From: Pirellulales bacterium
Lineage (GTDB): Bacteria; Planctomycetota; Planctomycetia; Pirellulales; PALSA-1355
Direction: 5' to 3'
Length of the DNA: 64,000 nt
Assembly (NCBI GenBank): GCA_963733035.1
Contig: CAVTBU010000006.1
Location: forward strand, 416,001 to 480,000
How positions within the stretch are numbered: position 1 is the stretch's first letter; every line of letters begins with the position of its first letter. Of this stretch, positions 1 through 64,000 are shown piece by piece. Below the pieces are notes generated by a model. The model worked only from the letters and a program-made list of their open reading frames with translations. It made no database searches and had not been told where the DNA came from. Both the position numbers and the translations under genes were made by a program.

Positions 1-104
1 CCGCTCGAAGATTCCCGGCAGCCTTCGGCCGAAGAAAGGGCATAGCATTCGGGCTGTTCCCAGTCTCACGTTGCCGAACAAGGATTTTCGGGAGTGGCCC
101 TGCG

Positions 105-539
105 TTACCTGTGTACGATCGGTGAACTTACCGCCTGGATAAAACGGCCGCCGCTATCGTACCAGCCATACCGCGTGAAACGGCACCAGGTGATATCGAT
201 CAGAAAAGCCACCCAACGGAGGTCCGAGGTTTCCAACGAGGCGATCATCCTCCGATGGCAAATCGGCTGTTGGTAGTAGAATCCGACTCCCCGTTCCGAC
301 AGCGTCTTGCCGACCACGGCAACGCTCTCGCCGCTGGGCGTAACGCCGTCCTCCCCGACCGGTGTCAAGTACAACAGGTGCGGGTAAGGAAATCGTTGGT
401 CCGTGCGACGCTCCACGACACGGCCCTGCGGGTAGATGCCGACCAGCACTCCCCACACCTGCTGACGGATGATTTCATCAGTCTGCGGGTTCGGTTCAAG
501 AACGGTCTGAACGTGTGGAAAGCAAACGCCTGCGCTCAT
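105..539 (-). CDS. Hypothetical protein, PilZ-like
   Basis: ERRTDQRFP (RxxxR) and TLSERGVG (D/NxSxxG-like) motifs; ATG at 539 chosen within ORF 105..680. Confidence 0.55.
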   Translation of the reverse strand: MSAGVCFPHVQTVLEPNPQTDEIIRQQVWGVLVGIYPQGRVVERRTDQRFPYPHLLYLTPVGEDGVTPSGESVAVVGKTLSERGVGFYYQQPICHRRMIASLETSDLRWVAFLIDITWCRFTRYGWYDSGGRFIQAVSSPIVHR

Positions 540-714
540 GAAGTGGATCCGCCTTGTGAAACGAACACCGGTCCGCGGCGTTTCGACCGACACCAGAAAC
601 GCGCTTGATGCGGAGATTTCTGCTATGGAAGAGCGCACCCGAAAGGCCGAAACGATTCCGAGTGGATGATTTGCTAGCACTAGGCCGGAACCGGCCGTAC
701 GTGACGCCCCGCGC

Positions 715-776
715 TACGTCGCCGCATGCACGGCGCTGGTAGCCATACGTCGCCGCATGCACGGCGCTGGTAGCCA
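715..776. repeat. Perfect tandem duplication, 2 x 31 bp
   Basis: TACGTCGCCGCATGCACGGCGCTGGTAGCCA at 715-745 and 746-776. Confidence 0.95.
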
Positions 777-863
777 ATAGTTACTTAGGTCAGAATTGTC
801 AGGCTGTCAAAATCATTGTTCGAGGACACCGTTTCTCCCGAGCGAAATGCAGCTTTAGTCGGC

Positions 864-1685
864 TCAGTTAGCCACCATCGAGGTTCTCGATTTGCTCGCC
901 GCCTGATCGATTGCCCAATAGATCAGGCGGCTGTGGGTTCCAGCGGAGGCCATATCGTCGGTAGCCAGTTGTTTTCGTACGGCTGCCAGATTCTCCCATG
1001 CGGGGCGGCAGGCTGGATCGAAGGAGATCGCCTGAAGATTGGACCATGCCGCTTCGGCCAGACGATTCTGGTAGATTCGGGTCACGCCGCGGTTGAAATG
1101 CAATACCGCCAATAGTTGACGATCTGACAGGGCTCGACCATCCTGAACCCGCTGGCGATGGGCGGCCATCGCGGCCGAAACCTGAGTGGTCGGCACGTCG
1201 CGGTACTTGGCCGCGATCTTGAACCAATTGCGGCAGGTCGTCTCGACGTCGATCGGCGTGCCCGACGGGTCTTCAACGCGGCACCAGACGTGTCCCCGCG
1301 TCGCCATCGCCGTGGCCGGCAGTCCGCAGCGGTCGCACAACATGCAAAGCACGATCGTGGCGGCCACACAATTGAACGGGCCTCCGAGAATTGCCTCGCC
1401 CACATTGCTGGCGCTGGCCAGGTAGTTGCCTCGAAGTACTCGTTGATGCAGGAACTCGTGCAATTCTCGCGCGCACGGGCTTTGGCTTCGCGAAAACGAG
1501 TGAAGCGATTTAAACTCCGCAGCCAACTGGTCAATTGCCGCCCGGCAATGGTTCACGCGGTCGGCCGGCACTCCGCTGGCTTCCAACAGGGCGTGTTCCG
1601 CCAACGAAGTGCCAAACGCGGCACATGGCCAAAACGCTGCTGCGAACAGGACGACTGCGAGATGGACAAGTGGCTTGGTCATCAC
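864..1685 (-). CDS. Exported transglutaminase-like (SirB1-type) protein with C-terminal TPR
   Basis: Signal peptide; FNCVAAT...GHVWCRV...DVETT Cys-His-Asp pattern; TPR-like LHFNRG...AWENL. Confidence 0.7.
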
Positions 1686-1775
1686 GATGTGTTGGCCAGG
1701 TGGGAGCGGCGAACCATAACCAAATCTAGGTTATGGCACTTCGCTCGCGTGGTCCGACAATAGCGGTCGTGACGA

Positions 1776-2542
1776 CTATTTGGGTGCCATCCGAAGTGCG
1801 CCGTCGAGCCGGATCGTGGTGCCGTTGAGCATCGGGTTCTCAACAATGTCGCGCGCAGCGCGGCGTATTCCGACGCCTTGCCCAGCCGCGCCGGAAAAGG
1901 TACGGCAGCCGACAGGGCCTGTTGCATTTCCGGCGTCATGCCGGCCATCATCGGCGTTTCGAACACGCCCGGTGCGATCGTCATCACGCGAATGCCGAAG
2001 CGGGCCAACTCGCGGGCGATGGGGAGCGTCATGGACACCACGCCCCCCTTCGACGCGGAATAGGCGGCTTGGCCGATTTGGCCGTCGAAGGCCGCGACCG
2101 ACGCAGTGTTGATGATCACGCCGCGCTCGAGCTCTTCGTTCGGTGCGTTGCCGCTCATGGCCGTGGCGGCCAGACGAATCACGTTGAACGTGCCGATCAG
2201 ATTCACCTGAATCGTGCGGCTGAAGGCTTTCAAATCGTGGGGACCTTCCTTGCCGACGACGCGTCCAGCCGAGGCGATGCCGGCGCAGTTGACGACTACC
2301 TGTACGCCGCCGAACTGTTGCTTTGCGGCTTCGAGGGCGTTCTGCACGCTTGCCTCGTCGGTCACGTCCGTGAGGATGAATTTGGCCCGGCTGCCCAAGT
2401 CGGCCGCCAGTTTCTGGCTGACATGTTCCTGCACGTCGGCGATCAGCACGTTGCCGCCATTCTCTGCAAACAACCGCGCACATGCCGCCCCCAACCCCGA
2501 TCCGCCGCCAGTGATAAAGAACGTGCTGCCTTCGACTTTCAT
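1776..2542 (-). CDS. SDR-family 3-hydroxyacyl-CoA dehydrogenase (HSD10-like), frameshift near 1860
   Basis: [21 protein letters not shown]; conserved C-terminus [23 protein letters not shown] lies in another frame ending at 1776. Confidence 0.9.
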
Positions 2543-2666
2543 AGTAGAACCGCCGTTTCCCACGAAGTGCGTGAAAGAATCTGCCACCGAGTAGCCGCGC
2601 CGCCGTGACGGTAGGTCATGTTCGCCGCGTGGAAAACAAGGTACGACTCGTCGTTCGAGGCGTCAA

Positions 2667-4061
2667 CTATTGGGCGGCAGCGCTTCCGGTGGGCGACGCG
2701 TTGGGCGCCTCGGTCTGAATCACGTCTACCGCCTGGCGTTCCTGCAGGTTCGTTTCCGGAGCCAGGATGACGAGCTCGTTTTCAGAAAGTCCGCTGGTGA
2801 TTTGCGCGGCCAAGTCGTTGCTCAGCCCGACTTTCACCGTCTGCAAGTGGGCTTTGCCGCTGCGAATGACGAAAACTTTCCAGTCGTTTTTCGAACCGCG
2901 GAAGAGCGCGGAGCGCGGGATGACCAACCCGTCGCTGGCTTCGGCGGTGAAAATGCGTACGCGTACGCGGTAGTGCACGCCGATGTCGTTTTGCTTGCGT
3001 AGCCTCTCGAGGTCGCGGTCGGTAAACTTCATGATCACTTTCACGCGCTGCTGCTCGACGCCCAGCGAGCTGGTCTTGGTAAAGCCGGCGGGAAAGATTC
3101 GTGTCACCTCGGCCTTGGCCGGAGTCTTGCCGATCGTCGGACCGAAGACATCGACGTGCTGGCCCGGCTTGACGCGAACCACGTCCTGGCTGAGCACGTC
3201 GGCTTCGATTTCCAGATCGTCCCAGCGGCCAATGCGCAGCAGAACCGTGCCGGCAGTGACGGGACGTTCATTGCTAATCTCGCGTTCCAACACCACGCCG
3301 TCAACAGGACTGGCCATTGTGCCGAGTTTGGCATTCTTTTCGACTTCGCGCATATGCACTTCGGCCTCGGCCAGTTGCTGAGCAAGCACGTTATGCGCAA
3401 GTGCCTTGCGCTGGATGTATTGCCGGACCATCGTGGGCAGCAGCGCCATCGCCGCGCGGATCGCTTCGGCCGATCGCAAGACCAGGTTGTCTTGCTGATA
3501 CTCCACGCCGGCTTCGACCTGCGCTACCTCGGCCATGTCGACTTCTTCTTCCGTTTGTGCGCCGGTTTGACGCAGCCGCTGCGCACGGCCCAGCCGCTTT
3601 TCGGCGTATTCGAGCTTGGCTTGGCCGCTCTTTACTCTGGCGGCCGCCGCTTCGACCGTACGATCCATGGCGTCCACCATGCTAATCGACTGCTGCAGTG
3701 CCGTATTTTCGACCGAGGTATCGTCATTTTCCTTGATCGAGGCTTTTAGCCGATCGACGACGGCCTTGGCTTCGGCCAACTGTAATTCGATGTCAACCGG
3801 CGCAATGCGGGCCACGACCTGTCCCTTCTTCACCGGAGTGCCTTCGATCAGGCTGATCGCATCGACGCGGCCGTCGTAGGGCATCGTGATCAGGTAGGTC
3901 TCGGAGAGCCGGGTTTTGCCTTCCTCGTCAATGTATTCGCGAATCGCGCCGCGCGCCGCTGGAGCCGCTTCGACCGGCACGCCGGAAGTGAACGACGTGA
4001 AACCAAGCGCGGCAGCCGCCGCGATTGCCACGCCGATGGCCAGCAAAATCCAGGTTCGCAT
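2667..4061 (-). CDS. Efflux transporter periplasmic adaptor (HlyD/MFP family)
   Basis: N-terminal TM, lipoyl-like halves (PYDGRV...VKKGQ; SPVDGVV), coiled coil, SSLGVEQQRV. Confidence 0.9.
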   Translation of the reverse strand: MRTWILLAIGVAIAAAAALGFTSFTSGVPVEAAPAARGAIREYIDEEGKTRLSETYLITMPYDGRVDAISLIEGTPVKKGQVVARIAPVDIELQLAEAKAVVDRLKASIKENDDTSVENTALQQSISMVDAMDRTVEAAAARVKSGQAKLEYAEKRLGRAQRLRQTGAQTEEEVDMAEVAQVEAGVEYQQDNLVLRSAEAIRAAMALLPTMVRQYIQRKALAHNVLAQQLAEAEVHMREVEKNAKLGTMASPVDGVVLEREISNERPVTAGTVLLRIGRWDDLEIEADVLSQDVVRVKPGQHVDVFGPTIGKTPAKAEVTRIFPAGFTKTSSLGVEQQRVKVIMKFTDRDLERLRKQNDIGVHYRVRVRIFTAEASDGLVIPRSALFRGSKNDWKVFVIRSGKAHLQTVKVGLSNDLAAQITSGLSENELVILAPETNLQERQAVDVIQTEAPNASPTGSAAAQ

Positions 4062-4152
4062 AACAAACTCCCTACTACAGCTCCTTGAATCCTAGCCCGC
4101 GGCGGCGGTCCGGGGAATCCGTCCGCTGGCGTCAAACTAGCGTCTAGTGCAC

Positions 4153-6530
4153 TTACTCCATCGTTTTCGAGGCGTCCAGCCAATCCAAATGATTGATCGT
4201 GCGCTGCACGAAGGCATGCGCCACCAGCGCAAACACGACGGCCATAGTCACCGTGCCGTACCAGACCCAGGGGGGCGAGGTGACCGGAAAACGAAACATT
4301 TCGGTGTCGTACACGCGCGACAGAATCCAGGCGAGCGAGTACCCCAGCGGCAAGCCCAGCAAGGTGCCCAGCGAGTTGATCACCATACTTTCGCGCAGAA
4401 ACAGGTAGCCGACCTGCCATTCGTTGTAGCCCAGCACGCGCAGAGTCGCGACTTCGCGGCGGCGTTCGGCCAGGCCGACCAGCGACGAGTTGAGCAGACT
4501 GCTGAAGAAGATCACGCCGGCGAACAGCACCACAAAGCCGATAAAGATCCGCTGCGTTTCGACGATGAATTCCATATTGCGAATCACGTCCGCTCGAATA
4601 TTTACCGCCTGGATCGCCGGCAGCCGCTTCAATTCGCGATACAGCGAGTCGCGAGCCCCGCTGCTCGGGTCGACTGCCAACTGTACGCCCGAGACGGCAA
4701 ACTCCTCGCCCATCAGTCGACTGAGGTAGTCGATGTCTGCGTAGACCGCGAGTCCGATGTAGCTGTCGGAAAGTTCCGTCACGGGCACCTGCAATTCCTC
4801 ACGGCGCCCACGGGTTGGCAAGATGGTGACCAGATCGCCGCGTTTGAGTTCCAACAGTCTGGCCAATTTGCTGCTCATTGCGAGCCCCAAGCTCGGGATG
4901 CGAATCGGTTGGCCGTCGACATCTCGAGGAATTGTCAGGCGGCTGTGCGGCAACATGCCGGAGATCGCGCCCGGCGACGGTTTGGCCCGTTGATGAACGT
5001 GCAGCTGACGTTGAATTGGGGTTCCGCAAACTCGACGCCTGGCAGCTCCGCGGCTTCGAGCAGAGCGGACCGCCCCAGTTCGTCTTTAAACTGCAGGTCG
5101 ATGTCGCTCCGCGTTACCAGTTCGAATTGGAAATTGATCAGGTAGGCGACCGCGCTAGTCAGCACGAAGCCGCACATCAACAGACCCGCTCCCATGGCCG
5201 TGGAAAAAATGCCGACCGCGGTCCGCAGGCGATGGCGAAACACGTTTCGCAGCACCAGTCGCCAACCGAAACTTAGATGGCTCCACAACCGCGGGAACGC
5301 CTCCAGCCAGATCGCCCCGCCGCGCACTGGCGGCTTGGGACGCATCGCCTCGGCCGGGTTTAAACGCAGCGCAGCGCGGGCCGCCTGCAGCGAGCCGATC
5401 AAGGCGCATGCCAGGGCCACGCCTATGCCCCCGACATAAGTGCCCAGATAGACTCGATTTTCTAAGTCCGGAAACTCATAGAACATCTTGTAGATGTTGG
5501 TCACCAGAATCGACATCCCGTAGCCCAGTCCCAGCCCAATGGCGCCAGCGAACAACCCGACCGCCAGTGCGAATCGCGTGTAGTGGGTGAAGATCTGAAA
5601 GTCAAAATAGCCGAGCGCCTTGAGCGTGCCGATGATGGTCCGCTGTTGATCGATGAGTCGCACCATCAGGACGTTGAGCACCAGTGCCGCCACGGCGAGA
5701 AAGATGGCCGGCATGATCTGCGAGAATACGCCCAATCCGCGGATCTCATCGCTAAGAAACTGATTCGAGGTCTGCGTTTTCAGGCCGTAGCTGGTGGCCA
5801 CACCGTACGGTTCGAGCAGCGCTTCCATCCGCCTCAGGATCTCGGTCGGCTGATTCTTGTGTGCCGGATCGAGTTGTCCGACGATCTGGTTCGTGGCGCC
5901 GTCGAAGTCAAACACGTCTTCGGCGTAAGACCGCTTGATATAGAATACGCCGAAGTGCTCGGGGTCGGGGGCAATCGAGCCGGGTGACACCAAATAGACG
6001 AACTCGCTGCTAATGGCTGTCCCCACCACATGCAGTTCCTGCCGACGATTGTTGAGCAGCAAATGAATCTTCTGCCCCGGATGAATGTTGTGCCTCCGCG
6101 CGAAGGCCGAATTGACAATCACCTCTTCCAGATTGCGGTCGGTGAAATAACCGCCGCTTTGCATGACGATGTCGTTGATGATCGGCTGCCGCTCGTCGGG
6201 AAGCGACATCACTAGACCATTGAGCGGCACGGGCACTCGCTCCAGATCGACCGTGGCGAAGAATTGAATTCGCGGGCGAATGGCCGTCACGCCCGGCACA
6301 TCGAGCAGCCGATCGGCCTCCGACAGCGGGGCCTTCTTGACCTCGATCCAGAAGTCGGCCATCCGGCACTGGTTGTAGTAGCGAAACTTGGCCAGGCTAA
6401 GGTTGTAGTAGGCCGAGCGCATGTAGACGAAACACATCACCCCAACGGCAATGATGCTCGCAATCGCCAGCAGCGTCAGCCCGGACGTGCGAACCTCGCG
6501 CAAAAGTTTGCGGTCGAGCACGCCTACCAC
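4153..6530 (-). CDS. ABC exporter permease (FtsX/MacB-like, two repeats), frameshift near 4960
   Basis: LDRKLLRE start, QRTIIGTLKALG and ERRREVATLRVLG motifs split over ORFs 4935..6530 and 4153..4956. Confidence 0.9.
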
Positions 6531-7252
6531 GTGATCTCCTCCGGCGGCTGGGGATGCGGGTTTTCATGCATCTCGTGTATCTCGCCCGAGCGCAACTTGA
6601 TCACGCGGTCGGCCGTCGGCGCAATAGCTGCATTGTGCGTAATGATCAGGATCGTCTTGCCCAACGTATCCTTCAGATCCACGAGCAGCCGCAATACGTG
6701 CTTGCCGGTCTCGTAATCGAGCGCGCCGGTCGGCTCGTCACACAATAGAACATCGGGATTCTTGGCCAGCGCCCGGGCAATGGCCACACGCTGCTGTTCG
6801 CCTCCGGAAAGTTGCGACGGAAAATGGTCTACGCGATGCTCGAGTCCGACGAGTTCGAGCGTCTTGTCGACGTCCATCGGCTTCTTGCTGATCTCGGTGG
6901 CCACCAGCACGTTTTCGAGTGCTGTGAGGTTCGGCACGAGGTTATAGAACTGAAAGACGAAACCGACACTCTCGCGTCGGTAGCGGGTCAGGTCGCGCGG
7001 CGAGGCCTTGGTCAGGTCTTGATTTCTGTACCACAGCTTGCCGACCGTGGGAGAATCCAGACCGCCCATGATGTTCAGCAGCGTGGTCTTGCCGGAGCCG
7101 CTCGGGCCGACCATCACCAGTAGTTCGCCGCGGCGGACGTTGAAACTGATGTCGCGCAGCACCTCGACCGAGACTTCGCCCATCTGAAACGTCTTGCCGA
7201 CGCCTTCCAGCCGCATCAGCGGCCCTGTCTCCGGATCCGGGGTGTCAATCAT
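6524..7252 (-). CDS. ABC transporter ATP-binding protein (LolD/MacB-like)
   Basis: [31 protein letters not shown]. Confidence 0.95.
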
Positions 7253-7546
7253 GGGGCGAGTGTGTGGCTCGTCTTGAGCGGGTCGAGGGGATTAGGCGAC
7301 GTTGCGACTACTCGTCAATGGTACCTCAAGGGAAGCGCGATGACTGGGGGGTGGTTCGCAAAGGCCGGCCGCATTTGCCGCAAAAAGCTTGCACCCTTGG
7401 AGACTCAGTGTCGGTAATCTGTCTGCTTTTCACCGGTACTTCGCATGCTCAAGCAAAGACCAGGGCCTACCGTCCGAGCGATTCCCCGCCAATTTCTCTC
7501 GACGGCCGTCAGCTTTTCCGCCCTGATGCGTCTACACTACCAGGTC

Positions 7547-8134
7547 ATGCCAACGACGGCCGCACCATGCTTGCACGTGAAACATCACTCCGCGGAAGCC
7601 GACGAGCGGCAACTGGCGGCCCGCGTGATGCGGGGCGATCCGGCGGTGCTGGATGCGGTGGTCGAGAAGTACGCCCAACGAGTCATCGGCCTGGCGGCCC
7701 GGCTGCTGGGCTGGGCCGACGGCGCCGAGGACGTGGCCCAGGAGGTGTTTCTGCAGGTCCTGCGCAAAGGGAAACAATTTCGAGGTCAGTCGAGTCTCTG
7801 GACCTGGCTTGCCGCGCTGACGGTCAACCGCTGCCGCAGTGTGCAGCGGCGGAGATGGATTCGCGAGCGCGCTTTGCGAATGGTCGCGATGCAGAGCCGC
7901 GAGGAACAGACAACACATGAACAGGACCTCCAGCGCGATGATGCTGCCGCACACATCCGCGAGGTTGTCGCCACATTGCCCATGGCCGCTCGTGAGGTCA
8001 TTGTACTGCGGTACTTCGAGGAACTGACGATCGAACAGATGGCCCAAGTTCTCGGACTGAAACGAAACGCCATCGAAGCTAGACTTTCGCGTGCCCGAAA
8101 GCAATTGGAGCCACGACTGGCACAGTGGAAATAG
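7547..8134 (+). CDS. ECF RNA polymerase sigma factor
   Basis: AEDVAQEVF, FRGQSSLWTWL, region 4 LPMAAREVIVLRYFEELT...RLSRAR; start uncertain. Confidence 0.9.
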   Translation: MPTTAAPCLHVKHHSAEADERQLAARVMRGDPAVLDAVVEKYAQRVIGLAARLLGWADGAEDVAQEVFLQVLRKGKQFRGQSSLWTWLAALTVNRCRSVQRRRWIRERALRMVAMQSREEQTTHEQDLQRDDAAAHIREVVATLPMAAREVIVLRYFEELTIEQMAQVLGLKRNAIEARLSRARKQLEPRLAQWK

Positions 8135-8209
8135 TGACCACCGGTTCAGGAAAACGAAAAACGAACGGTGGTGTAGACAGAGGGACGTAGAGGATCGAAA
8201 GCGTTGGGA

Positions 8210-8758
8210 ATGCAAGACGACGAACTGCGCACGATTTTGCAAAGTGCCGAGCGCGATCTGGCTGCTGGCACATTGGACGCGACGAAACTGGCCGCCAGCG
8301 TGCGGTCGTTGCGACGCGCCAGGCATCGCCGCCGGATGATGTGGGCTGCAAGCGTATCGGTTGTCGCAACGATGGCGGGGACCGGTTGGTACATGTCGAG
8401 GGACCTGAATAGTCCGAATGGGAAGCAGGCGCAACAAGTAGCCATTGTCACCGACGAAGAAATCCAACGATTGGAAGCCGAAGCCGCGGCGCACGAGCGA
8501 AACGCCCGCGCGCTGATGGTTGCCCAGCCGGTCAGTTCGCCGCTGGACGACGATCCGCTGGCCGACATCCGCGAGCAGATTGACATCGTGGCCTATCGCA
8601 TGGTCCAGCGGGCAGACGAGCTGCAAGGAGACATGACCTTGACCGAAAAAGCGATCGAAGCCTATCGCAGCGTCCTGCGGCTATTTCCTGGCACCTATTC
8701 CGCCGAAGTGGCCCAGCAGCGGCTTGATGAAATCAAATTTCAGCAGGAGTCTTCCTAA
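8210..8758 (+). CDS. Single-TM protein, probable anti-sigma factor
   Basis: Follows ECF sigma; short cytoplasmic N-terminus, basic stretch, TM, TPR-like C-terminus. Confidence 0.55.
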   Translation: MQDDELRTILQSAERDLAAGTLDATKLAASVRSLRRARHRRRMMWAASVSVVATMAGTGWYMSRDLNSPNGKQAQQVAIVTDEEIQRLEAEAAAHERNARALMVAQPVSSPLDDDPLADIREQIDIVAYRMVQRADELQGDMTLTEKAIEAYRSVLRLFPGTYSAEVAQQRLDEIKFQQESS

Positions 8759-9897
8759 TGCGAAGTTGCATTGTGGTTCTAATAATCGTCGGACTCTGGG
8801 GAGCGAGATCGGCCCATTCACAAGTGTCGCAGCCGTTTGACTCGCCGACGTCAGCACAACCGTCAAGCGAGGCGGTGGGACGTCTGAGATCGAGCATCGG
8901 TAATATCGACAGCGACCTTAGCGACTTTTTGCATTCCGAGGCATTTCGACGTGAGACGATACGCGAGGCTGCGGGAATCGACCCAAAAGCATCTGATGAG
9001 AATCTTCCGAGAATCGAAATCCAGCGGATGGACGGTCCGGGTGTTGCGGGTCTCAAGTTTCAAGTGAAATCGTACGACCCCAAAGTTCCTGCGGAAAAAG
9101 TGTTGGAGAGCTTAAAGGACGTCGTTACGGACATGCTGCGGAAGTTGGACGATTTTCACCTGCGAAAGATGGTGCAGCGTGATGTGCAAGGTGCACAATT
9201 GGAATCGCTCGCAGCAAACCTCCAAAAGGAACGCGATTCTTTACTGGCGCTGGCGAAAATTCACCACGTCGAACTCAACCCAGCCGTGGCCACGGAAAAA
9301 CGGATTCGCCTGGAAGCGGAACTCGAACGTCTAGATATCGAGTTCCAAGGCTTGGAGGCGAGGCGAACCGTGCTCGAGCAACAAATTGCTGAACTTGGCA
9401 AGCAGGTTGAGTCGGGTCTTAGCGCCGATCCGGTCGTCCTCAGGGAGCTAGCAAAATCGGTTGAGGCGCGCAAGCGAATTCTTGAGGCCAAGCAGGCGCA
9501 GTTCAATTCCAACAACATCACGGTTGATGTGGTGGAAACAGCCCGGGACCAACTGGCCCAGGCAGAAGCCGAACTGGCTCGTTACCGCCGGGCGGCGGCG
9601 GATGCCGCCGGCGGACAGCGCGTGATGGAATTGCGGCGGCGGCTGGAGGACACGGCCATCGAATTGGCCGAGATCCGTGCGAAGCAAAAGATCGTCAAGG
9701 AACTCGCGGCCGCTGCCGGCAATCAGTCACCGCAAATCGAAATCAAGCAAATGCAACTCGAGCTGATGGAGCAGCTGTACCGCCAAGCCAGCGAACAGTT
9801 CAACAAACTGAACCTGGAAGTGCAGCAGTACGTTCCGCCCACGGTGACACTCATCCCGCTGAGCCACGCGGCGCCAACCCCCGCCAACGATCCCTAG
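8758..9897 (+). CDS. Exported coiled-coil hypothetical protein
   Basis: Signal peptide, long heptad E/L/A/Q-rich region; start overlaps upstream stop. Confidence 0.7.
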   Translation: MRSCIVVLIIVGLWGARSAHSQVSQPFDSPTSAQPSSEAVGRLRSSIGNIDSDLSDFLHSEAFRRETIREAAGIDPKASDENLPRIEIQRMDGPGVAGLKFQVKSYDPKVPAEKVLESLKDVVTDMLRKLDDFHLRKMVQRDVQGAQLESLAANLQKERDSLLALAKIHHVELNPAVATEKRIRLEAELERLDIEFQGLEARRTVLEQQIAELGKQVESGLSADPVVLRELAKSVEARKRILEAKQAQFNSNNITVDVVETARDQLAQAEAELARYRRAAADAAGGQRVMELRRRLEDTAIELAEIRAKQKIVKELAAAAGNQSPQIEIKQMQLELMEQLYRQASEQFNKLNLEVQQYVPPTVTLIPLSHAAPTPANDP

Positions 9898-10055
9898 ACG
9901 ACGTCGGCAGCCCCAACACCGACGCCCTCCGTATATCGTCATTCGCAGTGAATCACCGCAGTTGATCCCATCAGCCGGATTTGATAGGATCAACGTTGAG
10001 ACCCACCTACCAGAAACACGCTCGCCGCTATCCCCGCCCACCTGGAGGACGAGCC

Positions 10056-11399
10056 ATGCTGACGATTCCCGGACGCCCGCTGCACGGCTTTTGCGATGGA
10101 CTTTCGCGCCGCTCGTTTTTGAAGATCGGCGGGCTCGCCCTTGGCGGGCTGACGCTGCCGCAAATTATGCAGGCGCAAGCCGCCTCGGGCAGTCGGCATT
10201 CGCACAAGGGGATCATCATGATCTTCTTGCCGGGCGGGCCACCGCACCAGGACTTTTTTGATCTGAAGATGGACGCCCCGTCCGAAGTCCGCGGCGAGTT
10301 CCGGCCCATTCGCACCAACGTCTCGGGCATCGAGATCTGCGAGCACTTCCCTGGCCTGGCCCAACGGATGGACAAGCTCGTGCCGATCCGTTCGATCGTG
10401 GGTGCCAGTGGCGCGCACGACGCCTTCGAGTGCCAGACCGGGCGCCGTCGACGCGGGCCGCAACCGGCCGGCGGTTGGCCATCGCTCGGCTCGGTGCTCT
10501 CGAAACTCGAAGGCGCCGCACACCCGGCGATGCCGCCGTTCGTCGGCCTTGCGCCCAAGATGGGACACATGGAATGGGCCGACCCGGGGCAGCCGGGCTA
10601 CCTGGGCGTGGCTCATGCGCCGTTCAAGCCGTCGGGTGAAGGCAAGGAAGACATGGTGCTTAACGGCGTCACGCTCGACCGACTATCGGACCGCAAGGCG
10701 CTGCTGACCAGCTTCGACAACTTTCGCCGCGAGGCCGACGCCAGCGGCATGATGCACGGGCTAGACAACTTCAATCAGCAGGCCTTCGGGGTGCTCACTT
10801 CCAGCCGCCTGATGGACGCGCTCGACATTGAAAAGGAAGATCCCAAGATTCGCGAGCGCTACGGCAAGGGCGATCCCCGCAATCGCAACGACGGCGGTCC
10901 GAAACTGATGGAGCACTTTCTTATCGCGCGTCGGCTGATCGAAGCCGGCACGCGCTGCGTGACGCTGGCCTTTAGCCGCTGGGATCACCATGGTGATAAC
11001 TTCGGCGCCTGCCGCCAGGATATGCCGATGCTCGATCAAGGTCTTTCAGCGCTGATCGACGACATACACCAGCGCGGTCTGGATAAGGACGTTTCGGTCG
11101 TCGTGTGGGGCGAATTCGGCCGCACGCCCAAGATCAATGCCCAGGCCGGACGCGACCATTGGCCCGCTGTTTCGTGCGGGTTGCTCTTTGGCGGCGGCAT
11201 GCGCACGGGCCAGGTGATTGGTTCGACTGACCGATTGGGTGGCGAAGCCAAGGACCGCCCAGTGCATTTCCAGGAAGTGTTCGCCACGCTCTATCACCGC
11301 CTGGGGATCGACGTCAACCAGGTGACGCTCCGCGATCTCAGCGGTCGCCCCCAATATCTGGTCGACCACGCATACCAACCGATGTCGGAACTGATCTAG
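10056..11399 (+). CDS. DUF1501 family protein
   Basis: [17 protein letters not shown] Tat-like motif, [25 protein letters not shown]. Confidence 0.92.
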
Positions 11400-11478
11400 T
11401 TCGGTTGAGTTTTCCATACGACATGAATCACCGCGGAGTGATGCTGCGCGGGTCCAACTCCGCCGATTCCGGTCTCAA

Positions 11479-14400
11479 CTACTCAAGCCCATACAATCCG
11501 GCCAGTGGCACGGCCATGGGCGTGGCCAGGCCCATGCGGCCTTGCAAGAACCGCGGCTGGATGGCGAACGTGGCGCCGACGTTGTTCTTACTCGTGTCGA
11601 CGTTGACGATCAGACTGGTGAGGAATGATTCGCCAATGCGAGTGAGCATCAGATTCTGGCCAATGTTTCTCGCACTGTGGAAGTCGTAGGTGGTGCCGAA
11701 AGAAGACAGCCACTTGGGACTCATCCGGTAGCTGTAGTTGAATGCCATCACATTGCTAATGATTGGGCCTTGCAGCGAATAGAATCCCATGTAGATCGAA
11801 CCACGCGGCGGTCGATTGAGGTAGCCGCCCAGCGTGAAGTACTTGCCGGCCTGATTGAAGAAGTCGAAGTAGCCGTCGGAGACCACCGTGGTGCGATCGC
11901 CGACGTGCCAACGGAAATCGTAGTCAACCAGGCCGATTGTCGAGCCGAAGTTGTCGCGGTTCGGATTGGGAAACAGTGTGGCGTCCATGTTGAGCGTGAT
12001 CCAGTCGACGATGTGTGGGTTCGATAGCGGGCCACGCTTGGTTTGCCACCGCTGCCGAGCGCCGAGGCGGGCTGTGAACAGGTCTCCAGCGATTTCCATC
12101 GACGGTGACGCAACGTAACCGCCCAGCCCACGCCGCAGGGCATAGTAACGTTCGTCGAATCGGGTTGGTACGGGTGGCGGACCACCAAAGTCGAAGAACG
12201 GGAACCAACGGCGATACGCTTCGATGTTGTTGTCGTCTATTTGATCGTAGAGCGGCAAGGTGTTCAGGTTCTGCGTGCTCTGGGCGTAGAAAATATCGGT
12301 GTCGAGCACGACCTTGTGCGCCAGGCCGTTGACGTTGAACAGTTCGCTTTTCGCCATCGGATTGACCGACCACATCGACGTGCTGGCCCGCATGCCAAAC
12401 GCGCCGTACGCGCGATTCTCCGGATCAAAATTCAAATTCTGACCCCAGCGAGCCAGTTCGCCGAGCAGGTAGGGGTCGAATTTCACGGCTCCCATCGCGA
12501 AGGGAAAGTCAATTTCGTGTCGGGTGATGAGTCGTTCGCCGGGACGCGTGGTATTGGCTGGTGCTTCCCACGGCAGCGGACCCCACATCGCGGCTTGTGT
12601 CGGATCGGTTGGCGGCTGGGCGCTCTGGAATCTCGCAAACGCCAGGCTGGTGTGCTCGTACCACGTGAGTCGATCGCCGAGCAACGGTTCGGCAATCCAG
12701 AAGTGATCGGCCCGCGGTAACCATTCGGTTTCCGTGAAGAAAGGGTTGAGTCGCAGCGAGCCCACGACGCTCCAGGTGCTATTGTCGAGATACTGCTTGA
12801 GCTCGAAATCGGTCGTTTGGTCCTTGAGTTGGTCGTATTCGCGCTCGAAGTATTGCTCGAGGAAATTGAAGTCGCTGATCAGGCCCACTTCGCCGGTCAA
12901 TTGGAAGTTCTGCGGCAGCAGGCTGCGATGCTGCCAAAGCACGCGACCTCGGTAGCTCTTTTCAGGCGGGATGTCGCGGCGCAAGAGACCGAGGTTATCG
13001 AACCCGTGATCCTTGATTGCCCAGGCATCGAGGAAGCCGTTCGTGCTGTCGGGAATGCCGAACAGAGATTGCCGTTCGTAGTTGAACGTCGTGCCGTAGC
13101 CGAAGCCGCGCTTGCTGAGGTAGTCGGCACTGGCGGTCCACTTCGTGCCGGGCGGCGGATTGCGCAGGCCGAGAACTTGGTAGGCATCGATGTCGGTCAG
13201 GAACTGCGTACCGAAGACCTTGTCTTGCCGGAACTGGAAATCGTCAACGTAAAAGTTCGGTTGGTCCAGGTTCGTGGCGAAAAATGGCCAGTAGAAGACC
13301 GGAATCTCGTTCAAGTACACCAGATTGTTGCGACTGGAAACCAGCTGCTCATGGTCCACCAGCGGCTCACCCTTGTCGTCAATTTCCGGCAACTGGGTAA
13401 ACGGGTTGATCCGCGGGTGCTGGACGTCATCGTAGGTGATTGTGCCACTACGGATCTCGTAGGTCGGGATGCCCATCCGGCTTGAGGTGACCGAGGCGTT
13501 TTGAGCCACGAACCGGTCGCGAGCCAATTGCTGCACGACCTCGGCCCGCAGCTTCACTTTGCCGTCGTAGCCCGGCGCATCGGTGATCACTTCGGCATCG
13601 AGCACGATACCCACCTCGCGGCGGACATCAAAGTACATTCGTTGAGCAAAGATCACCCGTTCGCCTTGCCGGAAGACGACGTTGCCCTCCATGTAGATTT
13701 CCAGCGGCTGATCCTTGTTTTGGATCTGGCCGTCGCGGGACTGCTCCAGCGAGCCGACCGTCCACATCACCAGGTTGTCGGTTTCGACGTCAATCGATCC
13801 GAAATTGTCGAGGCCATCGACGATGATGTTCAGGTTTTTGCCGATGGCAATGACTTCACCAGTGGCCGCATTCTGCGTGCTTTCTAATTCCAGGTTTGTG
13901 TGGCTCGCGGTAAGACTCGCACGCGACGAGTGTCGGTCGGCGGTGTGATCGTTCGCGGTGGCGGCGCGATCGGTTCGGCAAATTGCGCGGGACGCACCTG
14001 TCCGGGCGGGCTCAGTCCCAGATTTGCGGCTCCCCGCCAATAGAGCTCGGGCTTGGCCTGCGGCGGCGCGGCAAACGAAATCGGCGTCACCTCGACGGGT
14101 AGCGCGGAGTAGAACCGACCAAACCACTGCCGGTCCTTGAGCGTAGCCGTGCCGATGGTTTGGGATTCCCCCGGTTGATTCTTTCCATCGGCCTGGTAAT
14201 TGATTTCCACGTCACCTTCCAGGTAGGCGATCAGCTTGTGAGGTGGCTCGCCGTTCGGACCGCCGCGTTCGACCCACAACACGGCTTGTTTGCTGCGGGC
14301 ATAAGTCAGTCCTTGGTTGACGTAGCAATTTCCTTCCAGCAGGTAGACGTCGTAAACGCCTTCGACCCAGTGCGTTCCGCCGTCCGCAGCAATGGTGATG

Positions 14401-14555
14401 CGGTCGTTGAGGTTGCCTTCGGGAAGCTGGACCTGGGAGAGTGCCGATGAGGCGATCCACGTCCAGCACGTTGCGGCCAGGAGAACGTGCGACCACATGG
14501 CGCGCAGCACCGACGACGGCGCGTAAGCGCAAGTCGCGCGCAAGCGTGCGTGCAC
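11479..14555 (-). CDS. lptD: LptD/OstA-like LPS assembly outer-membrane protein, frameshift near 13900
   Basis: YMEGNVVFRQGERVIFAQRMYFD jellyroll segment, IPVFYWPFF, beta-barrel C-terminus; N-terminus in ORF 13884..14555; start uncertain. Confidence 0.75.
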
Positions 14556-14694
14556 GTTGTCAGTTGGACCGGCGTTCAGAGAAGTGACTTCCTACGGTTG
14601 CCCGAAGCGCCCCGTGGACCAAGAACTGGCGGCGCGCTCCGCGAATCGCAAAATGAAGTGACGAAAGTTTTTATGGTCGAAATGAGCGGGCGGG

Positions 14695-14724
14695 ATTATA
14701 GGGGCGAGCCGGCGCCAACGTCAA
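14695..14724 (-). promoter_or_regulatory. Sigma70-type promoter upstream of the lptD-like gene
   Basis: Minus strand TTGACG-N18-TATAAT. Confidence 0.6.
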
Positions 14725-14909
14725 GGCAGCTTGTTGCGACTTAAATTGCTGTGTAACAAGTACTTGCGATGCTTCTTTGCCGCGTTGTCGGAGTAACCGG
14801 CGCTGTGGCTCGCGACGCCAGCGGTGACAGTGTCCGATTGCGCAGCGTCCAAACCTGTTGCTAGCAGCCGGTCGGACTCTTGCCAGGCCGTACGGAGAGG
14901 ATGACGCGG

Positions 14910-17236
14910 CTACTGATGAAAAGAGTACAAGAGAACGTTTAGCCCGATCCGAGCGGCGTCCTTTCGAGTGTATCCGGCGCACTCGAGCGACTCGTGGTTC
15001 TCAAGTGCGCAGCTGATGTCGTAGGGCGAAAAGATCACCGCGTAGCGATCCCCCAATTTGATGCCTTCTAAATAGGGTTCTCCCTGGCGTGTGAGCGACC
15101 GTAGCGGGCCGTCGCCCGCCTGAGCGGGCTCGCGGCGCTCGACGACGGACAGATCATCACCGCCGTACTCGGGCGTGAACATAGGATGGGTTGGCGGAAT
15201 GCGTTCGAGCCGGTGTTCGGGAAACAACTCGGCCATTTCCCGCGCAAACGATTCGTTGAACTCGCGACTGGAGCAAATCGCATCGGAGAAGAGCATGCCG
15301 CCGCGCTCCAGGTAAGTGCGCAGCTGTTTGCGCTCGGCCGGTGTGAGGCGAAAGGTGTGCCGCCCATGCATGAACACAAGATGGTAGCGAAACAACTGTG
15401 GGTCGGTCATGGCCAACTCGCGCGGTTGTAGTTCGACGCGCAATTGCAACTTTTCGCTGGCAAGTTGCATCAGATTCACGAGCGCGCCGGCGCGGCGTTG
15501 CAGCCGCCGGGGTGTTGTAGCCGGGCAGTGTACAATTTGCCGCGATCGAAATTGTCGGAGGGCTTCGCGTCGTCAGCCGTGACGAAGAACTCGTTCTTGA
15601 ATTTGACCTCGCGATTCGTGGCATAAGCCACCACGTTGGCGCCCATTGCCAGGCAGGCGTCTGCCTCGGCACGAATCGCCGGCGGCAAGTTGTCCTCGCG
15701 CCCGGTACGCGCCAGTTCCCAATAGCACGACAGGTCATCGGGACAGAACACCACGCTCGTGCGGCAACCGACGTCGATGCCCCACAGCGGCCGGGCAAAC
15801 TTCGGGTCGACCGGCAGCTCGGCGCGCCAAATCGGATGTTCGGGGGGGAGTAGCCGCAACCGGTATTCCTGTTCGGGAAACACGTCGCGCATCAATTGCT
15901 GAAAGCCTTCGTCGAACGCGGTGCCGTCGCAGCAGCCTTCGGCAAACAGAAATCCGCCGCGATCTACGTAGTCGCGCAGTCTGCGCTTTTCCTCCGGCGT
16001 GAACACTGGCGTTTCGCGGCCGTTCATGAACAGCACCGGCGCTTGCAACAAATCTTCAACCGTGGCCGCGGCCGCATTCACCACTTGCCAGGTAAGATCG
16101 CGTTGCCACAGTTTTTCGACGTAGCTGGTCAGATTGGCAAGGTCGTGACGATGGTTGTTCCAGTCACCCGGCGGATCGTGTTTTAGTTTGGCTACCAGCA
16201 CGGGACGACGCCCCTTGGCCAGAAACAACAGCCCGAAACTGGTGCCGACCACGGGATTGTTTTCGGCAATTCCGGAGCCCTTCCAGTAGCCCGAAAGTCC
16301 ATCTTGCATGCGGACGAGCATGTCGCTGCCTTCCCGATACCAATCGTGGTCGCCGATGAAGCGCTGGGCCGTCATGCGACCCGTACGTTCCACGCCGTAT
16401 AGGTAGTACAGCAGGTTCGATGCCGACGCATCGGGGCCGGCGGCGCTGGTGGGATTTGTGTGTACCGAGTAGTTCCGCTCGAGCCAGTTCAGTCCGTTCT
16501 CGATCATCTGGTTGACGTTTTGGGCACCGCAGCAGCGGACCTGGCCGTCGACGATCTCGGCATCACCGGTGTTCAGCTGCCCGGAGGCAATGATGACCGA
16601 AGTGATGCCTGCGCAAGTCATGCTGCCAGTGCCGGGACGACCCTTGATGTAGGCCCAGGAGCCGTCCTGGTTCTGCATCGATTGCCAGTATTGCAGCGCG
16701 AGTCGCCAGGTCCGCTGGTTGACTTTAACGCCGGCCCGCTCCGCTTCGTAGAGTGCGAGCAGGGCGAACTGAGAATTGGACGGATCGCCGCCTGAGCCGC
16801 CGCCTTTGGAAGGATAGGACCAACCGCCACGTCGTTCGTTGTCGGTGATTTGCGTGCCTTCGAGCCACTTCACGTTTTGACGAATCAGTAGCAAATCCTT
16901 TTTCGGTTCCGCGGCGCAAAACACCATCGTCTGTAGCGCCGCGACATAGGTTTGGGCCGGTCGCATTGTGCGGAGATTGGCCAGCGCCGTTTCAACGCGG
17001 GGATCGGCGGCCGGTACGCCTGCATTGAGCAGGGCAAGGGTGCAAAGCGCGGTTACTCCGCCCGGAAAGCCCGCGTACTCGTCCCAAGTGCCGTTTCGAT
17101 TTTGCTGCCGTTCGAGGTACGAGATGGCACGGTCGATCGACTGGCGGACCTGCTCGGCCGTGATCTCGGCCCGGGCCATCCTTGTCGACCCGATTGCCAA
17201 GAGCGCGACAAGCGCGACCCGTGTCTTGTATCGCAT
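14910..17236 (-). CDS. Prenyltransferase/squalene-oxidase-repeat protein with two DUF4159 domains, frameshift near 15485
   Basis: QNRNGTW, GDPSNSQFALLAL, QNQDGSW repeats; LRDYVDRGGFLF and LRTYLERGGMLF DUF4159 cores. Confidence 0.85.
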
Positions 17237-17519
17237 CGTGCCATTCCTTTTCCGCTGGCGATCCTCATCCTCGTCATAACCATCTTAGGCGGTTTGGGTT
17301 AGGCCGGCAAACGCGCCCACGCCAAGACGTTGCTTGCCTAAGGACAGAGCTATAATATTGGGATGTATGCTTGGCACAGGCCGCTGTGCCCCGCCGAGCG
17401 CGGTGGCCCCCGGTTTGGCCCCCAAGCATGCGCGAAAGTTGGTGTCCAGCGCGGCTGATCGACGAGCGCGCGTGCGACCGGTAAACTTCCTACCCGCGCT
17501 CGATTAAGGATTTCGCGAC

Positions 17520-18539
17520 TTGGCCACCAAGCCCCGTAGCCTTGGAGACATCCTGCAGGAGTTCAGTCAGCATCGACGGCTCATGCAGGAGGAATTGCAG
17601 AAGGTGATCGTCGGGCAAGACGAAGTCATCGAGCAAATCTTCGCCGCCATCTTCACCCGCGGCCATTGCCTGCTCGTGGGCGTGCCAGGGCTAGCGAAGA
17701 CGCTGATGGTCAGCACGCTGGCTCGAATTCTCGACATCCACTTCAAACGCATTCAGTTTACTCCCGACCTGATGCCCTCGGACATTACGGGCACCAATGT
17801 GCTGGAGGAAGACGAGCACGGCCGGCGGCAGTTTCGCTTCGTCGAAGGGCCGATATTCACGAACATCCTGCTGGCCGACGAAATCAACCGTACGCCACCC
17901 AAGACTCAGGCCGCGCTTCTGCAAGCCATGCAAGAGCGCGAAGTGACGGTGGGCCAAACGACCTATCCGCTTCCCGAGCCATTCTTCACCATTGCGACGC
18001 AGAATCCGATCGAACAGGAGGGGACCTACCCGCTCCCCGAAGCGCAATTGGACCGCTTCATGTTCAACATCAAAGTCGACTATCCGACGGCTGACGAGGA
18101 AGAGCGCATCCTTTCGTCGACCACGCGCGGCGAAAAGCCCGAAATTCGCAAAGTGCTTTCCGGCCGCGCGATTCTTAATCTGCAGAAGCTCGTTGGCTCG
18201 GTGGCCGTCAGCGAATACATCATCAAGTACGTGGCCAATCTTGTAAGGGCCACGCGTCCCAAGAGCGACTCGGCGCCAGAGTTCGTGCGCGAGTTGGTCG
18301 ATTGGGGTGCCGGTCCGCGCGCCGGGCAGTTTTTGATCCACGGCGGCAAAGCGCTGGCCGCCATGGACGGTCGGTTTTCCGTGGCGATTGAAGACATTCG
18401 CAAGGTCGCCGTGCCGGTACTGCGCCACCGCGTGGCCACGAATTTTCAAGCCCAGGCCGAGGGGATGGCTACTGAGGATGTCATCGAGCGATTGTTGCGG
18501 GAATTGCCAACTCCCGAGATCCCCAAGTTTGCCGGATGA
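17520..18539 (+). CDS. MoxR-family AAA+ ATPase
   Basis: GVPGLAKT, RIQFTPDLMPSD, LADEINR, ATQNPIEQEGTYPLPEAQLDRF. Confidence 0.96.
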   Translation: MATKPRSLGDILQEFSQHRRLMQEELQKVIVGQDEVIEQIFAAIFTRGHCLLVGVPGLAKTLMVSTLARILDIHFKRIQFTPDLMPSDITGTNVLEEDEHGRRQFRFVEGPIFTNILLADEINRTPPKTQAALLQAMQEREVTVGQTTYPLPEPFFTIATQNPIEQEGTYPLPEAQLDRFMFNIKVDYPTADEEERILSSTTRGEKPEIRKVLSGRAILNLQKLVGSVAVSEYIIKYVANLVRATRPKSDSAPEFVRELVDWGAGPRAGQFLIHGGKALAAMDGRFSVAIEDIRKVAVPVLRHRVATNFQAQAEGMATEDVIERLLRELPTPEIPKFAG

Positions 18540-18652
18540 ACGTAGCCGAGATCGCGGCGTAGAAGGAAAGGGGCAGGGGTCCCAGGGAAGGAATTTCCTG
18601 GGCTTTTGTTGTTTTTGGCGCGTCCCGCGGGGCGCGAGGAATAGGTGCGGCA

Positions 18653-19547
18653 ATGCCCGCGGTCGAGCAGTATCTGAAGCCCGAAGTGATCCGCCAGATC
18701 TCGCGGCTCGACTTGCGCGCAGTTCATTGTGAAAGGTTTTTTGCAGGGTCTGCACGCCAGCCCGTTCCACGGCTTTTCGGTGGAATTCAGTGAGCATCGC
18801 AAGTACACGCAGGGGGACGAACCGAAGGATATCGACTGGCTGGTTTACGCGAAAACAGACAAGTACTACGTCAAGAAATTCGAGGCCGAAACGAACATCA
18901 CCGGTTATCTGGTAATGGACCTGAGCCGCTCGATGGCCTACACCTATCGCCAGGAACTGACGAAGTTCGACTATGCGATCTGCCTGGCTGCGGCCCTTTG
19001 CTACTTGATGATCCACCAGCAGGACCCGGTGGGCCTGGTCACCTTCGACACGAGGATTCGCCAGAGCCTGCCGCCGCGCAGTAAACGTGCCCAACTCGGA
19101 AACGTCCTCTCGCTATTGGCCAACCTCAAACCTAGTGGCGAGACCGACATCGCCAAAAGTCTTATTCAGCTTGCTGCGATGCTCAAGCATCGCAGCCTGG
19201 TGATGTTGTTTAGCGATCTGTTTGCCGACCCCGAGGAAGTGATCAAATCGCTGCGTCGCCTGCGCCACGGCGGACATGACGTGATTCTGTTTCACGTACT
19301 CGACGAAGCCGAGGTGCGTTTCCCGTTTGACGGCGTCATTGAATTCGAGGAGCCCGAGTCGCACGAGAAACTGCAAATCGATGCCGGTAGTTTTCGTGCG
19401 GACTACCTGAGCGAAATTCAAGCCTTTTGCGAGATGTATCGCCGCGAGTGCTTCCAGAACGGCATCGACTATGTGCAACTCGATACGAGCATGCAATTCG
19501 ACCGTGCGCTAACCGAGTACCTCGCCAACCGTCGCGGGAGGTACTAA
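18653..19547 (+). CDS. DUF58 family protein, frameshift near 18720
   Basis: MPAVEQYLKPEVIRQISRLDLR from ATG 18653 joins GLHASPFHGFSVEFSEHRKY...IDW; DLSRSM. Confidence 0.9.
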
Positions 19548-21796
19548 TGACCTTCCTGCACGTTGCCTTTTTAGGTGGAGCGCTCGCCGTGGCGGTGCCG
19601 ATTGTTCTGCACCTCATCATGCGCAAACAACCCACGCACCTGGAGTTTCCGGCGCTACGGTTCATCCAGCTTCGCGAAAGCGCGAATCGCCGGCAGGTCC
19701 GGTTCCGCCACTGGTTGCTGTTGGCGTTGCGTTGCGCAGTGATCTTACTGCTGGCGTTGGCGCTCGCCCGACCCAGCATTGTGGCATCTACCGGCGTATT
19801 GGGCGATCAGGAATCGCCCGTCGCCGCGGCGCTCGTGTTCGATACGAACCCGCGTATGCAGTATCGCGAACAAAACAAGACTCGCCTGGAGGTGGCCCAG
19901 GAGTCTGGTGTTTGGCTGCTCACGCAGCTGCCGCGCGAAAGCGACGTGTCGGTGGTCGATTCACGCACGGGTACAGCCGTGTTCACCGTTGACGTCGGTG
20001 CCGCCCGGCAGCGGATCGAACGGCTCGACGCGGGCACAATGTCACGACCGCTCGCGCAGTCCATCGAGGCGGCCGTGGAACTGCTGGCGAGCAGCGAAAA
20101 GGAGCGGAAGGAGATTTACGTCTTCAGCGACTTGTCGCAAGCTGCCTGGTCGCCCGACTCCATGCGCGATTTGGCGTCGCGCCTGGCCGAACACAAGACC
20201 CTGGGCGTGTATGTGATCGACGTAGGCGTCGGTCAACCGCAAAACTTTGGCCTGGGTGAGACGACACTCTCCGGCGAAGTGCTCTCGAAAAATGCTCCTC
20301 TATATATCCACTCCGATGTGGTTCATGCCGGTCTCGGCGGTGAGCGTACCGTTGAACTGATATTGCTCGATCCGGCCACCGGCAGCGCCGATATCCGCGG
20401 CCGACAATCGCTTGAGATTGCGGCCGACGGCTCGCAGCGAGCCAGCTTTCAGCTGCGCGGTCTATCGGCCGGTTTGCACCAAGGTTATCTGAAACTTACC
20501 GGCGAAGACGCGCTGCCCGCCGACGATACGCATTGGTTTTCCGTGGAAGTGCGCCCGGCGTGGCGAGTGCTGCTGGCCGCGCCTGATGATGGCCGGCGGC
20601 GGCCGGAAGATTACGGGCTGTTTTTCTCCGAGGCGCTGGCTCCCTATGCAATTCGCGCCAAAGGCGAAGCCGCGTTCGAGTGCGAAGTGGTCGACCTCAA
20701 GCAGTTGGCCGGCGCGTCGCTGTCGGAATACAACGCCGTGTGCCTGGTCGACCCCTCGCCGCTGGAAGCTTCCATCTGGCAAAAACTGCACGCCTATGTC
20801 GCGGCGGGTGGTGGCTTGGGCATCTTCCTAGGCGCCAATGCCATGCCTGTGCAGTCGTTCAATGAACCGGTGGCCCAGGAAGTGCTACCCGGAAAGCTGA
20901 CGCGGCAGTGGCGTAGTGACGGCGACGTGTATTTTGCTCCCGATAACTACCAGCACCCGGTGCTCGGCAAGTTCCAGGGCTTGCAAATCGCGTGGCCGTT
21001 GTTGCCGGTGTTTCGACATTGGCAACTCGAGGAGTTGGCCGACGGCGCAGCCACAATTGCAGTCTATTCCAACAATCAGCCGGCACTCATCGATCGACCC
21101 GTCGGCAAGGGGCGCGTGCTAACGATGACCACGTCGATCTCGGATCAAGCCAGTCGACTCGATCGGCGCGACTATGTTCCCTGGAATTTACTGCCCACGG
21201 GCGATGATAAGTTTCCGTTTTATTTGCTGGCCAACACGATCGCCGACTACCTCGTCGGCAGCGGCGAGCAACATCTGAACTACCCGGCCGGCGGCACGGC
21301 CGTCCTCCGGCTCGACGCGGAGGTGCGACGTCCTATTTACGTGCTAACGACGCCCCGCGGCGATCAGCTTCGTACGCCTCCCAGCGAAAGCCAGGATGCG
21401 GTCGTCGTCACGTCGACCGATGCGCCAGGCAACTATCAACTCGCAGCCGGCGGTGGGGAAGAGCAGGTCAATCTGGGGTTCAGCGTCAATTTGCCGCCCA
21501 CCGTCAGCCAGTTGGCCCGCGCGAGCCAAGACGACCTCAAGGCGGCATTCGGCGACGTGCCGTTTCGCCTGGCTCGCAATCGCCAGGAAATCGATCGCAG
21601 CGTGAGTGCCGGACGCATCGGCCAGGAGTTGTTCCCGTATTTGATTCTGCTGTTGGTGTTAATCTTGGCGGGCGAACAGGTACTTTCGAATCGTTTTTAC
21701 CAGGACTACGACACCGGCAAGCAGCGGTCGCGCGCCGCGCAATTGGCCCATTCGTCGGCGTCTCGCGAAACGCGCGCGGCGGTCAGCTCAAAATGA
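19547..21796 (+). CDS. BatA N-terminal/VWA-like membrane protein
   Basis: VPIVLHLI...FPALRF...LALRC...LARP BatA motif; C-terminal TM. Confidence 0.88.
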   Translation: MTFLHVAFLGGALAVAVPIVLHLIMRKQPTHLEFPALRFIQLRESANRRQVRFRHWLLLALRCAVILLLALALARPSIVASTGVLGDQESPVAAALVFDTNPRMQYREQNKTRLEVAQESGVWLLTQLPRESDVSVVDSRTGTAVFTVDVGAARQRIERLDAGTMSRPLAQSIEAAVELLASSEKERKEIYVFSDLSQAAWSPDSMRDLASRLAEHKTLGVYVIDVGVGQPQNFGLGETTLSGEVLSKNAPLYIHSDVVHAGLGGERTVELILLDPATGSADIRGRQSLEIAADGSQRASFQLRGLSAGLHQGYLKLTGEDALPADDTHWFSVEVRPAWRVLLAAPDDGRRRPEDYGLFFSEALAPYAIRAKGEAAFECEVVDLKQLAGASLSEYNAVCLVDPSPLEASIWQKLHAYVAAGGGLGIFLGANAMPVQSFNEPVAQEVLPGKLTRQWRSDGDVYFAPDNYQHPVLGKFQGLQIAWPLLPVFRHWQLEELADGAATIAVYSNNQPALIDRPVGKGRVLTMTTSISDQASRLDRRDYVPWNLLPTGDDKFPFYLLANTIADYLVGSGEQHLNYPAGGTAVLRLDAEVRRPIYVLTTPRGDQLRTPPSESQDAVVVTSTDAPGNYQLAAGGGEEQVNLGFSVNLPPTVSQLARASQDDLKAAFGDVPFRLARNRQEIDRSVSAGRIGQELFPYLILLLVLILAGEQVLSNRFYQDYDTGKQRSRAAQLAHSSASRETRAAVSSK

Positions 21797-24054
21797 CGAG
21801 CGAGTGGTATCTCAATCCGGTCGGCGGATACGGCGTGGCATCCATCACGGCCGTGACGCTCGTCGTACTTCTCACGCTGCTCGGTCTACCGCGTCACCGA
21901 CTCGGACGCCGGCAACGAATCATCCTGTTGTCGCTGCGGTTGGGAGTAATCGCGCTGGCGATGTTCGCCATGTTGCGCCCGTCGTTGGTCTATTCAACCT
22001 CGAAGCCGCGCTCATCGACCTTGGTCGTGCTGGTCGATCGTTCGCGAAGTATGATGATCGGCGATGCGGTGGGTGGGAAGACGCGGTGGGAAATGCTATG
22101 CGCCGCGATCGACGACTCGCTTCCGGCGCTCCGCTCGTTAGCCGAGAACGTCGAAGTCCGCATCTATGCGTTCGATTCTTCGTTGCACGCCGTCGATTTC
22201 GATGGCAAGGAAATCGATTTGGGAGCCGTTCCCAAGGGCGAGCAAACCGCTATCGGGGCGGCGCTTGAAGACGTCTTGCGCCGCGAAGCCGGCAAGCGGC
22301 TGCTCGGCGTGATGCTCTTGAGCGACGGGGCCCAGCGGGCTTACGCCCCCCGCGATATCGCTCCGCAAGGACCCGCGCGGCGGTTGGCCGACCTCGGATT
22401 TCCGCTCTACACGTTTCCATTCGGTCAGGCGCGGGGGCTCGGTCAGACGCGCGACGTGGCCCTTAAGGATCTAGCCGTCAACTCCACGGTCTACGTCAAG
22501 AACGAACTCACGGCTCGGGCTACCGCGCAGGTCGACGGCTTCGGCAATCAGGCGGTGCCCGTGCAACTGCTGTTCGAGGACGCCGATGGCAAGATGCGGT
22601 CGGTTGCCAGTGCCGAACTCAAGAGCATGCAAAGTGGCCAAAGCGTGCCGATCGAACTCGCGACGATTCCGCAAACGTCGGGCGAGTACAAAGTGACGCT
22701 CAAGGTGCCCAACCAGGCCGGCGAACTCGTCACGACGAACAACGAGATGAGCACGTTTGTCACCGTGCTTAAGGGCGGGATCAACGTACTGTATCTCGAA
22801 GGTGCGCTGCGCGTCGATCAAGTGTATCTGCGGCGGTCGCTCGACGCATCGCAGGATATCAAGGTCGATTTCTTGCGTCTCGACCCCCGTGATCCGCAAC
22901 AGCGGCCGGCCGATTTGCTCGAACGCTTTCGGCCTGGTAAGTACGACGTCTATGTGATTGGCGATGTCGATTCCGAGCAACTTACGCAAGAAGAACTCGA
23001 TGCCTTGGCCCAAACCGTTCAGCAGGGGGCGGGACTCGTAATGCTCGGAGGTTTTCACGCCTTCGGTCCTGGCGGATATCAGGAAACTCCGTTGGCCGCG
23101 CTCTTGCCCGTGGAAATGGACGCTCGCGAGCGTCAGCGGTTAGGTGAACCGCTGCGAAGCGACGTGCAACTGCCCGGACCGCTCAAGATCATCCCGACCC
23201 GACCGCTTGGCGAGCGCCACTATCTGATGGGAATTTCGGACGGAGAGCGTGACGCGGCCTGGTCCAAGTTGCCACCGCTCGAAGGGGCGAATCGATTGGG
23301 AAAACCTAAGCCCGGAGCGCAGGTCCTGGCGACCGGCAAGGATCAGCCTCTGTTGGTCGTAGGTGAAGCCGGCGGGCGCGTGATGGCCTTTGCTGGCGAC
23401 ACGACCTGGCGGTGGTGGATGGAAGGCTATGCTCCGCAGCATAAGCGTTTCTGGCGGCAAGTCATTCTATGGCTTGCACGCAAGGACGAACTGACCGATG
23501 GCAACGTGTGGGTCAAGCTCGACGAACGTCGCTTCAACCGTGGCGGCCGGGTGGAATTCACGGCCGGCGCACGTTCGCCACAGGGCGAACCGGTGGGTGA
23601 CGTCAAGTTCAACGCGGAAGTAACGCTTCCTGACGGCGCGAAACAAAAAGTGAACCTTGTGCGACAGGGAGATCACTACGTCGGCAGCTACGACCGCACT
23701 CAGACGCCCGGCGACTACCTGCTCGATCTTGCCGCGAGCGATTTGCAAGGCACGCCGCTTGGCAATGCGAAGGCTCGCTTTCTGGTTTTCGAACAGGACC
23801 TGGAACTCGACAATGCCGTGGCCGATCCAACATTGCTGGCCAGTCTTTCAACCATGACGCAGCCGGTCGGCGGCAAATCGCTGGCGCCCGAGGAGTTGCC
23901 ACAGCTATTGGGCCAGCTAGCCAGTCAGCCGGTGGAGATGGAAGTCGAGACACAGGTCAAGCTCACCCCCTGGGACACTTGGCCATTCTTCCTGCTGTTT
24001 GTCACTACGATCAGCGTCGAATGGTATCTGCGGAAAAAATGGGGATTGGTTTAA
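21793..24054 (+). CDS. VWA plus glutamine-amidotransferase-like (GATase1-like) membrane protein
   Basis: DRSRSM MIDAS, LLSDG, GAGLVMLGG, TWRW, EWYLRKKWGL terminus. Confidence 0.85.
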   Translation: MTSEWYLNPVGGYGVASITAVTLVVLLTLLGLPRHRLGRRQRIILLSLRLGVIALAMFAMLRPSLVYSTSKPRSSTLVVLVDRSRSMMIGDAVGGKTRWEMLCAAIDDSLPALRSLAENVEVRIYAFDSSLHAVDFDGKEIDLGAVPKGEQTAIGAALEDVLRREAGKRLLGVMLLSDGAQRAYAPRDIAPQGPARRLADLGFPLYTFPFGQARGLGQTRDVALKDLAVNSTVYVKNELTARATAQVDGFGNQAVPVQLLFEDADGKMRSVASAELKSMQSGQSVPIELATIPQTSGEYKVTLKVPNQAGELVTTNNEMSTFVTVLKGGINVLYLEGALRVDQVYLRRSLDASQDIKVDFLRLDPRDPQQRPADLLERFRPGKYDVYVIGDVDSEQLTQEELDALAQTVQQGAGLVMLGGFHAFGPGGYQETPLAALLPVEMDARERQRLGEPLRSDVQLPGPLKIIPTRPLGERHYLMGISDGERDAAWSKLPPLEGANRLGKPKPGAQVLATGKDQPLLVVGEAGGRVMAFAGDTTWRWWMEGYAPQHKRFWRQVILWLARKDELTDGNVWVKLDERRFNRGGRVEFTAGARSPQGEPVGDVKFNAEVTLPDGAKQKVNLVRQGDHYVGSYDRTQTPGDYLLDLAASDLQGTPLGNAKARFLVFEQDLELDNAVADPTLLASLSTMTQPVGGKSLAPEELPQLLGQLASQPVEMEVETQVKLTPWDTWPFFLLFVTTISVEWYLRKKWGLV

Positions 24055-24093
24055 ACCAAAGGGCGCCCTGCGCGGCGGCGCCCCGCCCGTTTG

Positions 24094-24378
24094 TCATTCC
24101 TCAGGATTCGAGGAATCGGTCAGCAATTTCGGTGGCGGCTTAACGATTCGGCGTCGGACGCCTGCCAACATAGCGCGATACACGCGTTCGGTAGCGATGA
24201 TTTCAATAACCGCTTCGAGTTCCGCGGTAAAAATCGTCGAGCGAGTGATCGTGGCTCGATCGCGCTGCTCGGTGCGAGGCGCCTCCACGTAGGGATCCGC
24301 GTCGAACTTGATGAGCGATCCTGGATGCGCTCCCTCGATCTTATTCTTTGCTTGCCGTCTCCGTTTTGATTTTGCCAT
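24094..24378 (-). CDS. Possible small hypothetical protein
   Basis: ATG-started 94-aa ORF (MAKSKRRRQ...) filling a 500-bp gap; no family motif. Confidence 0.3.
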   Translation of the reverse strand: MAKSKRRRQAKNKIEGAHPGSLIKFDADPYVEAPRTEQRDRATITRSTIFTAELEAVIEIIATERVYRAMLAGVRRRIVKPPPKLLTDSSNPEE

Positions 24379-24555
24379 AGCTGACGAACACCACAGAATG
24401 CAGACGAGGGCGAACGCTTTCCAGCAGCTTTCCGGGGAAAACACCTGTGACCCACCTGGACAACTAGCAAGCCTCCACGGGCGAAATTCGCACACACCGT
24501 CTTAGTATAGCAGCTACGGCTACCGCCGTACGATTCGAAGCTCCCGTCGCGCCTG

Positions 24556-25275
24556 CTACTGTCGGCGATTCCAGTCTTGTTGACCATAGCGCTCCACCAC
24601 GGCGGCGGCTACTTGTTCGCGCGGACAGTCGGTCCGCGCGTCAGGTGCCCCCCAGGCCCCGATTACGGCGCTACGCAGCTCCTCGCCCGATAGCGGAAGG
24701 TTGGTGATGAACTCCCGATGGTCGCGGTCGAGGCGATAGTCGGGTTGTCGAGGCGGCATCTTCAGGTATTGGCTGACGACCTCCAACGGAAAGTCGTACA
24801 ACAGCGTGCCGTGATACAATAGCGCGTTTCGCCGGCAACGGAGGCTGTTGCCGGAGAACTTCTGCGGTCCCAGCGTCAGGTCGCTCGTCCCTTGTCGGCT
24901 CACGCCAGGAAGCAACGGACGCAAACCTCGAACGAGCGTCTCCAACACGAAGCGATGGGTTTCATCGAGCATTCGCAATTCGGGCCGAAGTTGGTAGCTG
25001 AGTACGACCGCATACATCAAGCACCCTGGCCCCGCGACGACCGCGCAACCGCCGCTGGTGCGTCGAAGCACGGGAATGCCGGCCGCATGGCAGGCGTCTT
25101 CATGCACCTCCAACGCGAGCCGCGAATTCCGACCCACAACTACCATCGGTCGAGTGGACTCCCACAACCGCAAACACTCACGCGGCTCGCTGGCTCGCTC
25201 TGCGTCGTCGAGCAGGACCTCGTCCAATGCCAGATTTTCCTCCGGCGTATCGAGCGTCAATTCGAGAAGATCCAT
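24556..25275 (-). CDS. Lipoate-protein ligase A family protein
   Basis: NLALDEVLL, LRLWE, VLRRTSGGCAV, KFSGNS, HGTLL. Confidence 0.92.
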   Translation of the reverse strand: MDLLELTLDTPEENLALDEVLLDDAERASEPRECLRLWESTRPMVVVGRNSRLALEVHEDACHAAGIPVLRRTSGGCAVVAGPGCLMYAVVLSYQLRPELRMLDETHRFVLETLVRGLRPLLPGVSRQGTSDLTLGPQKFSGNSLRCRRNALLYHGTLLYDFPLEVVSQYLKMPPRQPDYRLDRDHREFITNLPLSGEELRSAVIGAWGAPDARTDCPREQVAAAVVERYGQQDWNRRQ

Positions 25276-25402
25276 GGGTTTCACAAGCAGCGTGGCCCAG
25301 CCCAGGCCGAGCTTCGAGCCGGCCCTACGAGGGCGCCCATCTGTGCATTGAAGCGGTGTTTTGGGAAACGCGTCGCGAAAACGCGGGGCAATTGGCCCAC
25401 GC

Positions 25403-25430
25403 TTGACGCCCGGCCGCGCCACCCTAAACT
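25403..25430 (+). promoter_or_regulatory. Putative sigma70 promoter
   Basis: TTGACG-N16-TAAACT, 35 bp upstream of ATG 25466. Confidence 0.45.
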
Positions 25431-25465
25431 TAGGTTATTGCCGATCTTCCGTCCGAGTTCCAGCC

Positions 25466-26490
25466 ATGTCTTCTGACCCCTCTCGCTCGCCGGGCGTCTC
25501 GCCCGACGACGCTTTGCCGCCGGTCGAACCGCCCAGCGCCGGCTTTATCGTGCAACTTTTTGTCGTGCCTGGCGTGATCGTCGTCGTCGTGGTCATGATC
25601 TGGGTGCTGTTCAACTGGCTCGCCCAAAAGGGGAATGACCGGGATGCGTTCGTGCGGGCACTATCGCGCAACAACGAAGCCCGTTGGCAGGCCGCGTTCA
25701 ATTTGGCCAATGCACTGCGGGCGGAGCGCGGCGACACGACCCCCACGCTGAAAACCGACCCCAAACTGGCCCAGGAACTTGCCGACATACTCCACCGGGA
25801 AATCGAGGCGGGCAGCCTGGAGGAGAATCCGCTGACGTTGCGGATTTACCTTTGCCGCGCGCTCGGGGAGTTTCAGGTTCCCGATGGATTGCCCGCTCTG
25901 ATCGAGGCAGCCAAGACAGTGCGCGATGAACCGGAACAAGACGTTCGCCGCGCGGCGCTCGAAGGCATCGCCATGCTTGCCGATAACGTTGGACCGAAGC
26001 AGGAAGCGATTGCCAAGAATTCCAAGCTCGAGGAAGTCTTGCTTGACGCAGCGGCCGATGTCGATCCGCGTACACGCAGCGTGGCTGCGGTTGGCTTGGG
26101 CGTGATTGGCACCCCGGACATGATTGCGAAGCTGCATTTCATGCTCAGCGACGCCAACCCTGATGTGCGCTACAATGCGGCGGCGCGGTTGCGCAAAGGG
26201 GCGATGCGGCGGCTGTACCAGTGCTAGTGGAAATGCTTGACCAGAACGAGACGGCTGGCGTCGACATCGAAAAGGAAGAGAAGATGCGGCCGTTTAAACG
26301 CGCGTTGATTACCATCAACGCACTGCGCGCCGCCGGTCAACTGGCTGACAAGAATGAGGGTGCGGACCTGTCGTCGCTCGAAGAAGCGATCGAAAAATTG
26401 CTTGCCGGAGAAGCTTCGCGCGAGACACGCGTCGAGGCTTTGGCGGCTCAACAGCACTTCGTGAAACGCGGCGCGACAAGCCTCGATTGA
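25466..26490 (+). CDS. Membrane-anchored HEAT-repeat protein, frameshift near 26195
   Basis: TM segment then HEAT repeats (RWQAAFNL, DVRRAAL, LSDANPDVRYNAA); continues in ORF 26221..26490. Confidence 0.8.
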
Positions 26491-26943
26491 CCGTCGTTCC
26501 GATCGTGACGGTAATACCGACTGGAAGTCGTTCGGCGCCGCCTCTGGGGCGTCGTGATGTCCGGCGAGCGACGAGTGTCGCGCTTTGCAAGGTGCGTGCC
26601 GGCGGTGCCAGCAGAAATGTATGTTAGACCTTGACGACTGGGTAATATGCAAATCGTAAATTATTGTAAGATAACAGCTTACGGATATCAATCCAAAGTC
26701 ATGGTCGGACGTAAGTCCGCGCCGACTTGAAATTTTTTTTCCGGCCGCAAGTCGTTCTGCGAGCGATACTTTGCGAGAGGATTCGGTGTCGGGGGCCGGG
26801 AAGCAATTTGCTTGCCAGACTTCCGTCCGCCAGATTGTAGGTGTGCCTTGCGTTTTAGTAAGCAATGCGCGCCGTGATCCAAAACTGAAATAAATCGCTT
26901 CGCTTTTCGCACCCTAACAAATGCTCGTCGGCGAGCAGGATGG

Positions 26944-28353
26944 ATGGAAATGGTTCGGGCAATCGCATTCTTAATTCCACTCGTGTCTGCTACGTGCGTC
27001 CTGGCGCAGGATTTCTGCCAGGAGTACCGTTTGGTGTACGAGACGGTTTACGACCAGCAGGAAGTCACCGCCTATCGCATCGAAAACGAAACGGTGTACA
27101 CCGAACAGAAGCAAACGTCGTACCGTCCGGTTTACGAGACCGAGGTGCGCGAACGGCGTTATACCGTTTCTCGCCCGGTGACCGAGACGAGCGAACGCGA
27201 AGATCGCTATAAGGTAATGCGTCCCGTGTGGGAAACGCAGATGCGCGACACGAGCTACGACGTCGTGCGGCAGGTAGCCGAAACGAGTGAGCGTGAAGAG
27301 CGCTACACGGTGCAGCGCCCCGTTTACGAAACGCAGGAGCGTGAAGAGCGCTACACCGTCCAGCGTCCGGTTTGCGAAACTCAAGAGCGCGAAGAAGCTT
27401 ACACGGTGATGGAGCCCGTCACCACCTACACGACGAACTACGTCGACCAGGGGCAGTTTGTCGATCAGGTTGCCGTCACACCCGGTCCCACCCGCACGCG
27501 GCTTCGTTGGCTGCCGAGCACTTGTGCAATTGACCCGCTCACCGGCGCCTCGGTGCCCACCCGCGGTGGATTGGCCTGGGTTCCGGAGCAAGCGCCCGCC
27601 ACGGTGCAGGCCTTCAAGGTCTGGCAGCCGAACGTCGTCGCCCAGCAAGTTCCCCAAACGCAGTACGTGCAGCGGGTCGTGACCCGCAAGGTGCCCGTGC
27701 AGGTGCAAAAAATGGTGGCCGAGGAAGTCGTGCGGAAAGTTCCGGTGCAGGTCTGTCGCATGGTGCAGGAGGAGCAGGTGCGCCGTGTCCCGGTTACTAC
27801 GTATCGTCAGGTGGTCGAACGCGTGCAGCAGCAAACGCCCGTGCAGGTCTGCAAGATGGTCGAAGAAGAAGTCGTGCGAAAAGTGCCCGTCACGACTTGC
27901 CGGATGGTGACCGAAGAACGGGTCGAGCAGATTCCAGTCAAGGTGTGCAAAATGGTGGCCGTCGAACAAACGGTCCGCGTGCCGCACGTCGTCGAGAAAC
28001 GCGTGCCGGTCACTTATGTGCAGCGTGTGCCGCGTGTCGTGGTGATGCGAGTGCCGGTCGATCCGTGTCCGCCGACGCCGTGCTGTGGCGCGTCGGCGAT
28101 GGCGGTTCCTTCGGCAACCGTATCTCCGGCACCAAGCTATGCACCGTCGACTCCCGCCCCGACTGGCACGTTCCAACCGACGCAGCCGAGTCCGTCAGGT
28201 ACGCCGACGCCCGCCACTCCGCGTGGCGATAGCCAGCGGCCGACTGAAGCGGAGGAGCAACCGGAACTCCCAAACGATGCCTTCGAAGGGCCCGTTGATG
28301 AGGAGGCGAAGCCGCAAAACACCACGCCGAGCGACGTGACGAACCAAACCTAG
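26944..28353 (+). CDS. YTV-repeat planctomycete envelope protein
   Basis: Signal peptide; repeats ERYTVQRPVYET and VRKVPVQVCRMV; Pro/Thr-rich tail. Confidence 0.8.
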   Translation: MEMVRAIAFLIPLVSATCVLAQDFCQEYRLVYETVYDQQEVTAYRIENETVYTEQKQTSYRPVYETEVRERRYTVSRPVTETSEREDRYKVMRPVWETQMRDTSYDVVRQVAETSEREERYTVQRPVYETQEREERYTVQRPVCETQEREEAYTVMEPVTTYTTNYVDQGQFVDQVAVTPGPTRTRLRWLPSTCAIDPLTGASVPTRGGLAWVPEQAPATVQAFKVWQPNVVAQQVPQTQYVQRVVTRKVPVQVQKMVAEEVVRKVPVQVCRMVQEEQVRRVPVTTYRQVVERVQQQTPVQVCKMVEEEVVRKVPVTTCRMVTEERVEQIPVKVCKMVAVEQTVRVPHVVEKRVPVTYVQRVPRVVVMRVPVDPCPPTPCCGASAMAVPSATVSPAPSYAPSTPAPTGTFQPTQPSPSGTPTPATPRGDSQRPTEAEEQPELPNDAFEGPVDEEAKPQNTTPSDVTNQT

Positions 28354-28383
28354 CTTGTCACGCGATTGGCATGTGAACGGACC

Positions 28384-28418
28384 AGGGCACCGATCGCCGC
28401 CGCGGCCGGTGCCTTTTT
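28384..28418 (+). terminator. Intrinsic terminator after the YTV gene
   Basis: GGCACCG...CGGTGCC stem followed by TTTTT. Confidence 0.7.
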
Positions 28419-28448
28419 CGTGTCAACCGCAAACAATTGGCCCGCGCG

Positions 28449-28670
28449 ATGGCTCCCAGAGAACTGTTCGGAGTCGGAGTCCGATTGACCGGCCTGGTGG
28501 CCGCGGTTGGGGCGCTGCCGGCCTTGCTCGGCATTCCGCTAAATGTCGGTGCCGCGGCTCAGGTTGTGCTCGGCCTGATTCTGATCACCAGAGCCGAGAT
28601 GGTGGTCGACTTGAGCTATGGGACAGACCGAAGGAAAGCACTTGACGACAAAGATGACCACCGATCGTAG
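28449..28670 (+). CDS. Small membrane protein
   Basis: 73 aa, two hydrophobic segments. Confidence 0.55.
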   Translation: MAPRELFGVGVRLTGLVAAVGALPALLGIPLNVGAAAQVVLGLILITRAEMVVDLSYGTDRRKALDDKDDHRS

Positions 28671-28858
28671 TGCATCCTGCAACCGGGCCGTCCGGTAGCC
28701 GGAGGGTCCATCGCGTTCGCGACCGATTTGACAGTCGCTTGCCCGTTCGTCAGACTGGCCCCTCGCCGTCGTTTGAGACTCCAACTGCTTTGTGTTTCCA
28801 TCGAGATGTGGCCGGCGGGTTGTCCCTCAGACGACGGTTTCGACAAAAGGATTTCGCA

Positions 28859-30067
28859 ATGACTTCTCGCACGGCCGCCGCATCGGAGAGGGGCGTTCTT
28901 GCCGGGCAGCGCGTGGCGCTCGTCGGCAAACTTGCGGGAATGTCGAAACGCGAAGCCCAGCAACTCGTTCGAGAGCACGGCGGCGCGACGACGGACCGCG
29001 CCGACGCGGATACTACGCTCGTTGTCGTGGGGGAGAAAGACGCGGCTTATGCCACGACTGCGGCTCGTGCGGCCCTCGATGACGCCGCCAGTCAAGCATT
29101 GCAGCGCGGAACACTCTCCATCATCAGCGAGTCGCAACTTTGGCAGCAACTAGGGCTGGTCGACTGCCAGCACGAAGCCCAGCAACTCTACACGCCCGCG
29201 ATGTTGGCCGGACTGGTGGGTGCCAGCGTCTCGACGATCCGTCGTTGGCAGCGACACGGCTGGCTGATTCCCAAGCGCGAGGTGCGCCGATTGGCGTATT
29301 TCGACTTTCAAGAGGTGGCGACTGCCAGACGCTTGCAGGAATTGCTCGCCGCTGGCATGACTCCCCCGGCCATCGGCAAAACGCTCGCGACTCTCGCACG
29401 TCAATTACCCGAATTCAAAAGGCCGCTTGCTGAACTATCGATCGTCGTGCAAGGAAAGCAATTGCTCGTACGGCAGGACGGTGGTTTGATCGAACCGGGC
29501 GGGCAGCTGCGGTTCGACTTTGAAGCCGCCAGCGAAGTATCCACAGCCGACACCCCTTCTCGGCCCAGCAACGCGGCCGAAATCTTGTCGTTCGCCCCAA
29601 TCGCCAATTCCCCGGCTTCGTCGGAACAACTGGTCGAAGCGGCCATCCAACTCGAAGAGCAAGGTGAGTCCCTGGCCGCTACCGAAATGTATCGTGCGGC
29701 GCTCGCCGCGGGAGGGCCGAGTGCGGAGACGTGCTTTCTGTTGGCCGAGTTGCTTTACCAATTGCACGACCTATCGGCTGCCCGTGAGCGCTACTACATG
29801 GCCGTGGAACTTGACGAAGACTACGTCGAGGCCCGGGCGAACTTAGGATGCGTGCTGGCAGAGCTGGGGGAACTGGAATTGGCCGTGAGCGCATTCCAGG
29901 GCGCGTTGGCGTTTCACGACGACTATGAGGACGTCCACTATCACCTGGGCCGTACGCTCGATGCGCTTGACCGTCGCGACGAGGCGGATATCCACTGGGA
30001 AGCCTTTTTGAACCTGGCTCCATCGAGCCCCTGGGCCGACGAGGCTCGCGAGCGGTTGGGCCGCTAA
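28859..30067 (+). CDS. BRCT + MerR-type HTH + TPR protein
   Basis: LAGQRVALVGKLAGMSKREAQQLVREHGG (BRCT), YTPAMLAGLVGASVSTIRRWQRHG (MerR HTH), TPRs EARANLG/DVHYHLG. Confidence 0.8.
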   Translation: MTSRTAAASERGVLAGQRVALVGKLAGMSKREAQQLVREHGGATTDRADADTTLVVVGEKDAAYATTAARAALDDAASQALQRGTLSIISESQLWQQLGLVDCQHEAQQLYTPAMLAGLVGASVSTIRRWQRHGWLIPKREVRRLAYFDFQEVATARRLQELLAAGMTPPAIGKTLATLARQLPEFKRPLAELSIVVQGKQLLVRQDGGLIEPGGQLRFDFEAASEVSTADTPSRPSNAAEILSFAPIANSPASSEQLVEAAIQLEEQGESLAATEMYRAALAAGGPSAETCFLLAELLYQLHDLSAARERYYMAVELDEDYVEARANLGCVLAELGELELAVSAFQGALAFHDDYEDVHYHLGRTLDALDRRDEADIHWEAFLNLAPSSPWADEARERLGR

Positions 30068-30297
30068 CTTTCTCCGGCAAAGGCGATTCCGCCCCAGCTC
30101 CGCCATATTTTTCTTGACTATTTGCCGACCTCCTGCCTGGGGCACGCACCTTGGCAAAATTCGGGGGATACCTTATCCTTCCAAGTGCGCCACGGAGGGC
30201 AACCAACGGGACGAAAGGCGGCATCTCGGGTGCTTGGTGGCAGACCCCGGTGGATCTCCTTTCCTGCAGGGCTCTTCCTACGGCAGCACGCTAGGGT

Positions 30298-31659
30298 ATG
30301 AACGAATTTCTGTTTCAGTACCACAAGGTCCACCCGACGACCTGGGTCTATCTGTCGTCGCTGTTGACCATCGGTTTGTTCTTTAAGTTCAGCCGGGTTT
30401 GGAGCGTTCGCAATCTGGACCTGATCGGCTTGATCATGCTGGCTCCCGGCCTGCTAATGGTCGAGTACGGTTTGGCCCAGCACAGCGATCGCATCCAGCA
30501 GGCCGGATATGTCTGGCTGTTCGCCACCGGCGCACTCTTCATGATCCGCTTGCTGCTCGATCCGGTCATGGTCCGCCGCCCCCTGTTGGAACCGAACCTT
30601 TCGGCCGGGGCGATGACGTTCATGGGTGTATCGGCCGTCATTTTCTTGCTGGCCAACGTGCTCAACAGCCAGATGGAGCCCGACGATCTGGCGGGTGTCA
30701 AGGGAGCCGAGCACGTGCAGGCGCTCGAGTCGCCAAGTCCCGAGGAAAAGCAAGATCTAGCGACGCATGGCCCAGGCTATCCGCTGTTGCACCTGTTGCC
30801 GAGTTTGTCGACGCAGGCCCTGCTGATCGAAGACACGGCCCGCCAGACGCCGCAAGAGCGCGACATCCGCCGCGACCGGGTTCGCATTGCCACGGCTCGG
30901 ACGATGGCCATCCTGGCCCAACTGGCGATCGTGGTAGGGATGGTGCTGATCGGCTTCTATCACTTCGACAACATTCGCACAGGGATCGCCGCGGCGACAC
31001 TCTATTTGCTGTTGCCCTATACGGCGCAGCTGACCGGTCGCGTCGGACACGTGGTGCCGGCTGCGCTGCTCATTTGGGCGGTCGTTACCTACCGTAGACC
31101 GTTCATTTCCGGCATGTTCATCGGGCTGGCAATTAGTGCCATTTACTACCCGTTGTTCTTGCTGCCGCTGTGGATGGGCTTCTATTGGCAGCGGGGATTG
31201 CTGCGGTTCTCGGTCGGGGTGGCAACGACGTTGGCCGTTTCCGTGGCATCGCTGGCGTTTATCTCGGATAGCCCGGCGTCGTTCTGGTCGCAGGTACAAC
31301 AGATGTTTGGCTGGACGAGCTTGTCTACCAACAACCTGCAAGGCTTCTGGGGCCTGGAAGTTCTCAATCCTGCCTACCGGTATCCGGTGCTCGTCATGCT
31401 GATCGTGTTTTGCGTTAGCTTGGCGATCTGGCCGGCGCAGAAGAATCTCGGCACGCTGATGAGCTGTTCGGCGGCCGTGATGCTGGCCACACAGTTCTGG
31501 TTGCCCAACGGCGGCGGGCTGTACATGGCCTGGTACCTGCCCCTGACGCTACTGACGATCTTCCGCCCAAACCTCGAAGACCGCGTTGCGCTCTCGGTTT
31601 TGGGCGAGGGCTGGTTTCCCAAGCGCCGCCCTAAATTCGGCGTCGTCCAGGCCGCATAA
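30298..31659 (+). CDS. Polytopic membrane protein, GT-C-fold glycosyltransferase-like
   Basis: About 11 hydrophobic segments, GYPLL and YLLLPYT motifs; family assignment tentative. Confidence 0.6.
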   Translation: MNEFLFQYHKVHPTTWVYLSSLLTIGLFFKFSRVWSVRNLDLIGLIMLAPGLLMVEYGLAQHSDRIQQAGYVWLFATGALFMIRLLLDPVMVRRPLLEPNLSAGAMTFMGVSAVIFLLANVLNSQMEPDDLAGVKGAEHVQALESPSPEEKQDLATHGPGYPLLHLLPSLSTQALLIEDTARQTPQERDIRRDRVRIATARTMAILAQLAIVVGMVLIGFYHFDNIRTGIAAATLYLLLPYTAQLTGRVGHVVPAALLIWAVVTYRRPFISGMFIGLAISAIYYPLFLLPLWMGFYWQRGLLRFSVGVATTLAVSVASLAFISDSPASFWSQVQQMFGWTSLSTNNLQGFWGLEVLNPAYRYPVLVMLIVFCVSLAIWPAQKNLGTLMSCSAAVMLATQFWLPNGGGLYMAWYLPLTLLTIFRPNLEDRVALSVLGEGWFPKRRPKFGVVQAA

Positions 31660-31672
31660 GATGCCAAAACGC

Positions 31673-32908
31673 TTACCGTGCCCCGTCTCGGCGGGCGTCT
31701 AGCGTCTTGGGTTTGCGCTGGGACACGTACCAGTACTTCCAGGCTTTGACGTCGAAGTTGAAGCTGGTGCCACCGGTTAGCTCTACCAGCGATTGCAACA
31801 CGTCGCGGTTTTCGAACGTCCGCTTGACCGTTTGAGTGCTACTTCCACCGAACGTGAACCCGCCGCCACCTCCGCCTTGTCCCGAACTGAACGTGCTCGA
31901 CATCTGTCCCGGCTGCCCCTTCTGAATGACGAATGTATGCGTCGTTACCAGGGCGTCGATCAATGGACTGATGGCCATCGGATCCTTCAGCAAACCAAGT
32001 GCCGCGGCGGCGCGATTGACCACCGCGTTGTCCTTGTTTTTGAGCGCCTGCACATACGTCGCCACGGCCGGCTGGTATTCGCGGGCCAACACTTCATCTC
32101 GCGCCGCGGCGCGAATCTCGTCGTCGCGGTCGTAAAGCGAGACGCCCACCAGAATGTTTAGCGCCGCCGGCACATTGATGTGCCCGAGCGCGTGCAGATA
32201 AAGCATCCGCACGTCCTGACGCGATTCGGTCTCCATGTGTTTGGCCAATGCGTTGACGGCGAACGGATCGTCGATAGCCTTGATACCGGCCACGGCTTCA
32301 GCACCCTTGTCGGTTCCCAGCCAGGTGCTCCACCGCTTGATCTTGGCATGCCATTCGAGTTGCGCCCTGGTGACCTTCTCGCGGCGCTCAAGCAGTTCTT
32401 CCTCTTGAGGCAGCACCCATTTGCCCGGCGCTTGCTTCGATCGGACGTAACCATTCTCGAGCATCACTTGCTCTTGCGTCACCCAGCGGCCGTCGATTTG
32501 GCTGTAGCCCAATCCTCGGCGTGCTTCGGCATGATTCGGATCAAGCTCGATGACGCGCCGCAGGTGCTCTTTGCGCTCTTGATAAAGCTTGTTGTTGCGG
32601 CACCATTCCGACATGATCCAATGTCCCTCGGGGGTATCGGGGCAATCGACCCGATAGCGATCATATTTCATCTCGGCGACACTTTGCGGACGCACCTGAA
32701 CCACTTGGTCGGCATTGAGCACAAGTTGCCCGCCGCTGGTGGTATTAATGATGTACCGCTTGCGGGGCGACTCGTCGCGATTGACGAGTTGGCCGCGCAC
32801 CTCGCCCTGCGTACTGAGTACGAAAACGTCGGCTCGCACTGGCAAAGACCAGGCGATGCCGATTGGCAATAGCGCGGCAATGGCGCGGAAGATTCCGGTG
32901 CGTGCCAT
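31673..32908 (-). CDS. Exported HEAT-repeat protein
   Basis: Signal peptide, ARRGLGY...GRWVT, HEAT VVNRAAAALG...AISPLIDAL. Confidence 0.75.
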   Translation of the reverse strand: MARTGIFRAIAALLPIGIAWSLPVRADVFVLSTQGEVRGQLVNRDESPRKRYIINTTSGGQLVLNADQVVQVRPQSVAEMKYDRYRVDCPDTPEGHWIMSEWCRNNKLYQERKEHLRRVIELDPNHAEARRGLGYSQIDGRWVTQEQVMLENGYVRSKQAPGKWVLPQEEELLERREKVTRAQLEWHAKIKRWSTWLGTDKGAEAVAGIKAIDDPFAVNALAKHMETESRQDVRMLYLHALGHINVPAALNILVGVSLYDRDDEIRAAARDEVLAREYQPAVATYVQALKNKDNAVVNRAAAALGLLKDPMAISPLIDALVTTHTFVIQKGQPGQMSSTFSSGQGGGGGGFTFGGSSTQTVKRTFENRDVLQSLVELTGGTSFNFDVKAWKYWYVSQRKPKTLDARRDGAR

Positions 32909-33063
32909 GACACTCCCGGCGATGCGTCGTAAACTCAAATGGGAAGTCGCCCTCCGTTTCAGTATACTTGGCGCGGCGATCCCTGGCGAACTTTGTCCAC
33001 TTGCCCGACGGCCGATTCTGCCGGTTTTGGCCCTTATTCCAACGACCCTTTGCGAGATCTCGC

Positions 33064-33573
33064 ATGAGTCAGGTTCCCGCTGAGCATCGAGCTACCGCCC
33101 CCGATCGGGTCACCTGCGCCGTCGTTACGGTGAGCGATACCCGGACACCCGAGACCGACACCGGCGGCCAGGCGGTCCACGACTTGCTGGTTGCGGCGGG
33201 CTTCGAAGTGACGGACCGGGAAATCATCCGCGACGAACCCGAACTGATGCAACTGCTCCTGGAGCGTTTTCGAGACGACCAGGCGGTCGACGCCGTACTG
33301 CTCACGGGCGGTACCGGCCTGAGCAGCCGCGATCAGACGTACGAGACCGTCAACTCGCTGCTCACCAAGGCGCTGCCCGGCTACGGCGAACTGTTTCGCA
33401 TGCTGAGCTATCAGGAGGTTGGTGCCGCCGCCATGCTCAGTCGAGCCGCAGCCGGACTCATGCAACGCACGGTAGTAATGACCATGCCAGGGTCACCCGG
33501 CGCGGTACGGTTGGCAATGGAAAAGCTCATTGTCCCCGAGCTCCGGCATCTTGTCCGCGAAGCCCGCCGCTAG
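33064..33573 (+). CDS. moaB: Molybdenum cofactor biosynthesis protein, MoaB/MogA family
   Basis: VVTVSDTRT, LTGGTG, LPGYGELFR, AMLSRA, MPGS. Confidence 0.93.
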   Translation: MSQVPAEHRATAPDRVTCAVVTVSDTRTPETDTGGQAVHDLLVAAGFEVTDREIIRDEPELMQLLLERFRDDQAVDAVLLTGGTGLSSRDQTYETVNSLLTKALPGYGELFRMLSYQEVGAAAMLSRAAAGLMQRTVVMTMPGSPGAVRLAMEKLIVPELRHLVREARR

Positions 33574-33720
33574 CACTGGCGCATGGGCAAAACTGCCCTG
33601 GAGCCAACGCGGGCATTCGTTTAACGTACCCGCCCCAATTCTGCCTGCTAGCGACCAGGACTGCAGGAGGTAGTCCACGCAGGGGCAGCTTGAGTTACTC
33701 GTGCCCACGGAGGGGCTTCC

Positions 33721-34704
33721 ATGCGCCGATTCGTGCTGCTCGTTGCCGGGCTAGCGGTTGCCGCCGGCGGCTGGCTATTTTCGCAGAACTTCAAGATCGA
33801 GGGGCTTGAGAATCTTTCGCTCTCGCCACGCGGTGTGGGCAACCCCGATCAAGGCTACAACGCCAATTTGCCAGGGGTCGCACGAAACGGCAATTCCATT
33901 CGCATCGCGTCGTTCAATATCCAGGTGTTCGGCGAGAAGAAGCTGTCGAAACCTCGCGTGACGGCGCTGCTAGCCGAAATTGTGCGTCAGTTCGACATCG
34001 TGGCGATCCAAGAGGTTCGCTCGAAGCAGGACATCATGCCACAGTTCATCGACCAGGTGAACGCGACGGGCAGGCACTACGACTATGTCATTGGTCCGCG
34101 GCTCGGGCGCACGTCGAGCAAGGAACAATATGTATTCGTGTTCGACACGGCTAGCATCGAGATCGACCGCTCGGCACTGTACACTGTTTCCGATCCCGAC
34201 GATCTGTTGCACCGCGAGCCGCTGGTCGGTTGGTTCCGCGTGCGAGGGCCGCCGCCCAACGAAGCCTTCACCTTTTCGCTGGTCAACATTCACACCGATC
34301 CTGACGAGACCAAGCAGGAGCTCGATGCGCTGGCCGACGTATTTCGTGCGGTCCGAGACGACGGGCGGGGCGAAGACGACGTGATCATTCTCGGCGACCT
34401 AAACGTCGATGAGCAGCACCTCGGTCGCCTGGGCCAAATCTCGAACATCCATTGGGCCGTCTCAGGCGTACCCACCAATACCCGGCAAGACAAGCAATAC
34501 GACAACATCGTGTTCTCGGACATTGCCACAACCGAGTATACCGGGCGCTGGGGAGTGTTCGACATGATACGGCAATTCAACCTCACGACCGACGAGGCCC
34601 TGGAGGTTTCGGACCACATGCCAGTCTGGGCTGAGTTCAGTTTGCGCGAGGGCGGTCAGCCGGGCCGGGTGGCCGCGCGTCCGTTTGATTCGGAGACGCG
34701 ATAG
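33721..34704 (+). CDS. Exported/membrane-anchored endonuclease/exonuclease/phosphatase (DNase I-like)
   Basis: IASFNIQ, AIQEV, ILGDLN, YDNI, SDHMPV. Confidence 0.9.
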   Translation: MRRFVLLVAGLAVAAGGWLFSQNFKIEGLENLSLSPRGVGNPDQGYNANLPGVARNGNSIRIASFNIQVFGEKKLSKPRVTALLAEIVRQFDIVAIQEVRSKQDIMPQFIDQVNATGRHYDYVIGPRLGRTSSKEQYVFVFDTASIEIDRSALYTVSDPDDLLHREPLVGWFRVRGPPPNEAFTFSLVNIHTDPDETKQELDALADVFRAVRDDGRGEDDVIILGDLNVDEQHLGRLGQISNIHWAVSGVPTNTRQDKQYDNIVFSDIATTEYTGRWGVFDMIRQFNLTTDEALEVSDHMPVWAEFSLREGGQPGRVAARPFDSETR

Positions 34705-34743
34705 GGTTTTTCGCGCTTGCGGGAATGTCGTAGACTGGCGCGT

Positions 34744-35313
34744 ATGCAGCCCAGTCCAAGATTCTCCGCAGCGCTCGCCTACGCCTCCGAACTGCACGCC
34801 CGTCAACGGCGAAAACGGACAGAAGTTCCCTACGTGGCCCACCTGTTGGCCGTCACGTCCATCGTGCTGGAGCACGGCGGTAGTGAAGACGAAGCGATCG
34901 CCGCCCTGTTACACGACGCGGTGGAAGATCAGGGAGGCGCGCCGCGGCTAGCGGAGATCCGCCAGCGGTTTGGTGCGGCGGTCGCCGACATCGTCGACGG
35001 CTGCACCGATGCCGATATCACCCCCAAGCCGCCCTGGCGCGAGCGCAAGGACAAATACCTCGCGCATCTGCCCACCGCCAGCCGTTCCGTACAGCTCGTT
35101 TCGGCAGCCGATAAGTTGCACAACGTTCGATCGCTTTGCGAGGACTATCGCGTCAGCGGCGAAGACGTATGGCAGCGTTTCAATGGCGGCCGGGAGGGAA
35201 CGCTGTGGTACTACCGCGCCGTGCTCCAGCGTCTCGACAAGCTCGAGGGCACACCGCTAATCGCGCAGTTGACCCGCGCCATCGAAGAAATCGAGCGGTT
35301 GTCCGGGCGTTAA
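34744..35313 (+). CDS. HD-domain protein, small (p)ppGpp hydrolase (Mesh1/SAH-like)
   Basis: HARQRRK...PYVAH, ALLHDAVED, ADKLHN. Confidence 0.88.
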   Translation: MQPSPRFSAALAYASELHARQRRKRTEVPYVAHLLAVTSIVLEHGGSEDEAIAALLHDAVEDQGGAPRLAEIRQRFGAAVADIVDGCTDADITPKPPWRERKDKYLAHLPTASRSVQLVSAADKLHNVRSLCEDYRVSGEDVWQRFNGGREGTLWYYRAVLQRLDKLEGTPLIAQLTRAIEEIERLSGR

Positions 35314-35338
35314 TTCCGTCGGGCATCCATACACGCGC

Positions 35339-35368
35339 TTGAAATCGGGCCAGCCCTAGTGCTAGTTT
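35339..35368 (+). promoter_or_regulatory. Putative sigma70 promoter at the head of the phage-like cluster
   Basis: TTGAAA-N18-TAGTTT with TGn extended -10. Confidence 0.45.
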
Positions 35369-35384
35369 GCCTTTTGTTGATGAC

Positions 35385-35462
35385 GGGTATCGGCAGAGCC
35401 TGAGCGCGACTCAGGTATCCCAAGGGCCCCTTGCTGGTTTTTTTCCAGCAGGGGCCTTTTTT
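35385..35462 (+). promoter_or_regulatory. Structured leader copy 1: conserved box, hairpin and intrinsic terminator
   Basis: GGGTATC-GGCA-GAGCCTGAG-cgcga-CTCAGGT, then GGCCCCTTGCTGG-T7-CCAGCAGGGGCC-T6; same architecture at 44040. Confidence 0.75.
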
Positions 35463-35474
35463 ATTGGGGCAGGC

Positions 35475-36053
35475 ATGATGGCAAGTTCAGATTTGAGATG
35501 CGTCTCCTATCACGATGTGCGCAATCAGATTTGCGACGGCGACCTGCTGTTGTATCGCCGCCGGGGACTGATTTCGATCGCCGGACGCGGCGACCACTCG
35601 CACGCCGCCAAGGCCGCCTGGTGGCGAGACGATCTTTTTTGTCTGGAAGTCCGCGAACTGCACGGAGGACGGGCCGTCACCCTCTCCAGCCAGGTGAGCC
35701 GATTCCCAGGGCACATCGACGTCTACGAAGTGAATCCCGACAACCGCTGGCCGTATTACGATCGCACGGCCGCTTGTGCCGTGATGCGGCGGCTGGCCGG
35801 CTGCCCGTACGGATATGCCGGCGTCGCCGCGGCGGCACTATTGCACTTGCCAGTCGTGCGGCTATTCACCCAGGCCGACGTGCATGATGCCGCGGCATCG
35901 GGCCGCCCTCCGTTTTGCAGCCAGGCATGCGCGATGAGCGACCGCATCGGTGGCGGCGTGGACCCGGTGCCTCACCTGGCGGACCGTCTGACATTGCCGG
36001 CCGATCTGGCACGTAGCCCTTTCTATCGTTACCGCTTTACCCTCACGGCTTGA
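35475..36053 (+). CDS. Permuted papain-like (YiiX/YaeF, NlpC/P60 superfamily) amidase/peptidase
   Basis: GDLLLY, SHAA (His before Cys), GCPY, FCSQ, TLPADL. Confidence 0.7.
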   Translation: MMASSDLRCVSYHDVRNQICDGDLLLYRRRGLISIAGRGDHSHAAKAAWWRDDLFCLEVRELHGGRAVTLSSQVSRFPGHIDVYEVNPDNRWPYYDRTAACAVMRRLAGCPYGYAGVAAAALLHLPVVRLFTQADVHDAAASGRPPFCSQACAMSDRIGGGVDPVPHLADRLTLPADLARSPFYRYRFTLTA

Positions 36054-36056
36054 TCC

Positions 36057-37313
36057 ATGCGACAAATCTCTTTGCTTTTGATCGCTTTGTGCGCGCTCGC
36101 GTTGGTTGATGGAACGTCGGGACAGGCGCGGGCAGTGGATTGCCCGACAGGCAGTTGTCCACTGCAGCCACCGTCTTCGCCAGCTGAAGTCGCCGTCGAC
36201 GCGCGGCCCATTGCACGGATTGAAAACACAACGCCTGCCGCCCGTGCGTATGGTACGGGAACGCTCGTCGACGTCGACGACGACCGAGGACTCGTCGTAA
36301 CCTGCGCTCATCTGTTTCGCGAAGGGGTGGGGACGGTGCGCGTCAGCTTTCCGAACCGCCCGGCGCAAACCGCCCGCGTGTTAAAGGCCGATCACAATGC
36401 CGACCTGGCAGCGCTCGCGATTCCGCCGTTGGAACTCCGGCCAGTGGAAGTTGCCCAGCAGTTCCCGCAGCGCGGCGACATGCTCGTTTCCTGCGGTTAT
36501 GGCGGTGATGGACGGCTGTGGTCTAACCGTGGGCAGGCGCTCGGGTATGTGACCACCGTCGGCAGTTACGGTCGCGAAACGTTGGAGCTGAGCGGCAGTG
36601 CTCGCTTGGGCGATTCGGGTGGTCCGGTGCTCGACGGCAATGGTTACCTGGTGGCCGTGTTGTTTGGAACTGATGGCCGCGTCGTGGATGCCACGTTTTG
36701 CGGCCGCGTGCGAAAGTTCCTCGCCGGCCTCTCGCCTCGATTCGGGCAAGCTCCCAACAGCGATGCGTCGGCATCGAACGACGAGCCTCGCGAAAAACTG
36801 GAAGACGTGCCACCCCGGATTCTGCGGCCGCAACGTTCCCCGCGCGAACAGAATCCAGCCGACGCCGACCCGCTGGCCAAAGCGGCAGACGCGGTAACCG
36901 ACGCCGCCGCGCCCTGGCTCACGGCGAAACTCACGGGGCTGCTCGTGTCTCTGGGAGTTCCCGGCGGAATCGCGGGCGTCGCCGGCGGAGGGCTCGTGTG
37001 GCTGGTCATGCGGCGCGGCAAGAAGCAACTACGAGCGGAAATCGATCGACTCAAAGCTCGCGCCGAGCAGGTACCACCGAACAGCCCGGCCAGCGATTCG
37101 ACTGGCGTACTTGCGTCGAGCACGGCCGGGAGCGTCGTTGAGCGACATCACAACCGTTATGTGGCGTACGAAGCCGGCTCGGTCGACAAGGCCTGGGCGG
37201 CTGCGCACGCCCGGGTCGGCGAGAAGTATCCCGGCGCCGTCCCGTATTTGAAGATCGTCGAAGGGGTCAAAGACCAACTTCTTTCGGGCATCGAAGAACC
37301 ACTTATTTCCTAA
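36057..37313 (+). CDS. Trypsin-like serine protease with signal peptide and C-terminal TM
   Basis: GTGTLV, TCAH, DLAAL, GDSGGP triad motifs; Gly-rich TM followed by RRGKK. Confidence 0.88.
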   Translation: MRQISLLLIALCALALVDGTSGQARAVDCPTGSCPLQPPSSPAEVAVDARPIARIENTTPAARAYGTGTLVDVDDDRGLVVTCAHLFREGVGTVRVSFPNRPAQTARVLKADHNADLAALAIPPLELRPVEVAQQFPQRGDMLVSCGYGGDGRLWSNRGQALGYVTTVGSYGRETLELSGSARLGDSGGPVLDGNGYLVAVLFGTDGRVVDATFCGRVRKFLAGLSPRFGQAPNSDASASNDEPREKLEDVPPRILRPQRSPREQNPADADPLAKAADAVTDAAAPWLTAKLTGLLVSLGVPGGIAGVAGGGLVWLVMRRGKKQLRAEIDRLKARAEQVPPNSPASDSTGVLASSTAGSVVERHHNRYVAYEAGSVDKAWAAAHARVGEKYPGAVPYLKIVEGVKDQLLSGIEEPLIS

Positions 37314-37328
37314 AGGAGAAGTTTACAC

Positions 37329-38189
37329 ATGAGCACCACGCAGCCGATGTTCACCACCGATGAAATCCTTTGGTACGACAACGGGAAATGGGGCGAAGCC
37401 GGATACGCTATCGCCAACCCCAACGGGAAGATATGGACCGCGAATAGCGTAATTTTTCAATTTCACAGCCTGGTTGGCCGCAACATGTTCGAGTTGATGC
37501 ACCGCACCGACGTGCGGTTCTACGGTCCGCCGCACAAACAGTTCTGGTACGACCTGCACCAGCTCATCGTCACCGCCCGCAAGCGGCTGGCCGATCGCCA
37601 GCGGTTGCCGAACGACTCGAACGGGCTGGTCGTCGAACATGCCTCGCCGGCTCCACAGGTATTCATCGCCTGGCCGATTCCGTTCTTCGGCGATCGTGTT
37701 CGCCAGCCCGACATCCGGGAGTACGCCCAGCTCGCGCTGTTGATGCTCTCGGAGATGATGCAGCACAGCGAGAACGAGCTGCCCACGTATATCACCGACA
37801 GTTTCGCGGCCAAGATCGGTCAGTATCTTCGCGAAATTCTGGCGCTCATGGCCACCAAGTACTTCGGCTACACGCGCACCCAGGCCTACGACCCGGCATT
37901 CGCGCTGCAGGACACGGATTTCGCGAACTACGATCCCTCGAAGGTGATGACCAGCGTTGAGATGACCGAGGAGCGTCCGCCAGTGCAGTGGTGGCCGACC
38001 GAATCCGACCTGACGGCGATTCGGGCGATTCCCTACAACGAGGCGATCGTGCTTTCCAAGCGCTGGCCAGCCACGGCTTTGTTGGGTAGCGAAACGTTCG
38101 CGCCTGCGACGTCGAGCGCCGCGGCAACTTCGCCCGGAACCGCGCCGGCCAGCGCCGCCTTCGTCGCTCCGCCCGGACAGGCTCCGTGA
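37329..38189 (+). CDS. Hypothetical protein
   Basis: AAAGGAG RBS, 286-aa intact ORF, no recognised family. Confidence 0.8.
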   Translation: MSTTQPMFTTDEILWYDNGKWGEAGYAIANPNGKIWTANSVIFQFHSLVGRNMFELMHRTDVRFYGPPHKQFWYDLHQLIVTARKRLADRQRLPNDSNGLVVEHASPAPQVFIAWPIPFFGDRVRQPDIREYAQLALLMLSEMMQHSENELPTYITDSFAAKIGQYLREILALMATKYFGYTRTQAYDPAFALQDTDFANYDPSKVMTSVEMTEERPPVQWWPTESDLTAIRAIPYNEAIVLSKRWPATALLGSETFAPATSSAAATSPGTAPASAAFVAPPGQAP

Positions 38190-38220
38190 TCATCATTTTC
38201 GTCGAGGAGAATCAGCAGCC

Positions 38221-38472
38221 ATGGCTTTTCCGGAGTGGAGTTTCATTGTGGGGGCGGCGCTTTCGGTTGCCCTCACGGCAGGACCTTGGATGTTCAAAGT
38301 GCATGCCAAGCTGGCAGTGATCGCCAGCAAGATCATCGACCTGTGCGAGAAGCTCGACCGCACGCAAGACGAGCATCGTCGACTGTGGGAAGTCTGCAGT
38401 CGCCACGAGTCGCGGCTCGACACGCACGACGTGCAGCTCTCGCACATCGCCGAGAGGCTGCGCGGCGACTGA
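38221..38472 (+). CDS. Small single-TM coiled-coil protein (holin/XhlA-like candidate)
   Basis: GAGGAG RBS; N-terminal hydrophobic helix followed by heptad region. Confidence 0.55.
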   Translation: MAFPEWSFIVGAALSVALTAGPWMFKVHAKLAVIASKIIDLCEKLDRTQDEHRRLWEVCSRHESRLDTHDVQLSHIAERLRGD

Positions 38473-38505
38473 TATCGCGCCAGGTACCAACCACTGGAGT
38501 TTCTC

Positions 38506-39063
38506 ATGCAAATTCGCGATCGAATTCGAGAGTTTCGTCGAGTGCGCGCCGATACGTTACGTCCGCACCCGCGCAATTGGCGCACGCATCCCCGCGCACA
38601 GCAGGAAGCTGTGCGCGGCGTACTGGCCGAGATCGGCTATGCCGACGCCCTCTTAGCCCGCGAACTGCCGGATGGCTCGCTGCAACTCATCGACGGCCAC
38701 CTGCGCGCAGAACTTACTCCCGACGCGTTGGTGCCGGTGTTGGTGCTGGACGTCAATGAAGACGAGGCGCTGAAGCTGCTGGTTACGGTTGACCCGCTGG
38801 CTGCCCAGGCCGAAACGGATGCTGCCATGCTGCGGGGACTGTTGGACGAAGTGCATACCGACAACCAGGCCGTGGCCGCGCTGCTCGCGTCGCTGGCCGA
38901 AGGAAATCCGCTGGACGGAACACTCGATGATCCCGCGCCCGAAGACCTCATCGTGCCGGCCAGCTTTCAGGTCGTCGTGCAGTGCACAGACGAGGATGAG
39001 CAACGCGAGGTCTACGAACGGATGAGGTCTGAGGGGTTCAAGTGTCGCGTTCTTTCATTGTGA
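38506..39063 (+). CDS. ParB/Srx N-terminal domain protein
   Basis: LRPHPRNWRTH, LAEIGY, LIDGHLR. Confidence 0.85.
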   Translation: MQIRDRIREFRRVRADTLRPHPRNWRTHPRAQQEAVRGVLAEIGYADALLARELPDGSLQLIDGHLRAELTPDALVPVLVLDVNEDEALKLLVTVDPLAAQAETDAAMLRGLLDEVHTDNQAVAALLASLAEGNPLDGTLDDPAPEDLIVPASFQVVVQCTDEDEQREVYERMRSEGFKCRVLSL

Positions 39064-39070
39064 GTCAGAC

Positions 39071-40178
39071 ATGCCTGTAGTCGAAGCAACCGTTAGTTGT
39101 CCGCTGTACGATTCGTTTCGCGTACAGCAGGTGGCGGGCATGTTCGACGTGCCGCTCGAAGAGCGACCGGCGCAGTCGTTTGCCGTGGACGTGCCCGATG
39201 TGGACGAAGACTGGCAAATCGGTTTGATTGTCGGTCCCTCGGGAAGCGGCAAAACGACGATCGCCCGGCGCGCGCTTGGCAAGTACCTGTGCGATGAACC
39301 CCAATGGCCGACGAACCGGGCCGTCGTCGACTGCTTCGGGCGCTCACGGCGAAGCAAATCACCGGGCTATTGACGGCGGTTGGATTCGGCTCTCCGCCGG
39401 CCTGGGTGCGGCCCTACCGGGTACTCAGCCGCGGAGAACAATTCCGCTGCGACCTGGCACGCGCACTCGGCGTTGCCATGGAGCAAGGCGCTCGCAAACC
39501 GCAGCGCTTCCGCCGCTGGTCGTCTTCGATGAATTCACTAGCGTGGTCGATCGCAATGTCGCGCAAATCGGTTCGGCCGCGATTGCGAAGTCGATTCGCG
39601 GAGGCCGCCTTCCCGGCCGTTTCGTGGCGGTCACCTGTCACTACGACGTCGCCAACTGGCTCGAGCCCGACTGGGTGGTCGACATGGCAACGCGCACCTG
39701 CTCGCGGAGGCGTCTTCGGCGACCGCCCATTGAACTTGAGCTGCACCGCTGCCATCGGCACCTCTGGACGTTGTTTGCGCCGCATCACTATTTGAGCGGA
39801 GCTCTCAGTCCGGGGGCGCATTGCTATGCGGCCTGGTGGCAGGGGCGGCCAGTCTCGTTTTGCGCCACGCTGCCCGTCATCGGCCGCAGAAATCATTGGA
39901 GAATCTCGCGCATCGTGACGCTGCCCGACTATCAGGGCGTGGGCATCGGCATGCAGGTGGCCGAGGCGGTGTGCCAGCTCTATCGCGCGGCTGGCTGCCG
40001 CATGAACGTGACGGCCAGCCACCCGGCCATGATCGCCCATTGCACGCGCTCGCCGCGATGGCGCACCGTGCGCGTGCTGCGCTCGGGTGCCGGCGAAACG
40101 CGACATTTTGTGCGCAGCTACCGTAGTTCGGCAGGGCGGAGCGTGGTGTCCTTCGAGTATCTGGGAAATCGACCGTGA
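39071..40178 (+). CDS. ABC-type ATPase fused to GNAT acetyltransferase, frameshifts near 39340 and 39505
   Basis: [61 protein letters not shown], spread over three frames. Confidence 0.85.
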
Positions 40179-40648
40179 GCGAGCGCAACGAACCGGGCCG
40201 GCCGCCGGTCCTCGACGACGTCAAGAAGGGCATGATTTGCGCCGTGCTGGCGATGGGAGGCACGCGTGTCACGGCCGCGGCCTACGTCGGCTGCCATCCC
40301 GACACGATTCGCAAGACCGAGCTGCGCGACGAGGAATTCGCCCAGAACCTCGAACAGGCAGAGTCAAAGCACGAGGTGTCGCAACTTGCCTATATCAGCA
40401 GCGCCGGCAAGGAAAGCCGACACTGGCGAGCCGCGGCCTGGGCGCTGGAGCGACGCTATCCCGGCCGCTATGGCCAACGACGCCCGGAGTTATTTACGCT
40501 CGACCAGGTATCTCACGTGGTGACCCAATTCGCCAGCGTGATTCTCGATGAAGTGACCGACAGCGTGCAGCGCGAACGTATCCTGGCGCGGCTGACCGTC
40601 TTGTCGGCCAGCCTGCAATCCACGGCCCTCGCGGGAGACAATTCATGA
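40175..40648 (+). CDS. Probable terminase small subunit (N-terminal HTH)
   Basis: GRPP start, AAAYVGCHPDTI HTH, WRAAAWALERRYP; overlaps the large-terminase start. Confidence 0.7.
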   Translation: MSERNEPGRPPVLDDVKKGMICAVLAMGGTRVTAAAYVGCHPDTIRKTELRDEEFAQNLEQAESKHEVSQLAYISSAGKESRHWRAAAWALERRYPGRYGQRRPELFTLDQVSHVVTQFASVILDEVTDSVQRERILARLTVLSASLQSTALAGDNS

Positions 40649-42255
40649 AACTCACCGCCACTTGGAATCGCGAAGGCATTCGCACCGATGCCTGGGCCGA
40701 ACTTGCCTTGCATCTCAGGGCTTGCGTGGCTCGCCGCGTGCGCTGTGAGGGGCGCGACAACCTGCCGCTGCTCGACTGGGGCCGCCGCTACCTGCCGCAC
40801 TATTTCCAAAAGCCCCCCTCGGGCATGCACCAATGGCTGGCCGAACGGCTGGATACGATGACCACCGAGCGCGGCACGAAGCTCAATGCCATTGGGCCGC
40901 GCGGTGGTGCCAAAAGCACGATCGGCACGTTGACCTACGCCCTCCGTGCGGCCGTCGAAGGCTGGGAGCCCTACATTTGGATCGTCTCCGATACCAAACA
41001 GCAAGCGCGCGGACATCTGGAGAACCTCAAGCTCGAACTGACGACCAATAAACTGCTCGCCGACGACTATCCCGCGTCCACCGGCAAGGGTTCCACCTGG
41101 CGCGTCAACGTGGTTCGCCTGAACAACGGGGTCACGATCGAAGCCTTGGGCACGGGCCAGCGTCTGCGCGGAAAACGAAGCGGTGCCAATCGTCCGACGC
41201 TTATCGTGTGCGATGACTTGCAGAATGACGATCACATGCGCTCGGCTATGGCACGCGAGAACTCGTTGCGGTGGTTCGAAGGCGCGTTGCTCAAGTCTGG
41301 CACGCCGCAGACGAACGTCGTCAACCTGGCCACGGCACTCCACCGCGATGCCCTGGCGCTCAAGCTCGATCGCACGCCCGGTTGGACATCGCAAGTGTTC
41401 CAGGCAATCCGCCGCTGGCCCGACAACATGAGCCTGTGGCATGAGTGGGAGCGGATCTACTGCAATCTGGAAGGTGGAGATTCGCCAGCCGCCGCGCGTG
41501 CGTTCTACGAGCGCAACCGCACGGCCATGGACGAGGGGGCCGAATTGTTGTGGCCCGAACTCGAAGACCTCTACACGCTGATGCGGATGCGGGTGGAAGG
41601 TGGACGTACCGCGTTCGAGCGCGAGAAGCAGGGTTCACCACTCAGTCCCGACGCCTGCGAGTGGCCGGCCGACTACTTCGACGAGCACGTGTGGTTCGAC
41701 CGGTGGCCCAGCGACTTGAGGCTCAAAGTCATGGCGCTCGACCCGAGCAAGGGGCGCGACTCCCGGCGGGGCGACTACTCGGCCTTCGTGCTGCTGGGCG
41801 TGGACCGCGACGGGGTGCTCTACGTCGACGCGGACCTCGCGCGACGCCCGACGCCCGAGATGGTGGCCACCGGCGTCGAACTCTGCCGGGTATTTCGTCC
41901 GGACGCGTTTGGCGTCGAGACTAATCAGTTCCAGGAATTGTTGTCCGACGAGTTCGCCGCGGAGTTTCAGCGACAGGAAATGGTCGACGTGCATCCCTGG
42001 GGCATCGACAACCGGGTGAACAAGCCCGTGCGGATCCGGCGGCTTGGCCCCTTTCTCTCGAGTCGCAGGCTGCGATTCAAGAGCGACTCACCGGGTACGC
42101 GACTGCTGCTCGAACAGCTGCAGGAATTTCCGGCCGCCGATCATGACGACGGACCCGACGCGCTGGAGATGGCAATCCGACTGGCGGGAGAACTCCTGGG
42201 CGGTACGGCAGTGGGCGACAGCCTGGGCGATCGGATACCCGTGGGGGCGGGGTAG
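40645..42255 (+). CDS. Terminase large subunit
   Basis: PRGGAKST Walker A, LIVCDD Walker B, FEREKQG, nuclease ALDPSKG...DYSA, VETNQFQ, HDDGPDA. Confidence 0.93.
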   Translation: MKLTATWNREGIRTDAWAELALHLRACVARRVRCEGRDNLPLLDWGRRYLPHYFQKPPSGMHQWLAERLDTMTTERGTKLNAIGPRGGAKSTIGTLTYALRAAVEGWEPYIWIVSDTKQQARGHLENLKLELTTNKLLADDYPASTGKGSTWRVNVVRLNNGVTIEALGTGQRLRGKRSGANRPTLIVCDDLQNDDHMRSAMARENSLRWFEGALLKSGTPQTNVVNLATALHRDALALKLDRTPGWTSQVFQAIRRWPDNMSLWHEWERIYCNLEGGDSPAAARAFYERNRTAMDEGAELLWPELEDLYTLMRMRVEGGRTAFEREKQGSPLSPDACEWPADYFDEHVWFDRWPSDLRLKVMALDPSKGRDSRRGDYSAFVLLGVDRDGVLYVDADLARRPTPEMVATGVELCRVFRPDAFGVETNQFQELLSDEFAAEFQRQEMVDVHPWGIDNRVNKPVRIRRLGPFLSSRRLRFKSDSPGTRLLLEQLQEFPAADHDDGPDALEMAIRLAGELLGGTAVGDSLGDRIPVGAG

Positions 42256-42336
42256 GGGGATGGCAAAAGTCAGAGGGATGAAGGAGGAGAGATACGGAAT
42301 TACTCGCCTTGAAGTCAAGATCATGAGGAGTTTGTG

Positions 42337-43811
42337 ATGAGTAGCAACGGCGTAGTGGAACGTGACGTATCCGAGCGGTTGAACCGTCGATTGGCCGAGG
42401 CCTGGCAAAGTCTGTGGGATAACTTTGTCGATCCGCGAGAGTCGCTCTCTGATGATGGCGGCGATTGGATCGAGCTGGGAGCCGGTGGCGGAGCGACCAC
42501 GGCATCGTTGCCCTTCGGCAATGAGCAGGAGCTTCGTGAGATCCGCACGCAGTGCCGGGCTCTTGCGGTCGGAAACGAGTTCGCGATCAACGGACACGAG
42601 AACCGCATCAGCTTTCTGGTAGGCGCGGGACATACGTATCGCGCTGCTGTGAAGAAGGGGCGGGCGGCTTCCGACGAGTTGGCGAGCCGCGTGCAGGAGG
42701 TGTTGGATCGGTTCATTGCCGAAAACCGGTGGCACCGCCGCCAGCAGGAGATTGTCCGCCGCTACGATCGCGACGGAGAAGTGTTTCTACGTCTGTTCGC
42801 CACGGACGATGGCCAGACGCGTGTTCGTTTCGTCGAGCCTGGGCAGGTGGCCACGCCCAAGGAACTGGTAGGCGACGCGTCTGCGAGCTTCGGCATTCAA
42901 ACTGAGCCCGATGACGTGGAGACGCCCCTGTACTACTACATCGACGGCCGGCCGGTCGACGCTGCCGACGTGCAGCATCGCAAGGCAAACGCCGACGCGA
43001 ACGTCAAACGCGGGTTGCCCCTGTTCTATCCCGTGCGAAAGAACTTGCGACGCGCCGAGAAGCTGCTGCGCAACATGAGCGTCGTGGCAGAGATTCAGTC
43101 GGCGATCGCGTTGGTCAGAAAACATCGCGGCGCAACGCGTGCCAGCGTGCAGCAGTTCGCTTCGTCACAGGCCGACGTCAGCGTCACGTCGCCGGCGACC
43201 GGCCAGACGACCAACTATCGCCGGTTCGGACCGGGCACCATTCTCGACAGCCACGGTGGAATCGAATACGACTTTCCGACCGCGGGGCTCGACGCCGGCA
43301 ACTTCGTGACGATCTTGCAGGCCGAGCTCGCGCGATTGCCAGCCGACTGGTGATGCCTGAGTTCATGCTTACGTCGGATGCTTCGAACTCCAACTATGCT
43401 TCGACGATGGTGGCCGAGGGGCCGGCGATGCGGATGTTTGCCCGCTCGCAGGCCGAACTGGTGCACGACGACTTGTGCGTGATGCACCGCGTGCTGGAGA
43501 ACGCCGTGATCGCCGGTCTGTTGCCGCGTGAAGCGCTGACGCAAATCGAAATTCAGGCCGCACCGCCAACGCTGGCCGTTCGCGACCCGCTAGAAGAAGC
43601 GCAGGCGTTTCGCATCGAGTTCGAATCCGGCATTCTCTCGCCGCAAACTTGGAGCCAGCGGCGAGGCCTGGACTACGACCAGGAACAGACCAACTGGCGG
43701 CAAGCAAGGGACCGCGCCGCGCATGCTCCCGCGCCGCGAAAAAAAATTCCGCGACCGGCGAAAATGGAAATTGAAATCGGGCCAGCACTCCGGGTAACTT
43801 CGGAATCATGA
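42337..43811 (+). CDS. Portal protein, frameshift near 43335
   Basis: LREIRTQCRAL, RDGEVFLR, KRGLP; continues PEFMLTSDASNSNYAS...GILSPQT...GLDYDQE; position after terminase. Confidence 0.88.
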
Positions 43812-43990
43812 CAAGCAAACGGCATTCATCCGCAAACCAAACCAAAGTCGCCCGCGTGCGAGCCGCCTGTGACCAGCTGCTCGACGAAGTGCTGCGGGAA
43901 GGTTTTCACGGGGCTGCCAAAGTGGAGCTGATCATCGCCGACGGCACGATCCAGCGGATCAGCCGCACGGTGGAACGAATCGACAAGTAG
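43808..43990 (+). CDS. 60-aa small protein, DUF2292/YezD-like pattern
   Basis: ATGA overlap with portal stop; GFHGAAKVELIIADGTIQRISRTVER resembles the FG-x-V-x-I-x-DG-x-I-Q-I pattern. Confidence 0.6.
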   Translation: MTSKRHSSANQTKVARVRAACDQLLDEVLREGFHGAAKVELIIADGTIQRISRTVERIDK

Positions 43991-44039
43991 CACGAGCGGA
44001 ACGGGGGAGCGTGGAAACGCTGCCGGCCATTCGTGCGAA

Positions 44040-44119
44040 GGGTATCTCGACGAGCCTGCCAGGGGCGGGTTTCATTGCGGGCCCATTTGCCGGTGCATCC
44101 GGCAGATGGGCCTTTTTTT
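44040..44119 (+). promoter_or_regulatory. Structured leader copy 2: conserved box, hairpin and intrinsic terminator
   Basis: GGGTATC-TCGAC-GAGCCTGCC-agg-GGCGGGTTT, then GGCCCATTTGCCGG-tgcat-CCGGCAGATGGGCC-T7. Confidence 0.75.
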
Positions 44120-44141
44120 GTCTGACAAGGAAACCAAAACG

Positions 44142-45091
44142 ATGGACGAAAACTTGCAAGAGTTCGTAAGTTCGCGGGGCGTCGCGGTGCGGGTCGATCG
44201 CAACCTGGGTGTCATTCGCGGCGTCAAGTTACTGGGGCTCGAATCGCGCAACGGACGCCGCTATCTACCCGCCGCGCTGGCCCAGGCGGCTGCGCTCTAC
44301 GAGGGAGCCAAGGTCAACGTCAACCATCCCAAGGGAAGCCCGTTGGCGGCCCGCGACTATCAGGACCGGCTCGGGTCGATTCGCAGCGTGCGCAGTGCCG
44401 CCGACGGCCTGTTTGGCGACTTGCATTTCAATCCGAAACACGCCCTGGCCGAGCAGCTTGCCTGGGATGCCGAACAGCGCCGGAGAATGTCGGCTTTTCG
44501 CATAACGTCGAAGCCCGCACCGTGCGTCAGGATGGCCGCACGATCGTCGAGGCGATCCTGAAGGTGCAAAGCGTCGATCTGGTGGCCGATCCGGCGACGA
44601 CACACGGTTTGTACGAGGGTCTTGCGCCCGGCGAGGGGGCTTCGACACCGATCACGCTCTCAACAGCAACGCTGGAAGTGCTGCGCGCCGCTCGGCCCGA
44701 CCTGGTCGACGCCGTGCGCGCCGAAACGGCCGCCGAGCTGGTCAGCCTTCGCGAGCACGTCGTTCGCTTGCAGGGCGAAATCGAAGTTCGCCGGCGGCGC
44801 GAAACGGCGCAATCGTTGTTGCGGGAGTACCGACTTCCGGATCCCTCCCTGGCCGAGGCCGCCGCGCGACCGTTGGTCAGCGAGCAGTTCCTGGAAACCG
44901 TGCTGGCTGCGGCCGACGAATCGGCCATGCGACGGTTGGTCGAAGAGCGCGCCCAGCTAATCGCCGCGGCGCGGCTGTGCGAAGGCGAATCGTATCGCGG
45001 CGGCACGCGACCCGTTTCGCGCGAACAGCAGTGGAGCGAGCCGCGCACGCCAGCGCTCGATGCCCGTAGCTTCGCCCGCGCGATTTCCTGA
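44142..45091 (+). CDS. Prohead protease/scaffold, frameshift near 44478
   Basis: SRNGRRY, VNVNHP, GFSHNV (restored frame), SVDLVADPATT; helical C-terminus. Confidence 0.8.
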
Positions 45092-45150
45092 CGCAATTGT
45101 CCAATCAAAATTCCACCTACTCACACGTTTACTCAACGGAGAATCCACAA

Positions 45151-45627
45151 ATGGCCAACACGATGCGCTGGAGATACGGAGAAACCAATCCGGTTGTGCT
45201 GCCAATCGCCGCGGCGACGGTAATTGAGATCGGCGACCTGGTGTACTTGGATACGACGGCCAAGCCGGCCGGCGACCTTCCTTACGGGGCGAGCCTGGCC
45301 GCGACCCAGGAATCGTTCCACGACACGTTCGTGGGCGTGGCGATGCAGCAGTCGCGCACCGGCGATACCGCCGAGATCCGCGTGGCGACGACCGGCGTGT
45401 TTGAGTTTGTCTGTGCGTCGGCCACGTTCGAAGTTGGCGCCCGCATCGGAGCCGACGACAACGCCGGCGCCAGCGCGCTGGTCAACCAACAGGTGATCGC
45501 CGTCAACACGGCCAATCCCGAGCTGTCGATCGGCTACTGCGCCAAGCGCGTCAACCCGGCCGCCACTTCGGTGCTGGTCGACATCGTCGGCACGCTCACT
45601 CACGCCGGACCGCAGGCTGTCGCTTGA
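45151..45627 (+). CDS. Head decoration/cement protein
   Basis: IEIGDLV, FVGVA, IRVATTGVFEF; lies between protease and capsid genes. Confidence 0.65.
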   Translation: MANTMRWRYGETNPVVLPIAAATVIEIGDLVYLDTTAKPAGDLPYGASLAATQESFHDTFVGVAMQQSRTGDTAEIRVATTGVFEFVCASATFEVGARIGADDNAGASALVNQQVIAVNTANPELSIGYCAKRVNPAATSVLVDIVGTLTHAGPQAVA

Positions 45628-45688
45628 GGCGAGGCCGAGGCCGGACAATTTCGGAACGATCTTTCACTCTAGGCAGGAGATACACGAC

Positions 45689-46850
45689 GTGATCAAGATT
45701 AGCGAACTCAAACGCCGCTACGAACTTGACGGTCCGCGGCAGACGATCGCCCACCTGACCGAAGCGCTGCAGCAAGGCCATCTGCGGGCGGAAGATTTCA
45801 GCATTCGCGATCTGGCCGAAGGCCTGGTACCCGACGGCCACGAGTGGGTACGGCTGATGGACCCGCGCAGCGGCGGCAGCGTGCGGTGCTTGAAGCCGGC
45901 GAGGGCGTCGATGCGACGGCCTTTTTGAACATCACCGGCCAGGTCATTTATCAAAGATCATGGAGGCCTACACGCAGGAAGCGTTCGTCGTCTCGAGGCT
46001 GGTCGACACGATTCCGACGCGCTCGACGGCGAGAAGATTCCTGGGCATTGCCGGCCTGACCGACGGAGGACCACGAGATTCGCCCGGGCATGCCGTATCC
46101 GAGCTCGGCTTCGGCGAGGACTACATCGAAACGCCCTCGACCACCAAGCGCGGGTTCATCGTGCCGGTGACGAAGGAGGCGATCTTCTTCGATCGCACGC
46201 ACCTGGTGCTCAGCCGCGCGGCCGAGGTGGGCGAGATGCTGGGCTTGAACAAGGAGAAGCGATTGATCGACCTGGTGATCGGGGCGACGAACAACTACAA
46301 GTGGAACGGCACGACCTACAACACCTACCAGGCCGGCGACGCGCCGTGGATCAACGTCAACGACCGGCAACGAGCTGGTCGACTGGACCAACGTCGACGC
46401 GGCCGAGCAGCTGTTCGCCGACATCCTCGATCCCAACACGGGCGAGCCGGTGCTGGTCACAGGCCACCACGGTGCTGGTCATGCCGGCCTATCGTCACGC
46501 GGCCCATGCGCGTGTTCAACGCGCTGGAAGTTCGCTTCAATCCGGCGCCTCCGACACCACGACCGCTGGCGGCCAATCCGCTGGTCGAACTACCAGGTGG
46601 ACGAAAGCCGGCTGGCGTACGCCGCGTCATGGCCTCCGGCGCGGCGGCCGACGACGCCAAGAAGTGGTGGTTCATGGGCGATTTCCAGAAGGCGTTCGCC
46701 TACATGGAGAACTGGCCGATCACCGTCACGCAATCGCCGCAGGGCAGCGAGGCCGACTTCAACCAGGACATCGTCGTGCGGTTCAAGGCCAGCGAGCGCG
46801 GAGCGGCCGCCGTGCTCAATCCGCGTTACGTCGTCAAGTGCACGGGCTAG
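45689..46850 (+). CDS. Major capsid protein, multiple indels
   Basis: AGGAG RBS; fragments AFLNITGQ, TTKRGFIVPVTKEAIFFD, LVDWTNVDAAEQLF, VLVMP, WWFMGDF...VRFKASERGAAAVLNPR across frames. Confidence 0.8.
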
Positions 46851-46867
46851 CGACGCGCGGGGCGGGC

Positions 46868-46914
46868 ACCGGGGTGCGGCGGGCGGCCAAACACAAGCCG
46901 CCCGCGACCCCGGT
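46868..46914 (+). other. Long GC-rich hairpin after the capsid gene
   Basis: ACCGGGG..GCGGGCGGC-caaacacaa-GCCGCCCGC..CCCCGGT; no U tract. Confidence 0.6.
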
Positions 46915-46958
46915 TCGTCTGAAATGGACAAGGCGCCTCTTGGGAAAGGACAACTCGC

Positions 46959-47174
46959 ATGAGCAACGCAGAGCAGATCGAAACGATCAAAGCCAACACA
47001 CTCGCGCAGATGGCGGCCGTGTCGGCCGAACGTAAACCGAGCTACACCGAGAACGGTCAGACGTTTGCCTGGACCGAATATCTCGAACACTTGCAGCGTC
47101 GCGTCGACTGGTGCAACCAGCAACTCGCCGCCGAAGAGCCATTTGAAATTCCCACACAAGGATACACGCCATGA
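46959..47174 (+). CDS. Head-tail adaptor (gpW-like)
   Basis: 71 aa helix-hairpin-helix pattern (SYTENGQTF...YLEHL) directly after capsid. Confidence 0.55.
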   Translation: MSNAEQIETIKANTLAQMAAVSAERKPSYTENGQTFAWTEYLEHLQRRVDWCNQQLAAEEPFEIPTQGYTP

Positions 47175-47488
47175 ACTTCGTTCCCGATCTCGTGGACGAT
47201 TGTCTGCTGGTTGACGGCACCGAAACGGTCACCTTGCATTCGAGCAGCACCGTGACAGTGGAAGGGGCCAAACGGGGGCTACTTACCCTGGCCGAAATGG
47301 AGTTTCGCCAGGTCGGTCTGGAATCGACCGATCTGGCCTGGAACCTTCCCGCAATAAACCTGGGCAACATTAATCCACGCCAGGGCGACACGATCGAGGA
47401 CTCCACTGGCGTGAATTGGACAATCCTCGGCGCAACGCACACGCCGCTCACCGGTGTTTGGCGGGTCGTGACGCGCAGGCAGCTGTAA
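47171..47488 (+). CDS. Head closure/head-tail joining protein
   Basis: 105 aa beta-rich, PRQGDTI...WTI; gene position. Confidence 0.55.
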   Translation: MNFVPDLVDDCLLVDGTETVTLHSSSTVTVEGAKRGLLTLAEMEFRQVGLESTDLAWNLPAINLGNINPRQGDTIEDSTGVNWTILGATHTPLTGVWRVVTRRQL

Positions 47489-47551
47489 GGCCCTCGGGTC
47501 CGTCATCGTGAACGTCCACGTTGTTCGTTCCTTCCAACGGATGCGCGGTAC

Positions 47552-48084
47552 ATGCCGCGCGATACAAGCATGATCACTATCACAGCAGCCACGCTCGGCG
47601 ACAGTTCGACAATCGCGGCTCTATGGAATGTCAAACGGCTGGACGCCGCCTCGTGTTGGTTTGGCGCCGAGGAAATCGACGACAATTACATTGCGAAGTT
47701 GTTGTCGTCCGGCATGACCCTCGCGTTGCGCGAGTTGATGGCTTGCCTGTCGGGTTTGGCCTCTGGTGTCCATCTGGAAACGAAGCCCGGCTCGTGGCCC
47801 TCGCCGCGGACGACGAGGAAGTGTACTACCGGCTGATGGCCGAGTACTGCCAGTGGGGAACTGCCTCGAATCGACCGACGGGCTTTGCCGAGTTGGGAAC
47901 CGCGGCCACGACCGAGCGCGCACGAATGGATGCCCTTGGCGTGATCACGTACACCGCGATTGGCTTCGAGCCGCTCTTGCCCGGACAAGCGGCCGACCAA
48001 CGGGTTCCGCAACTACTGCGTGCCGAATGCGATCTGACGCTGCTCACCGCGGCTGTCGGTAGTCGGTTGGAGGACCTGTCGTGA
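47552..48084 (+). CDS. Hypothetical protein, weak GNAT-like N-terminus, frameshift near 47725
   Basis: ITAATLGDSSTIAALWN... joins ARVDGLPVGFGLW...; stop overlaps next start. Confidence 0.5.
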
Positions 48085-49394
48085 GCCAACAACTCGTCCT
48101 GCAACCGGACTCCGCAGCCGGTGTTGACGTCCATATCAGCAGTGGTTCGAACGCAACCGTCAACCTCGGGGGGGCGTCCGTTGCGATCATCGGCACCTCC
48201 CAGGCATCGAAGGCGCTCGCCTTTTACCGACTCCTCTTGCGGTTCGACCTCGCTGCGTTTCCTCCGGGCGCGGTCGTAACCGGCGCGACATTGACGCTCA
48301 CCTCGGCCGCGTCGCTCAATGCGGTTGGGCTCACGTTCTATGCCTATCGTTTGACACAGGATGATTGGACCGAGTTTGGGGCTACCTGGAATGTTTACGA
48401 CGGGGTGCACGCTTGGCAGAACGCAGGTGGCGACGTCACGACGGTGGGAGCCGCTTCGGAAAACCTATCCGCTGGCGACGCCGATCTGGTGTTTGCATCC
48501 TTGGCGGTGCTGGTTGCTGACGCGGTTTCGAATCGGAACGGGGTGCTCGATTTGATGGTGGTGGGTCCCGAAACGAGCGAGTCGAGCTATCTGGCAGTTT
48601 CCACTTCGGACGAGTCCTTGGCCGATCGCCGTCCCAAGTTGACCATCACGTACGCCGCCCCTCCCGGCCTGAGCATCGAAGATCACAGTGACGCCTCGGG
48701 GGCCACGGCCACGATTGTTGCCGTGGATCCGGAGGCCACGACAACGGTACTGGTTCTCGCGTTTGAGGGCGATTTGGGAACCGGAGCGTGGAGCGTCGCC
48801 GGTTCCGTCGAGGGAAACGGCGAGGTGCTGCTGACCCTCTCCCCCGGGCACTACTTTGCTTACGCCGTTTCGAGCATTGGCAGTGTGCGGGTGCCGTCGC
48901 CTGTCGTGTACTTCGTCGTCACCGATGGACTCGAGTCCATCCACACGCGCTGTCTGGCGGCCGTGCAAGCCCGCATACGACTCTTGGGATTGGCGGGTAT
49001 CGACAGCGAGCACGTGCTGATCGAAAAAGTTCCGGCCGGGCGTAATCTGTCGACCGCCATTGGGCTGCCCGCCATCGTGCTCTCTCCGGAACGGGCGGCC
49101 ATGCCGGCCGCCGAGGGAACCAACGGTGCAGACGACGTCCACTACGGCGTGCTGGTGTCGATCTTTGATCGCGACAACCAGGAGCCCTCGCTTGGGGCGA
49201 ACCTCGACCGTCACCTGTTGTGGCGGCAGCAAATCGCCCGGGCATTTCGAAATCAGCGGCTACCGGGTGTGCCGGAAGTCATCAACTCGGAAGTCGAGCC
49301 GGCCGAGGGACTGCTCGACGAGGCGTGGAAACGCGAACTGATGACCACCGCCATGCGGTTGCGGTTTACCAGTCGCGAATCGCGGGGATTTTAA
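48081..49394 (+). CDS. DNRLRE (CBM96-like) domain fused to a putative tail-completion domain
   Basis: LQPD..VDVHI, LLRFDLAAFPPGAVVTGATLTL, WTEFGATWN, AGGD, RPKLTITY; C-terminal LPAIVL...YGVLV domain just before tail tube. Confidence 0.7.
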   Translation: MSQQLVLQPDSAAGVDVHISSGSNATVNLGGASVAIIGTSQASKALAFYRLLLRFDLAAFPPGAVVTGATLTLTSAASLNAVGLTFYAYRLTQDDWTEFGATWNVYDGVHAWQNAGGDVTTVGAASENLSAGDADLVFASLAVLVADAVSNRNGVLDLMVVGPETSESSYLAVSTSDESLADRRPKLTITYAAPPGLSIEDHSDASGATATIVAVDPEATTTVLVLAFEGDLGTGAWSVAGSVEGNGEVLLTLSPGHYFAYAVSSIGSVRVPSPVVYFVVTDGLESIHTRCLAAVQARIRLLGLAGIDSEHVLIEKVPAGRNLSTAIGLPAIVLSPERAAMPAAEGTNGADDVHYGVLVSIFDRDNQEPSLGANLDRHLLWRQQIARAFRNQRLPGVPEVINSEVEPAEGLLDEAWKRELMTTAMRLRFTSRESRGF

Positions 49395-49413
49395 ATAGGA
49401 GACAAACCAAACC

Positions 49414-50334
49414 ATGGCACCGACTACGGCCTCGATGGGCTATCAGGCCCGACTGGGCACCAAAAACGAAGCCACTTACGGCACGGCCGTCGCCGTGGAC
49501 GAAGCATTCGTATTTACCAGCGAAAATATTGTCAAGCATGGCGTGATTGTCGAGCGAACGGGACTGCGCGGTACCGCAGCCACCAAGCCGACGATGCTCG
49601 CATCGGACCCTACACGGTGGGCGGCCGGCTGGTGCTGGAGCCCACACCCCAAGACCTTTCCGTTTGGCTGCCACGGATCCTTGGCGCCGCGCCCGACGGT
49701 GCGGACTTCAACCTGGCCGAAACGCTGCCGAGCTTCACGCTCACGATCGATCGCGTGGCCAAGGTGTTCACCTATGCCGGTTGCAAGGTGAATCGCGCCA
49801 CGTTTTCCGGTTCGCAAGGCGGCCTGCTGCAATTGTCTCTCGACATCGTGGCCAAGTCTGAAGTTGTGGCGGCGGCCGGCACGTTCCCATCGCTTTCAAC
49901 GAGCGTCGCCCAACCGTACATCTTTTCCGACCTCGATCTCACATTGGCCTCCACCGCGCGGGAAGTGAAGGAGTTCGAGTTGTCGATCGACAACGGACTG
50001 ATTACCGATCGGTTCATGAACTCGGTGACGATCGTCAGCGCTCCCGAGGGGGACCGCAGCATCATGCTTCGTACGACGCACGCCTGGGCGGCGAGCAACA
50101 CCGATTTGTATGCCCAGGCATTGGCCGGTGCTCCGGGCACGTTGCAACTGACCAACGCGTTGGGCGCGCACCGCCGGCCGGCTATCAGACGACGTTTAGT
50201 TTTGCCACGCTGCAGGTACCCGATCGCAGCCCGAACGTGCCGGGCCGTAACGAGCTGTATCTAAACCTGGAAATGGCCCGCGCCGGATGGGGGCCTCGCC
50301 CGAGCTTTCCGTCACCCACGACGCCACGCCGTAG
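49414..50334 (+). CDS. Tail tube (major tail) protein, several indels
   Basis: AGGAG RBS; LGTKNEATYGT, GLRGT, LPSFTLTIDR, YAGCKVN, FELSIDNGL; ends ELSVTHDATP-stop. Confidence 0.75.
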
Positions 50335-50358
50335 TTCTCCCTTCAAGACGGATGAATC

Positions 50359-51087
50359 ATGTATCTCAAATATGGAACGTACCAGCATCCGCCGGGCGAA
50401 GCGTCGGTGGTGATTTCCAAACAGGGGCTGTTCAGCGACGCGGGCCTGCCGCAGGGCGTCCGCGAGCGATGGGACATACAAGGGCGCTTGCAAGCAGCGG
50501 ATCAAACGGCGCTCTCGGCCGCGATCGATGCCCTCACTTCGGCCTACGCTATACAGGGGCAGGACCTCGGCTTCTACTTCGACGACGGACAGCCCTCGAG
50601 CCATCAGATCACCGGCTCTTCGACCAACGGCGGAGTGCGTGTTGTCATGCCGCCGAGCTTTCCGCAAGGGAAGGGAGCCGAGTACTCGACTTTTCGCAAC
50701 TACGCGATCTCGCTGGAAGCCGAACTGCTGGACAGCGGTGCCACGCTCATCCAGTGGAACGAGCGGCTCAACTTCTCGGGAGGCGGCCCCCAGTTTGCCT
50801 TCCTGCAACCGATTAACGGGTTGCCAATCAAACAATTGCTCCGGCAGGCCACTCCGTATCACGCTGCGCAAAGCGGCGAAGCCGTCGGCTATCAGGCCTA
50901 TCCCACACCAGCGCTGCCACTGTGGCCCGACGCCGAACACGTGAACCAACGCGAGGTTCACTACGAGCTTCCCAAACGTATGGGACCACCCGGTAGCGCC
51001 ACCTACACACACTATCGGGTCACCTGGGCCTATCGCTTCGAGTCGGCCACGCCGCTGGTCGGAGCGCCGACCGGCTGGCCGTCGTGA
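50359..51087 (+). CDS. Putative distal-tail-like structural protein
   Basis: Intact 242-aa ORF after tail tube, beta/aromatic-rich; function inferred from position. Confidence 0.55.
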   Translation: MYLKYGTYQHPPGEASVVISKQGLFSDAGLPQGVRERWDIQGRLQAADQTALSAAIDALTSAYAIQGQDLGFYFDDGQPSSHQITGSSTNGGVRVVMPPSFPQGKGAEYSTFRNYAISLEAELLDSGATLIQWNERLNFSGGGPQFAFLQPINGLPIKQLLRQATPYHAAQSGEAVGYQAYPTPALPLWPDAEHVNQREVHYELPKRMGPPGSATYTHYRVTWAYRFESATPLVGAPTGWPS

Positions 51088-51126
51088 TGACTAACACATC
51101 AACTTCATAGGTAATTCAACCGACAC

Positions 51127-52959
51127 ATGACCGTACCGCAAGGATTGGCTGCATTTCCGGGCATCGATCAACTGATCTCGGCATCAATTACGCTGAGCCA
51201 CGGCATCTCACCCAGCACTGCCAGACTAACGATGGCCCCGCAGGCCACGCCGCCCGCCGAGCTCGGCACGCTGCAATTTGTGTTGGGAACAGCGGTCGTC
51301 GAATTCCCGGAATGCAAAGTCGATCACGGCAGCTACCAGCGGAGCGACAGCGGCGAGTTCTGGCAAGTGTCGCTGCTCGACCGCCGCTGGAAATGGCGGT
51401 TTGGCCAAGTCTCAGGTCGATTCAACGTGTGGCGAGACAACGCCACACTTCAGAACGGCGATCCAGCCGGCTCATAGGTTCCGGCTTGGTGACCGACACC
51501 GAGCGCACACCGCAGGAATTGGCGGAGTTATATCTCAATGCCATGGGCGAAGTGGACTACGACATTTCCGAGTTGCCCGACGATACTCGACCCCCGGTCG
51601 ATCACGACTATGACAATCCGGCTGAGGCCCTGGCCGCATTGTGCGAAAGCCTGGGTTGCCGGATCGTGCTGCAACTCGACAACACGGTCAAACTAGTTCG
51701 CAGTGGCGCGGGAGCCGGCCTGCCTGCCGAATTCCTTTTGGAAGACAGCCTGACCATCGACCTGCCGGAAAAGCCGGACAAGATTGCAGTCGTCTGCGGG
51801 CCCAGCTTGTATCAGGTGGATTTTCCGCTGGAAGCAGTGGGACTCGACCGCGACACGACGTCCGGGGGCGACCCGACCGATACGATCAAGCCGATCGACG
51901 AGTTGAGCTACAAGCCGTCGGGCGGTTGGGGACAGATCGACTTGCCCTTGTTTGCTGATCTGTCGGCCGCCGACGACGAGGAGGATGTAAGCGGCTTGCG
52001 ACTCCCTGGCCACCAAGAGCGTCTTTCGCTACTACCGTATCAAACTTCCGATCAAGGTGCCCGGCTACGACGGTGATTCCGACGGATTGGTGACGAAACG
52101 CGAACAGCTCCTGCCGCTCTTCGAAGAGCAGGTTGTTTCGGCGGTCGAAAACGACGACAGCGTGCCGCTGCCCGCGGCCGTGTTCGGAGTGTGGTATCCA
52201 GGCCTCGACGATCAAACGAATACCGCCGAGCAACTTGCGCCGCTCGGAAATTCACCACCCGCGGCAGGTCCCGGCGGGACGTACAAGTCGCCGTTCTACA
52301 ATCGCGGCTTCACGCTAGACGCTGCCCGCGGTCTTGTGATTTTCAACGAGCCCGTCTACAAGAACGCCACGCCCAATGCGGCCAAAGTTACTCCGGAGCC
52401 TGCGCAGCTGGTGCTACGCACAAAGTGCCAGGTGCGCGACGCCGAGACGCTGACATTGTCACGTCACATTCGCGAGCGATCGACGGACTCGTCGCTCGGC
52501 ACGCAAACACAGTTCATCCGCCGCGATGAATTGACCGTAACCCACGTGCCAACGTATTCGGCCGCGACGTACGCCGAGGTACCAACGGCAGGTGCCGATC
52601 CGCGAGTCGTCGACGACGTGGAATCCACCGTTGACGACGTGAATGCCGCCTGCGACTACTATATCGACGCCGCGCTTGAGGAATATCAGCAGCCCGAACC
52701 GCGACAAGTCCGGACCGCGGGCATTTACCCCATCGATCTCGACGGCGCGATTGCGCAGGTCACCTATCAGATTGGCCCCTCCGGCGCGACGACTACCGTC
52801 GCCCGGGGGAGCGAACCATCGAGTTTCGCGGCCAGTCACGGCGAACGACGGCGCGCCGAGTTGTCTCGCGAGGCCAACAGGGAAGTTCGCAGGCGGCGCT
52901 CCGGCACCACCGGCCGTACCACACGTCGCGAGGCCGCTGCACGGAGGCAGGCACGATGA
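51127..52959 (+). CDS. Putative tail hub/tip protein, frameshifts near 51475 and 52005
   Basis: Three consecutive protein-like fragments (LLDRRWKW; PAEALAALCESLGCRIV; LDGAIAQVTY). Confidence 0.55.
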
Positions 52960-55480
52960 ATCACGACAATCCACACTCGCTCGCCCGGCCGCTGCCGTTT
53001 CGCAACGTCTCGGGCGAAACCGTTCCAGCCTTTGCTGTCATGGCGATCCAGGGCTTGTCGACGGAAAACGGCATGGCCGTTTTGCAGTGCGGCCAGCCCG
53101 ACACGACTTTTCGCCGGCACTACGCGGTAAATGGCATCCAAGACGTGCCGGCGGGCCGACGTGGTAGTTGCTTTCGCGCCGGCGACGTACGCGTAAGCTA
53201 CGGATCGGGCACGCCCGAGCCGGGCGAGGGATGGGGACCCAAGCCCGGCAGTTGGGCATGGCCCAGGGATTTCCGGGTAGCACAATTCAAGGAATTGTCG
53301 ACGCGTCGCACAATATCGCGCGGATCGATTGTGAACCGATCGATCGCGCGTGGTGAAAACGACGGCAACCGTAGCGACCGATTCGAGTACCACGGACTAT
53401 CGCATTCATGCCGGGCCGGCGGGAAGCGAAATCGACGCCGGCTTTACCAACGTTCCCGCGGCCCACAATCGTAGCGGCCAGGTAATCGCCAGCGGCCAAT
53501 GGGCCTACCTTGTGTGGATCAACAATGGCTGGGAGATCCAGCCTATGCGACAGGCCGCGCTGTGTGCGGTGCCACCGTGCGGCGAGGGCATTCCCGCGAG
53601 CGGCGAGCAGCCCGGAGCGAATGTTTGTTGCCTGTTTACGATCGCCGCCGGCACGCTTGTTCCGGTGCTCGATGAGGAAGGGGCTCAGCTCAGGGCAACG
53701 GTGTACAACGTTCGCGAGATGGCAATTCCCCCGCTGGAGCCGCCCAATGAGCGGTATTTGCTGGTGTATGCGGATCCCAGCGGACGTTGGGTGTGCGAAG
53801 TGCCCGACACCAGTTCCGCCCACGAGCGCGTCGACCGCGACGACCAGTACCACAACGACGACCACGCTCGCGCCTTGCGCGGGAACCTGCAAATGGGTCT
53901 GGAATGATACGGATTCGGTGTGGGAGCTCGACGACAACAACTGTGCGACGGGCAGCTGGGTTACGTCGCCAGAACCGACCACGACCACGCCCGCTCCCGA
54001 CTGTCTTTGCCCCACGACAACGACGACCAGCACGACCGGCGATCCGAGCACCACGACGACGACCAGCACGACGACCACGACGCCATCGCCGTGCGATTGC
54101 GTGTATCCCGGCTACTGCGGCAGCACGGCCGGCGAGTGCACGTACACCTCCTGCGCTTCGGGCAACCAGAGCCCCTCAGTCGAGTGCACGACGACCACGA
54201 CCACCACGACGACCAGCTGCGACTGCAACACCACGACCACGGCGGATCCTGGGCCAGGCTGTAGCGATTGCAGCTGGTTCGATCACCCCGTCTATGGTTG
54301 GCAGAAGACGAGCGACGGGTGCCTGGGCGATTGCAGTTGCTCGCCGCCCGGCGGCGGCAGCGGCGATTGCAGCGCTGCGAGCACGCCTTGCGTCCCCGAT
54401 CCCATCATACCGCTGCCGCCGTGCGTGGGGTCGTGCGAGTGGCTGTGTATCCCCGAGCAGGGCTGGTGGCTCCGCAGCAACGGCTGTCCCGGTTCGTCGT
54501 CGACGGGCCCTTGCTTTTGCATTCCGCCCAGCGTTCCCTGCGACGTGTGCGGAGCGCCGCTCTCCACGGGGTGTCAGAGTCCGACCACGACCACACAGCC
54601 GCCGGGCAGTTGTCCGCAGTGCTATTCGACCACGACCAGTACCACCACGACGACGACCGCGGATCCCTGCGGCACGGGCTGCTTGTGGGACGGCAGCACG
54701 AGTGGCGACTGGACACTGTCGGCGAACCATTGCAGCCCGGGATGCGACTGCCTGCCTCCCTCATATGATGCCACCGACGATTGCGAGACGGCTCACACCC
54801 AGTGCTATCCGGGCCTGACCACGACGACGACCACCACAACCACCACGACCACGACGAGCACCACCACGACAACCGCGGAGCCCTGGTGGTGCGTGACCGC
54901 CGGCGGATGCGACGAGGCGAGCTGCCTGCAGGGGCAGGAATCGGACTTCTCCAGCATCACGATCTGTAGCGGTCCGCATGCCGACGAGGCGACGTGCATC
55001 GCCGATCCCTGCCCGCAGCCCACCACGACGACCACGACGACGACTTCCACTACCACGACGCCTGCTCCCTACTGGTGTTGTGACGATGGGCTGGGCGGCG
55101 TATGCGTTCAAGAATCCGGCGGGCCATGCAGCGGCTACAGCGGGACGCTCAGCGGGCCTTACGCGGATTCCACAGCCTGCGCCGCGGCCTGTGACACCAC
55201 CACAACGAGCACAACCACCACGACCACCTGCGATCCGCTTAACGATTGCACCGCCGGTCCCAGCCAGTGCGCGGTCGCCTGTAACAACTTCGTCTACGAG
55301 GTGACCGATCTGTGCATCGCCAACGGCAATGGCTGCGTGTGCGATTTGCCGCCGGACGCGATCGCCGTCCTGGGACAACCGTGCACGGAGGCTTATGGAA
55401 TTTACTCATGCTGCAATCAGTGCCCGGGCGCAAGCGTCTCGGTTTGCACGAATACCACCACCACGACTCCCGCCCCCTGA
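52956..55480 (+). CDS. Putative tail fibre/adhesin with Cys-rich modules and poly-Thr linkers, indels near 53255, 53350 and 53820
   Basis: N-terminal FRNVSGETVPAFAVM domain; C-terminal ~550 aa with about 60 Cys (hand count) and Thr tracts up to 13 residues. Confidence 0.7.
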
Positions 55481-55495
55481 CAAGGAGAAAAGTGT

Positions 55496-57457
55496 ATGAC
55501 GTATCCGGCAAAAACAGCACCGGCGTCCCCGCCGAAAACAGCACCGACGCCGAAGCTAACCATCGGCCTGCCGACGTACGACGATTTCGACGGCTGCTGG
55601 TTCACCCTGCAAAGCCTGCGACTGCATCACGACATGCGCGAGGTCGAATTGCTGCTGGTCGACAACAAGCCCGACTCGCCCGGCTCGGCCGATCTGAAGC
55701 AAAAGGTCGAGGGCTGGTTCCGCCCCGGGACCGCCGGCACGCGGTACATTGCCATGCCGGGCGATGGCGGACCGGCCTTGGCGAAGGACCGCGTGTTTCG
55801 CGAGGCGGCCGGCGAGATTGTGCTCTGTCTCGACTCGCACGTGCTGCTGGCTCCCGGCGCGATCACGAAGCTGCTCCAGTGGTACGACGATCACCCGGGT
55901 AGCCACGATCTGGTGCAAGGCCCGCTCTTGCTCGATCACCTGGCCGGCGTGCACACGCATTTCATCGACACCTGGCGCGGCGAAATGTGGGGCATCTGGG
56001 GCTCGGCCTGGGAAGTCTGTCCGGGAGGCGACCGGGTGAGCGTCGTCGAGGCTGGCGGGCGCGTGCAGTATTTGGCGCTGGACATGGGGAACGTGCCACT
56101 CTCCTCCAGCGCGGTTTGCCAGCGCGAACTGCCCGCCGTGGCTTGGGCCGGTCATGAACAACATCTGCTGGCTGCCGGCCTGCGGCCGCTGGGGCTGGCC
56201 GACAACGACGAATTTGAGATCCCCGGCATGGGCTGCGGCTTGATCAGTTGCCGGCGGCAGGCCTGGCCCGGTTTCAACGAGCACTTCCGTGGCTTCGGCG
56301 GTGAGGAGATGTACCTGCATGAGAAGTTCCGGCAGCGCGGCGACCGCTGCCTCTGCCTGGGGTTCCTCAAATGGGTGCACAAGTTCGCGCGGCCTGGCGG
56401 CGTCAAGTATCCGCTCACGCGCTGGAACAAGGTCCGCAACTATGTGCTGGGACATCAGGAATTGGGCCTGCCGCTCGAGCGCGCGCACGAGCATTTCGTG
56501 GGTGGCAAATTAATGAGCGAGCGGCAGTGGGAGTATTTGCTGGCCGATCCAATCGGCCACACGAGCGAGCCGGCCGCGCAAGCGCCCGGGACCATCGACG
56601 AGCTCTACGAGCAGGTGCAGGCCACGAAGTGGAGTTTGGACCAGCACATGCCGGCGCTTCGGGCGCTCGCCGAGCAATGCGAGCACGTGACCGAGTTTAG
56701 CCACACCCGCGAGTCCTTGGTGGCGCTGGCGGCCGGCAGTCCCGCGGCGATGATCTCGTACAACGTCGATCGACAGGCACCCGCCGCGGCGGCGCTCTGT
56801 CCCTACGTGGAATTGCAAACCGTCGATTCGCCCGAGGTGCCCGCGATCGACGAGACCGACCTGTTGTTCCTCGACACCAAACATACCCGCGCCCGCCTGG
56901 CCGAGGAGCTGGAAAGATTCGCCCTCCAGGTGCGGCGCTACATCGTGCTCCATGACACGGCCCTGCACGGCAGCCGCGGTGAAGACGGGGGCGCGGGCCT
57001 GGTGCCCGCGATTCGCGCCTTCATCGAAGCGCATCCCGCCTGGTTCGTCGCCAGCCACACGCAGACGCAATACGGCCTGACGGTACTGGGCTGCCGGGAG
57101 CAAGACCGGCCGGCCCAGCCGATTCGGCTCTGGCCGCCCGACTTCGGACCCGGTACGGAACTGAAAGCGATGCTGGCCAGTCTGGGCATCGAGCCGGCTC
57201 CCTCCTGCGATTGCAACGGCAAGAGCGTGCAGATGGACGTCTGGGGCGTGGCCGGCTGCCGCGCGAATCGCGAGCAGATCATCACTTGGATGCGCGAGGG
57301 GCAGTCGCGCTGGGGCTGGAAGGACAAACTGGCCGCCGCCGCGGCCGCCGTAAAAAGCGGTCTGGCATTCAAGCTCAATCCGCTCGATCCGTTCCCCAGC
57401 TTGATTGATGAAGCGATCCGCCGGGCGGAGGAGCGCGAAAGGCAGGCGGCCGCATGA
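55496..57457 (+). CDS. GT-A glycosyltransferase + class I SAM-methyltransferase-like domain + C-terminal Cys domain
   Basis: AAGGAG RBS; LTIGLPTY, LCLDSH, GFGGEE, VHKF; DLLFLDTKHT...YIVLHDT; GPGTELK...CDC. Confidence 0.85.
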   Translation: MTYPAKTAPASPPKTAPTPKLTIGLPTYDDFDGCWFTLQSLRLHHDMREVELLLVDNKPDSPGSADLKQKVEGWFRPGTAGTRYIAMPGDGGPALAKDRVFREAAGEIVLCLDSHVLLAPGAITKLLQWYDDHPGSHDLVQGPLLLDHLAGVHTHFIDTWRGEMWGIWGSAWEVCPGGDRVSVVEAGGRVQYLALDMGNVPLSSSAVCQRELPAVAWAGHEQHLLAAGLRPLGLADNDEFEIPGMGCGLISCRRQAWPGFNEHFRGFGGEEMYLHEKFRQRGDRCLCLGFLKWVHKFARPGGVKYPLTRWNKVRNYVLGHQELGLPLERAHEHFVGGKLMSERQWEYLLADPIGHTSEPAAQAPGTIDELYEQVQATKWSLDQHMPALRALAEQCEHVTEFSHTRESLVALAAGSPAAMISYNVDRQAPAAAALCPYVELQTVDSPEVPAIDETDLLFLDTKHTRARLAEELERFALQVRRYIVLHDTALHGSRGEDGGAGLVPAIRAFIEAHPAWFVASHTQTQYGLTVLGCREQDRPAQPIRLWPPDFGPGTELKAMLASLGIEPAPSCDCNGKSVQMDVWGVAGCRANREQIITWMREGQSRWGWKDKLAAAAAAVKSGLAFKLNPLDPFPSLIDEAIRRAEERERQAAA

Positions 57458-58338
57458 CGACATACTCGTCGCAAAAAACACTGGTTTCATGTCTCTGCCC
57501 GACGTTCAACCGCTACCCGCGGCTGGCGTGGCTGCTCGAGGAAGCGGTCGAGTGCTTCTTGCGCCAGGACCACGCCGACAAGGAGCTGCTGATCCTGAAC
57601 GACACGCCCGGACAAAAGCTCGTATTGGATCATCCGCAAGTGCGGGTGTTCAACGCCCAGCGGCGGCTGCCGGACTTGTCGGCGAAGATCCAGTACCTCG
57701 TCGATCGGGCCGCCGGCGATGTCTTTTGCCGCTGGGATGACGATGATTTGTCATTCCCTTGGCGGTTGAGCTATTCGCTCGCTAGGCTCGACGATCGCGT
57801 CGAGTGGCGGCCTGAGAATTTCTGGTTCGCCAATGGCGATCAGCCGTGGAAGGAAGATCATCATCCGGGCAATACGCACGTGATGGCCATCTGGCGGCGC
57901 GCGGCGCTCGACTTGATCGGCGGCAAGTACCCGGCTGGGTTTAGCGGCGGCGAGGACATTTCCTTCAACCGGCGGTTGGCCGAGGCCGGGTTGCCGCCGC
58001 GTGGCGACCTGCTGCCGACCGACGAGATGTTCTATGTCTATCGCTGGGGCACCGGTAGCCGGCACCTTTCGGGCGTCAGCGATAGCAGCGCGAGGCCGCA
58101 CCAGGCCCATTGGAACGCCCTGGGACAACTGCCGATCGAGCCCGGTACGTTTCGCATCAAGCCCCGGATGCGCAATGGTGGCGCATGGTACCAAGTGCCA
58201 CTAAGTCCTACGGGCAAATCTTGCTTGGATGCCGCCGCGTCTCGTCCGGCAGCGTCAGATTTCGGTAATGGCAATCTTTTGATAGAGCAAATCGACCACC
58301 CCCATCAGGAATCCTGCTTCGGCACTCTCCAGCAGTAA
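57454..58338 (+). CDS. Glycosyltransferase family 2 protein
   Basis: VSCLCPTFNR, ELLILND, RWDDDD, GED. Confidence 0.88.
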   Translation: MTTYSSQKTLVSCLCPTFNRYPRLAWLLEEAVECFLRQDHADKELLILNDTPGQKLVLDHPQVRVFNAQRRLPDLSAKIQYLVDRAAGDVFCRWDDDDLSFPWRLSYSLARLDDRVEWRPENFWFANGDQPWKEDHHPGNTHVMAIWRRAALDLIGGKYPAGFSGGEDISFNRRLAEAGLPPRGDLLPTDEMFYVYRWGTGSRHLSGVSDSSARPHQAHWNALGQLPIEPGTFRIKPRMRNGGAWYQVPLSPTGKSCLDAAASRPAASDFGNGNLLIEQIDHPHQESCFGTLQQ

Positions 58339-58749
58339 GGCAACCTTGCGGTGCACGTTTCGTTTCTCATTGATGGCCAAGGCAATTTCGGCAGCACCTT
58401 CGGCGGACAAAGCGCCGCCGGTGCCAAAGTTGCTATAGAGCTCTTCAAAGTCCGCGGCAGACCAGTCGCTGAACAACTCTGGGCGGCGTTCGATCGCCTC
58501 CTTCACGGCTGGGTTCGTGCGGCGGTCGAACAATTGATGTGTCGGCGACAACGGTGGTTGAAACAACTCATCGGTAGATACGCCCAAACCAGCGGCCAAC
58601 CGATGCAGCGTGCGAGCGTGTGGCTTGCCGTTGCCAGCGAGCGCGGCTTTGACCGTGCGATCGTGCAATCCCGAGGCCGCTACGAGCTCACGCAACGTCA
58701 TTCCATTGCGAGCCATCAAGCGACGAACATTGTGGGCAAACGGCAGCAT
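58255..58749 (-). CDS. XRE-family HTH transcriptional regulator
   Basis: NVRRLMARNGMTLRELVAASGL...KPHARTLHRLAAGLGVSTDELF. Confidence 0.88.
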   Translation of the reverse strand: MLPFAHNVRRLMARNGMTLRELVAASGLHDRTVKAALAGNGKPHARTLHRLAAGLGVSTDELFQPPLSPTHQLFDRRTNPAVKEAIERRPELFSDWSAADFEELYSNFGTGGALSAEGAAEIALAINEKRNVHRKVALLLESAEAGFLMGVVDLLYQKIAITEI

Positions 58750-58783
58750 GGCAGGTTCACTCGCGCGAGTGTTTCCAATCTGC

Positions 58784-58811
58784 TTGACACGATAGTGTAT
58801 ATATGTATACT
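58784..58811 (+). promoter_or_regulatory. Near-consensus sigma70 promoter overlapping an imperfect palindrome
   Basis: TTGACA-N16-TATACT; AGTGTATATATGTATACT (58794-58811) is 14/18 self-complementary. Confidence 0.65.
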
Positions 58812-58889
58812 AATCGCCAGTAACACGTCAACAGAAACCAAGTGTTGGATGGAAATGGGTTCCGGTGCGATTCTCAGGGAGACCGTGTC

Positions 58890-59249
58890 ATGAATGGGCT
58901 GGAGTTGCCTGGTGATGCATGCTCGTCGGACGTCGTCGGTGGTTGCGAGGCGATCGGCACATCGCGGCTTTTTCGCCTTTGGATTGCGTCCTACGACAAC
59001 TGGCGACCGGCACGTTGGAATGACACTCCGCCGGCCGCGACGGCAGTCGAGTTGATCGAGGACTCGAACTTTTCCGAGGGGGAAGCACGCTTGTTTCTCG
59101 AAGGATTTAACGCGCAAATGCTAACGTGTAACAAGCAGCTGTGGGCCGTTGCCGTGCCGATTGTGCTGCGCTGTGAAGGCGATTCACGGCCTGGCGAACT
59201 GATTCGAGGCTACGCGTTTGCTGACGCAAAGTCGAACCTGGAAATCTGA
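58890..59249 (+). CDS. Hypothetical protein
   Basis: GGGAG RBS, 119-aa ORF downstream of promoter. Confidence 0.65.
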   Translation: MNGLELPGDACSSDVVGGCEAIGTSRLFRLWIASYDNWRPARWNDTPPAATAVELIEDSNFSEGEARLFLEGFNAQMLTCNKQLWAVAVPIVLRCEGDSRPGELIRGYAFADAKSNLEI

Positions 59250-59298
59250 AATACGGTCTGGGTGAAACCGTGAATGAAACGGCTATACGAAAAGTGGT

Positions 59299-60117
59299 TC
59301 AAGTCGGCCAGGGGTTCGGCCAATCACCCCACCGTTGTAAATAGCCCTGATAGGCGGGCGAATCTCCCGACCGTTTGATTAGCCACGTTTTCGTTTGGGC
59401 GATCAGCCCTTGTTCTTCGTCGAGTGATATCAATCCGAACAACACGCGTGTCCGCAAGAAGACGAAATATGTGTCGAGGACATCGCAGCGGCAGTAGTCG
59501 TTGATCTCTTGTAACTTTCCCTCGTTGTAGAGGTCCTGGACCATGAACCCTTGGATGTCCATTTTTCCCGGCTTGCCCAACACGTTGGCCGCCAGATTGA
59601 GACCGCCGGTGAAGCGTGTGGAACCGAAGTTGGTCAGAATTTCCTGCAGATCGAGATGAGAGTCGAGATTGTACCGATTGCGAAATTGCTCAAAGCTCTT
59701 GGCCATCACATTAAACCAACCGGGAACGCTGATCCCGTAGCGAAACGCCGCCAACTCCATCAGCGGCACATCGAACGTGCGACCGTTGAAACTGACCAGC
59801 GTGGGGCGGCGATACTTGTCCCAGCCGCGCCAAAAGTGTTCCGTGATCACGTGCGGACGGAACTTCGGTTCGTCGAGCACCGAGATATCGATCAGCCGAT
59901 AGTCGGCCGCGATCTTGGCAACGGCCACCGATACGGGCAAGTGGAACGTGTATGGGATGAAATCGTTTTCATACTTTTCCATCAGTTCCGCGCGATAGCG
60001 AGCGACGGCCTCGGCGGGCTCGAGTCCTTCGCCGGGATAGCGAATACGGGAAACCAATTGTCCGTCAGCGACACTTTCGGTATCGAATGCCAGATAAACG
60101 ACAGCCGGATCGGCCAT
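59299..60117 (-). CDS. 3'-5' exonuclease, PolB-exonuclease-related (DEDDy)
   Basis: FDTE, VSFNGRTFDVP, HLDL, YCRCDV. Confidence 0.9.
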   Translation of the reverse strand: MADPAVVYLAFDTESVADGQLVSRIRYPGEGLEPAEAVARYRAELMEKYENDFIPYTFHLPVSVAVAKIAADYRLIDISVLDEPKFRPHVITEHFWRGWDKYRRPTLVSFNGRTFDVPLMELAAFRYGISVPGWFNVMAKSFEQFRNRYNLDSHLDLQEILTNFGSTRFTGGLNLAANVLGKPGKMDIQGFMVQDLYNEGKLQEINDYCRCDVLDTYFVFLRTRVLFGLISLDEEQGLIAQTKTWLIKRSGDSPAYQGYLQRWGDWPNPWPT

Positions 60118-60241
60118 GATCCATTCCTCGCACGGGTTCGTAAACGTTTATTTCAACCTAACAGAAGCGCCTGCCTGGCGTGAAGGGTGCGCAGCCAGAT
60201 ATAACGGCGGTCCATTGGTGCCCTTCGAGGATCGTTGTACG

Positions 60242-60571
60242 ATGGCCTATAGCAAAACACTTGCGGCACGCGTTCGTCATTCCCTGGCCGGCCGTCACGG
60301 GATCGCCGAAAAGAAGATGTTCGGCGGCGTCGGGTTTTTGCTCCACGGCAATATGTTGGTTGGCGTGTGGCAGAATTCCCTCATCGCTCGGCTTGGTGTC
60401 GACCAGGCCCGGTTGGCCATCCGACAAGAACATCTTCGAGAGTTCGACGTGACGGGAAGAGCCATGAAGGGTTGGGTCATGGTCGATCTGGACGGCCTCG
60501 AATCGGATGCTCAACTTTTGCGGTGGCTTGAGCAGGCAAACGAGTTCGTGATGACATTGCCGCCGAAGTGA
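60242..60571 (+). CDS. TfoX/Sxy N-terminal domain protein
   Basis: EKKMFGGVGF, GRAMKGWV. Confidence 0.85.
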   Translation: MAYSKTLAARVRHSLAGRHGIAEKKMFGGVGFLLHGNMLVGVWQNSLIARLGVDQARLAIRQEHLREFDVTGRAMKGWVMVDLDGLESDAQLLRWLEQANEFVMTLPPK

Positions 60572-60620
60572 GTCGTCAATTCTTTCGATATCATGCGGAC
60601 AACGTGCGCATTGCTGTGGA

Positions 60621-61475
60621 TCATGGGGGCGCTTCAGACAAGAGCAGTTTCACACTGTCACTTACCCAGCCGCTATGCCAATTGTGTTTGAACTGCCGGC
60701 TGTTTTGGTAAATGTGAGGGATCTCAAGTTTGTCGAGTAGGGAGTGTGTTGCTTCAGTGTCGCTTCGAAACCCGCCCCAACCGAGCAGGACCAGCCGCGC
60801 TCGGCTGCTCAGGTCAAGTGTTCGCGCCCTGAGAAGATCCGCTACGCAGTAACGCCGAAAGTTTTCCTGCGTTCCGAAGATCGGGCCGGTACCGTATTGA
60901 CCCAGCTCATGCATGTCGAGCGGAGCATCCCAGGCGGCGGCCCGTTCGAAGACGTTCGGATGCCGTAACAGTAACGTCCAGGCGCCCCAACCCGACTTGC
61001 TGAAGCCTAAAAGAAACCGACCGCGCCTTTCGGCCAGTGTTTGGTACGTGTCATCGACAAAAGGTACAACCACGCGCAGCAGATAAGATTCCTGCCGGAC
61101 CTTTGGATCGGTGGGATGATCGGCATACCATGGCAGTTGGGAGAATGTGGGCGCAACAAAGACGACGCGATGCGATTCGGTGAGCTTCTGACGTTTGACT
61201 TCTAACAACCCGTCGCCATAGCGATGCTCCGAATTCGCTTCGACCGGAAGCACATATACGACCGGGTAGCGCAACTGTGGAGCAAGCGGCTCGGGAAGAA
61301 GCACTCGAATTTGCGTTGGACCTGCCTGGAACGGCGAAATCACGGTATGAATCAGGAAGCCATTTTGATCCGTTGCGGCAGCAGATATCTTGACCGTATC
61401 GTCGGCCGTTGCGGCTGCATTTGCGGCGACGCTCAGCAGAATAGCTAGGAATGTATGGATTGTCGCTCGCATCAC
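60621..61475 (-). CDS. Exported alpha/beta-hydrolase (esterase)
   Basis: Signal peptide, YPVVYVL, GFSKSG, HNWH. Confidence 0.8.
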   Translation of the reverse strand: MMRATIHTFLAILLSVAANAAATADDTVKISAAATDQNGFLIHTVISPFQAGPTQIRVLLPEPLAPQLRYPVVYVLPVEANSEHRYGDGLLEVKRQKLTESHRVVFVAPTFSQLPWYADHPTDPKVRQESYLLRVVVPFVDDTYQTLAERRGRFLLGFSKSGWGAWTLLLRHPNVFERAAAWDAPLDMHELGQYGTGPIFGTQENFRRYCVADLLRARTLDLSSRARLVLLGWGGFRSDTEATHSLLDKLEIPHIYQNSRQFKHNWHSGWVSDSVKLLLSEAPP

Positions 61476-61559
61476 ACATCATCGTAGCCGCTTGCTCACG
61501 CGACTTCAGCCCCATAAAGTGGCGAAAAGGATTTCCGCCACCTCTAAGTCACAAACACC

Positions 61560-62801
61560 ATGATCGACAAAGAACGGCTACTCGAGCGATTCTTGCGCTA
61601 CGTCCGTATCGACACGACGGCTCGGGAGGGACAATCGACGTATCCAAGTTCCCCGGGACAGTTGGAGTTGGGGCGGATGCTCCGGGATGAATTGTTCGCG
61701 CTGGGCCTGACCCACGTTCTGCAAAGCGAGATGGGCATCCTCATGGCAACCTTGCCGGCGACAATCGACCAGGCTGTGCCGGTCGTGGCATTCAATGCAC
61801 ATCTGGACACGTCGCCCGAAACGACTGGCGCGCACGTCCAACCGCAGGTAATTCGCAACTACCCGGGCGGCGATATCCAGTTGCCGGGCGATCCAGAGGC
61901 CGTGATCCGAACGGCGGACGATCCTGAACTCAACGATCTGATTGGCGCAACGCTAATCACCACCGATGGAAACACGCTACTTGGAGCTGACGACAAGGCG
62001 GGTGTGGCCGTCATCATGGAGGCCATTTCGTACCTGTCAACGCACCCAGAGATTCCCCACGGTCCAGTGCGTGTTTGTTTCACCTGCGATGAGGAGATTG
62101 GCCACGGCGTTGATCATATTGATTTGGAGCAGCTTGGTGCCACCGTGTGCTACACGCTCGATGGGCAAGGAGTCGACGAGATCGACGTCGAAACGTTCTC
62201 CGCAGACTTGGCGATCATCGTTGTGCGAGGCGTGAACGTGCATCCCGCGATTGCCAAAGGCCGAATGGTGAACGCGCTCCGTGTGGCGGGCGATTTTGTG
62301 ACTCGGTTACCCGTCGAATGCTTGGCGCCAGAGACGACGAGTGATCGGGAGGGTTTTCTGCACCCGTATCACGTCTCAGGCGGAGTGGGTGAGGTGACGC
62401 TACGGATTCTGCTTCGTGATTTCAACACATCGCGACTCGCTGAACTAGCGAACCTGTTGCGCGTGGCCGCGGACGAGAGCCAGCAGCAGTTCCCAGGCTC
62501 CAGCATCGAAGTGCAAGTGACACCCCAGTATCGCAACATGGCTGAGGGATTGGCTCGGGAACCTCGAGCCGTAGACTACGCCAAACGTGCCCACGAGAGG
62601 TTGGGGCGCAAGCCGCGACTAACGATCGTCCGGGGAGGTACCGACGGCTCTCGATTTACCGAGCTGGGACTTCCGACGCCAAATCTGTCGACCGGTCAAC
62701 ATCACCTCCACTCTCGCCTGGAGTGGGCTTGCCTCGAGGAAATGGAATCGGCCGCTCGCATCCTCATTGAGTTGGTGCAGGTTTGGGCGACCGAATCCTA
62801 G
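61560..62801 (+). CDS. pepT: Peptidase T (M20B tripeptidase)
   Basis: LLERFLRYVRIDT, AHLDT, LGADDKAG, DEEIG, RGGTDG. Confidence 0.95.
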   Translation: MIDKERLLERFLRYVRIDTTAREGQSTYPSSPGQLELGRMLRDELFALGLTHVLQSEMGILMATLPATIDQAVPVVAFNAHLDTSPETTGAHVQPQVIRNYPGGDIQLPGDPEAVIRTADDPELNDLIGATLITTDGNTLLGADDKAGVAVIMEAISYLSTHPEIPHGPVRVCFTCDEEIGHGVDHIDLEQLGATVCYTLDGQGVDEIDVETFSADLAIIVVRGVNVHPAIAKGRMVNALRVAGDFVTRLPVECLAPETTSDREGFLHPYHVSGGVGEVTLRILLRDFNTSRLAELANLLRVAADESQQQFPGSSIEVQVTPQYRNMAEGLAREPRAVDYAKRAHERLGRKPRLTIVRGGTDGSRFTELGLPTPNLSTGQHHLHSRLEWACLEEMESAARILIELVQVWATES

Positions 62802-63034
62802 GCGGCAATTTGCTAGCGTTTGCATGCTGTCACAACGGCCGAGAAGGGCGGAACGGATACCCGCGTGGGCAATTGCCGTACAAGTTCGCAACGGGTTCAA
62901 TCAACTTACCTGGCGCGGAGAGCCGACATAATCGGAATAGCGATGCTGACGTTCCTGACTTCCACGGTGCCCAGCTTGCGCTCGCTGGCATTCGATTGCC
63001 CGCCCCATTTCGCTCCGTTTGATGAGGTTCCGCG

Positions 63035-64000
63035 GTGCCACGCCTCGCGATCGTCATTTCCGCAGTTGGTAGTACTGAATCCTTGGAAGGCACGCTGCTT
63101 TCGGTGTTGGAAAATCGGCCCGCCGATTGTGAGATCGTCGTCGCGCTCAAGCGTCCATATGCCGACCCATACGAACTTAAGGACGAAGTACGGTTTGTCG
63201 CACCGCGGCGCCGAGACGCGACGACAAGAGCGATCAATGAAGCCCTGGCGACGACCCAAGCTCCCTTTGTGCACGTATTGGCGAGCGGCTGCCTGGTGAG
63301 CGAAGGCTGGGCCGATGCTGGCCTGTCGCGGTTCGAAGATCGTCGCGTCGGGGCGGTTGTTCCATGGGTTTTCGACGCCGTTGAATCCAAACGGCTATTC
63401 GCCGTCGGAATTGGCTATCGCATGCGCGGACAACGTTATCTGATTGGCAGTGGCGTCGATGCCGACCGCTTCGAGCTTCCCGCATCGGTTATTGGTCCAG
63501 CGCTATTTGCGGCCTTCTATCGTAAGGCTGCGCTCGACATCGTTGGCGGTTTCAGCCGAGCGCTTGGACCGCGGCAAGCTGATGTTGACGTCGCACTGGC
63601 ATTCAAACAGGCCGGATTGACAATTGCGGTTGAGCCGCGGTCGCAACTCTTCGCGACGGCAGTGGTTGATCCCACCGAGGGAGCCTTCCGCGACGCGCTT
63701 GCCGACGAGCGATTGTTCTGGCGAAACCTGGCCGGTGGCTCAACGGCGCGAGAAGTTCTTGCACACCTGGGACTGGTGAGCTGGGATGTGTTGCGTCGCC
63801 TACCGCAACCCCAGGCGCTGGCCCGGTGTTTAGGGCGGTCTTGGGCTGCCGTGGACCTGGGCAACTCGGCTCGACATCGACGGCTGTTGAGCGAGCTTGC
63901 GGCACGAGCGATACCGCCCACGCGCTCGCACGAACACATGCGAATCGACGACTCTCACGGCGCTCCCGGACGGCGTGAAACCTCACCGGGGAGGATTCCC
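63035..64000 (+). CDS. Glycosyltransferase family 2-like protein (runs off the window)
   Basis: GAGG RBS, GTG start; LAIVISAV...LEGTLLSVLENRP...EIVV; AAFYRKAAL..VGGF; absent from the ORF track because no stop is in the window. Confidence 0.75.
   Translation, partial: MPRLAIVISAVGSTESLEGTLLSVLENRPADCEIVVALKRPYADPYELKDEVRFVAPRRRDATTRAINEALATTQAPFVHVLASGCLVSEGWADAGLSRFEDRRVGAVVPWVFDAVESKRLFAVGIGYRMRGQRYLIGSGVDADRFELPASVIGPALFAAFYRKAALDIVGGFSRALGPRQADVDVALAFKQAGLTIAVEPRSQLFATAVVDPTEGAFRDALADERLFWRNLAGGSTAREVLAHLGLVSWDVLRRLPQPQALARCLGRSWAAVDLGNSARHRRLLSELAARAIPPTRSHEHMRIDDSHGAPGRRETSPGRIP

Follow-up and report, generated by a model that had tools for sequence, protein, structure and literature searches.

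Phage-particle genes of the order Pirellulales as a probably host-owned, gene transfer agent-like cluster

Gene transfer agents (GTAs) of the RcGTA type occur in Alphaproteobacteria such as Rhodobacter capsulatus and Caulobacter crescentus, and RcGTA itself has an HK97-type head. They are encoded by a head-tail gene cluster devoid of integrase and replication genes, which passes vertically through a large clade and is maintained by purifying selection, has been lost in individual lineages and has parts of its genes at separate loci in some genomes. Capsid and packaging genes of their own, without phage propagation, are also found in cf-PICI satellites and PBSX-type defective prophages. The satellites encode an integrase and replication functions and are mobile between strains, traits that are not seen in the cluster described here. 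PBSX is, to our knowledge, confined to close Bacillus relatives, whereas the present cluster spans an order. This cluster of phage-particle genes, assigned with Pfam and PHROGs, occupies about 23 kb (35367-58749, co-oriented on the + strand except for the XRE gene) of a 64,000-nucleotide stretch of a Pirellulales genome, in the following called the window, and shares with the RcGTA-type GTAs the above traits of gene content, inheritance, selection, lineage loss and separate loci. Its ancestry appears to be independent, as it encodes a lambda-family portal (PF05136), a decoration protein and a Phage_capsid_4 capsid protein, a distinction drawn from Pfam families. Compared to RcGTA the cluster is larger, contains two peptidases, a ParB-like protein, an NTPase-GNAT fusion and an XRE regulator, has no tape measure gene that could be found, and is known here from its genes alone. 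Further GTAs found experimentally are VSH-1 (Brachyspira hyodysenteriae), Dd1, VTA and BaGTA, as listed in a 2024 review (PMC11841831). They are, like our cluster, independent domestications of tailed phages, in another host phylum and from another phage ancestor, and they were found by function, our cluster by sequence only. The genome of VSH-1 is divided, to judge from the title of a paper cited in that review, which resembles the split modules of some Pirellulales. A search of the literature returned no description of such a GTA-like particle for the phylum Planctomycetota. We consider it likely that the cluster represents a domesticated phage-particle gene set, i.e. a GTA-like 'viriform', of the order Pirellulales. 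Since it is inherited throughout the order like ordinary chromosomal genes, it is not a passing prophage and probably constitutes host-owned genes of a GTA-like particle; that it produces particles, what these contain and that they transfer DNA is what we infer from the genes.

A first-pass annotation of the same DNA had described co-oriented structure and packaging genes between housekeeping genes, which the Pfam and PHROGs assignments confirm, and the neighbours it had named are found as described. These are a MoCF_biosynth gene (moaB; 32968-33573), an EEP nuclease (33721-34704) and an HD hydrolase (34717-35313) on the left, and a PolB-like exonuclease (59299-60117) and an M20 peptidase (61560-62801) on the right. 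The gene set between them comprises head, packaging, tube, hub and tip genes, two peptidases, two glycosyltransferases and the XRE regulator. Three details of that annotation have to be corrected. It had placed the terminase at the start, where 35367-40178 in fact holds genes for a ClpP/crotonase-like protein and a trypsin-like peptidase, for a conserved protein of unknown function and for the ParB-like protein and NTPase-GNAT fusion; its 'fibre' end consists of a Cys-rich protein with poly-Thr linkers and two GT2 glycosyltransferases; and the XRE gene, which it had taken for a right-hand flanking gene, accompanies the cluster in other families and is therefore part of it.

In the following, a gene is called split if the source assembly distributes it over two or more frames. 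The first gene of the element (35367..36053) encodes a ClpP/crotonase-fold protein (phrog_1128, E = 1e-6), homologues of which are located 5' of the cluster in other families (61% identity in G035, 59% in G042) and in a prophage of genome G003 (32%; see below). It is followed by a trypsin-like serine peptidase (36057..37313; Pfam Trypsin_2, E = 8e-18; NCBIfam MarP-like match below the cut-off), which also has a homologue in that prophage, and by a helical protein (37329..38189) that is 85-88% identical in G001, G003, G016 and G024 and, with a dN/dS of 0.056, belongs to the most conserved of the cluster. All 103 homologues of this helical protein are unnamed or 'hypothetical', and a structure search with its AF2 model (pLDDT 81.5) returned no fold match. 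A small conserved ORF of 83 aa (38221..38472) is 79% identical to an 83-aa ORF of G016, for which a weak phrog_1009 match is obtained. Next come a ParB-like nuclease-domain protein (38506..39063; phrog_498, phrog_620, phrog_723) and a P-loop NTPase-GNAT fusion (39071..40178; phrog_11143, E = 6e-64), which stand in this order in the other-family loci examined as well. The fusion lies here in three frames, with breaks near 39340 and 39500 and no A-run found at either of them, and is a single 366-aa ORF in G016 (phrog_11143, E = 7e-98). The terminase is encoded by the genes for the small subunit TerS (40175..40648; phrog_4102, E = 6e-15) and the large subunit TerL (40645..42255; phrog_38, E = 1e-76; Terminase_6C), the latter being intact. 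Hereby, the Walker A residues P85, R86, G87, A89, K90 and T92, the Walker B residues D190 and D191 and the aspartates of the nuclease domain are invariant across 30 TerL sequences.

The lambda-family portal gene (42334..43811) is split near 43329. Both pieces match Phage_portal_2 and phrog_21, lie in one frame in relatives and form a single ORF where one is called (G137, G139, G077, G035). A small conserved ORF of 60 aa (43808..43990; 63% identical to a G016 ORF) is located 5' of the protease-position gene, in other families as well. The prohead protease/scaffold-position gene itself (44064..45091; phrog_29592) is split near 44475 and corresponds to a single ORF of 340 aa in G016. The head is completed by a decoration (cement) protein (45097..45627; Phage_cement_2, E = 4e-9; phrog_122) and the frame-broken major capsid protein (45689..46850; Phage_capsid_4), followed by a 71-aa ORF (46959..47174) that is 80% identical in G016 and has homologues 3' of the capsid gene in G137, G139, G077, G025, G037, G026 and G031.

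Two neck-position genes of 105 aa and about 187 aa (47171..48084; 54-73% identity within the source family, dN/dS 0.16-0.19) gave no family match in Pfam or PHROGs. They precede a DNRLRE/CBM96-domain protein (48081..49394; CBM96, E = 1.5e-8; NCBIfam DNRLRE_dom, E = 3e-16) with a homologue in the G003 prophage, and the tail tube protein (49408..50330; Phage_tube_2, E = 4e-22), whose frame is broken near 49575 and at 50165-50280 and whose intact G016 counterpart has 307 aa (Phage_tube_2, E = 2e-24). The 242-aa protein at the distal-tail position (50359..51087) returned no family match; it is 64-73% identical in the source family and 35% identical to its G003 prophage counterpart. The gene at 51127..52959, in three frames here and a single ORF of 604-610 aa in G016, G001 and G003, is a putative baseplate hub of the gp27/Mu gp44/VgrG type, as suggested by Foldseek matches of a low-confidence model (pLDDT 58) to eCIS, Mu and other phage hubs (best E = 2.9e-6). 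A conserved tail-end protein of 172 aa (52956..53474; 46-61% identical in the source family, dN/dS 0.12) is followed by a variable Cys-rich protein (53510..55480), the translation of which contains poly-Thr linkers and internal repeats. This candidate fibre or receptor binder is not conserved in G016 or G024, and its residues 380-642 are 37% identical to the G003 prophage. Both GT2 glycosyltransferase genes (55496..58338; Glycos_transf_2) vary among relatives, and the first one also carries a methyltransferase-like region. The XRE-type HTH regulator (58255..58749, - strand) faces the cluster, shows a repressor-type PHROGs match (HTH_31 and HTH_3 in the G016 orthologue) and is present at the cluster end in G016, G024, G004, G022, G077, G137 and G032.

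In agreement with the first-pass annotation, which had seen no integrase, replication or recombination genes, tRNA target or flanking repeats, Pfam, PHROGs and NCBIfam searches of the cluster ORFs yielded no integrase, replication gene or primase. Genome-wide scans for tyrosine and serine recombinases (PF00589, PF00239) found none within the window; on this contig the closest match is 139 kb away. The window as a whole holds no integrase, replication gene or tRNA, and no convincing flanking direct (att) repeat was found. Likewise, Pfam and PHROGs identified no lysis gene in the window, and the cluster contains no tape measure gene, which in the prophage relative lies directly behind the tube gene. 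A homologue of that tape measure was not found elsewhere in the source genome by tblastn with low-complexity filter. The absence of tape measure and lysis genes counts against the GTA-like reading.

To evaluate the distribution of the cluster, TerL and capsid genes were traced through the order. TerL is present in 185 of 301 genomes (139 of the 217 high-quality ones), mostly with one copy per genome, and 32 of the 41 relatives have it; capsid genes occur in 177 of the 301, nearly always as a single copy, at 58-88% identity. Outside the order, a TerL match of about 41% identity was obtained in four of 250 genomes of the phylum, and TerL of isolated phages reaches at most 37.5%. At least three IMG/VR matches (L103, L108, L112) represent the same chromosomal locus with host flanks. 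In at least five families the cluster is bordered by the same host genes: the flanks are shared by three further genera of the source family, G003, G016 and G024 show them on the sides covered by contigs, in G001 the HD gene of the left flank is found at a contig end, and the left flank recurs in G139, G077, G032 and G137, members of four other families. The cluster has been lost repeatedly, TerL being present in no more than 20 of the 32 family members and 4/10 genomes of genus g3. Empty sites in close relatives, which the first-pass annotation had held to speak against vertical inheritance, do occur (G013, G014, G019), but they retain truncated cluster genes and are thus deletion scars, not virgin insertion sites. 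The packaging module is separated from the capsid module in some genomes, by 870 kb in G187, 42 kb in G123 and 45 kb in G196, or found on different contigs (G025, G037, G026, G039, G031), and both modules stay conserved where split. The tail genes differ or are missing outside the source family, G137, G077 and G035 having the head genes plus only two or three small ORFs; hence, what is conserved as a unit are the head and packaging genes, and this would suit functions besides transfer as well. PF18906 was found in none of five whole genomes, while the control matched in Caulobacter.

Three established classes of elements were considered and rejected. An ordinary temperate prophage is ruled out by the missing integrase, replication genes and att repeats, by the order-wide, mostly single-copy occurrence and by empty sites that are deletion scars. 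A cf-PICI-type satellite disagrees with the lack of integrase and primase, the presence of tube and hub and the fixed locus, and a tailocin with the presence and conservation of capsid, portal, TerS and TerL.

The TerL tree and the RpoB tree coincide at all supported nodes and show the same genus and family groups; as deep nodes are not resolved in either tree, this congruence is seen only at shallow and middle depth. TerL and RpoB distances correlate with a Mantel r = 0.70, a value inflated by shared ancestry that none of 5000 permutations reached, and family monophyly on the TerL tree is not rejected by the AU test (p = 0.42). In G033 and G035, TerL identity is higher than the RpoB distance predicts. 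Across 25 gene segments of the cluster dN/dS amounts to 0.04-0.26 (G001 vs G003), with 0.065 for TerL (G002 vs G003) and 0.04-0.15, i.e. purifying selection, for the tube, hub and tip genes of the source family; flanking host genes show 0.17-0.33 (G016-G003 pair). The dS of cluster genes (0.45-1.17, near saturation for several genes) is host-like when compared to rpoB (0.51) and the HD gene (0.84; all G001 vs G003).

A 47-kb prophage in the same-genus genome G003 (C1, about 102.1-149.2 kb) is the closest sequence relative with a full phage gene set and the nearest lineage with replication genes. It has a gene order in common with the cluster, including the two peptidases and the helical protein, and identities of 52% for TerL, 35% for the portal, 32% for the capsid, 41% for the tube and 58% for the first GT2 gene. 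Unlike the cluster, it carries a tyrosine integrase, PrimPol, UvrD-like and SNF2 helicases, an HNH endonuclease, a Mu-F-like head protein and a 753-aa tape measure, whereas it is devoid of the ParB-like and NTPase-GNAT genes. This lineage is patchy, with full-length TerL in two of the 41 relatives and fragments in five, including the source genome, where the TerL fragment lies beside integrase fragments. The first-pass annotation had proposed a vertically inherited GTA-like system and had suggested examining distribution, synteny, tree congruence, dN/dS and linkage to mobility genes. As a statement on evolution this proposal is supported: TerL is order-wide with flanks shared across genera and families, it follows RpoB, relaxed selection is not seen, and linkage of homologues to integrase and replication genes is limited to the distinct, patchy prophage lineage.

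We propose that a temperate siphophage with a lambda-type head was captured by an ancestor of Pirellulales, perhaps an older one, and would subsequently have lost its integrase and replication genes and, in the source family, also its tape measure gene. The particle genes would then have been passed down with the chromosome under purifying selection. A host signal may act via the adjacent XRE-type regulator on transcription of the ~23-kb operon, upon which a procapsid would be assembled from portal, protease/scaffold protein, capsid and decoration protein and be filled with DNA in a headful manner by TerS and TerL together with the ParB-like and NTPase-GNAT proteins. Neck, tube, hub and the presumably glycosylated Cys/Thr-rich tip protein would be joined afterwards. 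Particles would be released through lysis functions encoded elsewhere and would bring mostly host DNA to neighbouring cells.

Alternatively, the genes could be host-owned but kept for a purpose other than transfer, which we regard as rather unlikely. They might serve as a killer particle of the PBSX kind, in programmed lysis that releases DNA for biofilm, as a decoy or interference device against related phages, or as a capsid-based compartment. Such a purpose would agree with an order-wide core of head and packaging genes around which tail modules are swapped, moved or missing, and with the missing tape measure gene of the source family; the active-looking related prophage lineage in the same genomes would provide a target for an interference role. 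The retention of TerS, TerL and portal with invariant catalytic motifs, however, argues that filling of capsids with DNA matters, the tube, hub and tip genes are under purifying selection, and the data point to no specific alternative role. Very unlikely in our view is a still mobile, helper-dependent satellite or defective phage that borrows integrase, replication functions and tape measure from a G003-type phage. It is true that the cluster is missing exactly what the 47-kb prophage carries, that its tail genes are homologous to those of the prophage at 30-41% (and one glycosyltransferase gene more closely, as given above), and that the right-hand 5 kb differs between close relatives in the manner of host-range regions. 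Yet the chromosomal site is constant across genera and families without att repeats, trees are congruent and dS is host-like, modules up to 870 kb apart would be intolerable for a packaged mobile element, and only the two relatives mentioned above possess a full-length TerL of the helper lineage.

In the source copy, reading frames are broken by about 20 single-base indels. Of these, 11 affect the capsid gene as compared to G016 and L103; the capsid gene of G024 is free of them, too. The cluster may therefore be dead in the source strain, against which speak the broken frames of rpoB and several flanking housekeeping genes in the same assembly and the normal changes in the capsid: read in the frame of the relatives, it is 89.5% identical to L103 with a pN/pS of 0.17 and no excess of amino-acid changes. 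These frame breaks, together with the deletion of the cluster in several relatives, would be expected of a functionless cryptic prophage remnant that decays slowly and is carried by chance. We consider this extremely improbable, as it is contradicted already by the selection and distribution data, i.e. the low dN/dS and the conservation of the capsid across 177 genomes. Moreover, the cluster ORFs are intact in cleaner assemblies, the breaks extend to housekeeping genes including rpoB, and genuine remnants of the related prophage, which occur in the same genomes, are reduced to short fragments.

Regarding the favoured reading as domesticated, GTA-like particle genes, the composition of the cluster, judged host-like in the first-pass annotation, is so at third codon positions, where the cluster matches its flanking genes (GC3 0.732 vs 0.729), but not overall, with a raised GC content of 62.8% vs 60.3% for the genome (top 1.7% of 1082 windows of 18 kb). 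Raised overall GC along with host-like synonymous sites is likewise the published composition of RcGTA-type GTAs.

All credible genes between positions 35367 and 58338 of the window, which spans C6:416001-480000 of a genome of 6.65 Mb in 10 contigs (G000), are encoded on the plus strand with short gaps between them. Their order was derived from Pfam, PHROGs and NCBIfam assignments together with intact orthologues in cleaner genomes. Genes 1 to 6 of this cluster code for a ClpP/crotonase-fold protein, a trypsin-like peptidase, a conserved unknown protein (37329-38189), an 83-aa ORF, a ParB-like protein and a P-loop NTPase-GNAT fusion (phrog_11143). They are followed by TerS, TerL and a lambda-family portal (genes 7 to 9), a 60-aa ORF, a protein in protease/scaffold position (phrog_29592), a cement/decoration protein and the major capsid protein (Phage_capsid_4; genes 10 to 13), and by a 71-aa ORF, two genes in neck position and a DNRLRE/CBM96 protein (genes 14 to 17). 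The tail tube (Phage_tube_2), a 242-aa protein, a protein of ~604 aa and a 172-aa protein (genes 18 to 21) precede a Cys-rich protein with poly-Thr linkers (gene 22) and two GT2 glycosyltransferases (genes 23-24), while the last gene, encoding an XRE-type HTH protein (58255-58749), lies on the minus strand and faces the cluster. The ~604-aa protein is a candidate baseplate hub, as its model, although of low confidence (pLDDT 58), matches baseplate hubs from contractile injection systems, from phage Mu and from other phages (E values down to 2.9e-6). In TerL, no variation was seen across 30 sequences in the Walker A and Walker B residues or in the acidic residues of the nuclease domain. The GC3 of the cluster is the same as that of the flank, and its overall GC lies 2.5 points over the genome mean.

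As the first-pass annotation had proposed, the gene assignments on either side place the cluster between host genes. Its description of a cluster without tRNA target, integrase, replication gene or flanking repeats also holds for the window, in which no tRNA, no tyrosine or serine recombinase, no replication gene and no flanking repeats above chance level were found. Neither a tape measure gene nor lysis genes were found in the cluster. For the conserved unknown protein, the ESM Atlas gave no usable match and Foldseek returned nothing at E <= 0.001 against PDB and BFVD; the top hit in VIA-align wide (Z 5.9) is a generic helical match, and the homologues are named 'Pirellulales bacterium'. At the end of the cluster (53510-58338), Cys-rich modules joined by poly-Thr linkers are followed by the two glycosyltransferase genes, whose products may glycosylate the linkers of the neighbouring protein. 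In G016 and G024, which belong to other genera of the same family, other genes stand in this place.

In G003, a genome of the same genus, and in G016 and G024, the same host genes flank the entire cluster on the sides that their contigs cover; in G001, also of the same genus, the same HD gene lies at the contig end. The same left-flank genes stand ahead of the cluster in genomes of four other families (G139, G077, G032, G137), and in G077 the same peptidase gene is found on its far side. The remaining nine other-family genomes examined show different flanks, or flanks beyond the stretch compared.

Three members of the family, 96-99% complete (G013, G014, G019), are without TerL, and their flanking genes are 4-8 kb apart. 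All three still have genes 1 and 2 of the cluster, along with 18-41 codons from the start of gene 3. This remnant is fused directly, in G013 and G019, to an XRE gene without its C-terminus; in G014 the XRE gene is whole and accompanied by 3.8 kb of other genes (L084, on G014:C16), which separate it from the truncated gene 3 and code for a PEP-CTERM-like secreted protein, a membrane protein and a 355-aa protein. The breakpoints of the independent deletions in G013 (L085) and G019 (L083) differ, yet they are oddly close, namely within ~70 bases on the left and ~10 on the right (window 37383-37455 and 58434-58447), and no repeat accounting for this closeness was found. Empty sites in close relatives, which the first-pass annotation had named as evidence against vertical inheritance, thus do exist, but judged from their remnants they are deletion scars. 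Since the three genomes do not form one clade apart from the carriers in the RpoB tree, the cluster was lost more than once. A site-specific insertion into a host gene, based on the survival of the first 41 codons of 37329-38189 in the cluster-less relatives, was rejected: full-length homologues of this gene, with its N-terminus, go along with the cluster in other families and are also present in a related prophage, the XRE gene at the opposite end has been truncated as well, and the breakpoints of G013 and G019 are not the same.

TerL is present in 32 of 41 relatives (24 of the 29 high-quality genomes), its identity ranging from 73-77% within the genus to 56-66% in other families. Across the order Pirellulales it occurs, usually in single copy, in 185 of 301 sampled genomes (139/217 high-quality). 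It is near-universal in families f12 (31/33), f19 (29/32), f20 (13/13) and f25 (12/12), rare in f4 (3/20) and f6 (3/17), and was found in none of the 33 genomes of f15. The distribution of the capsid gene agrees with this (177/301 genomes, 58-88% identical to its G016 counterpart). Of 250 genomes of the phylum sampled from outside the order, only 4 yielded a TerL match at E <= 1e-60, with ~41% identity, and the TerL of isolated phages reaches 37.5% at most. Homologues of the NTPase-GNAT gene, however, occur in another four families of the class (best matches 41-49% identity), and thus the gene set may predate the order. At least three IMG/VR matches (L103, L108, L112) represent the same chromosomal locus with host flanks.

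The TerL tree comprises 30 rows, and its deep nodes are open, as are those of the RpoB tree. Strongly supported TerL groups are G000 with G001-G003 and G016, a pair from genus g4, a trio from genus g2 and a pair from family f8. The first three are also shown by the RpoB tree, which has no row for G077 of the f8 pair, and no supported conflict between the two trees was seen. Constraining the TerL tree to family monophyly lowers its log-likelihood by 2.0 units (AU p = 0.42). Among 22 genomes, the pairwise distances of TerL correlate with those of RpoB at a Mantel r of 0.70, a value inflated by shared ancestry and reached in 0 of 5000 permutations. In the G001-G003 comparison, each of the 25 cluster segments shows dN/dS values of 0.04-0.26 at a dS of 0.45-1.17, several dS values being near saturation; for comparison, dS is 0.51 for rpoB and 0.84 for the flanking HD gene. 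The flanking host genes of the G016-G003 pair have a dN/dS of 0.17-0.33. The checks suggested along with the initial proposal of a vertically inherited cluster, i.e. synteny, congruence of terminase and species trees, and dN/dS, hence speak in its favour, with shared flanks, agreeing supported nodes and the low dN/dS of the cluster segments.

Several cluster genes that are single ORFs in G001, G003 and G016 are spread over two or three frames in G000. Housekeeping genes of the left flank are likewise broken (window ~4971, 13905, 15488, 18700 and 26190), and rpoB of G000 is in two pieces, with a frame shift at G000:C5:2075289-2075295. The assembly thus carries indel errors, which affect the gene calls and the completeness figure of 92%. 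We counted lineage-specific indels with a length that is not a multiple of three in three-way alignments of G000, G016 and G024, and obtained 5, 5 and 11, respectively, in the flank (27,466 bases) and 20, 5 and 11 in the cluster (12,367 bases). The capsid gene accounts for 11 of the 20 in G000 and for none in G016 and G024; outside this gene the excess of G000 is within alignment noise. These 11 single-base indels lie within 740 bases (45887-46620) and outside homopolymer runs, at a density far above that of the rest of the window, and none is present in L103 either. Read in the codon frame of its relatives, the G000 capsid gene is 89.5% identical to the closest relative with a pN/pS of 0.17, which equals the ratio found between G016 and L103 (0.18). 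Because decay through 11 indels should raise amino-acid change, and no rise is seen, a local assembly error is favoured over a very recent inactivation in the G000 strain alone, which the indels may otherwise reflect. Such an error may stem from reads of other Pirellulales that were mis-mapped onto this very conserved gene in polishing. A search of sequencing runs for the window returned no RNA run and only one soil DNA run (0.09 share of words), which gave four short low-depth contigs from a relative; one of these has two letters fewer than the window at 46457-46691, which matches the net +2 of the window's indels there and is compatible with real as well as with erroneous indels. A programmed frameshift in the NTPase-GNAT gene was rejected, as there is no A-run at either break and the G016 ORF is uninterrupted, and its frame breaks are read as assembly errors. 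A pseudogenised G000 copy is disfavoured by the indel counts, which are within noise outside the capsid gene, and by the capsid pN/pS.

In five compared genomes (G025, G037, G026, G039, G031), the capsid module and the packaging module, the latter reaching from the ParB-like gene to the portal, are on different contigs. The split capsid module consists of the 60-aa ORF, the protease-position, decoration and capsid genes, the 71-aa ORF and the neck genes, the decoration gene not being seen in G031, and its capsid protein is 74-80% identical to that of G016. In four further genomes both modules share a contig at a distance of 870 kb (G187), 42 kb (G123), 45 kb (G196) or 29 kb (G057). Since both halves are conserved, and a phage genome could not be packaged from two distant loci, this arrangement argues for host ownership. 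Tail genes vary with the lineage. Those of the family of G000 include the Phage_tube_2 tube and the hub; Phage_tube_2 was found in none of five whole genomes from other families. G139, of another family, has a tape measure as well as a tail terminator, and its major tail protein is a different one; G037 has a tail terminator and a long co-oriented gene array downstream of the capsid gene, where G137, G077 and G035 have two or three small genes only.

A second, divergent copy of the same gene order is present in G003 and G001 (TerL 52%, tail genes 30-41% identical). In G003 it belongs to a 47-kb, seemingly complete and temperate prophage (L090-L091, L141-L142; G003:C1 ~102.1-149.2 kb), which encodes a tyrosine integrase, PrimPol, UvrD-like and SNF2 helicases, an HNH endonuclease and a 1257-aa Laminin_G_3 protein, and whose tube gene is separated from the gene behind it by a 136-aa gene and that of a 753-aa coiled-coil tape measure. 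The cluster has none of the prophage's integrase, PrimPol, helicases, HNH endonuclease, 136-aa gene and tape measure, and nothing stands between its tube gene and the gene that follows. When G000 was searched by tblastn for the 753-aa protein, with a low-complexity filter that weakens the search, no tape measure was found elsewhere in the genome. The prophage lineage is mostly represented by fragments in other genomes. In G000, tyrosine integrase fragments and a serine recombinase accompany a fragmentary second TerL (55% identity over residues 296-519) at G000:C4:34355-35299, 36309-36834 and 45528-45983, and this group looks like a decayed ordinary prophage of the related lineage.

The cluster is probably a GTA-like, host-owned particle gene set. 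A phage would have been captured when the order arose or earlier and then stripped of mobility and replication genes, the host keeping the remainder; on the genomic side, such a history is in kind what defines a GTA. That the particle serves another host function is a distinctly less likely reading, a helper-dependent mobile element appears improbable, and a functionless remnant is more improbable still. More tentatively, Planctomycetia could possibly keep an ancient host-owned DNA-packaging capsid system, made up of the ParB-like protein, NTPase-GNAT, TerS, TerL, portal, protease, decoration protein and capsid, for which a tail is dispensable or interchangeable, and which would be a new GTA type or a capsid device independent of a conventional phage tail. 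Hereby, the capsid protein would evolve almost as slowly as RpoB, and the tail would be swapped between families and absent in some, with modules up to hundreds of kb apart and no tape measure gene in the family of G000. Such a capsid system would be as old as the order or the class, because the NTPase-GNAT gene reaches four other families of the class.

Full-text searches found no planctomycete GTA in the literature, and the one preprint that prominently contains both terms has, in its retrieved text, alphaproteobacterial GTAs as its subject. A 2024 review lists experimentally known GTAs from Alphaproteobacteria, Bartonella, Brachyspira, Desulfovibrio and Methanococcus, i.e. very few lineages, and names the finding of new ones outside Alphaproteobacteria as the main obstacle to knowing GTA frequency; the word stem 'Planctomyc' is absent from the retrieved portion of this review (PMC11841831). 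The cluster is a candidate GTA of independent origin in Planctomycetota, and the evolutionary tests by which tamed elements are told from prophages place it with the former. Bench tests are feasible, since it is present in ~60% of the sampled genomes of an order with cultured strains. Full head-tail, head-only and split-module copies together with a living prophage relative form a natural series in which one can study what a host retains of such a particle, and for what reason. If transfer were confirmed, the particle would constitute a gene-exchange route in Planctomycetota, a phylum for which, to our knowledge, few such routes are described.

Beyond the cluster, the XRE gene is followed 1.4 kb further right by a TfoX_N-domain gene (60116-60571, plus strand; Pfam E 1.7e-13), which was not found in G024 and is present in G016. 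TfoX-family proteins are regulators of natural competence in other bacteria. The window furthermore encodes YTV-repeat and DUF1501 proteins (26944-28353 and 9981-11399), families typical of planctomycetes, consistent with the taxonomic placement.

Follow-up and report, generated by a model that had tools for sequence, protein, structure and literature searches.

The window analysed here is a stretch of 64,000 nucleotides from the genome of a Pirellulales bacterium. It contains a phage-like head-tail cluster (35475..59249), all of it on the + strand, with genes for a trypsin-like peptidase, a ParB-like protein, TerS, TerL, portal, decoration, capsid and tail tube. No match to integrase, repressor or replication functions was found among the 46 ORFs scanned. 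The first cluster gene (35475..36053, + strand) encodes 192 aa with no Pfam match, and its homologs follow the leader described below in 35 of 199 loci. A head-morphogenesis block, containing the decoration (45097-45627, + strand) and capsid (45960-46850, + strand) genes, is headed by a gene of 139 aa (44142..44561, + strand; 31 loci). A gene transfer agent-like cluster would lack lysogeny and replication modules and be inherited vertically at a single chromosomal site. Of the 199 loci, 27 have an HD gene and 21 an Exo_endo_phos gene beside leader 1; the HD gene itself, however, matches phage family phrog_990.

Two look-alike stretches on the + strand, at 35385..35462 (copy 1) and 44040..44119 (copy 2), precede the first cluster gene and the head block. 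A sequence-only reading of the window had given them a common layout of box, hairpin and terminator, and both are as it described. They are genuine copies of one structured element, scoring 63.3 bits (E 5.4e-14) and 63.4 bits (E 5.1e-14) with a covariance model. The order is the same in each: a box, GGGUAUC; a hairpin, P1; a second GGUAUC; a strong intrinsic terminator; and a start codon. In copy 1, box 1 (GGGTATC, 35385-35391) is followed by the J linker GGCA (35392-35395), by P1 (GAGCCTGAG/CTCAGGTATC, 35396-35419), whose 3' arm includes box 2 (GGTATC, 35414-35419), by a second J (35420-35423), by the terminator (35424-35456, stem arms 35424-35437 and 35445-35456) and by a U tract of T6 (35457-35462). 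The corresponding parts of copy 2 are box 1 (GGGTATC, 44040-44046), the J linker TCGAC (44047-44051), P1 (GAGCCTGCC/GGCGGGTTTC, 44052-44073), a second J (44074-44078), the terminator (44079-44112, stem arms 44079-44093 and 44099-44112) and a U tract of T7 (44113-44119).

The copies fold as two hairpins each, at -39.6 and -43.6 kcal/mol (z -4.2 and -4.7), and none of 200 shuffles folded as well. The pattern GGGTATC-N3-6-GAGCCTG occurs twice in the window, against 0 in 100 shuffles, and exactly twice in the whole 6.6 Mb genome, where the reversed-pattern control gave 0. The G+C-rich stems of 12-15 bp followed by T6 or T7 are predicted to act as intrinsic terminators, and they ranked first and second in a terminator scan of 33000-52000. 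Between the T run and the ATG there are 12 nt in copy 1 (ATG at 35475) and 22 nt in copy 2 (ATG at 44142), the range that had been claimed. With the start codon this close behind the U tract, there is no room for a further promoter in between.

The promoter that had been suspected upstream of copy 1 is of a consensus type (predicted, 35339..35368, + strand), consisting of TTGAAA (35339-35344), 18 nt holding TCGGGCCA, TGC, and TAGTTT (35363-35368). Its predicted start is about 7 nt past 35368, which places the first base of box 1 near +10. In relatives, the same arrangement of TTGAAA, TTGCAA or TTGACA, 17-18 nt, TGnTAnnnT and about 14 nt to the box precedes most cluster-start leaders. A second promoter is predicted at 43771..43800 (+ strand; TTGAAA, 18 nt, TAACTT). 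With 7 nt separating it from the ATG of g60, a conserved 60-aa ORF (43808..43990, + strand; 33 loci) that lies between this promoter and copy 2, a leaderless mRNA is predicted. This arrangement of a promoter and then a leaderless ORF was seen by eye in 11 of 12 relatives' loci with enough upstream sequence; the twelfth (L042) fell short. In the atlas, g60 is found in unnamed phage or planctomycete clusters only, with DUF2292 as a weak lead. Copy 2, which the earlier reading had gating the second half of one operon, does not have a simple internal position there: a consensus promoter of its own and a small leaderless ORF precede it.

Promoters of this form also lie before ordinary genes. The spacer motif (T/C)(A/G)GGCCA is also found in promoter-like sites of unrelated genes, and TTGAAA-N2-3-GG(C/T)CA has 36 matches in the genome, one of them upstream of a TPP-enzyme gene. 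The GGGCCA spacer motif was therefore rejected as a regulon-specific operator, being genome-wide and also present before ordinary genes. A promoter form shared with ordinary genes fits control after initiation.

The covariance model identified seven strong copies in the source genome, the two in the window cluster and five elsewhere. The additional five had escaped the exact pattern because their P1 base is GCUCG/CGAGU or their box is GGGUAUU, and they head polymorphic nuclease-toxin cassettes. The placing of the element in a phage-like cluster is therefore correct for both window copies, but the element is not confined to that cluster. As the earlier reading had proposed, relatives were searched with the model, and the box and first hairpin are conserved in family and order. 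All 33 genomes of the host family have the leader. Across the order Pirellulales it was found in 75 of the 151 genomes sampled, representing 21 of 30 families; outside the order there were only two weak matches among 150 genomes. Many genomes have two elements per cluster and several have at least 10 copies. All seven copies in the source genome are directly upstream of an ORF in the same orientation, and 74 of 80 elements examined have an ORF of at least 50 aa starting within 120 nt. Judged by position, the genes under the leader are those for phage-like particles, nuclease toxins and an HTH protein. A search of sequencing runs gave no RNA data set carrying the sequence, only a single soil DNA run sharing 6% of the words.

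Carriage by free phages was considered and rejected. Six of 14 IMG/VR pattern matches are true elements, on contigs of 6.5-26 kb that resemble the same cluster, and these matches therefore do not support a complete phage genome. Nor are the two copies seen as att sites or a repeat element, since copy 2 is inside a normal TerL-portal-head gene order and the structure covaries.

No Rfam 15 family matches the element: the whole window gave no match at the gathering threshold, and at E up to 10 the two 3-kb loci gave five matches at chance level (12-22 bits, where the thresholds are 70-100), none of them a bacterial cis-regulator. No described RNA family was found for it in the literature. A catalogue of phage RNA candidates has 14 with Planctomycetia hosts and none of these, compared by listing rather than by alignment, has a predicted terminator. 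The leader thus seems to be a previously undescribed, widely conserved RNA ending in a terminator, and seems built to switch the phage-like cluster and several toxin operons.

The earlier claim that stem sequences differ while pairing is kept holds across relatives, where both P1 and the terminator covary. Among 105 distinct sequences, in alignments fitted to a model that was built from pattern-selected sequences, 95.5% of paired cells can pair, compared with 78.8% in shuffles, and both-sided changes are seen in 17 of 21 pairs. The terminator stem covaries at 14 of its 16 pairs, and the base of P1 alternates between GCCUG/CAGGU and GCUCG/CGAGU. Box 1 is nearly constant in 44 model-found sequences (G40 G44 G44 U44 A42 U42 C37), and the apical loop of P1 ranges from 2 to 39 nt. 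Inspection of the alignment by eye revealed no conserved start codon in the leader of about 90 nt; on that reading, leader-peptide attenuation was rejected.

New here is a predicted alternative helix, P0, between box 1 and the five bases that open the terminator 5' arm (35386-35391 with 35424-35428 in copy 1; 44041-44046 with 44079-44083 in copy 2; both + strand). P0 and the terminator base are mutually exclusive, as they share bases of the terminator 5' arm. RNAalifold predicts P0 on an alignment cut before the terminator 3' arm. In 100 distinct sequences the pairs 2-90, 3-89, 4-88, 6-87 and 7-86 each hold in at least 97 of 100 cells, with pair 7-86 being CG in 87, UG in 6 and UA in 5, and pair 6-87 being UA in 85, UG in 12 and CG in 2. 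Of the 7 sequences with U in column 7, 5 have A in column 86, and of the remaining 93, 6 do (Fisher 1.2e-4, uncorrected for kinship). The five sequences with the C-G to U-A change come from four families, and their box 2 is unchanged. P0 is short, at 5 pairs, and its columns are mostly near-invariant, with the covariation consisting of five sequences at one pair and two at another. Exceptions are a C-A mismatch in 2 of 100 and a C-C at the terminal pair in 7 of 105 of the pattern-derived set. Since P0 excludes the terminator base and covaries, the leader has the look of a switch between two states, terminator and antiterminator.

One module, GAGCC with GGU(A)UC, makes up both P0 and the base of P1, each with a bulged A that is retained in 95 and 86 of 100 sequences. 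They flank an internal loop of 4-5 by 4-5 nt, making a pseudo-two-fold symmetric target. The loop has 4-5 nt per side in 95 and 94 of 100 sequences, with an overall range of 4-7 nt; C predominates at its first base and A at its last, and the bases between vary freely. Conservation peaks in the helices with their bulged A, rather than in a junction.

The copies are probably cis-acting attenuation leaders with two exclusive folds, off by default, in which an effector that locks the P0-P1 fold would permit read-through. From sequence, conservation, covariation and gene context, we infer the following course of folding, termination and read-through. A strong housekeeping-type promoter would fire upstream of the leader. 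In the nascent RNA, P1 would form first and then P0, from GGUAUC of box 1 and GAGCC of the terminator 5' arm. The minimum-energy structure of nascent copy 2 RNA is P0 plus P1, unforced, and that of nascent copy 1 RNA is in a slightly different register from P0. Once the terminator 3' arm emerges, the full stem, more stable by about 10 kcal/mol, would displace box 1; the terminator states are at -39.6 and -43.6 kcal/mol for copies 1 and 2, compared with -28.9 and -34.2 with P0 enforced. RNA polymerase would then halt at the U tract, 12-22 nt upstream of the start codon, and the default would therefore be off. An effector locking the P0-P1 fold would block the bottom of the terminator stem beside the U tract, and polymerase could enter the genes. 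A putative dimeric protein that binds RNA is the likeliest effector.

Several systems of this general kind are known. In the leaders controlled by BglG/SacY (RAT), AmiR/NasR/EutV (ANTAR), HutP and GlpP, as in the Pirellulales leader, the 5' arm of an intrinsic terminator is shared with an antiterminator fold; the protein that would stabilise this fold binds RNA and is usually a dimer; and control follows initiation at an unregulated promoter. They have no sequence or structural resemblance to the Pirellulales leader, however, in which the antiterminator consists of a 5-bp helix that closes a second hairpin, with two identical GAGCC/GGU(A)UC modules. An ANTAR-type leader is a tandem pair of hairpins, both with hexanucleotide loops, of which the second overlaps the terminator, while here the apical part of P1 spans 2-39 nt and the second hairpin is the terminator itself, with no small hexaloop hairpin. 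A BglG/SacY-type RAT would call for a CAT_RBD protein, and no match to CAT_RBD (PF03123) was found in the 92%-complete source genome, the control search being positive in 4 of 14 genomes. The search for ANTAR (PF03861) in the source genome was likewise without a match and is uninformative, as it was 0 of 14 in control genomes. In pyrG of B. subtilis, termination is prevented when the 5' end of the transcript base-pairs with the terminator 5' strand, and the strand that pairs arises at the start site through reiterative G addition at low CTP. The pairing is alike, but the Pirellulales box is templated and conserved, and lies at least about 10 nt past the predicted start.

No convincing effector was found among the three candidates, an HTH plus zinc-ribbon protein, g60 and a NusG paralog. 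The HTH plus zinc-ribbon gene is the first after leader 1 in many families of the order; in the source genome it is at C5:1733199, without a leader. Its Pfam matches, to HTH and phage zinc-finger families, are all sub-threshold, and its predicted model (pLDDT 81.9, pTM 0.35) gave nothing below E 0.19 against the PDB with Foldseek, only generic HTH domains; this was a general structure search, rather than one with Q/AlpA/GafZ profiles. Among 151 genomes of the order, 66 have both the protein and the RNA, 9 the RNA only, 33 the protein only and 43 neither, a co-occurrence that is suggestive at most, as it is confounded by kinship and by stricter RNA filters. With a generic HTH likeness only, and not being found in 9 RNA-carrying genomes, the protein was rejected as the effector. 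For g60 the corresponding numbers are 63 both, 12 RNA only, 12 g60 only and 64 neither, and co-occurrence is expected because g60 adjoins copy 2. It was rejected because it was not found in G001, G017 and G027, genomes of the family that are 96-99% complete with several leaders each; both proteins are missing from several near-complete, leader-carrying genomes. The NusG paralog (C5:1319984, 33.6 bits) heads a polysaccharide-synthesis operon 130 kb from any leader and was also rejected.

That no protein candidate stood up would suit an ON riboswitch, the same two-state switch with a small molecule or second messenger as effector, in which P0, the internal loop and P1 form the aptamer and the terminator is the expression platform. 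The anatomy fits. In ON riboswitches of the adenine pbuE type, the closing helix of the folded domain shares a strand with the terminator and folding order decides, and the closing helix of the Pirellulales leader likewise has its 3' strand in common with the terminator. Some aptamers that bind symmetric ligands are pseudo-symmetric, as is this fold, and the internal loop is near-constant in length with C and A borders. A riboswitch is nevertheless unlikely, as the would-be aptamer is very small, with inner loop bases and a loop length that vary, and conservation is centred on helices and bulged A with no conserved junction. None of the genes for phage-like particles, nuclease toxins and the HTH protein is metabolic or for transport, and the leader has no Rfam match and no known ligand.

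The sequence-only reading is partly supported: the element is conserved, structured and placed in cis, and the alternative helix described above gives it the layout expected of attenuation or antitermination, but the analogy to lambdoid nut or put sites found no specific support. In that case the element would load a factor onto RNA polymerase, through RNA (as with nut and N, or put) or DNA (as with Q, AlpA or GafZ), and later terminators would also be ignored. Lambda nut and HK022 put, like the leader, are short conserved sites in RNA that occur twice within a phage-type set of genes, consist of a linear box and hairpin(s) and are linked to passage of terminators, and nutL/nutR and the boxA of rrn leader and spacer are precedents for two copies. 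In nut and put, however, the terminator is outside the element, action is processive and loops are defined; a lambdoid nut has boxA and a boxB hairpin with a fixed 5-nt loop, and is terminator-free. In the Pirellulales leader, the P1 loops have no fixed length, unlike a boxB-type loop, and box 1 covaries and competes with a terminator that belongs to the element itself, which a recruitment site would not need. A factor loaded at copy 1 would also need no full second element and promoter 8.6 kb downstream. A precedent in phage-like clusters is the Caulobacter GTA with GafYZ, where, as with lambda Q and P. aeruginosa AlpA, a lethal cluster is silenced by near-start terminators and freed by antitermination, and GafZ is required to pass the terminator after the first Caulobacter GTA gene (PMC11150451). 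These factors load on DNA between -35 and -10, without an RNA element, and their terminators have no conserved box, whereas the spacer motif here is genome-wide rather than promoter-specific. The position of the HTH plus zinc-ribbon gene and its correlation with the RNA count for such a factor, and its generic fold and the 9 genomes in which it was not found count against it; processive antitermination is altogether distinctly unlikely. Most unlikely is that there is no switch, the elements being small RNA genes, or fixed terminator, insulator or RNA-stability modules with constant leak into the genes downstream. Multi-copy sRNAs with 5' seeds do share the layout of consensus promoter, transcript of about 90 nt, single-stranded 5' box and terminator, and the genomes with at least 10 copies fit with this. 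However, the co-oriented positions directly before ORFs, the covariation of box 1 with the terminator of the same molecule and the location of copy 2 after a predicted translated ORF, rather than after a transcription start, all argue against it.

Gene regulation in the Planctomycetota is, to our knowledge, almost unexplored. An attenuation leader with two exclusive folds would be a compact switch with clear mutational predictions. The motif marks a regulon joining a conserved phage-like particle cluster to polymorphic toxin loci, and can be used to flag such loci in metagenome-assembled genomes. Should the particle cluster prove to be a gene transfer agent, the leader would be its control element, in a phylum without a known one. 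It is possible, though rather doubtful, that the symmetric switch reads one signal, through a dimeric protein or a symmetric second messenger, co-inducing a domesticated, GTA-like particle cluster and the polymorphic nuclease-toxin operons across much of the order. If so, these would form a single 'self-sacrifice and warfare' regulon wired entirely through transcription termination.

The two repeated stretches proposed in the sequence-only reading are present in the window, copy 1 at 35385-35462 and copy 2 at 44040-44119. Each contains, in order, GGGTATC (box 1), a linker of 4 or 5 nt, the GAGCCTG that opens a hairpin (P1), the (C/G)GGT(A/T)TC that closes it (holding box 2), a terminator stem based on GGGCCC and a run of six or seven T residues. 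The terminators are as close to genes as had been claimed, with the start codons at 35475 and 44142 lying 12 and 22 nt past the T runs. The two-hairpin fold is predicted at -39.6 kcal/mol for copy 1 and -43.6 kcal/mol for copy 2, values equalled by none of 200 shuffles, and the two leader terminators rank top among terminator-like sites between 33 and 52 kb. Two matches to the box pattern were found in the window and none in 100 shuffles; the whole 6.6 Mb genome also has two. Rfam 15 gave no match at gathering thresholds, nor at E values up to 10.

A pattern search allowing one mismatch in 33 genomes of the same family identified exact matches in same-strand pairs 9-18 kb apart in several genera. 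With a longer pattern and one genome per species, at least 118 loci were found, mostly labelled Planctomycetota, Pirellulales or Thermoguttaceae; matches in unrelated taxa are scattered, lack the terminator and fit in number the chance expectation computed beforehand (a few dozen). A covariance model built from 54 of the pattern-scan sequences finds seven copies in the genome of the window (E 5e-14 to 5e-10; next match, E 0.002) and has matches in all 33 family genomes. At E up to 1e-6 it matches 75 of the 151 genomes sampled from the order, in 21 of 30 families, with two weak matches in 150 genomes from the rest of the phylum; absences in these large searches are soft, since stricter filters were applied and 30 candidates were scored per genome. 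Same-strand leader pairs 6-18 kb apart are present in genomes of at least ten further families (for example G203, G209, G242, G257, G260, G262, G281, G297, G317 and G233). Some genomes have at least ten near-identical leaders, including one MAG (L043, L053, L064, L067, L074, L080, L086, L090, L099, L103 and L120) and G306. Several of these leaders are at contig ends, which suggests that repeated leader-headed units break assemblies.

The two copies had been noted to keep their stem pairing despite changed sequence, and this extends to the wider set of sequences. Among 105 distinct ones, 95.5% of the cells in P1 and the terminator pair, compared with 78.8% with shuffled partners and 33-47% with partners slid by 1-3 columns, and 17 of 21 pairs have changes on both sides. 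The base of P1 is nearly fixed in sequence, yet it alternates as a block between GCCUG/CAGGU and GCUCG/CGAGU (switching pairs CG 72, UA 28, UG 5 and UA 58, CG 30, UG 16). Apically, P1 ranges in length from 2 to 39 nt, which speaks for an RNA hairpin and against a fixed-spacing DNA site. In 44 sequences found by the model and not by the pattern, box 1 reads G40 G44 G44 U44 A42 U42 C37 and the bases past P1 read U42 A38 U43 C41.

The leader is an imperfect tandem repeat of GGUAUC-C-N-N-A-GAGCC. When the alignment is cut before the 3' arm of the terminator, RNAalifold pairs box 1 with GAGCC at the start of the terminator, giving a helix (P0) that encloses P1. In 100 distinct sequences, 60 of them order-wide, the pairs are 2-90 (GC 97), 3-89 (GC 99), 4-88 (UG 95, CG 5), 6-87 (UA 85, UG 12, CG 2) and 7-86 (CG 87, UG 6, UA 5, unpaired 2); a candidate sixth pair, 1-91, does not hold (45 of 99 cells unpaired). 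Where the first base of the terminator is A, box 1 ends in U in five of seven sequences, versus six of 93 otherwise (Fisher 1.2e-4, uncorrected for kinship). These five represent four families, and all retain an unaltered box 2, so box 1 tracks the terminator and not its twin. A double change, GGGUACU with AGGCC, is found in two sequences from two genera. Overall, the P0 covariation comes from few events in highly conserved columns, in an alignment whose seed had been selected by pattern.

One and the same duplex, GAGCC with GGU(A)UC, serves as P0 and as the base of P1, and its bulged A is retained in 95 and 86 of the 100 sequences. The internal loop between them has 4-5 nt per side in 95 and 94 of 100, its first base mostly C and its last mostly A, and about this loop the two helices have two-fold symmetry. 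Folds constrained to contain P0 reach at best -28.9 kcal/mol in copy 1 and -34.2 kcal/mol in copy 2, less stable than the terminator fold (-39.6 and -43.6), and in them the leftover upper hairpin stops five bases short of the U tract. For nascent copy 2, truncated ahead of the 3' arm, P0 with P1 is the minimum-energy structure; in nascent copy 1, P0 lies 1.2 kcal/mol above a near-identical register. On the simplest reading of these energetics, P0 would form first, the terminator would displace it by default, and something locking P0 would lead to read-through.

As far as 35313 the genes appear to be cellular ones (MoCF, Exo_endo_phos, HD hydrolase). Between 35475 and about 59.2 kb (35475-59249) every gene is on the + strand, and together they form a phage-like head-tail cluster. 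Before copy 2 these encode a 192-aa protein of unknown function (from 35475), a trypsin-like peptidase, a ParB-like protein, TerS, TerL and the portal; after it follow an unknown 139-aa protein, a head decoration protein, the capsid and the tail tube. The portal is read as two overlapping ORFs (42334-43353 and 43350-43811), one matching the N-terminal and the other the C-terminal part of a single PHROG portal family, and a phrog_11143 gene with a GNAT domain is likewise split over two frames (39071-39373 and 39228-40178); frameshifts, errors in the sequence or genuine splits may lie behind both cases. Among the cluster ORFs scanned, none matched an integrase, repressor or replication function, and in relatives the HD gene lies upstream of leader 1 in 27 of 199 loci and the Exo_endo_phos gene in 21 of 199. 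This lack of matches and the shared flanking genes would suit a GTA-like element that has been domesticated and retained at a single site; against domestication, the HD gene itself matches a phage family. Just beyond the cluster end (59299-60571) are a PolB-type 3'-5' exonuclease-like gene on the minus strand and a gene with a TfoX_N domain. In other bacteria DNA uptake is under the control of TfoX proteins, which makes the latter gene an odd neighbour for a particle cluster.

The putative promoter previously placed before copy 1 is found at 35339-35368 (TTGAAA-18 nt-TGC-TAGTTT). Copy 2 also has one upstream (TTGAAA-18 nt-TAACTT, 43771-43800), ending 7 nt before the ATG of g60 (43808-43990), a conserved 60-codon ORF. 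Since the -10 hexamer is only 7 nt from this ATG, the g60 mRNA is probably leaderless; the arrangement is visible in 11 of 12 relatives' loci, the twelfth (L042) having too short an upstream sequence. In the atlas, g60 falls nearest to clusters of unnamed phage and planctomycete proteins; DUF2292 is a weak lead. Given the two promoters, the cluster is predicted to comprise two leader-gated units, promoter-leader 1-genes and promoter-g60-leader 2-genes, and the g60 transcript would by default end at the terminator of copy 2.

Across genomes, most cluster-start leaders lie about 14 nt downstream of a TTGAAA-17/18-TGnTAnnnT promoter, and toxin-type leaders have two additional small hairpins between promoter and leader. 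A strong ordinary promoter followed by a terminator fits control after initiation. The spacer motif (T/C)(A/G)GGCCA was rejected as a Q/AlpA/GafZ-type loading site: its 36 occurrences in the genome include one before a TPP-enzyme gene and some in a multi-copy repeat, which makes it look like a feature of the lineage's promoters in general. Genome-wide it seems to follow the -35 hexamer directly (for example at G000 C4:151177, C5:198093 and C7:162384, G000 being the window's genome), and a stretch of about 75 nt opening with such a promoter-like site has at least nine identical copies there.

As the effector, a dimeric protein is favoured over a small ligand, because the conserved part consists of two identical helical modules with bulged adenines, not of a junction. 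An HTH and four-cysteine zinc-ribbon protein of about 135 aa is the first gene past leader 1 in many families. The window's genome has one copy, elsewhere and without a leader, and its structure model matched generic HTH domains only. Among the 151 genomes, this protein and the RNA are both present in 66, the RNA only in 9, the protein only in 33 and neither in 43. The corresponding counts for g60 are 63, 12, 12 and 64, an association expected from its position beside copy 2, and three near-complete family genomes with several leaders have no g60. A NusG paralog (G000 C5:1319984-1320208; 33.6 bits), the second and weaker NusG-like gene, is far from any leader and resembles RfaH/UpxY-type specialised paralogs in heading a polysaccharide-synthesis operon. 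No CAT_RBD protein was found in the window's genome.

The five further copies in G000, outside the window (C5:1083221, C5:2648302, C5:1451859, C6:237900 and C6:250009), directly precede ORFs. Two head a 256-aa protein followed by one of about 500 aa; the N-terminal parts of the latter are 83-89% identical over 330-360 residues and their C-termini differ, Tox-REase-5 with Imm52 in one and an AHH nuclease with Imm11 in the other. Two more head a second family, its partner carrying Tox-REase-2 or a 66%-identical homolog, and the fifth heads a 454-aa protein related to the N-terminal domain of that family. These are polymorphic toxin cassettes of the classical kind, in which a common N-terminal part is joined to an exchanged nuclease C-terminus accompanied by its immunity gene. 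Among 40 further non-cluster matches hand-picked from the family list, the next 3 kb hold cassette-protein homologs in 30, cluster-start genes in 3 and nothing recognised in 7. For 60 order-level matches, with only about 900 nt of downstream sequence each, the leader precedes the copy-2 gene pair in 16, cluster-start genes in 7, a toxin-family protein in 1 and a ParB-like gene in 1, and the remaining 35 had no BLAST match within that length.

The suggested analogy with nut or put sites fails on the features that could be tested. Nearest by function are protein- or ligand-controlled terminator/antiterminator leaders, and by biology the Caulobacter GTA cluster, where GafZ carries transcription past a terminator that follows the first gene (PMC11150451). 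No description of the leader motif was found in the literature searched. The available part of a phage RNA candidate catalogue lists 14 candidates with Planctomycetia hosts, all marked terminator-less (PMC10690425); the leader family is set apart as new from these by table entries rather than alignments, and may be identical with one of them. On comparative grounds the leader represents a genuine RNA family that is new and widespread; covariation supports it well, and a two-state mechanism is plausible.
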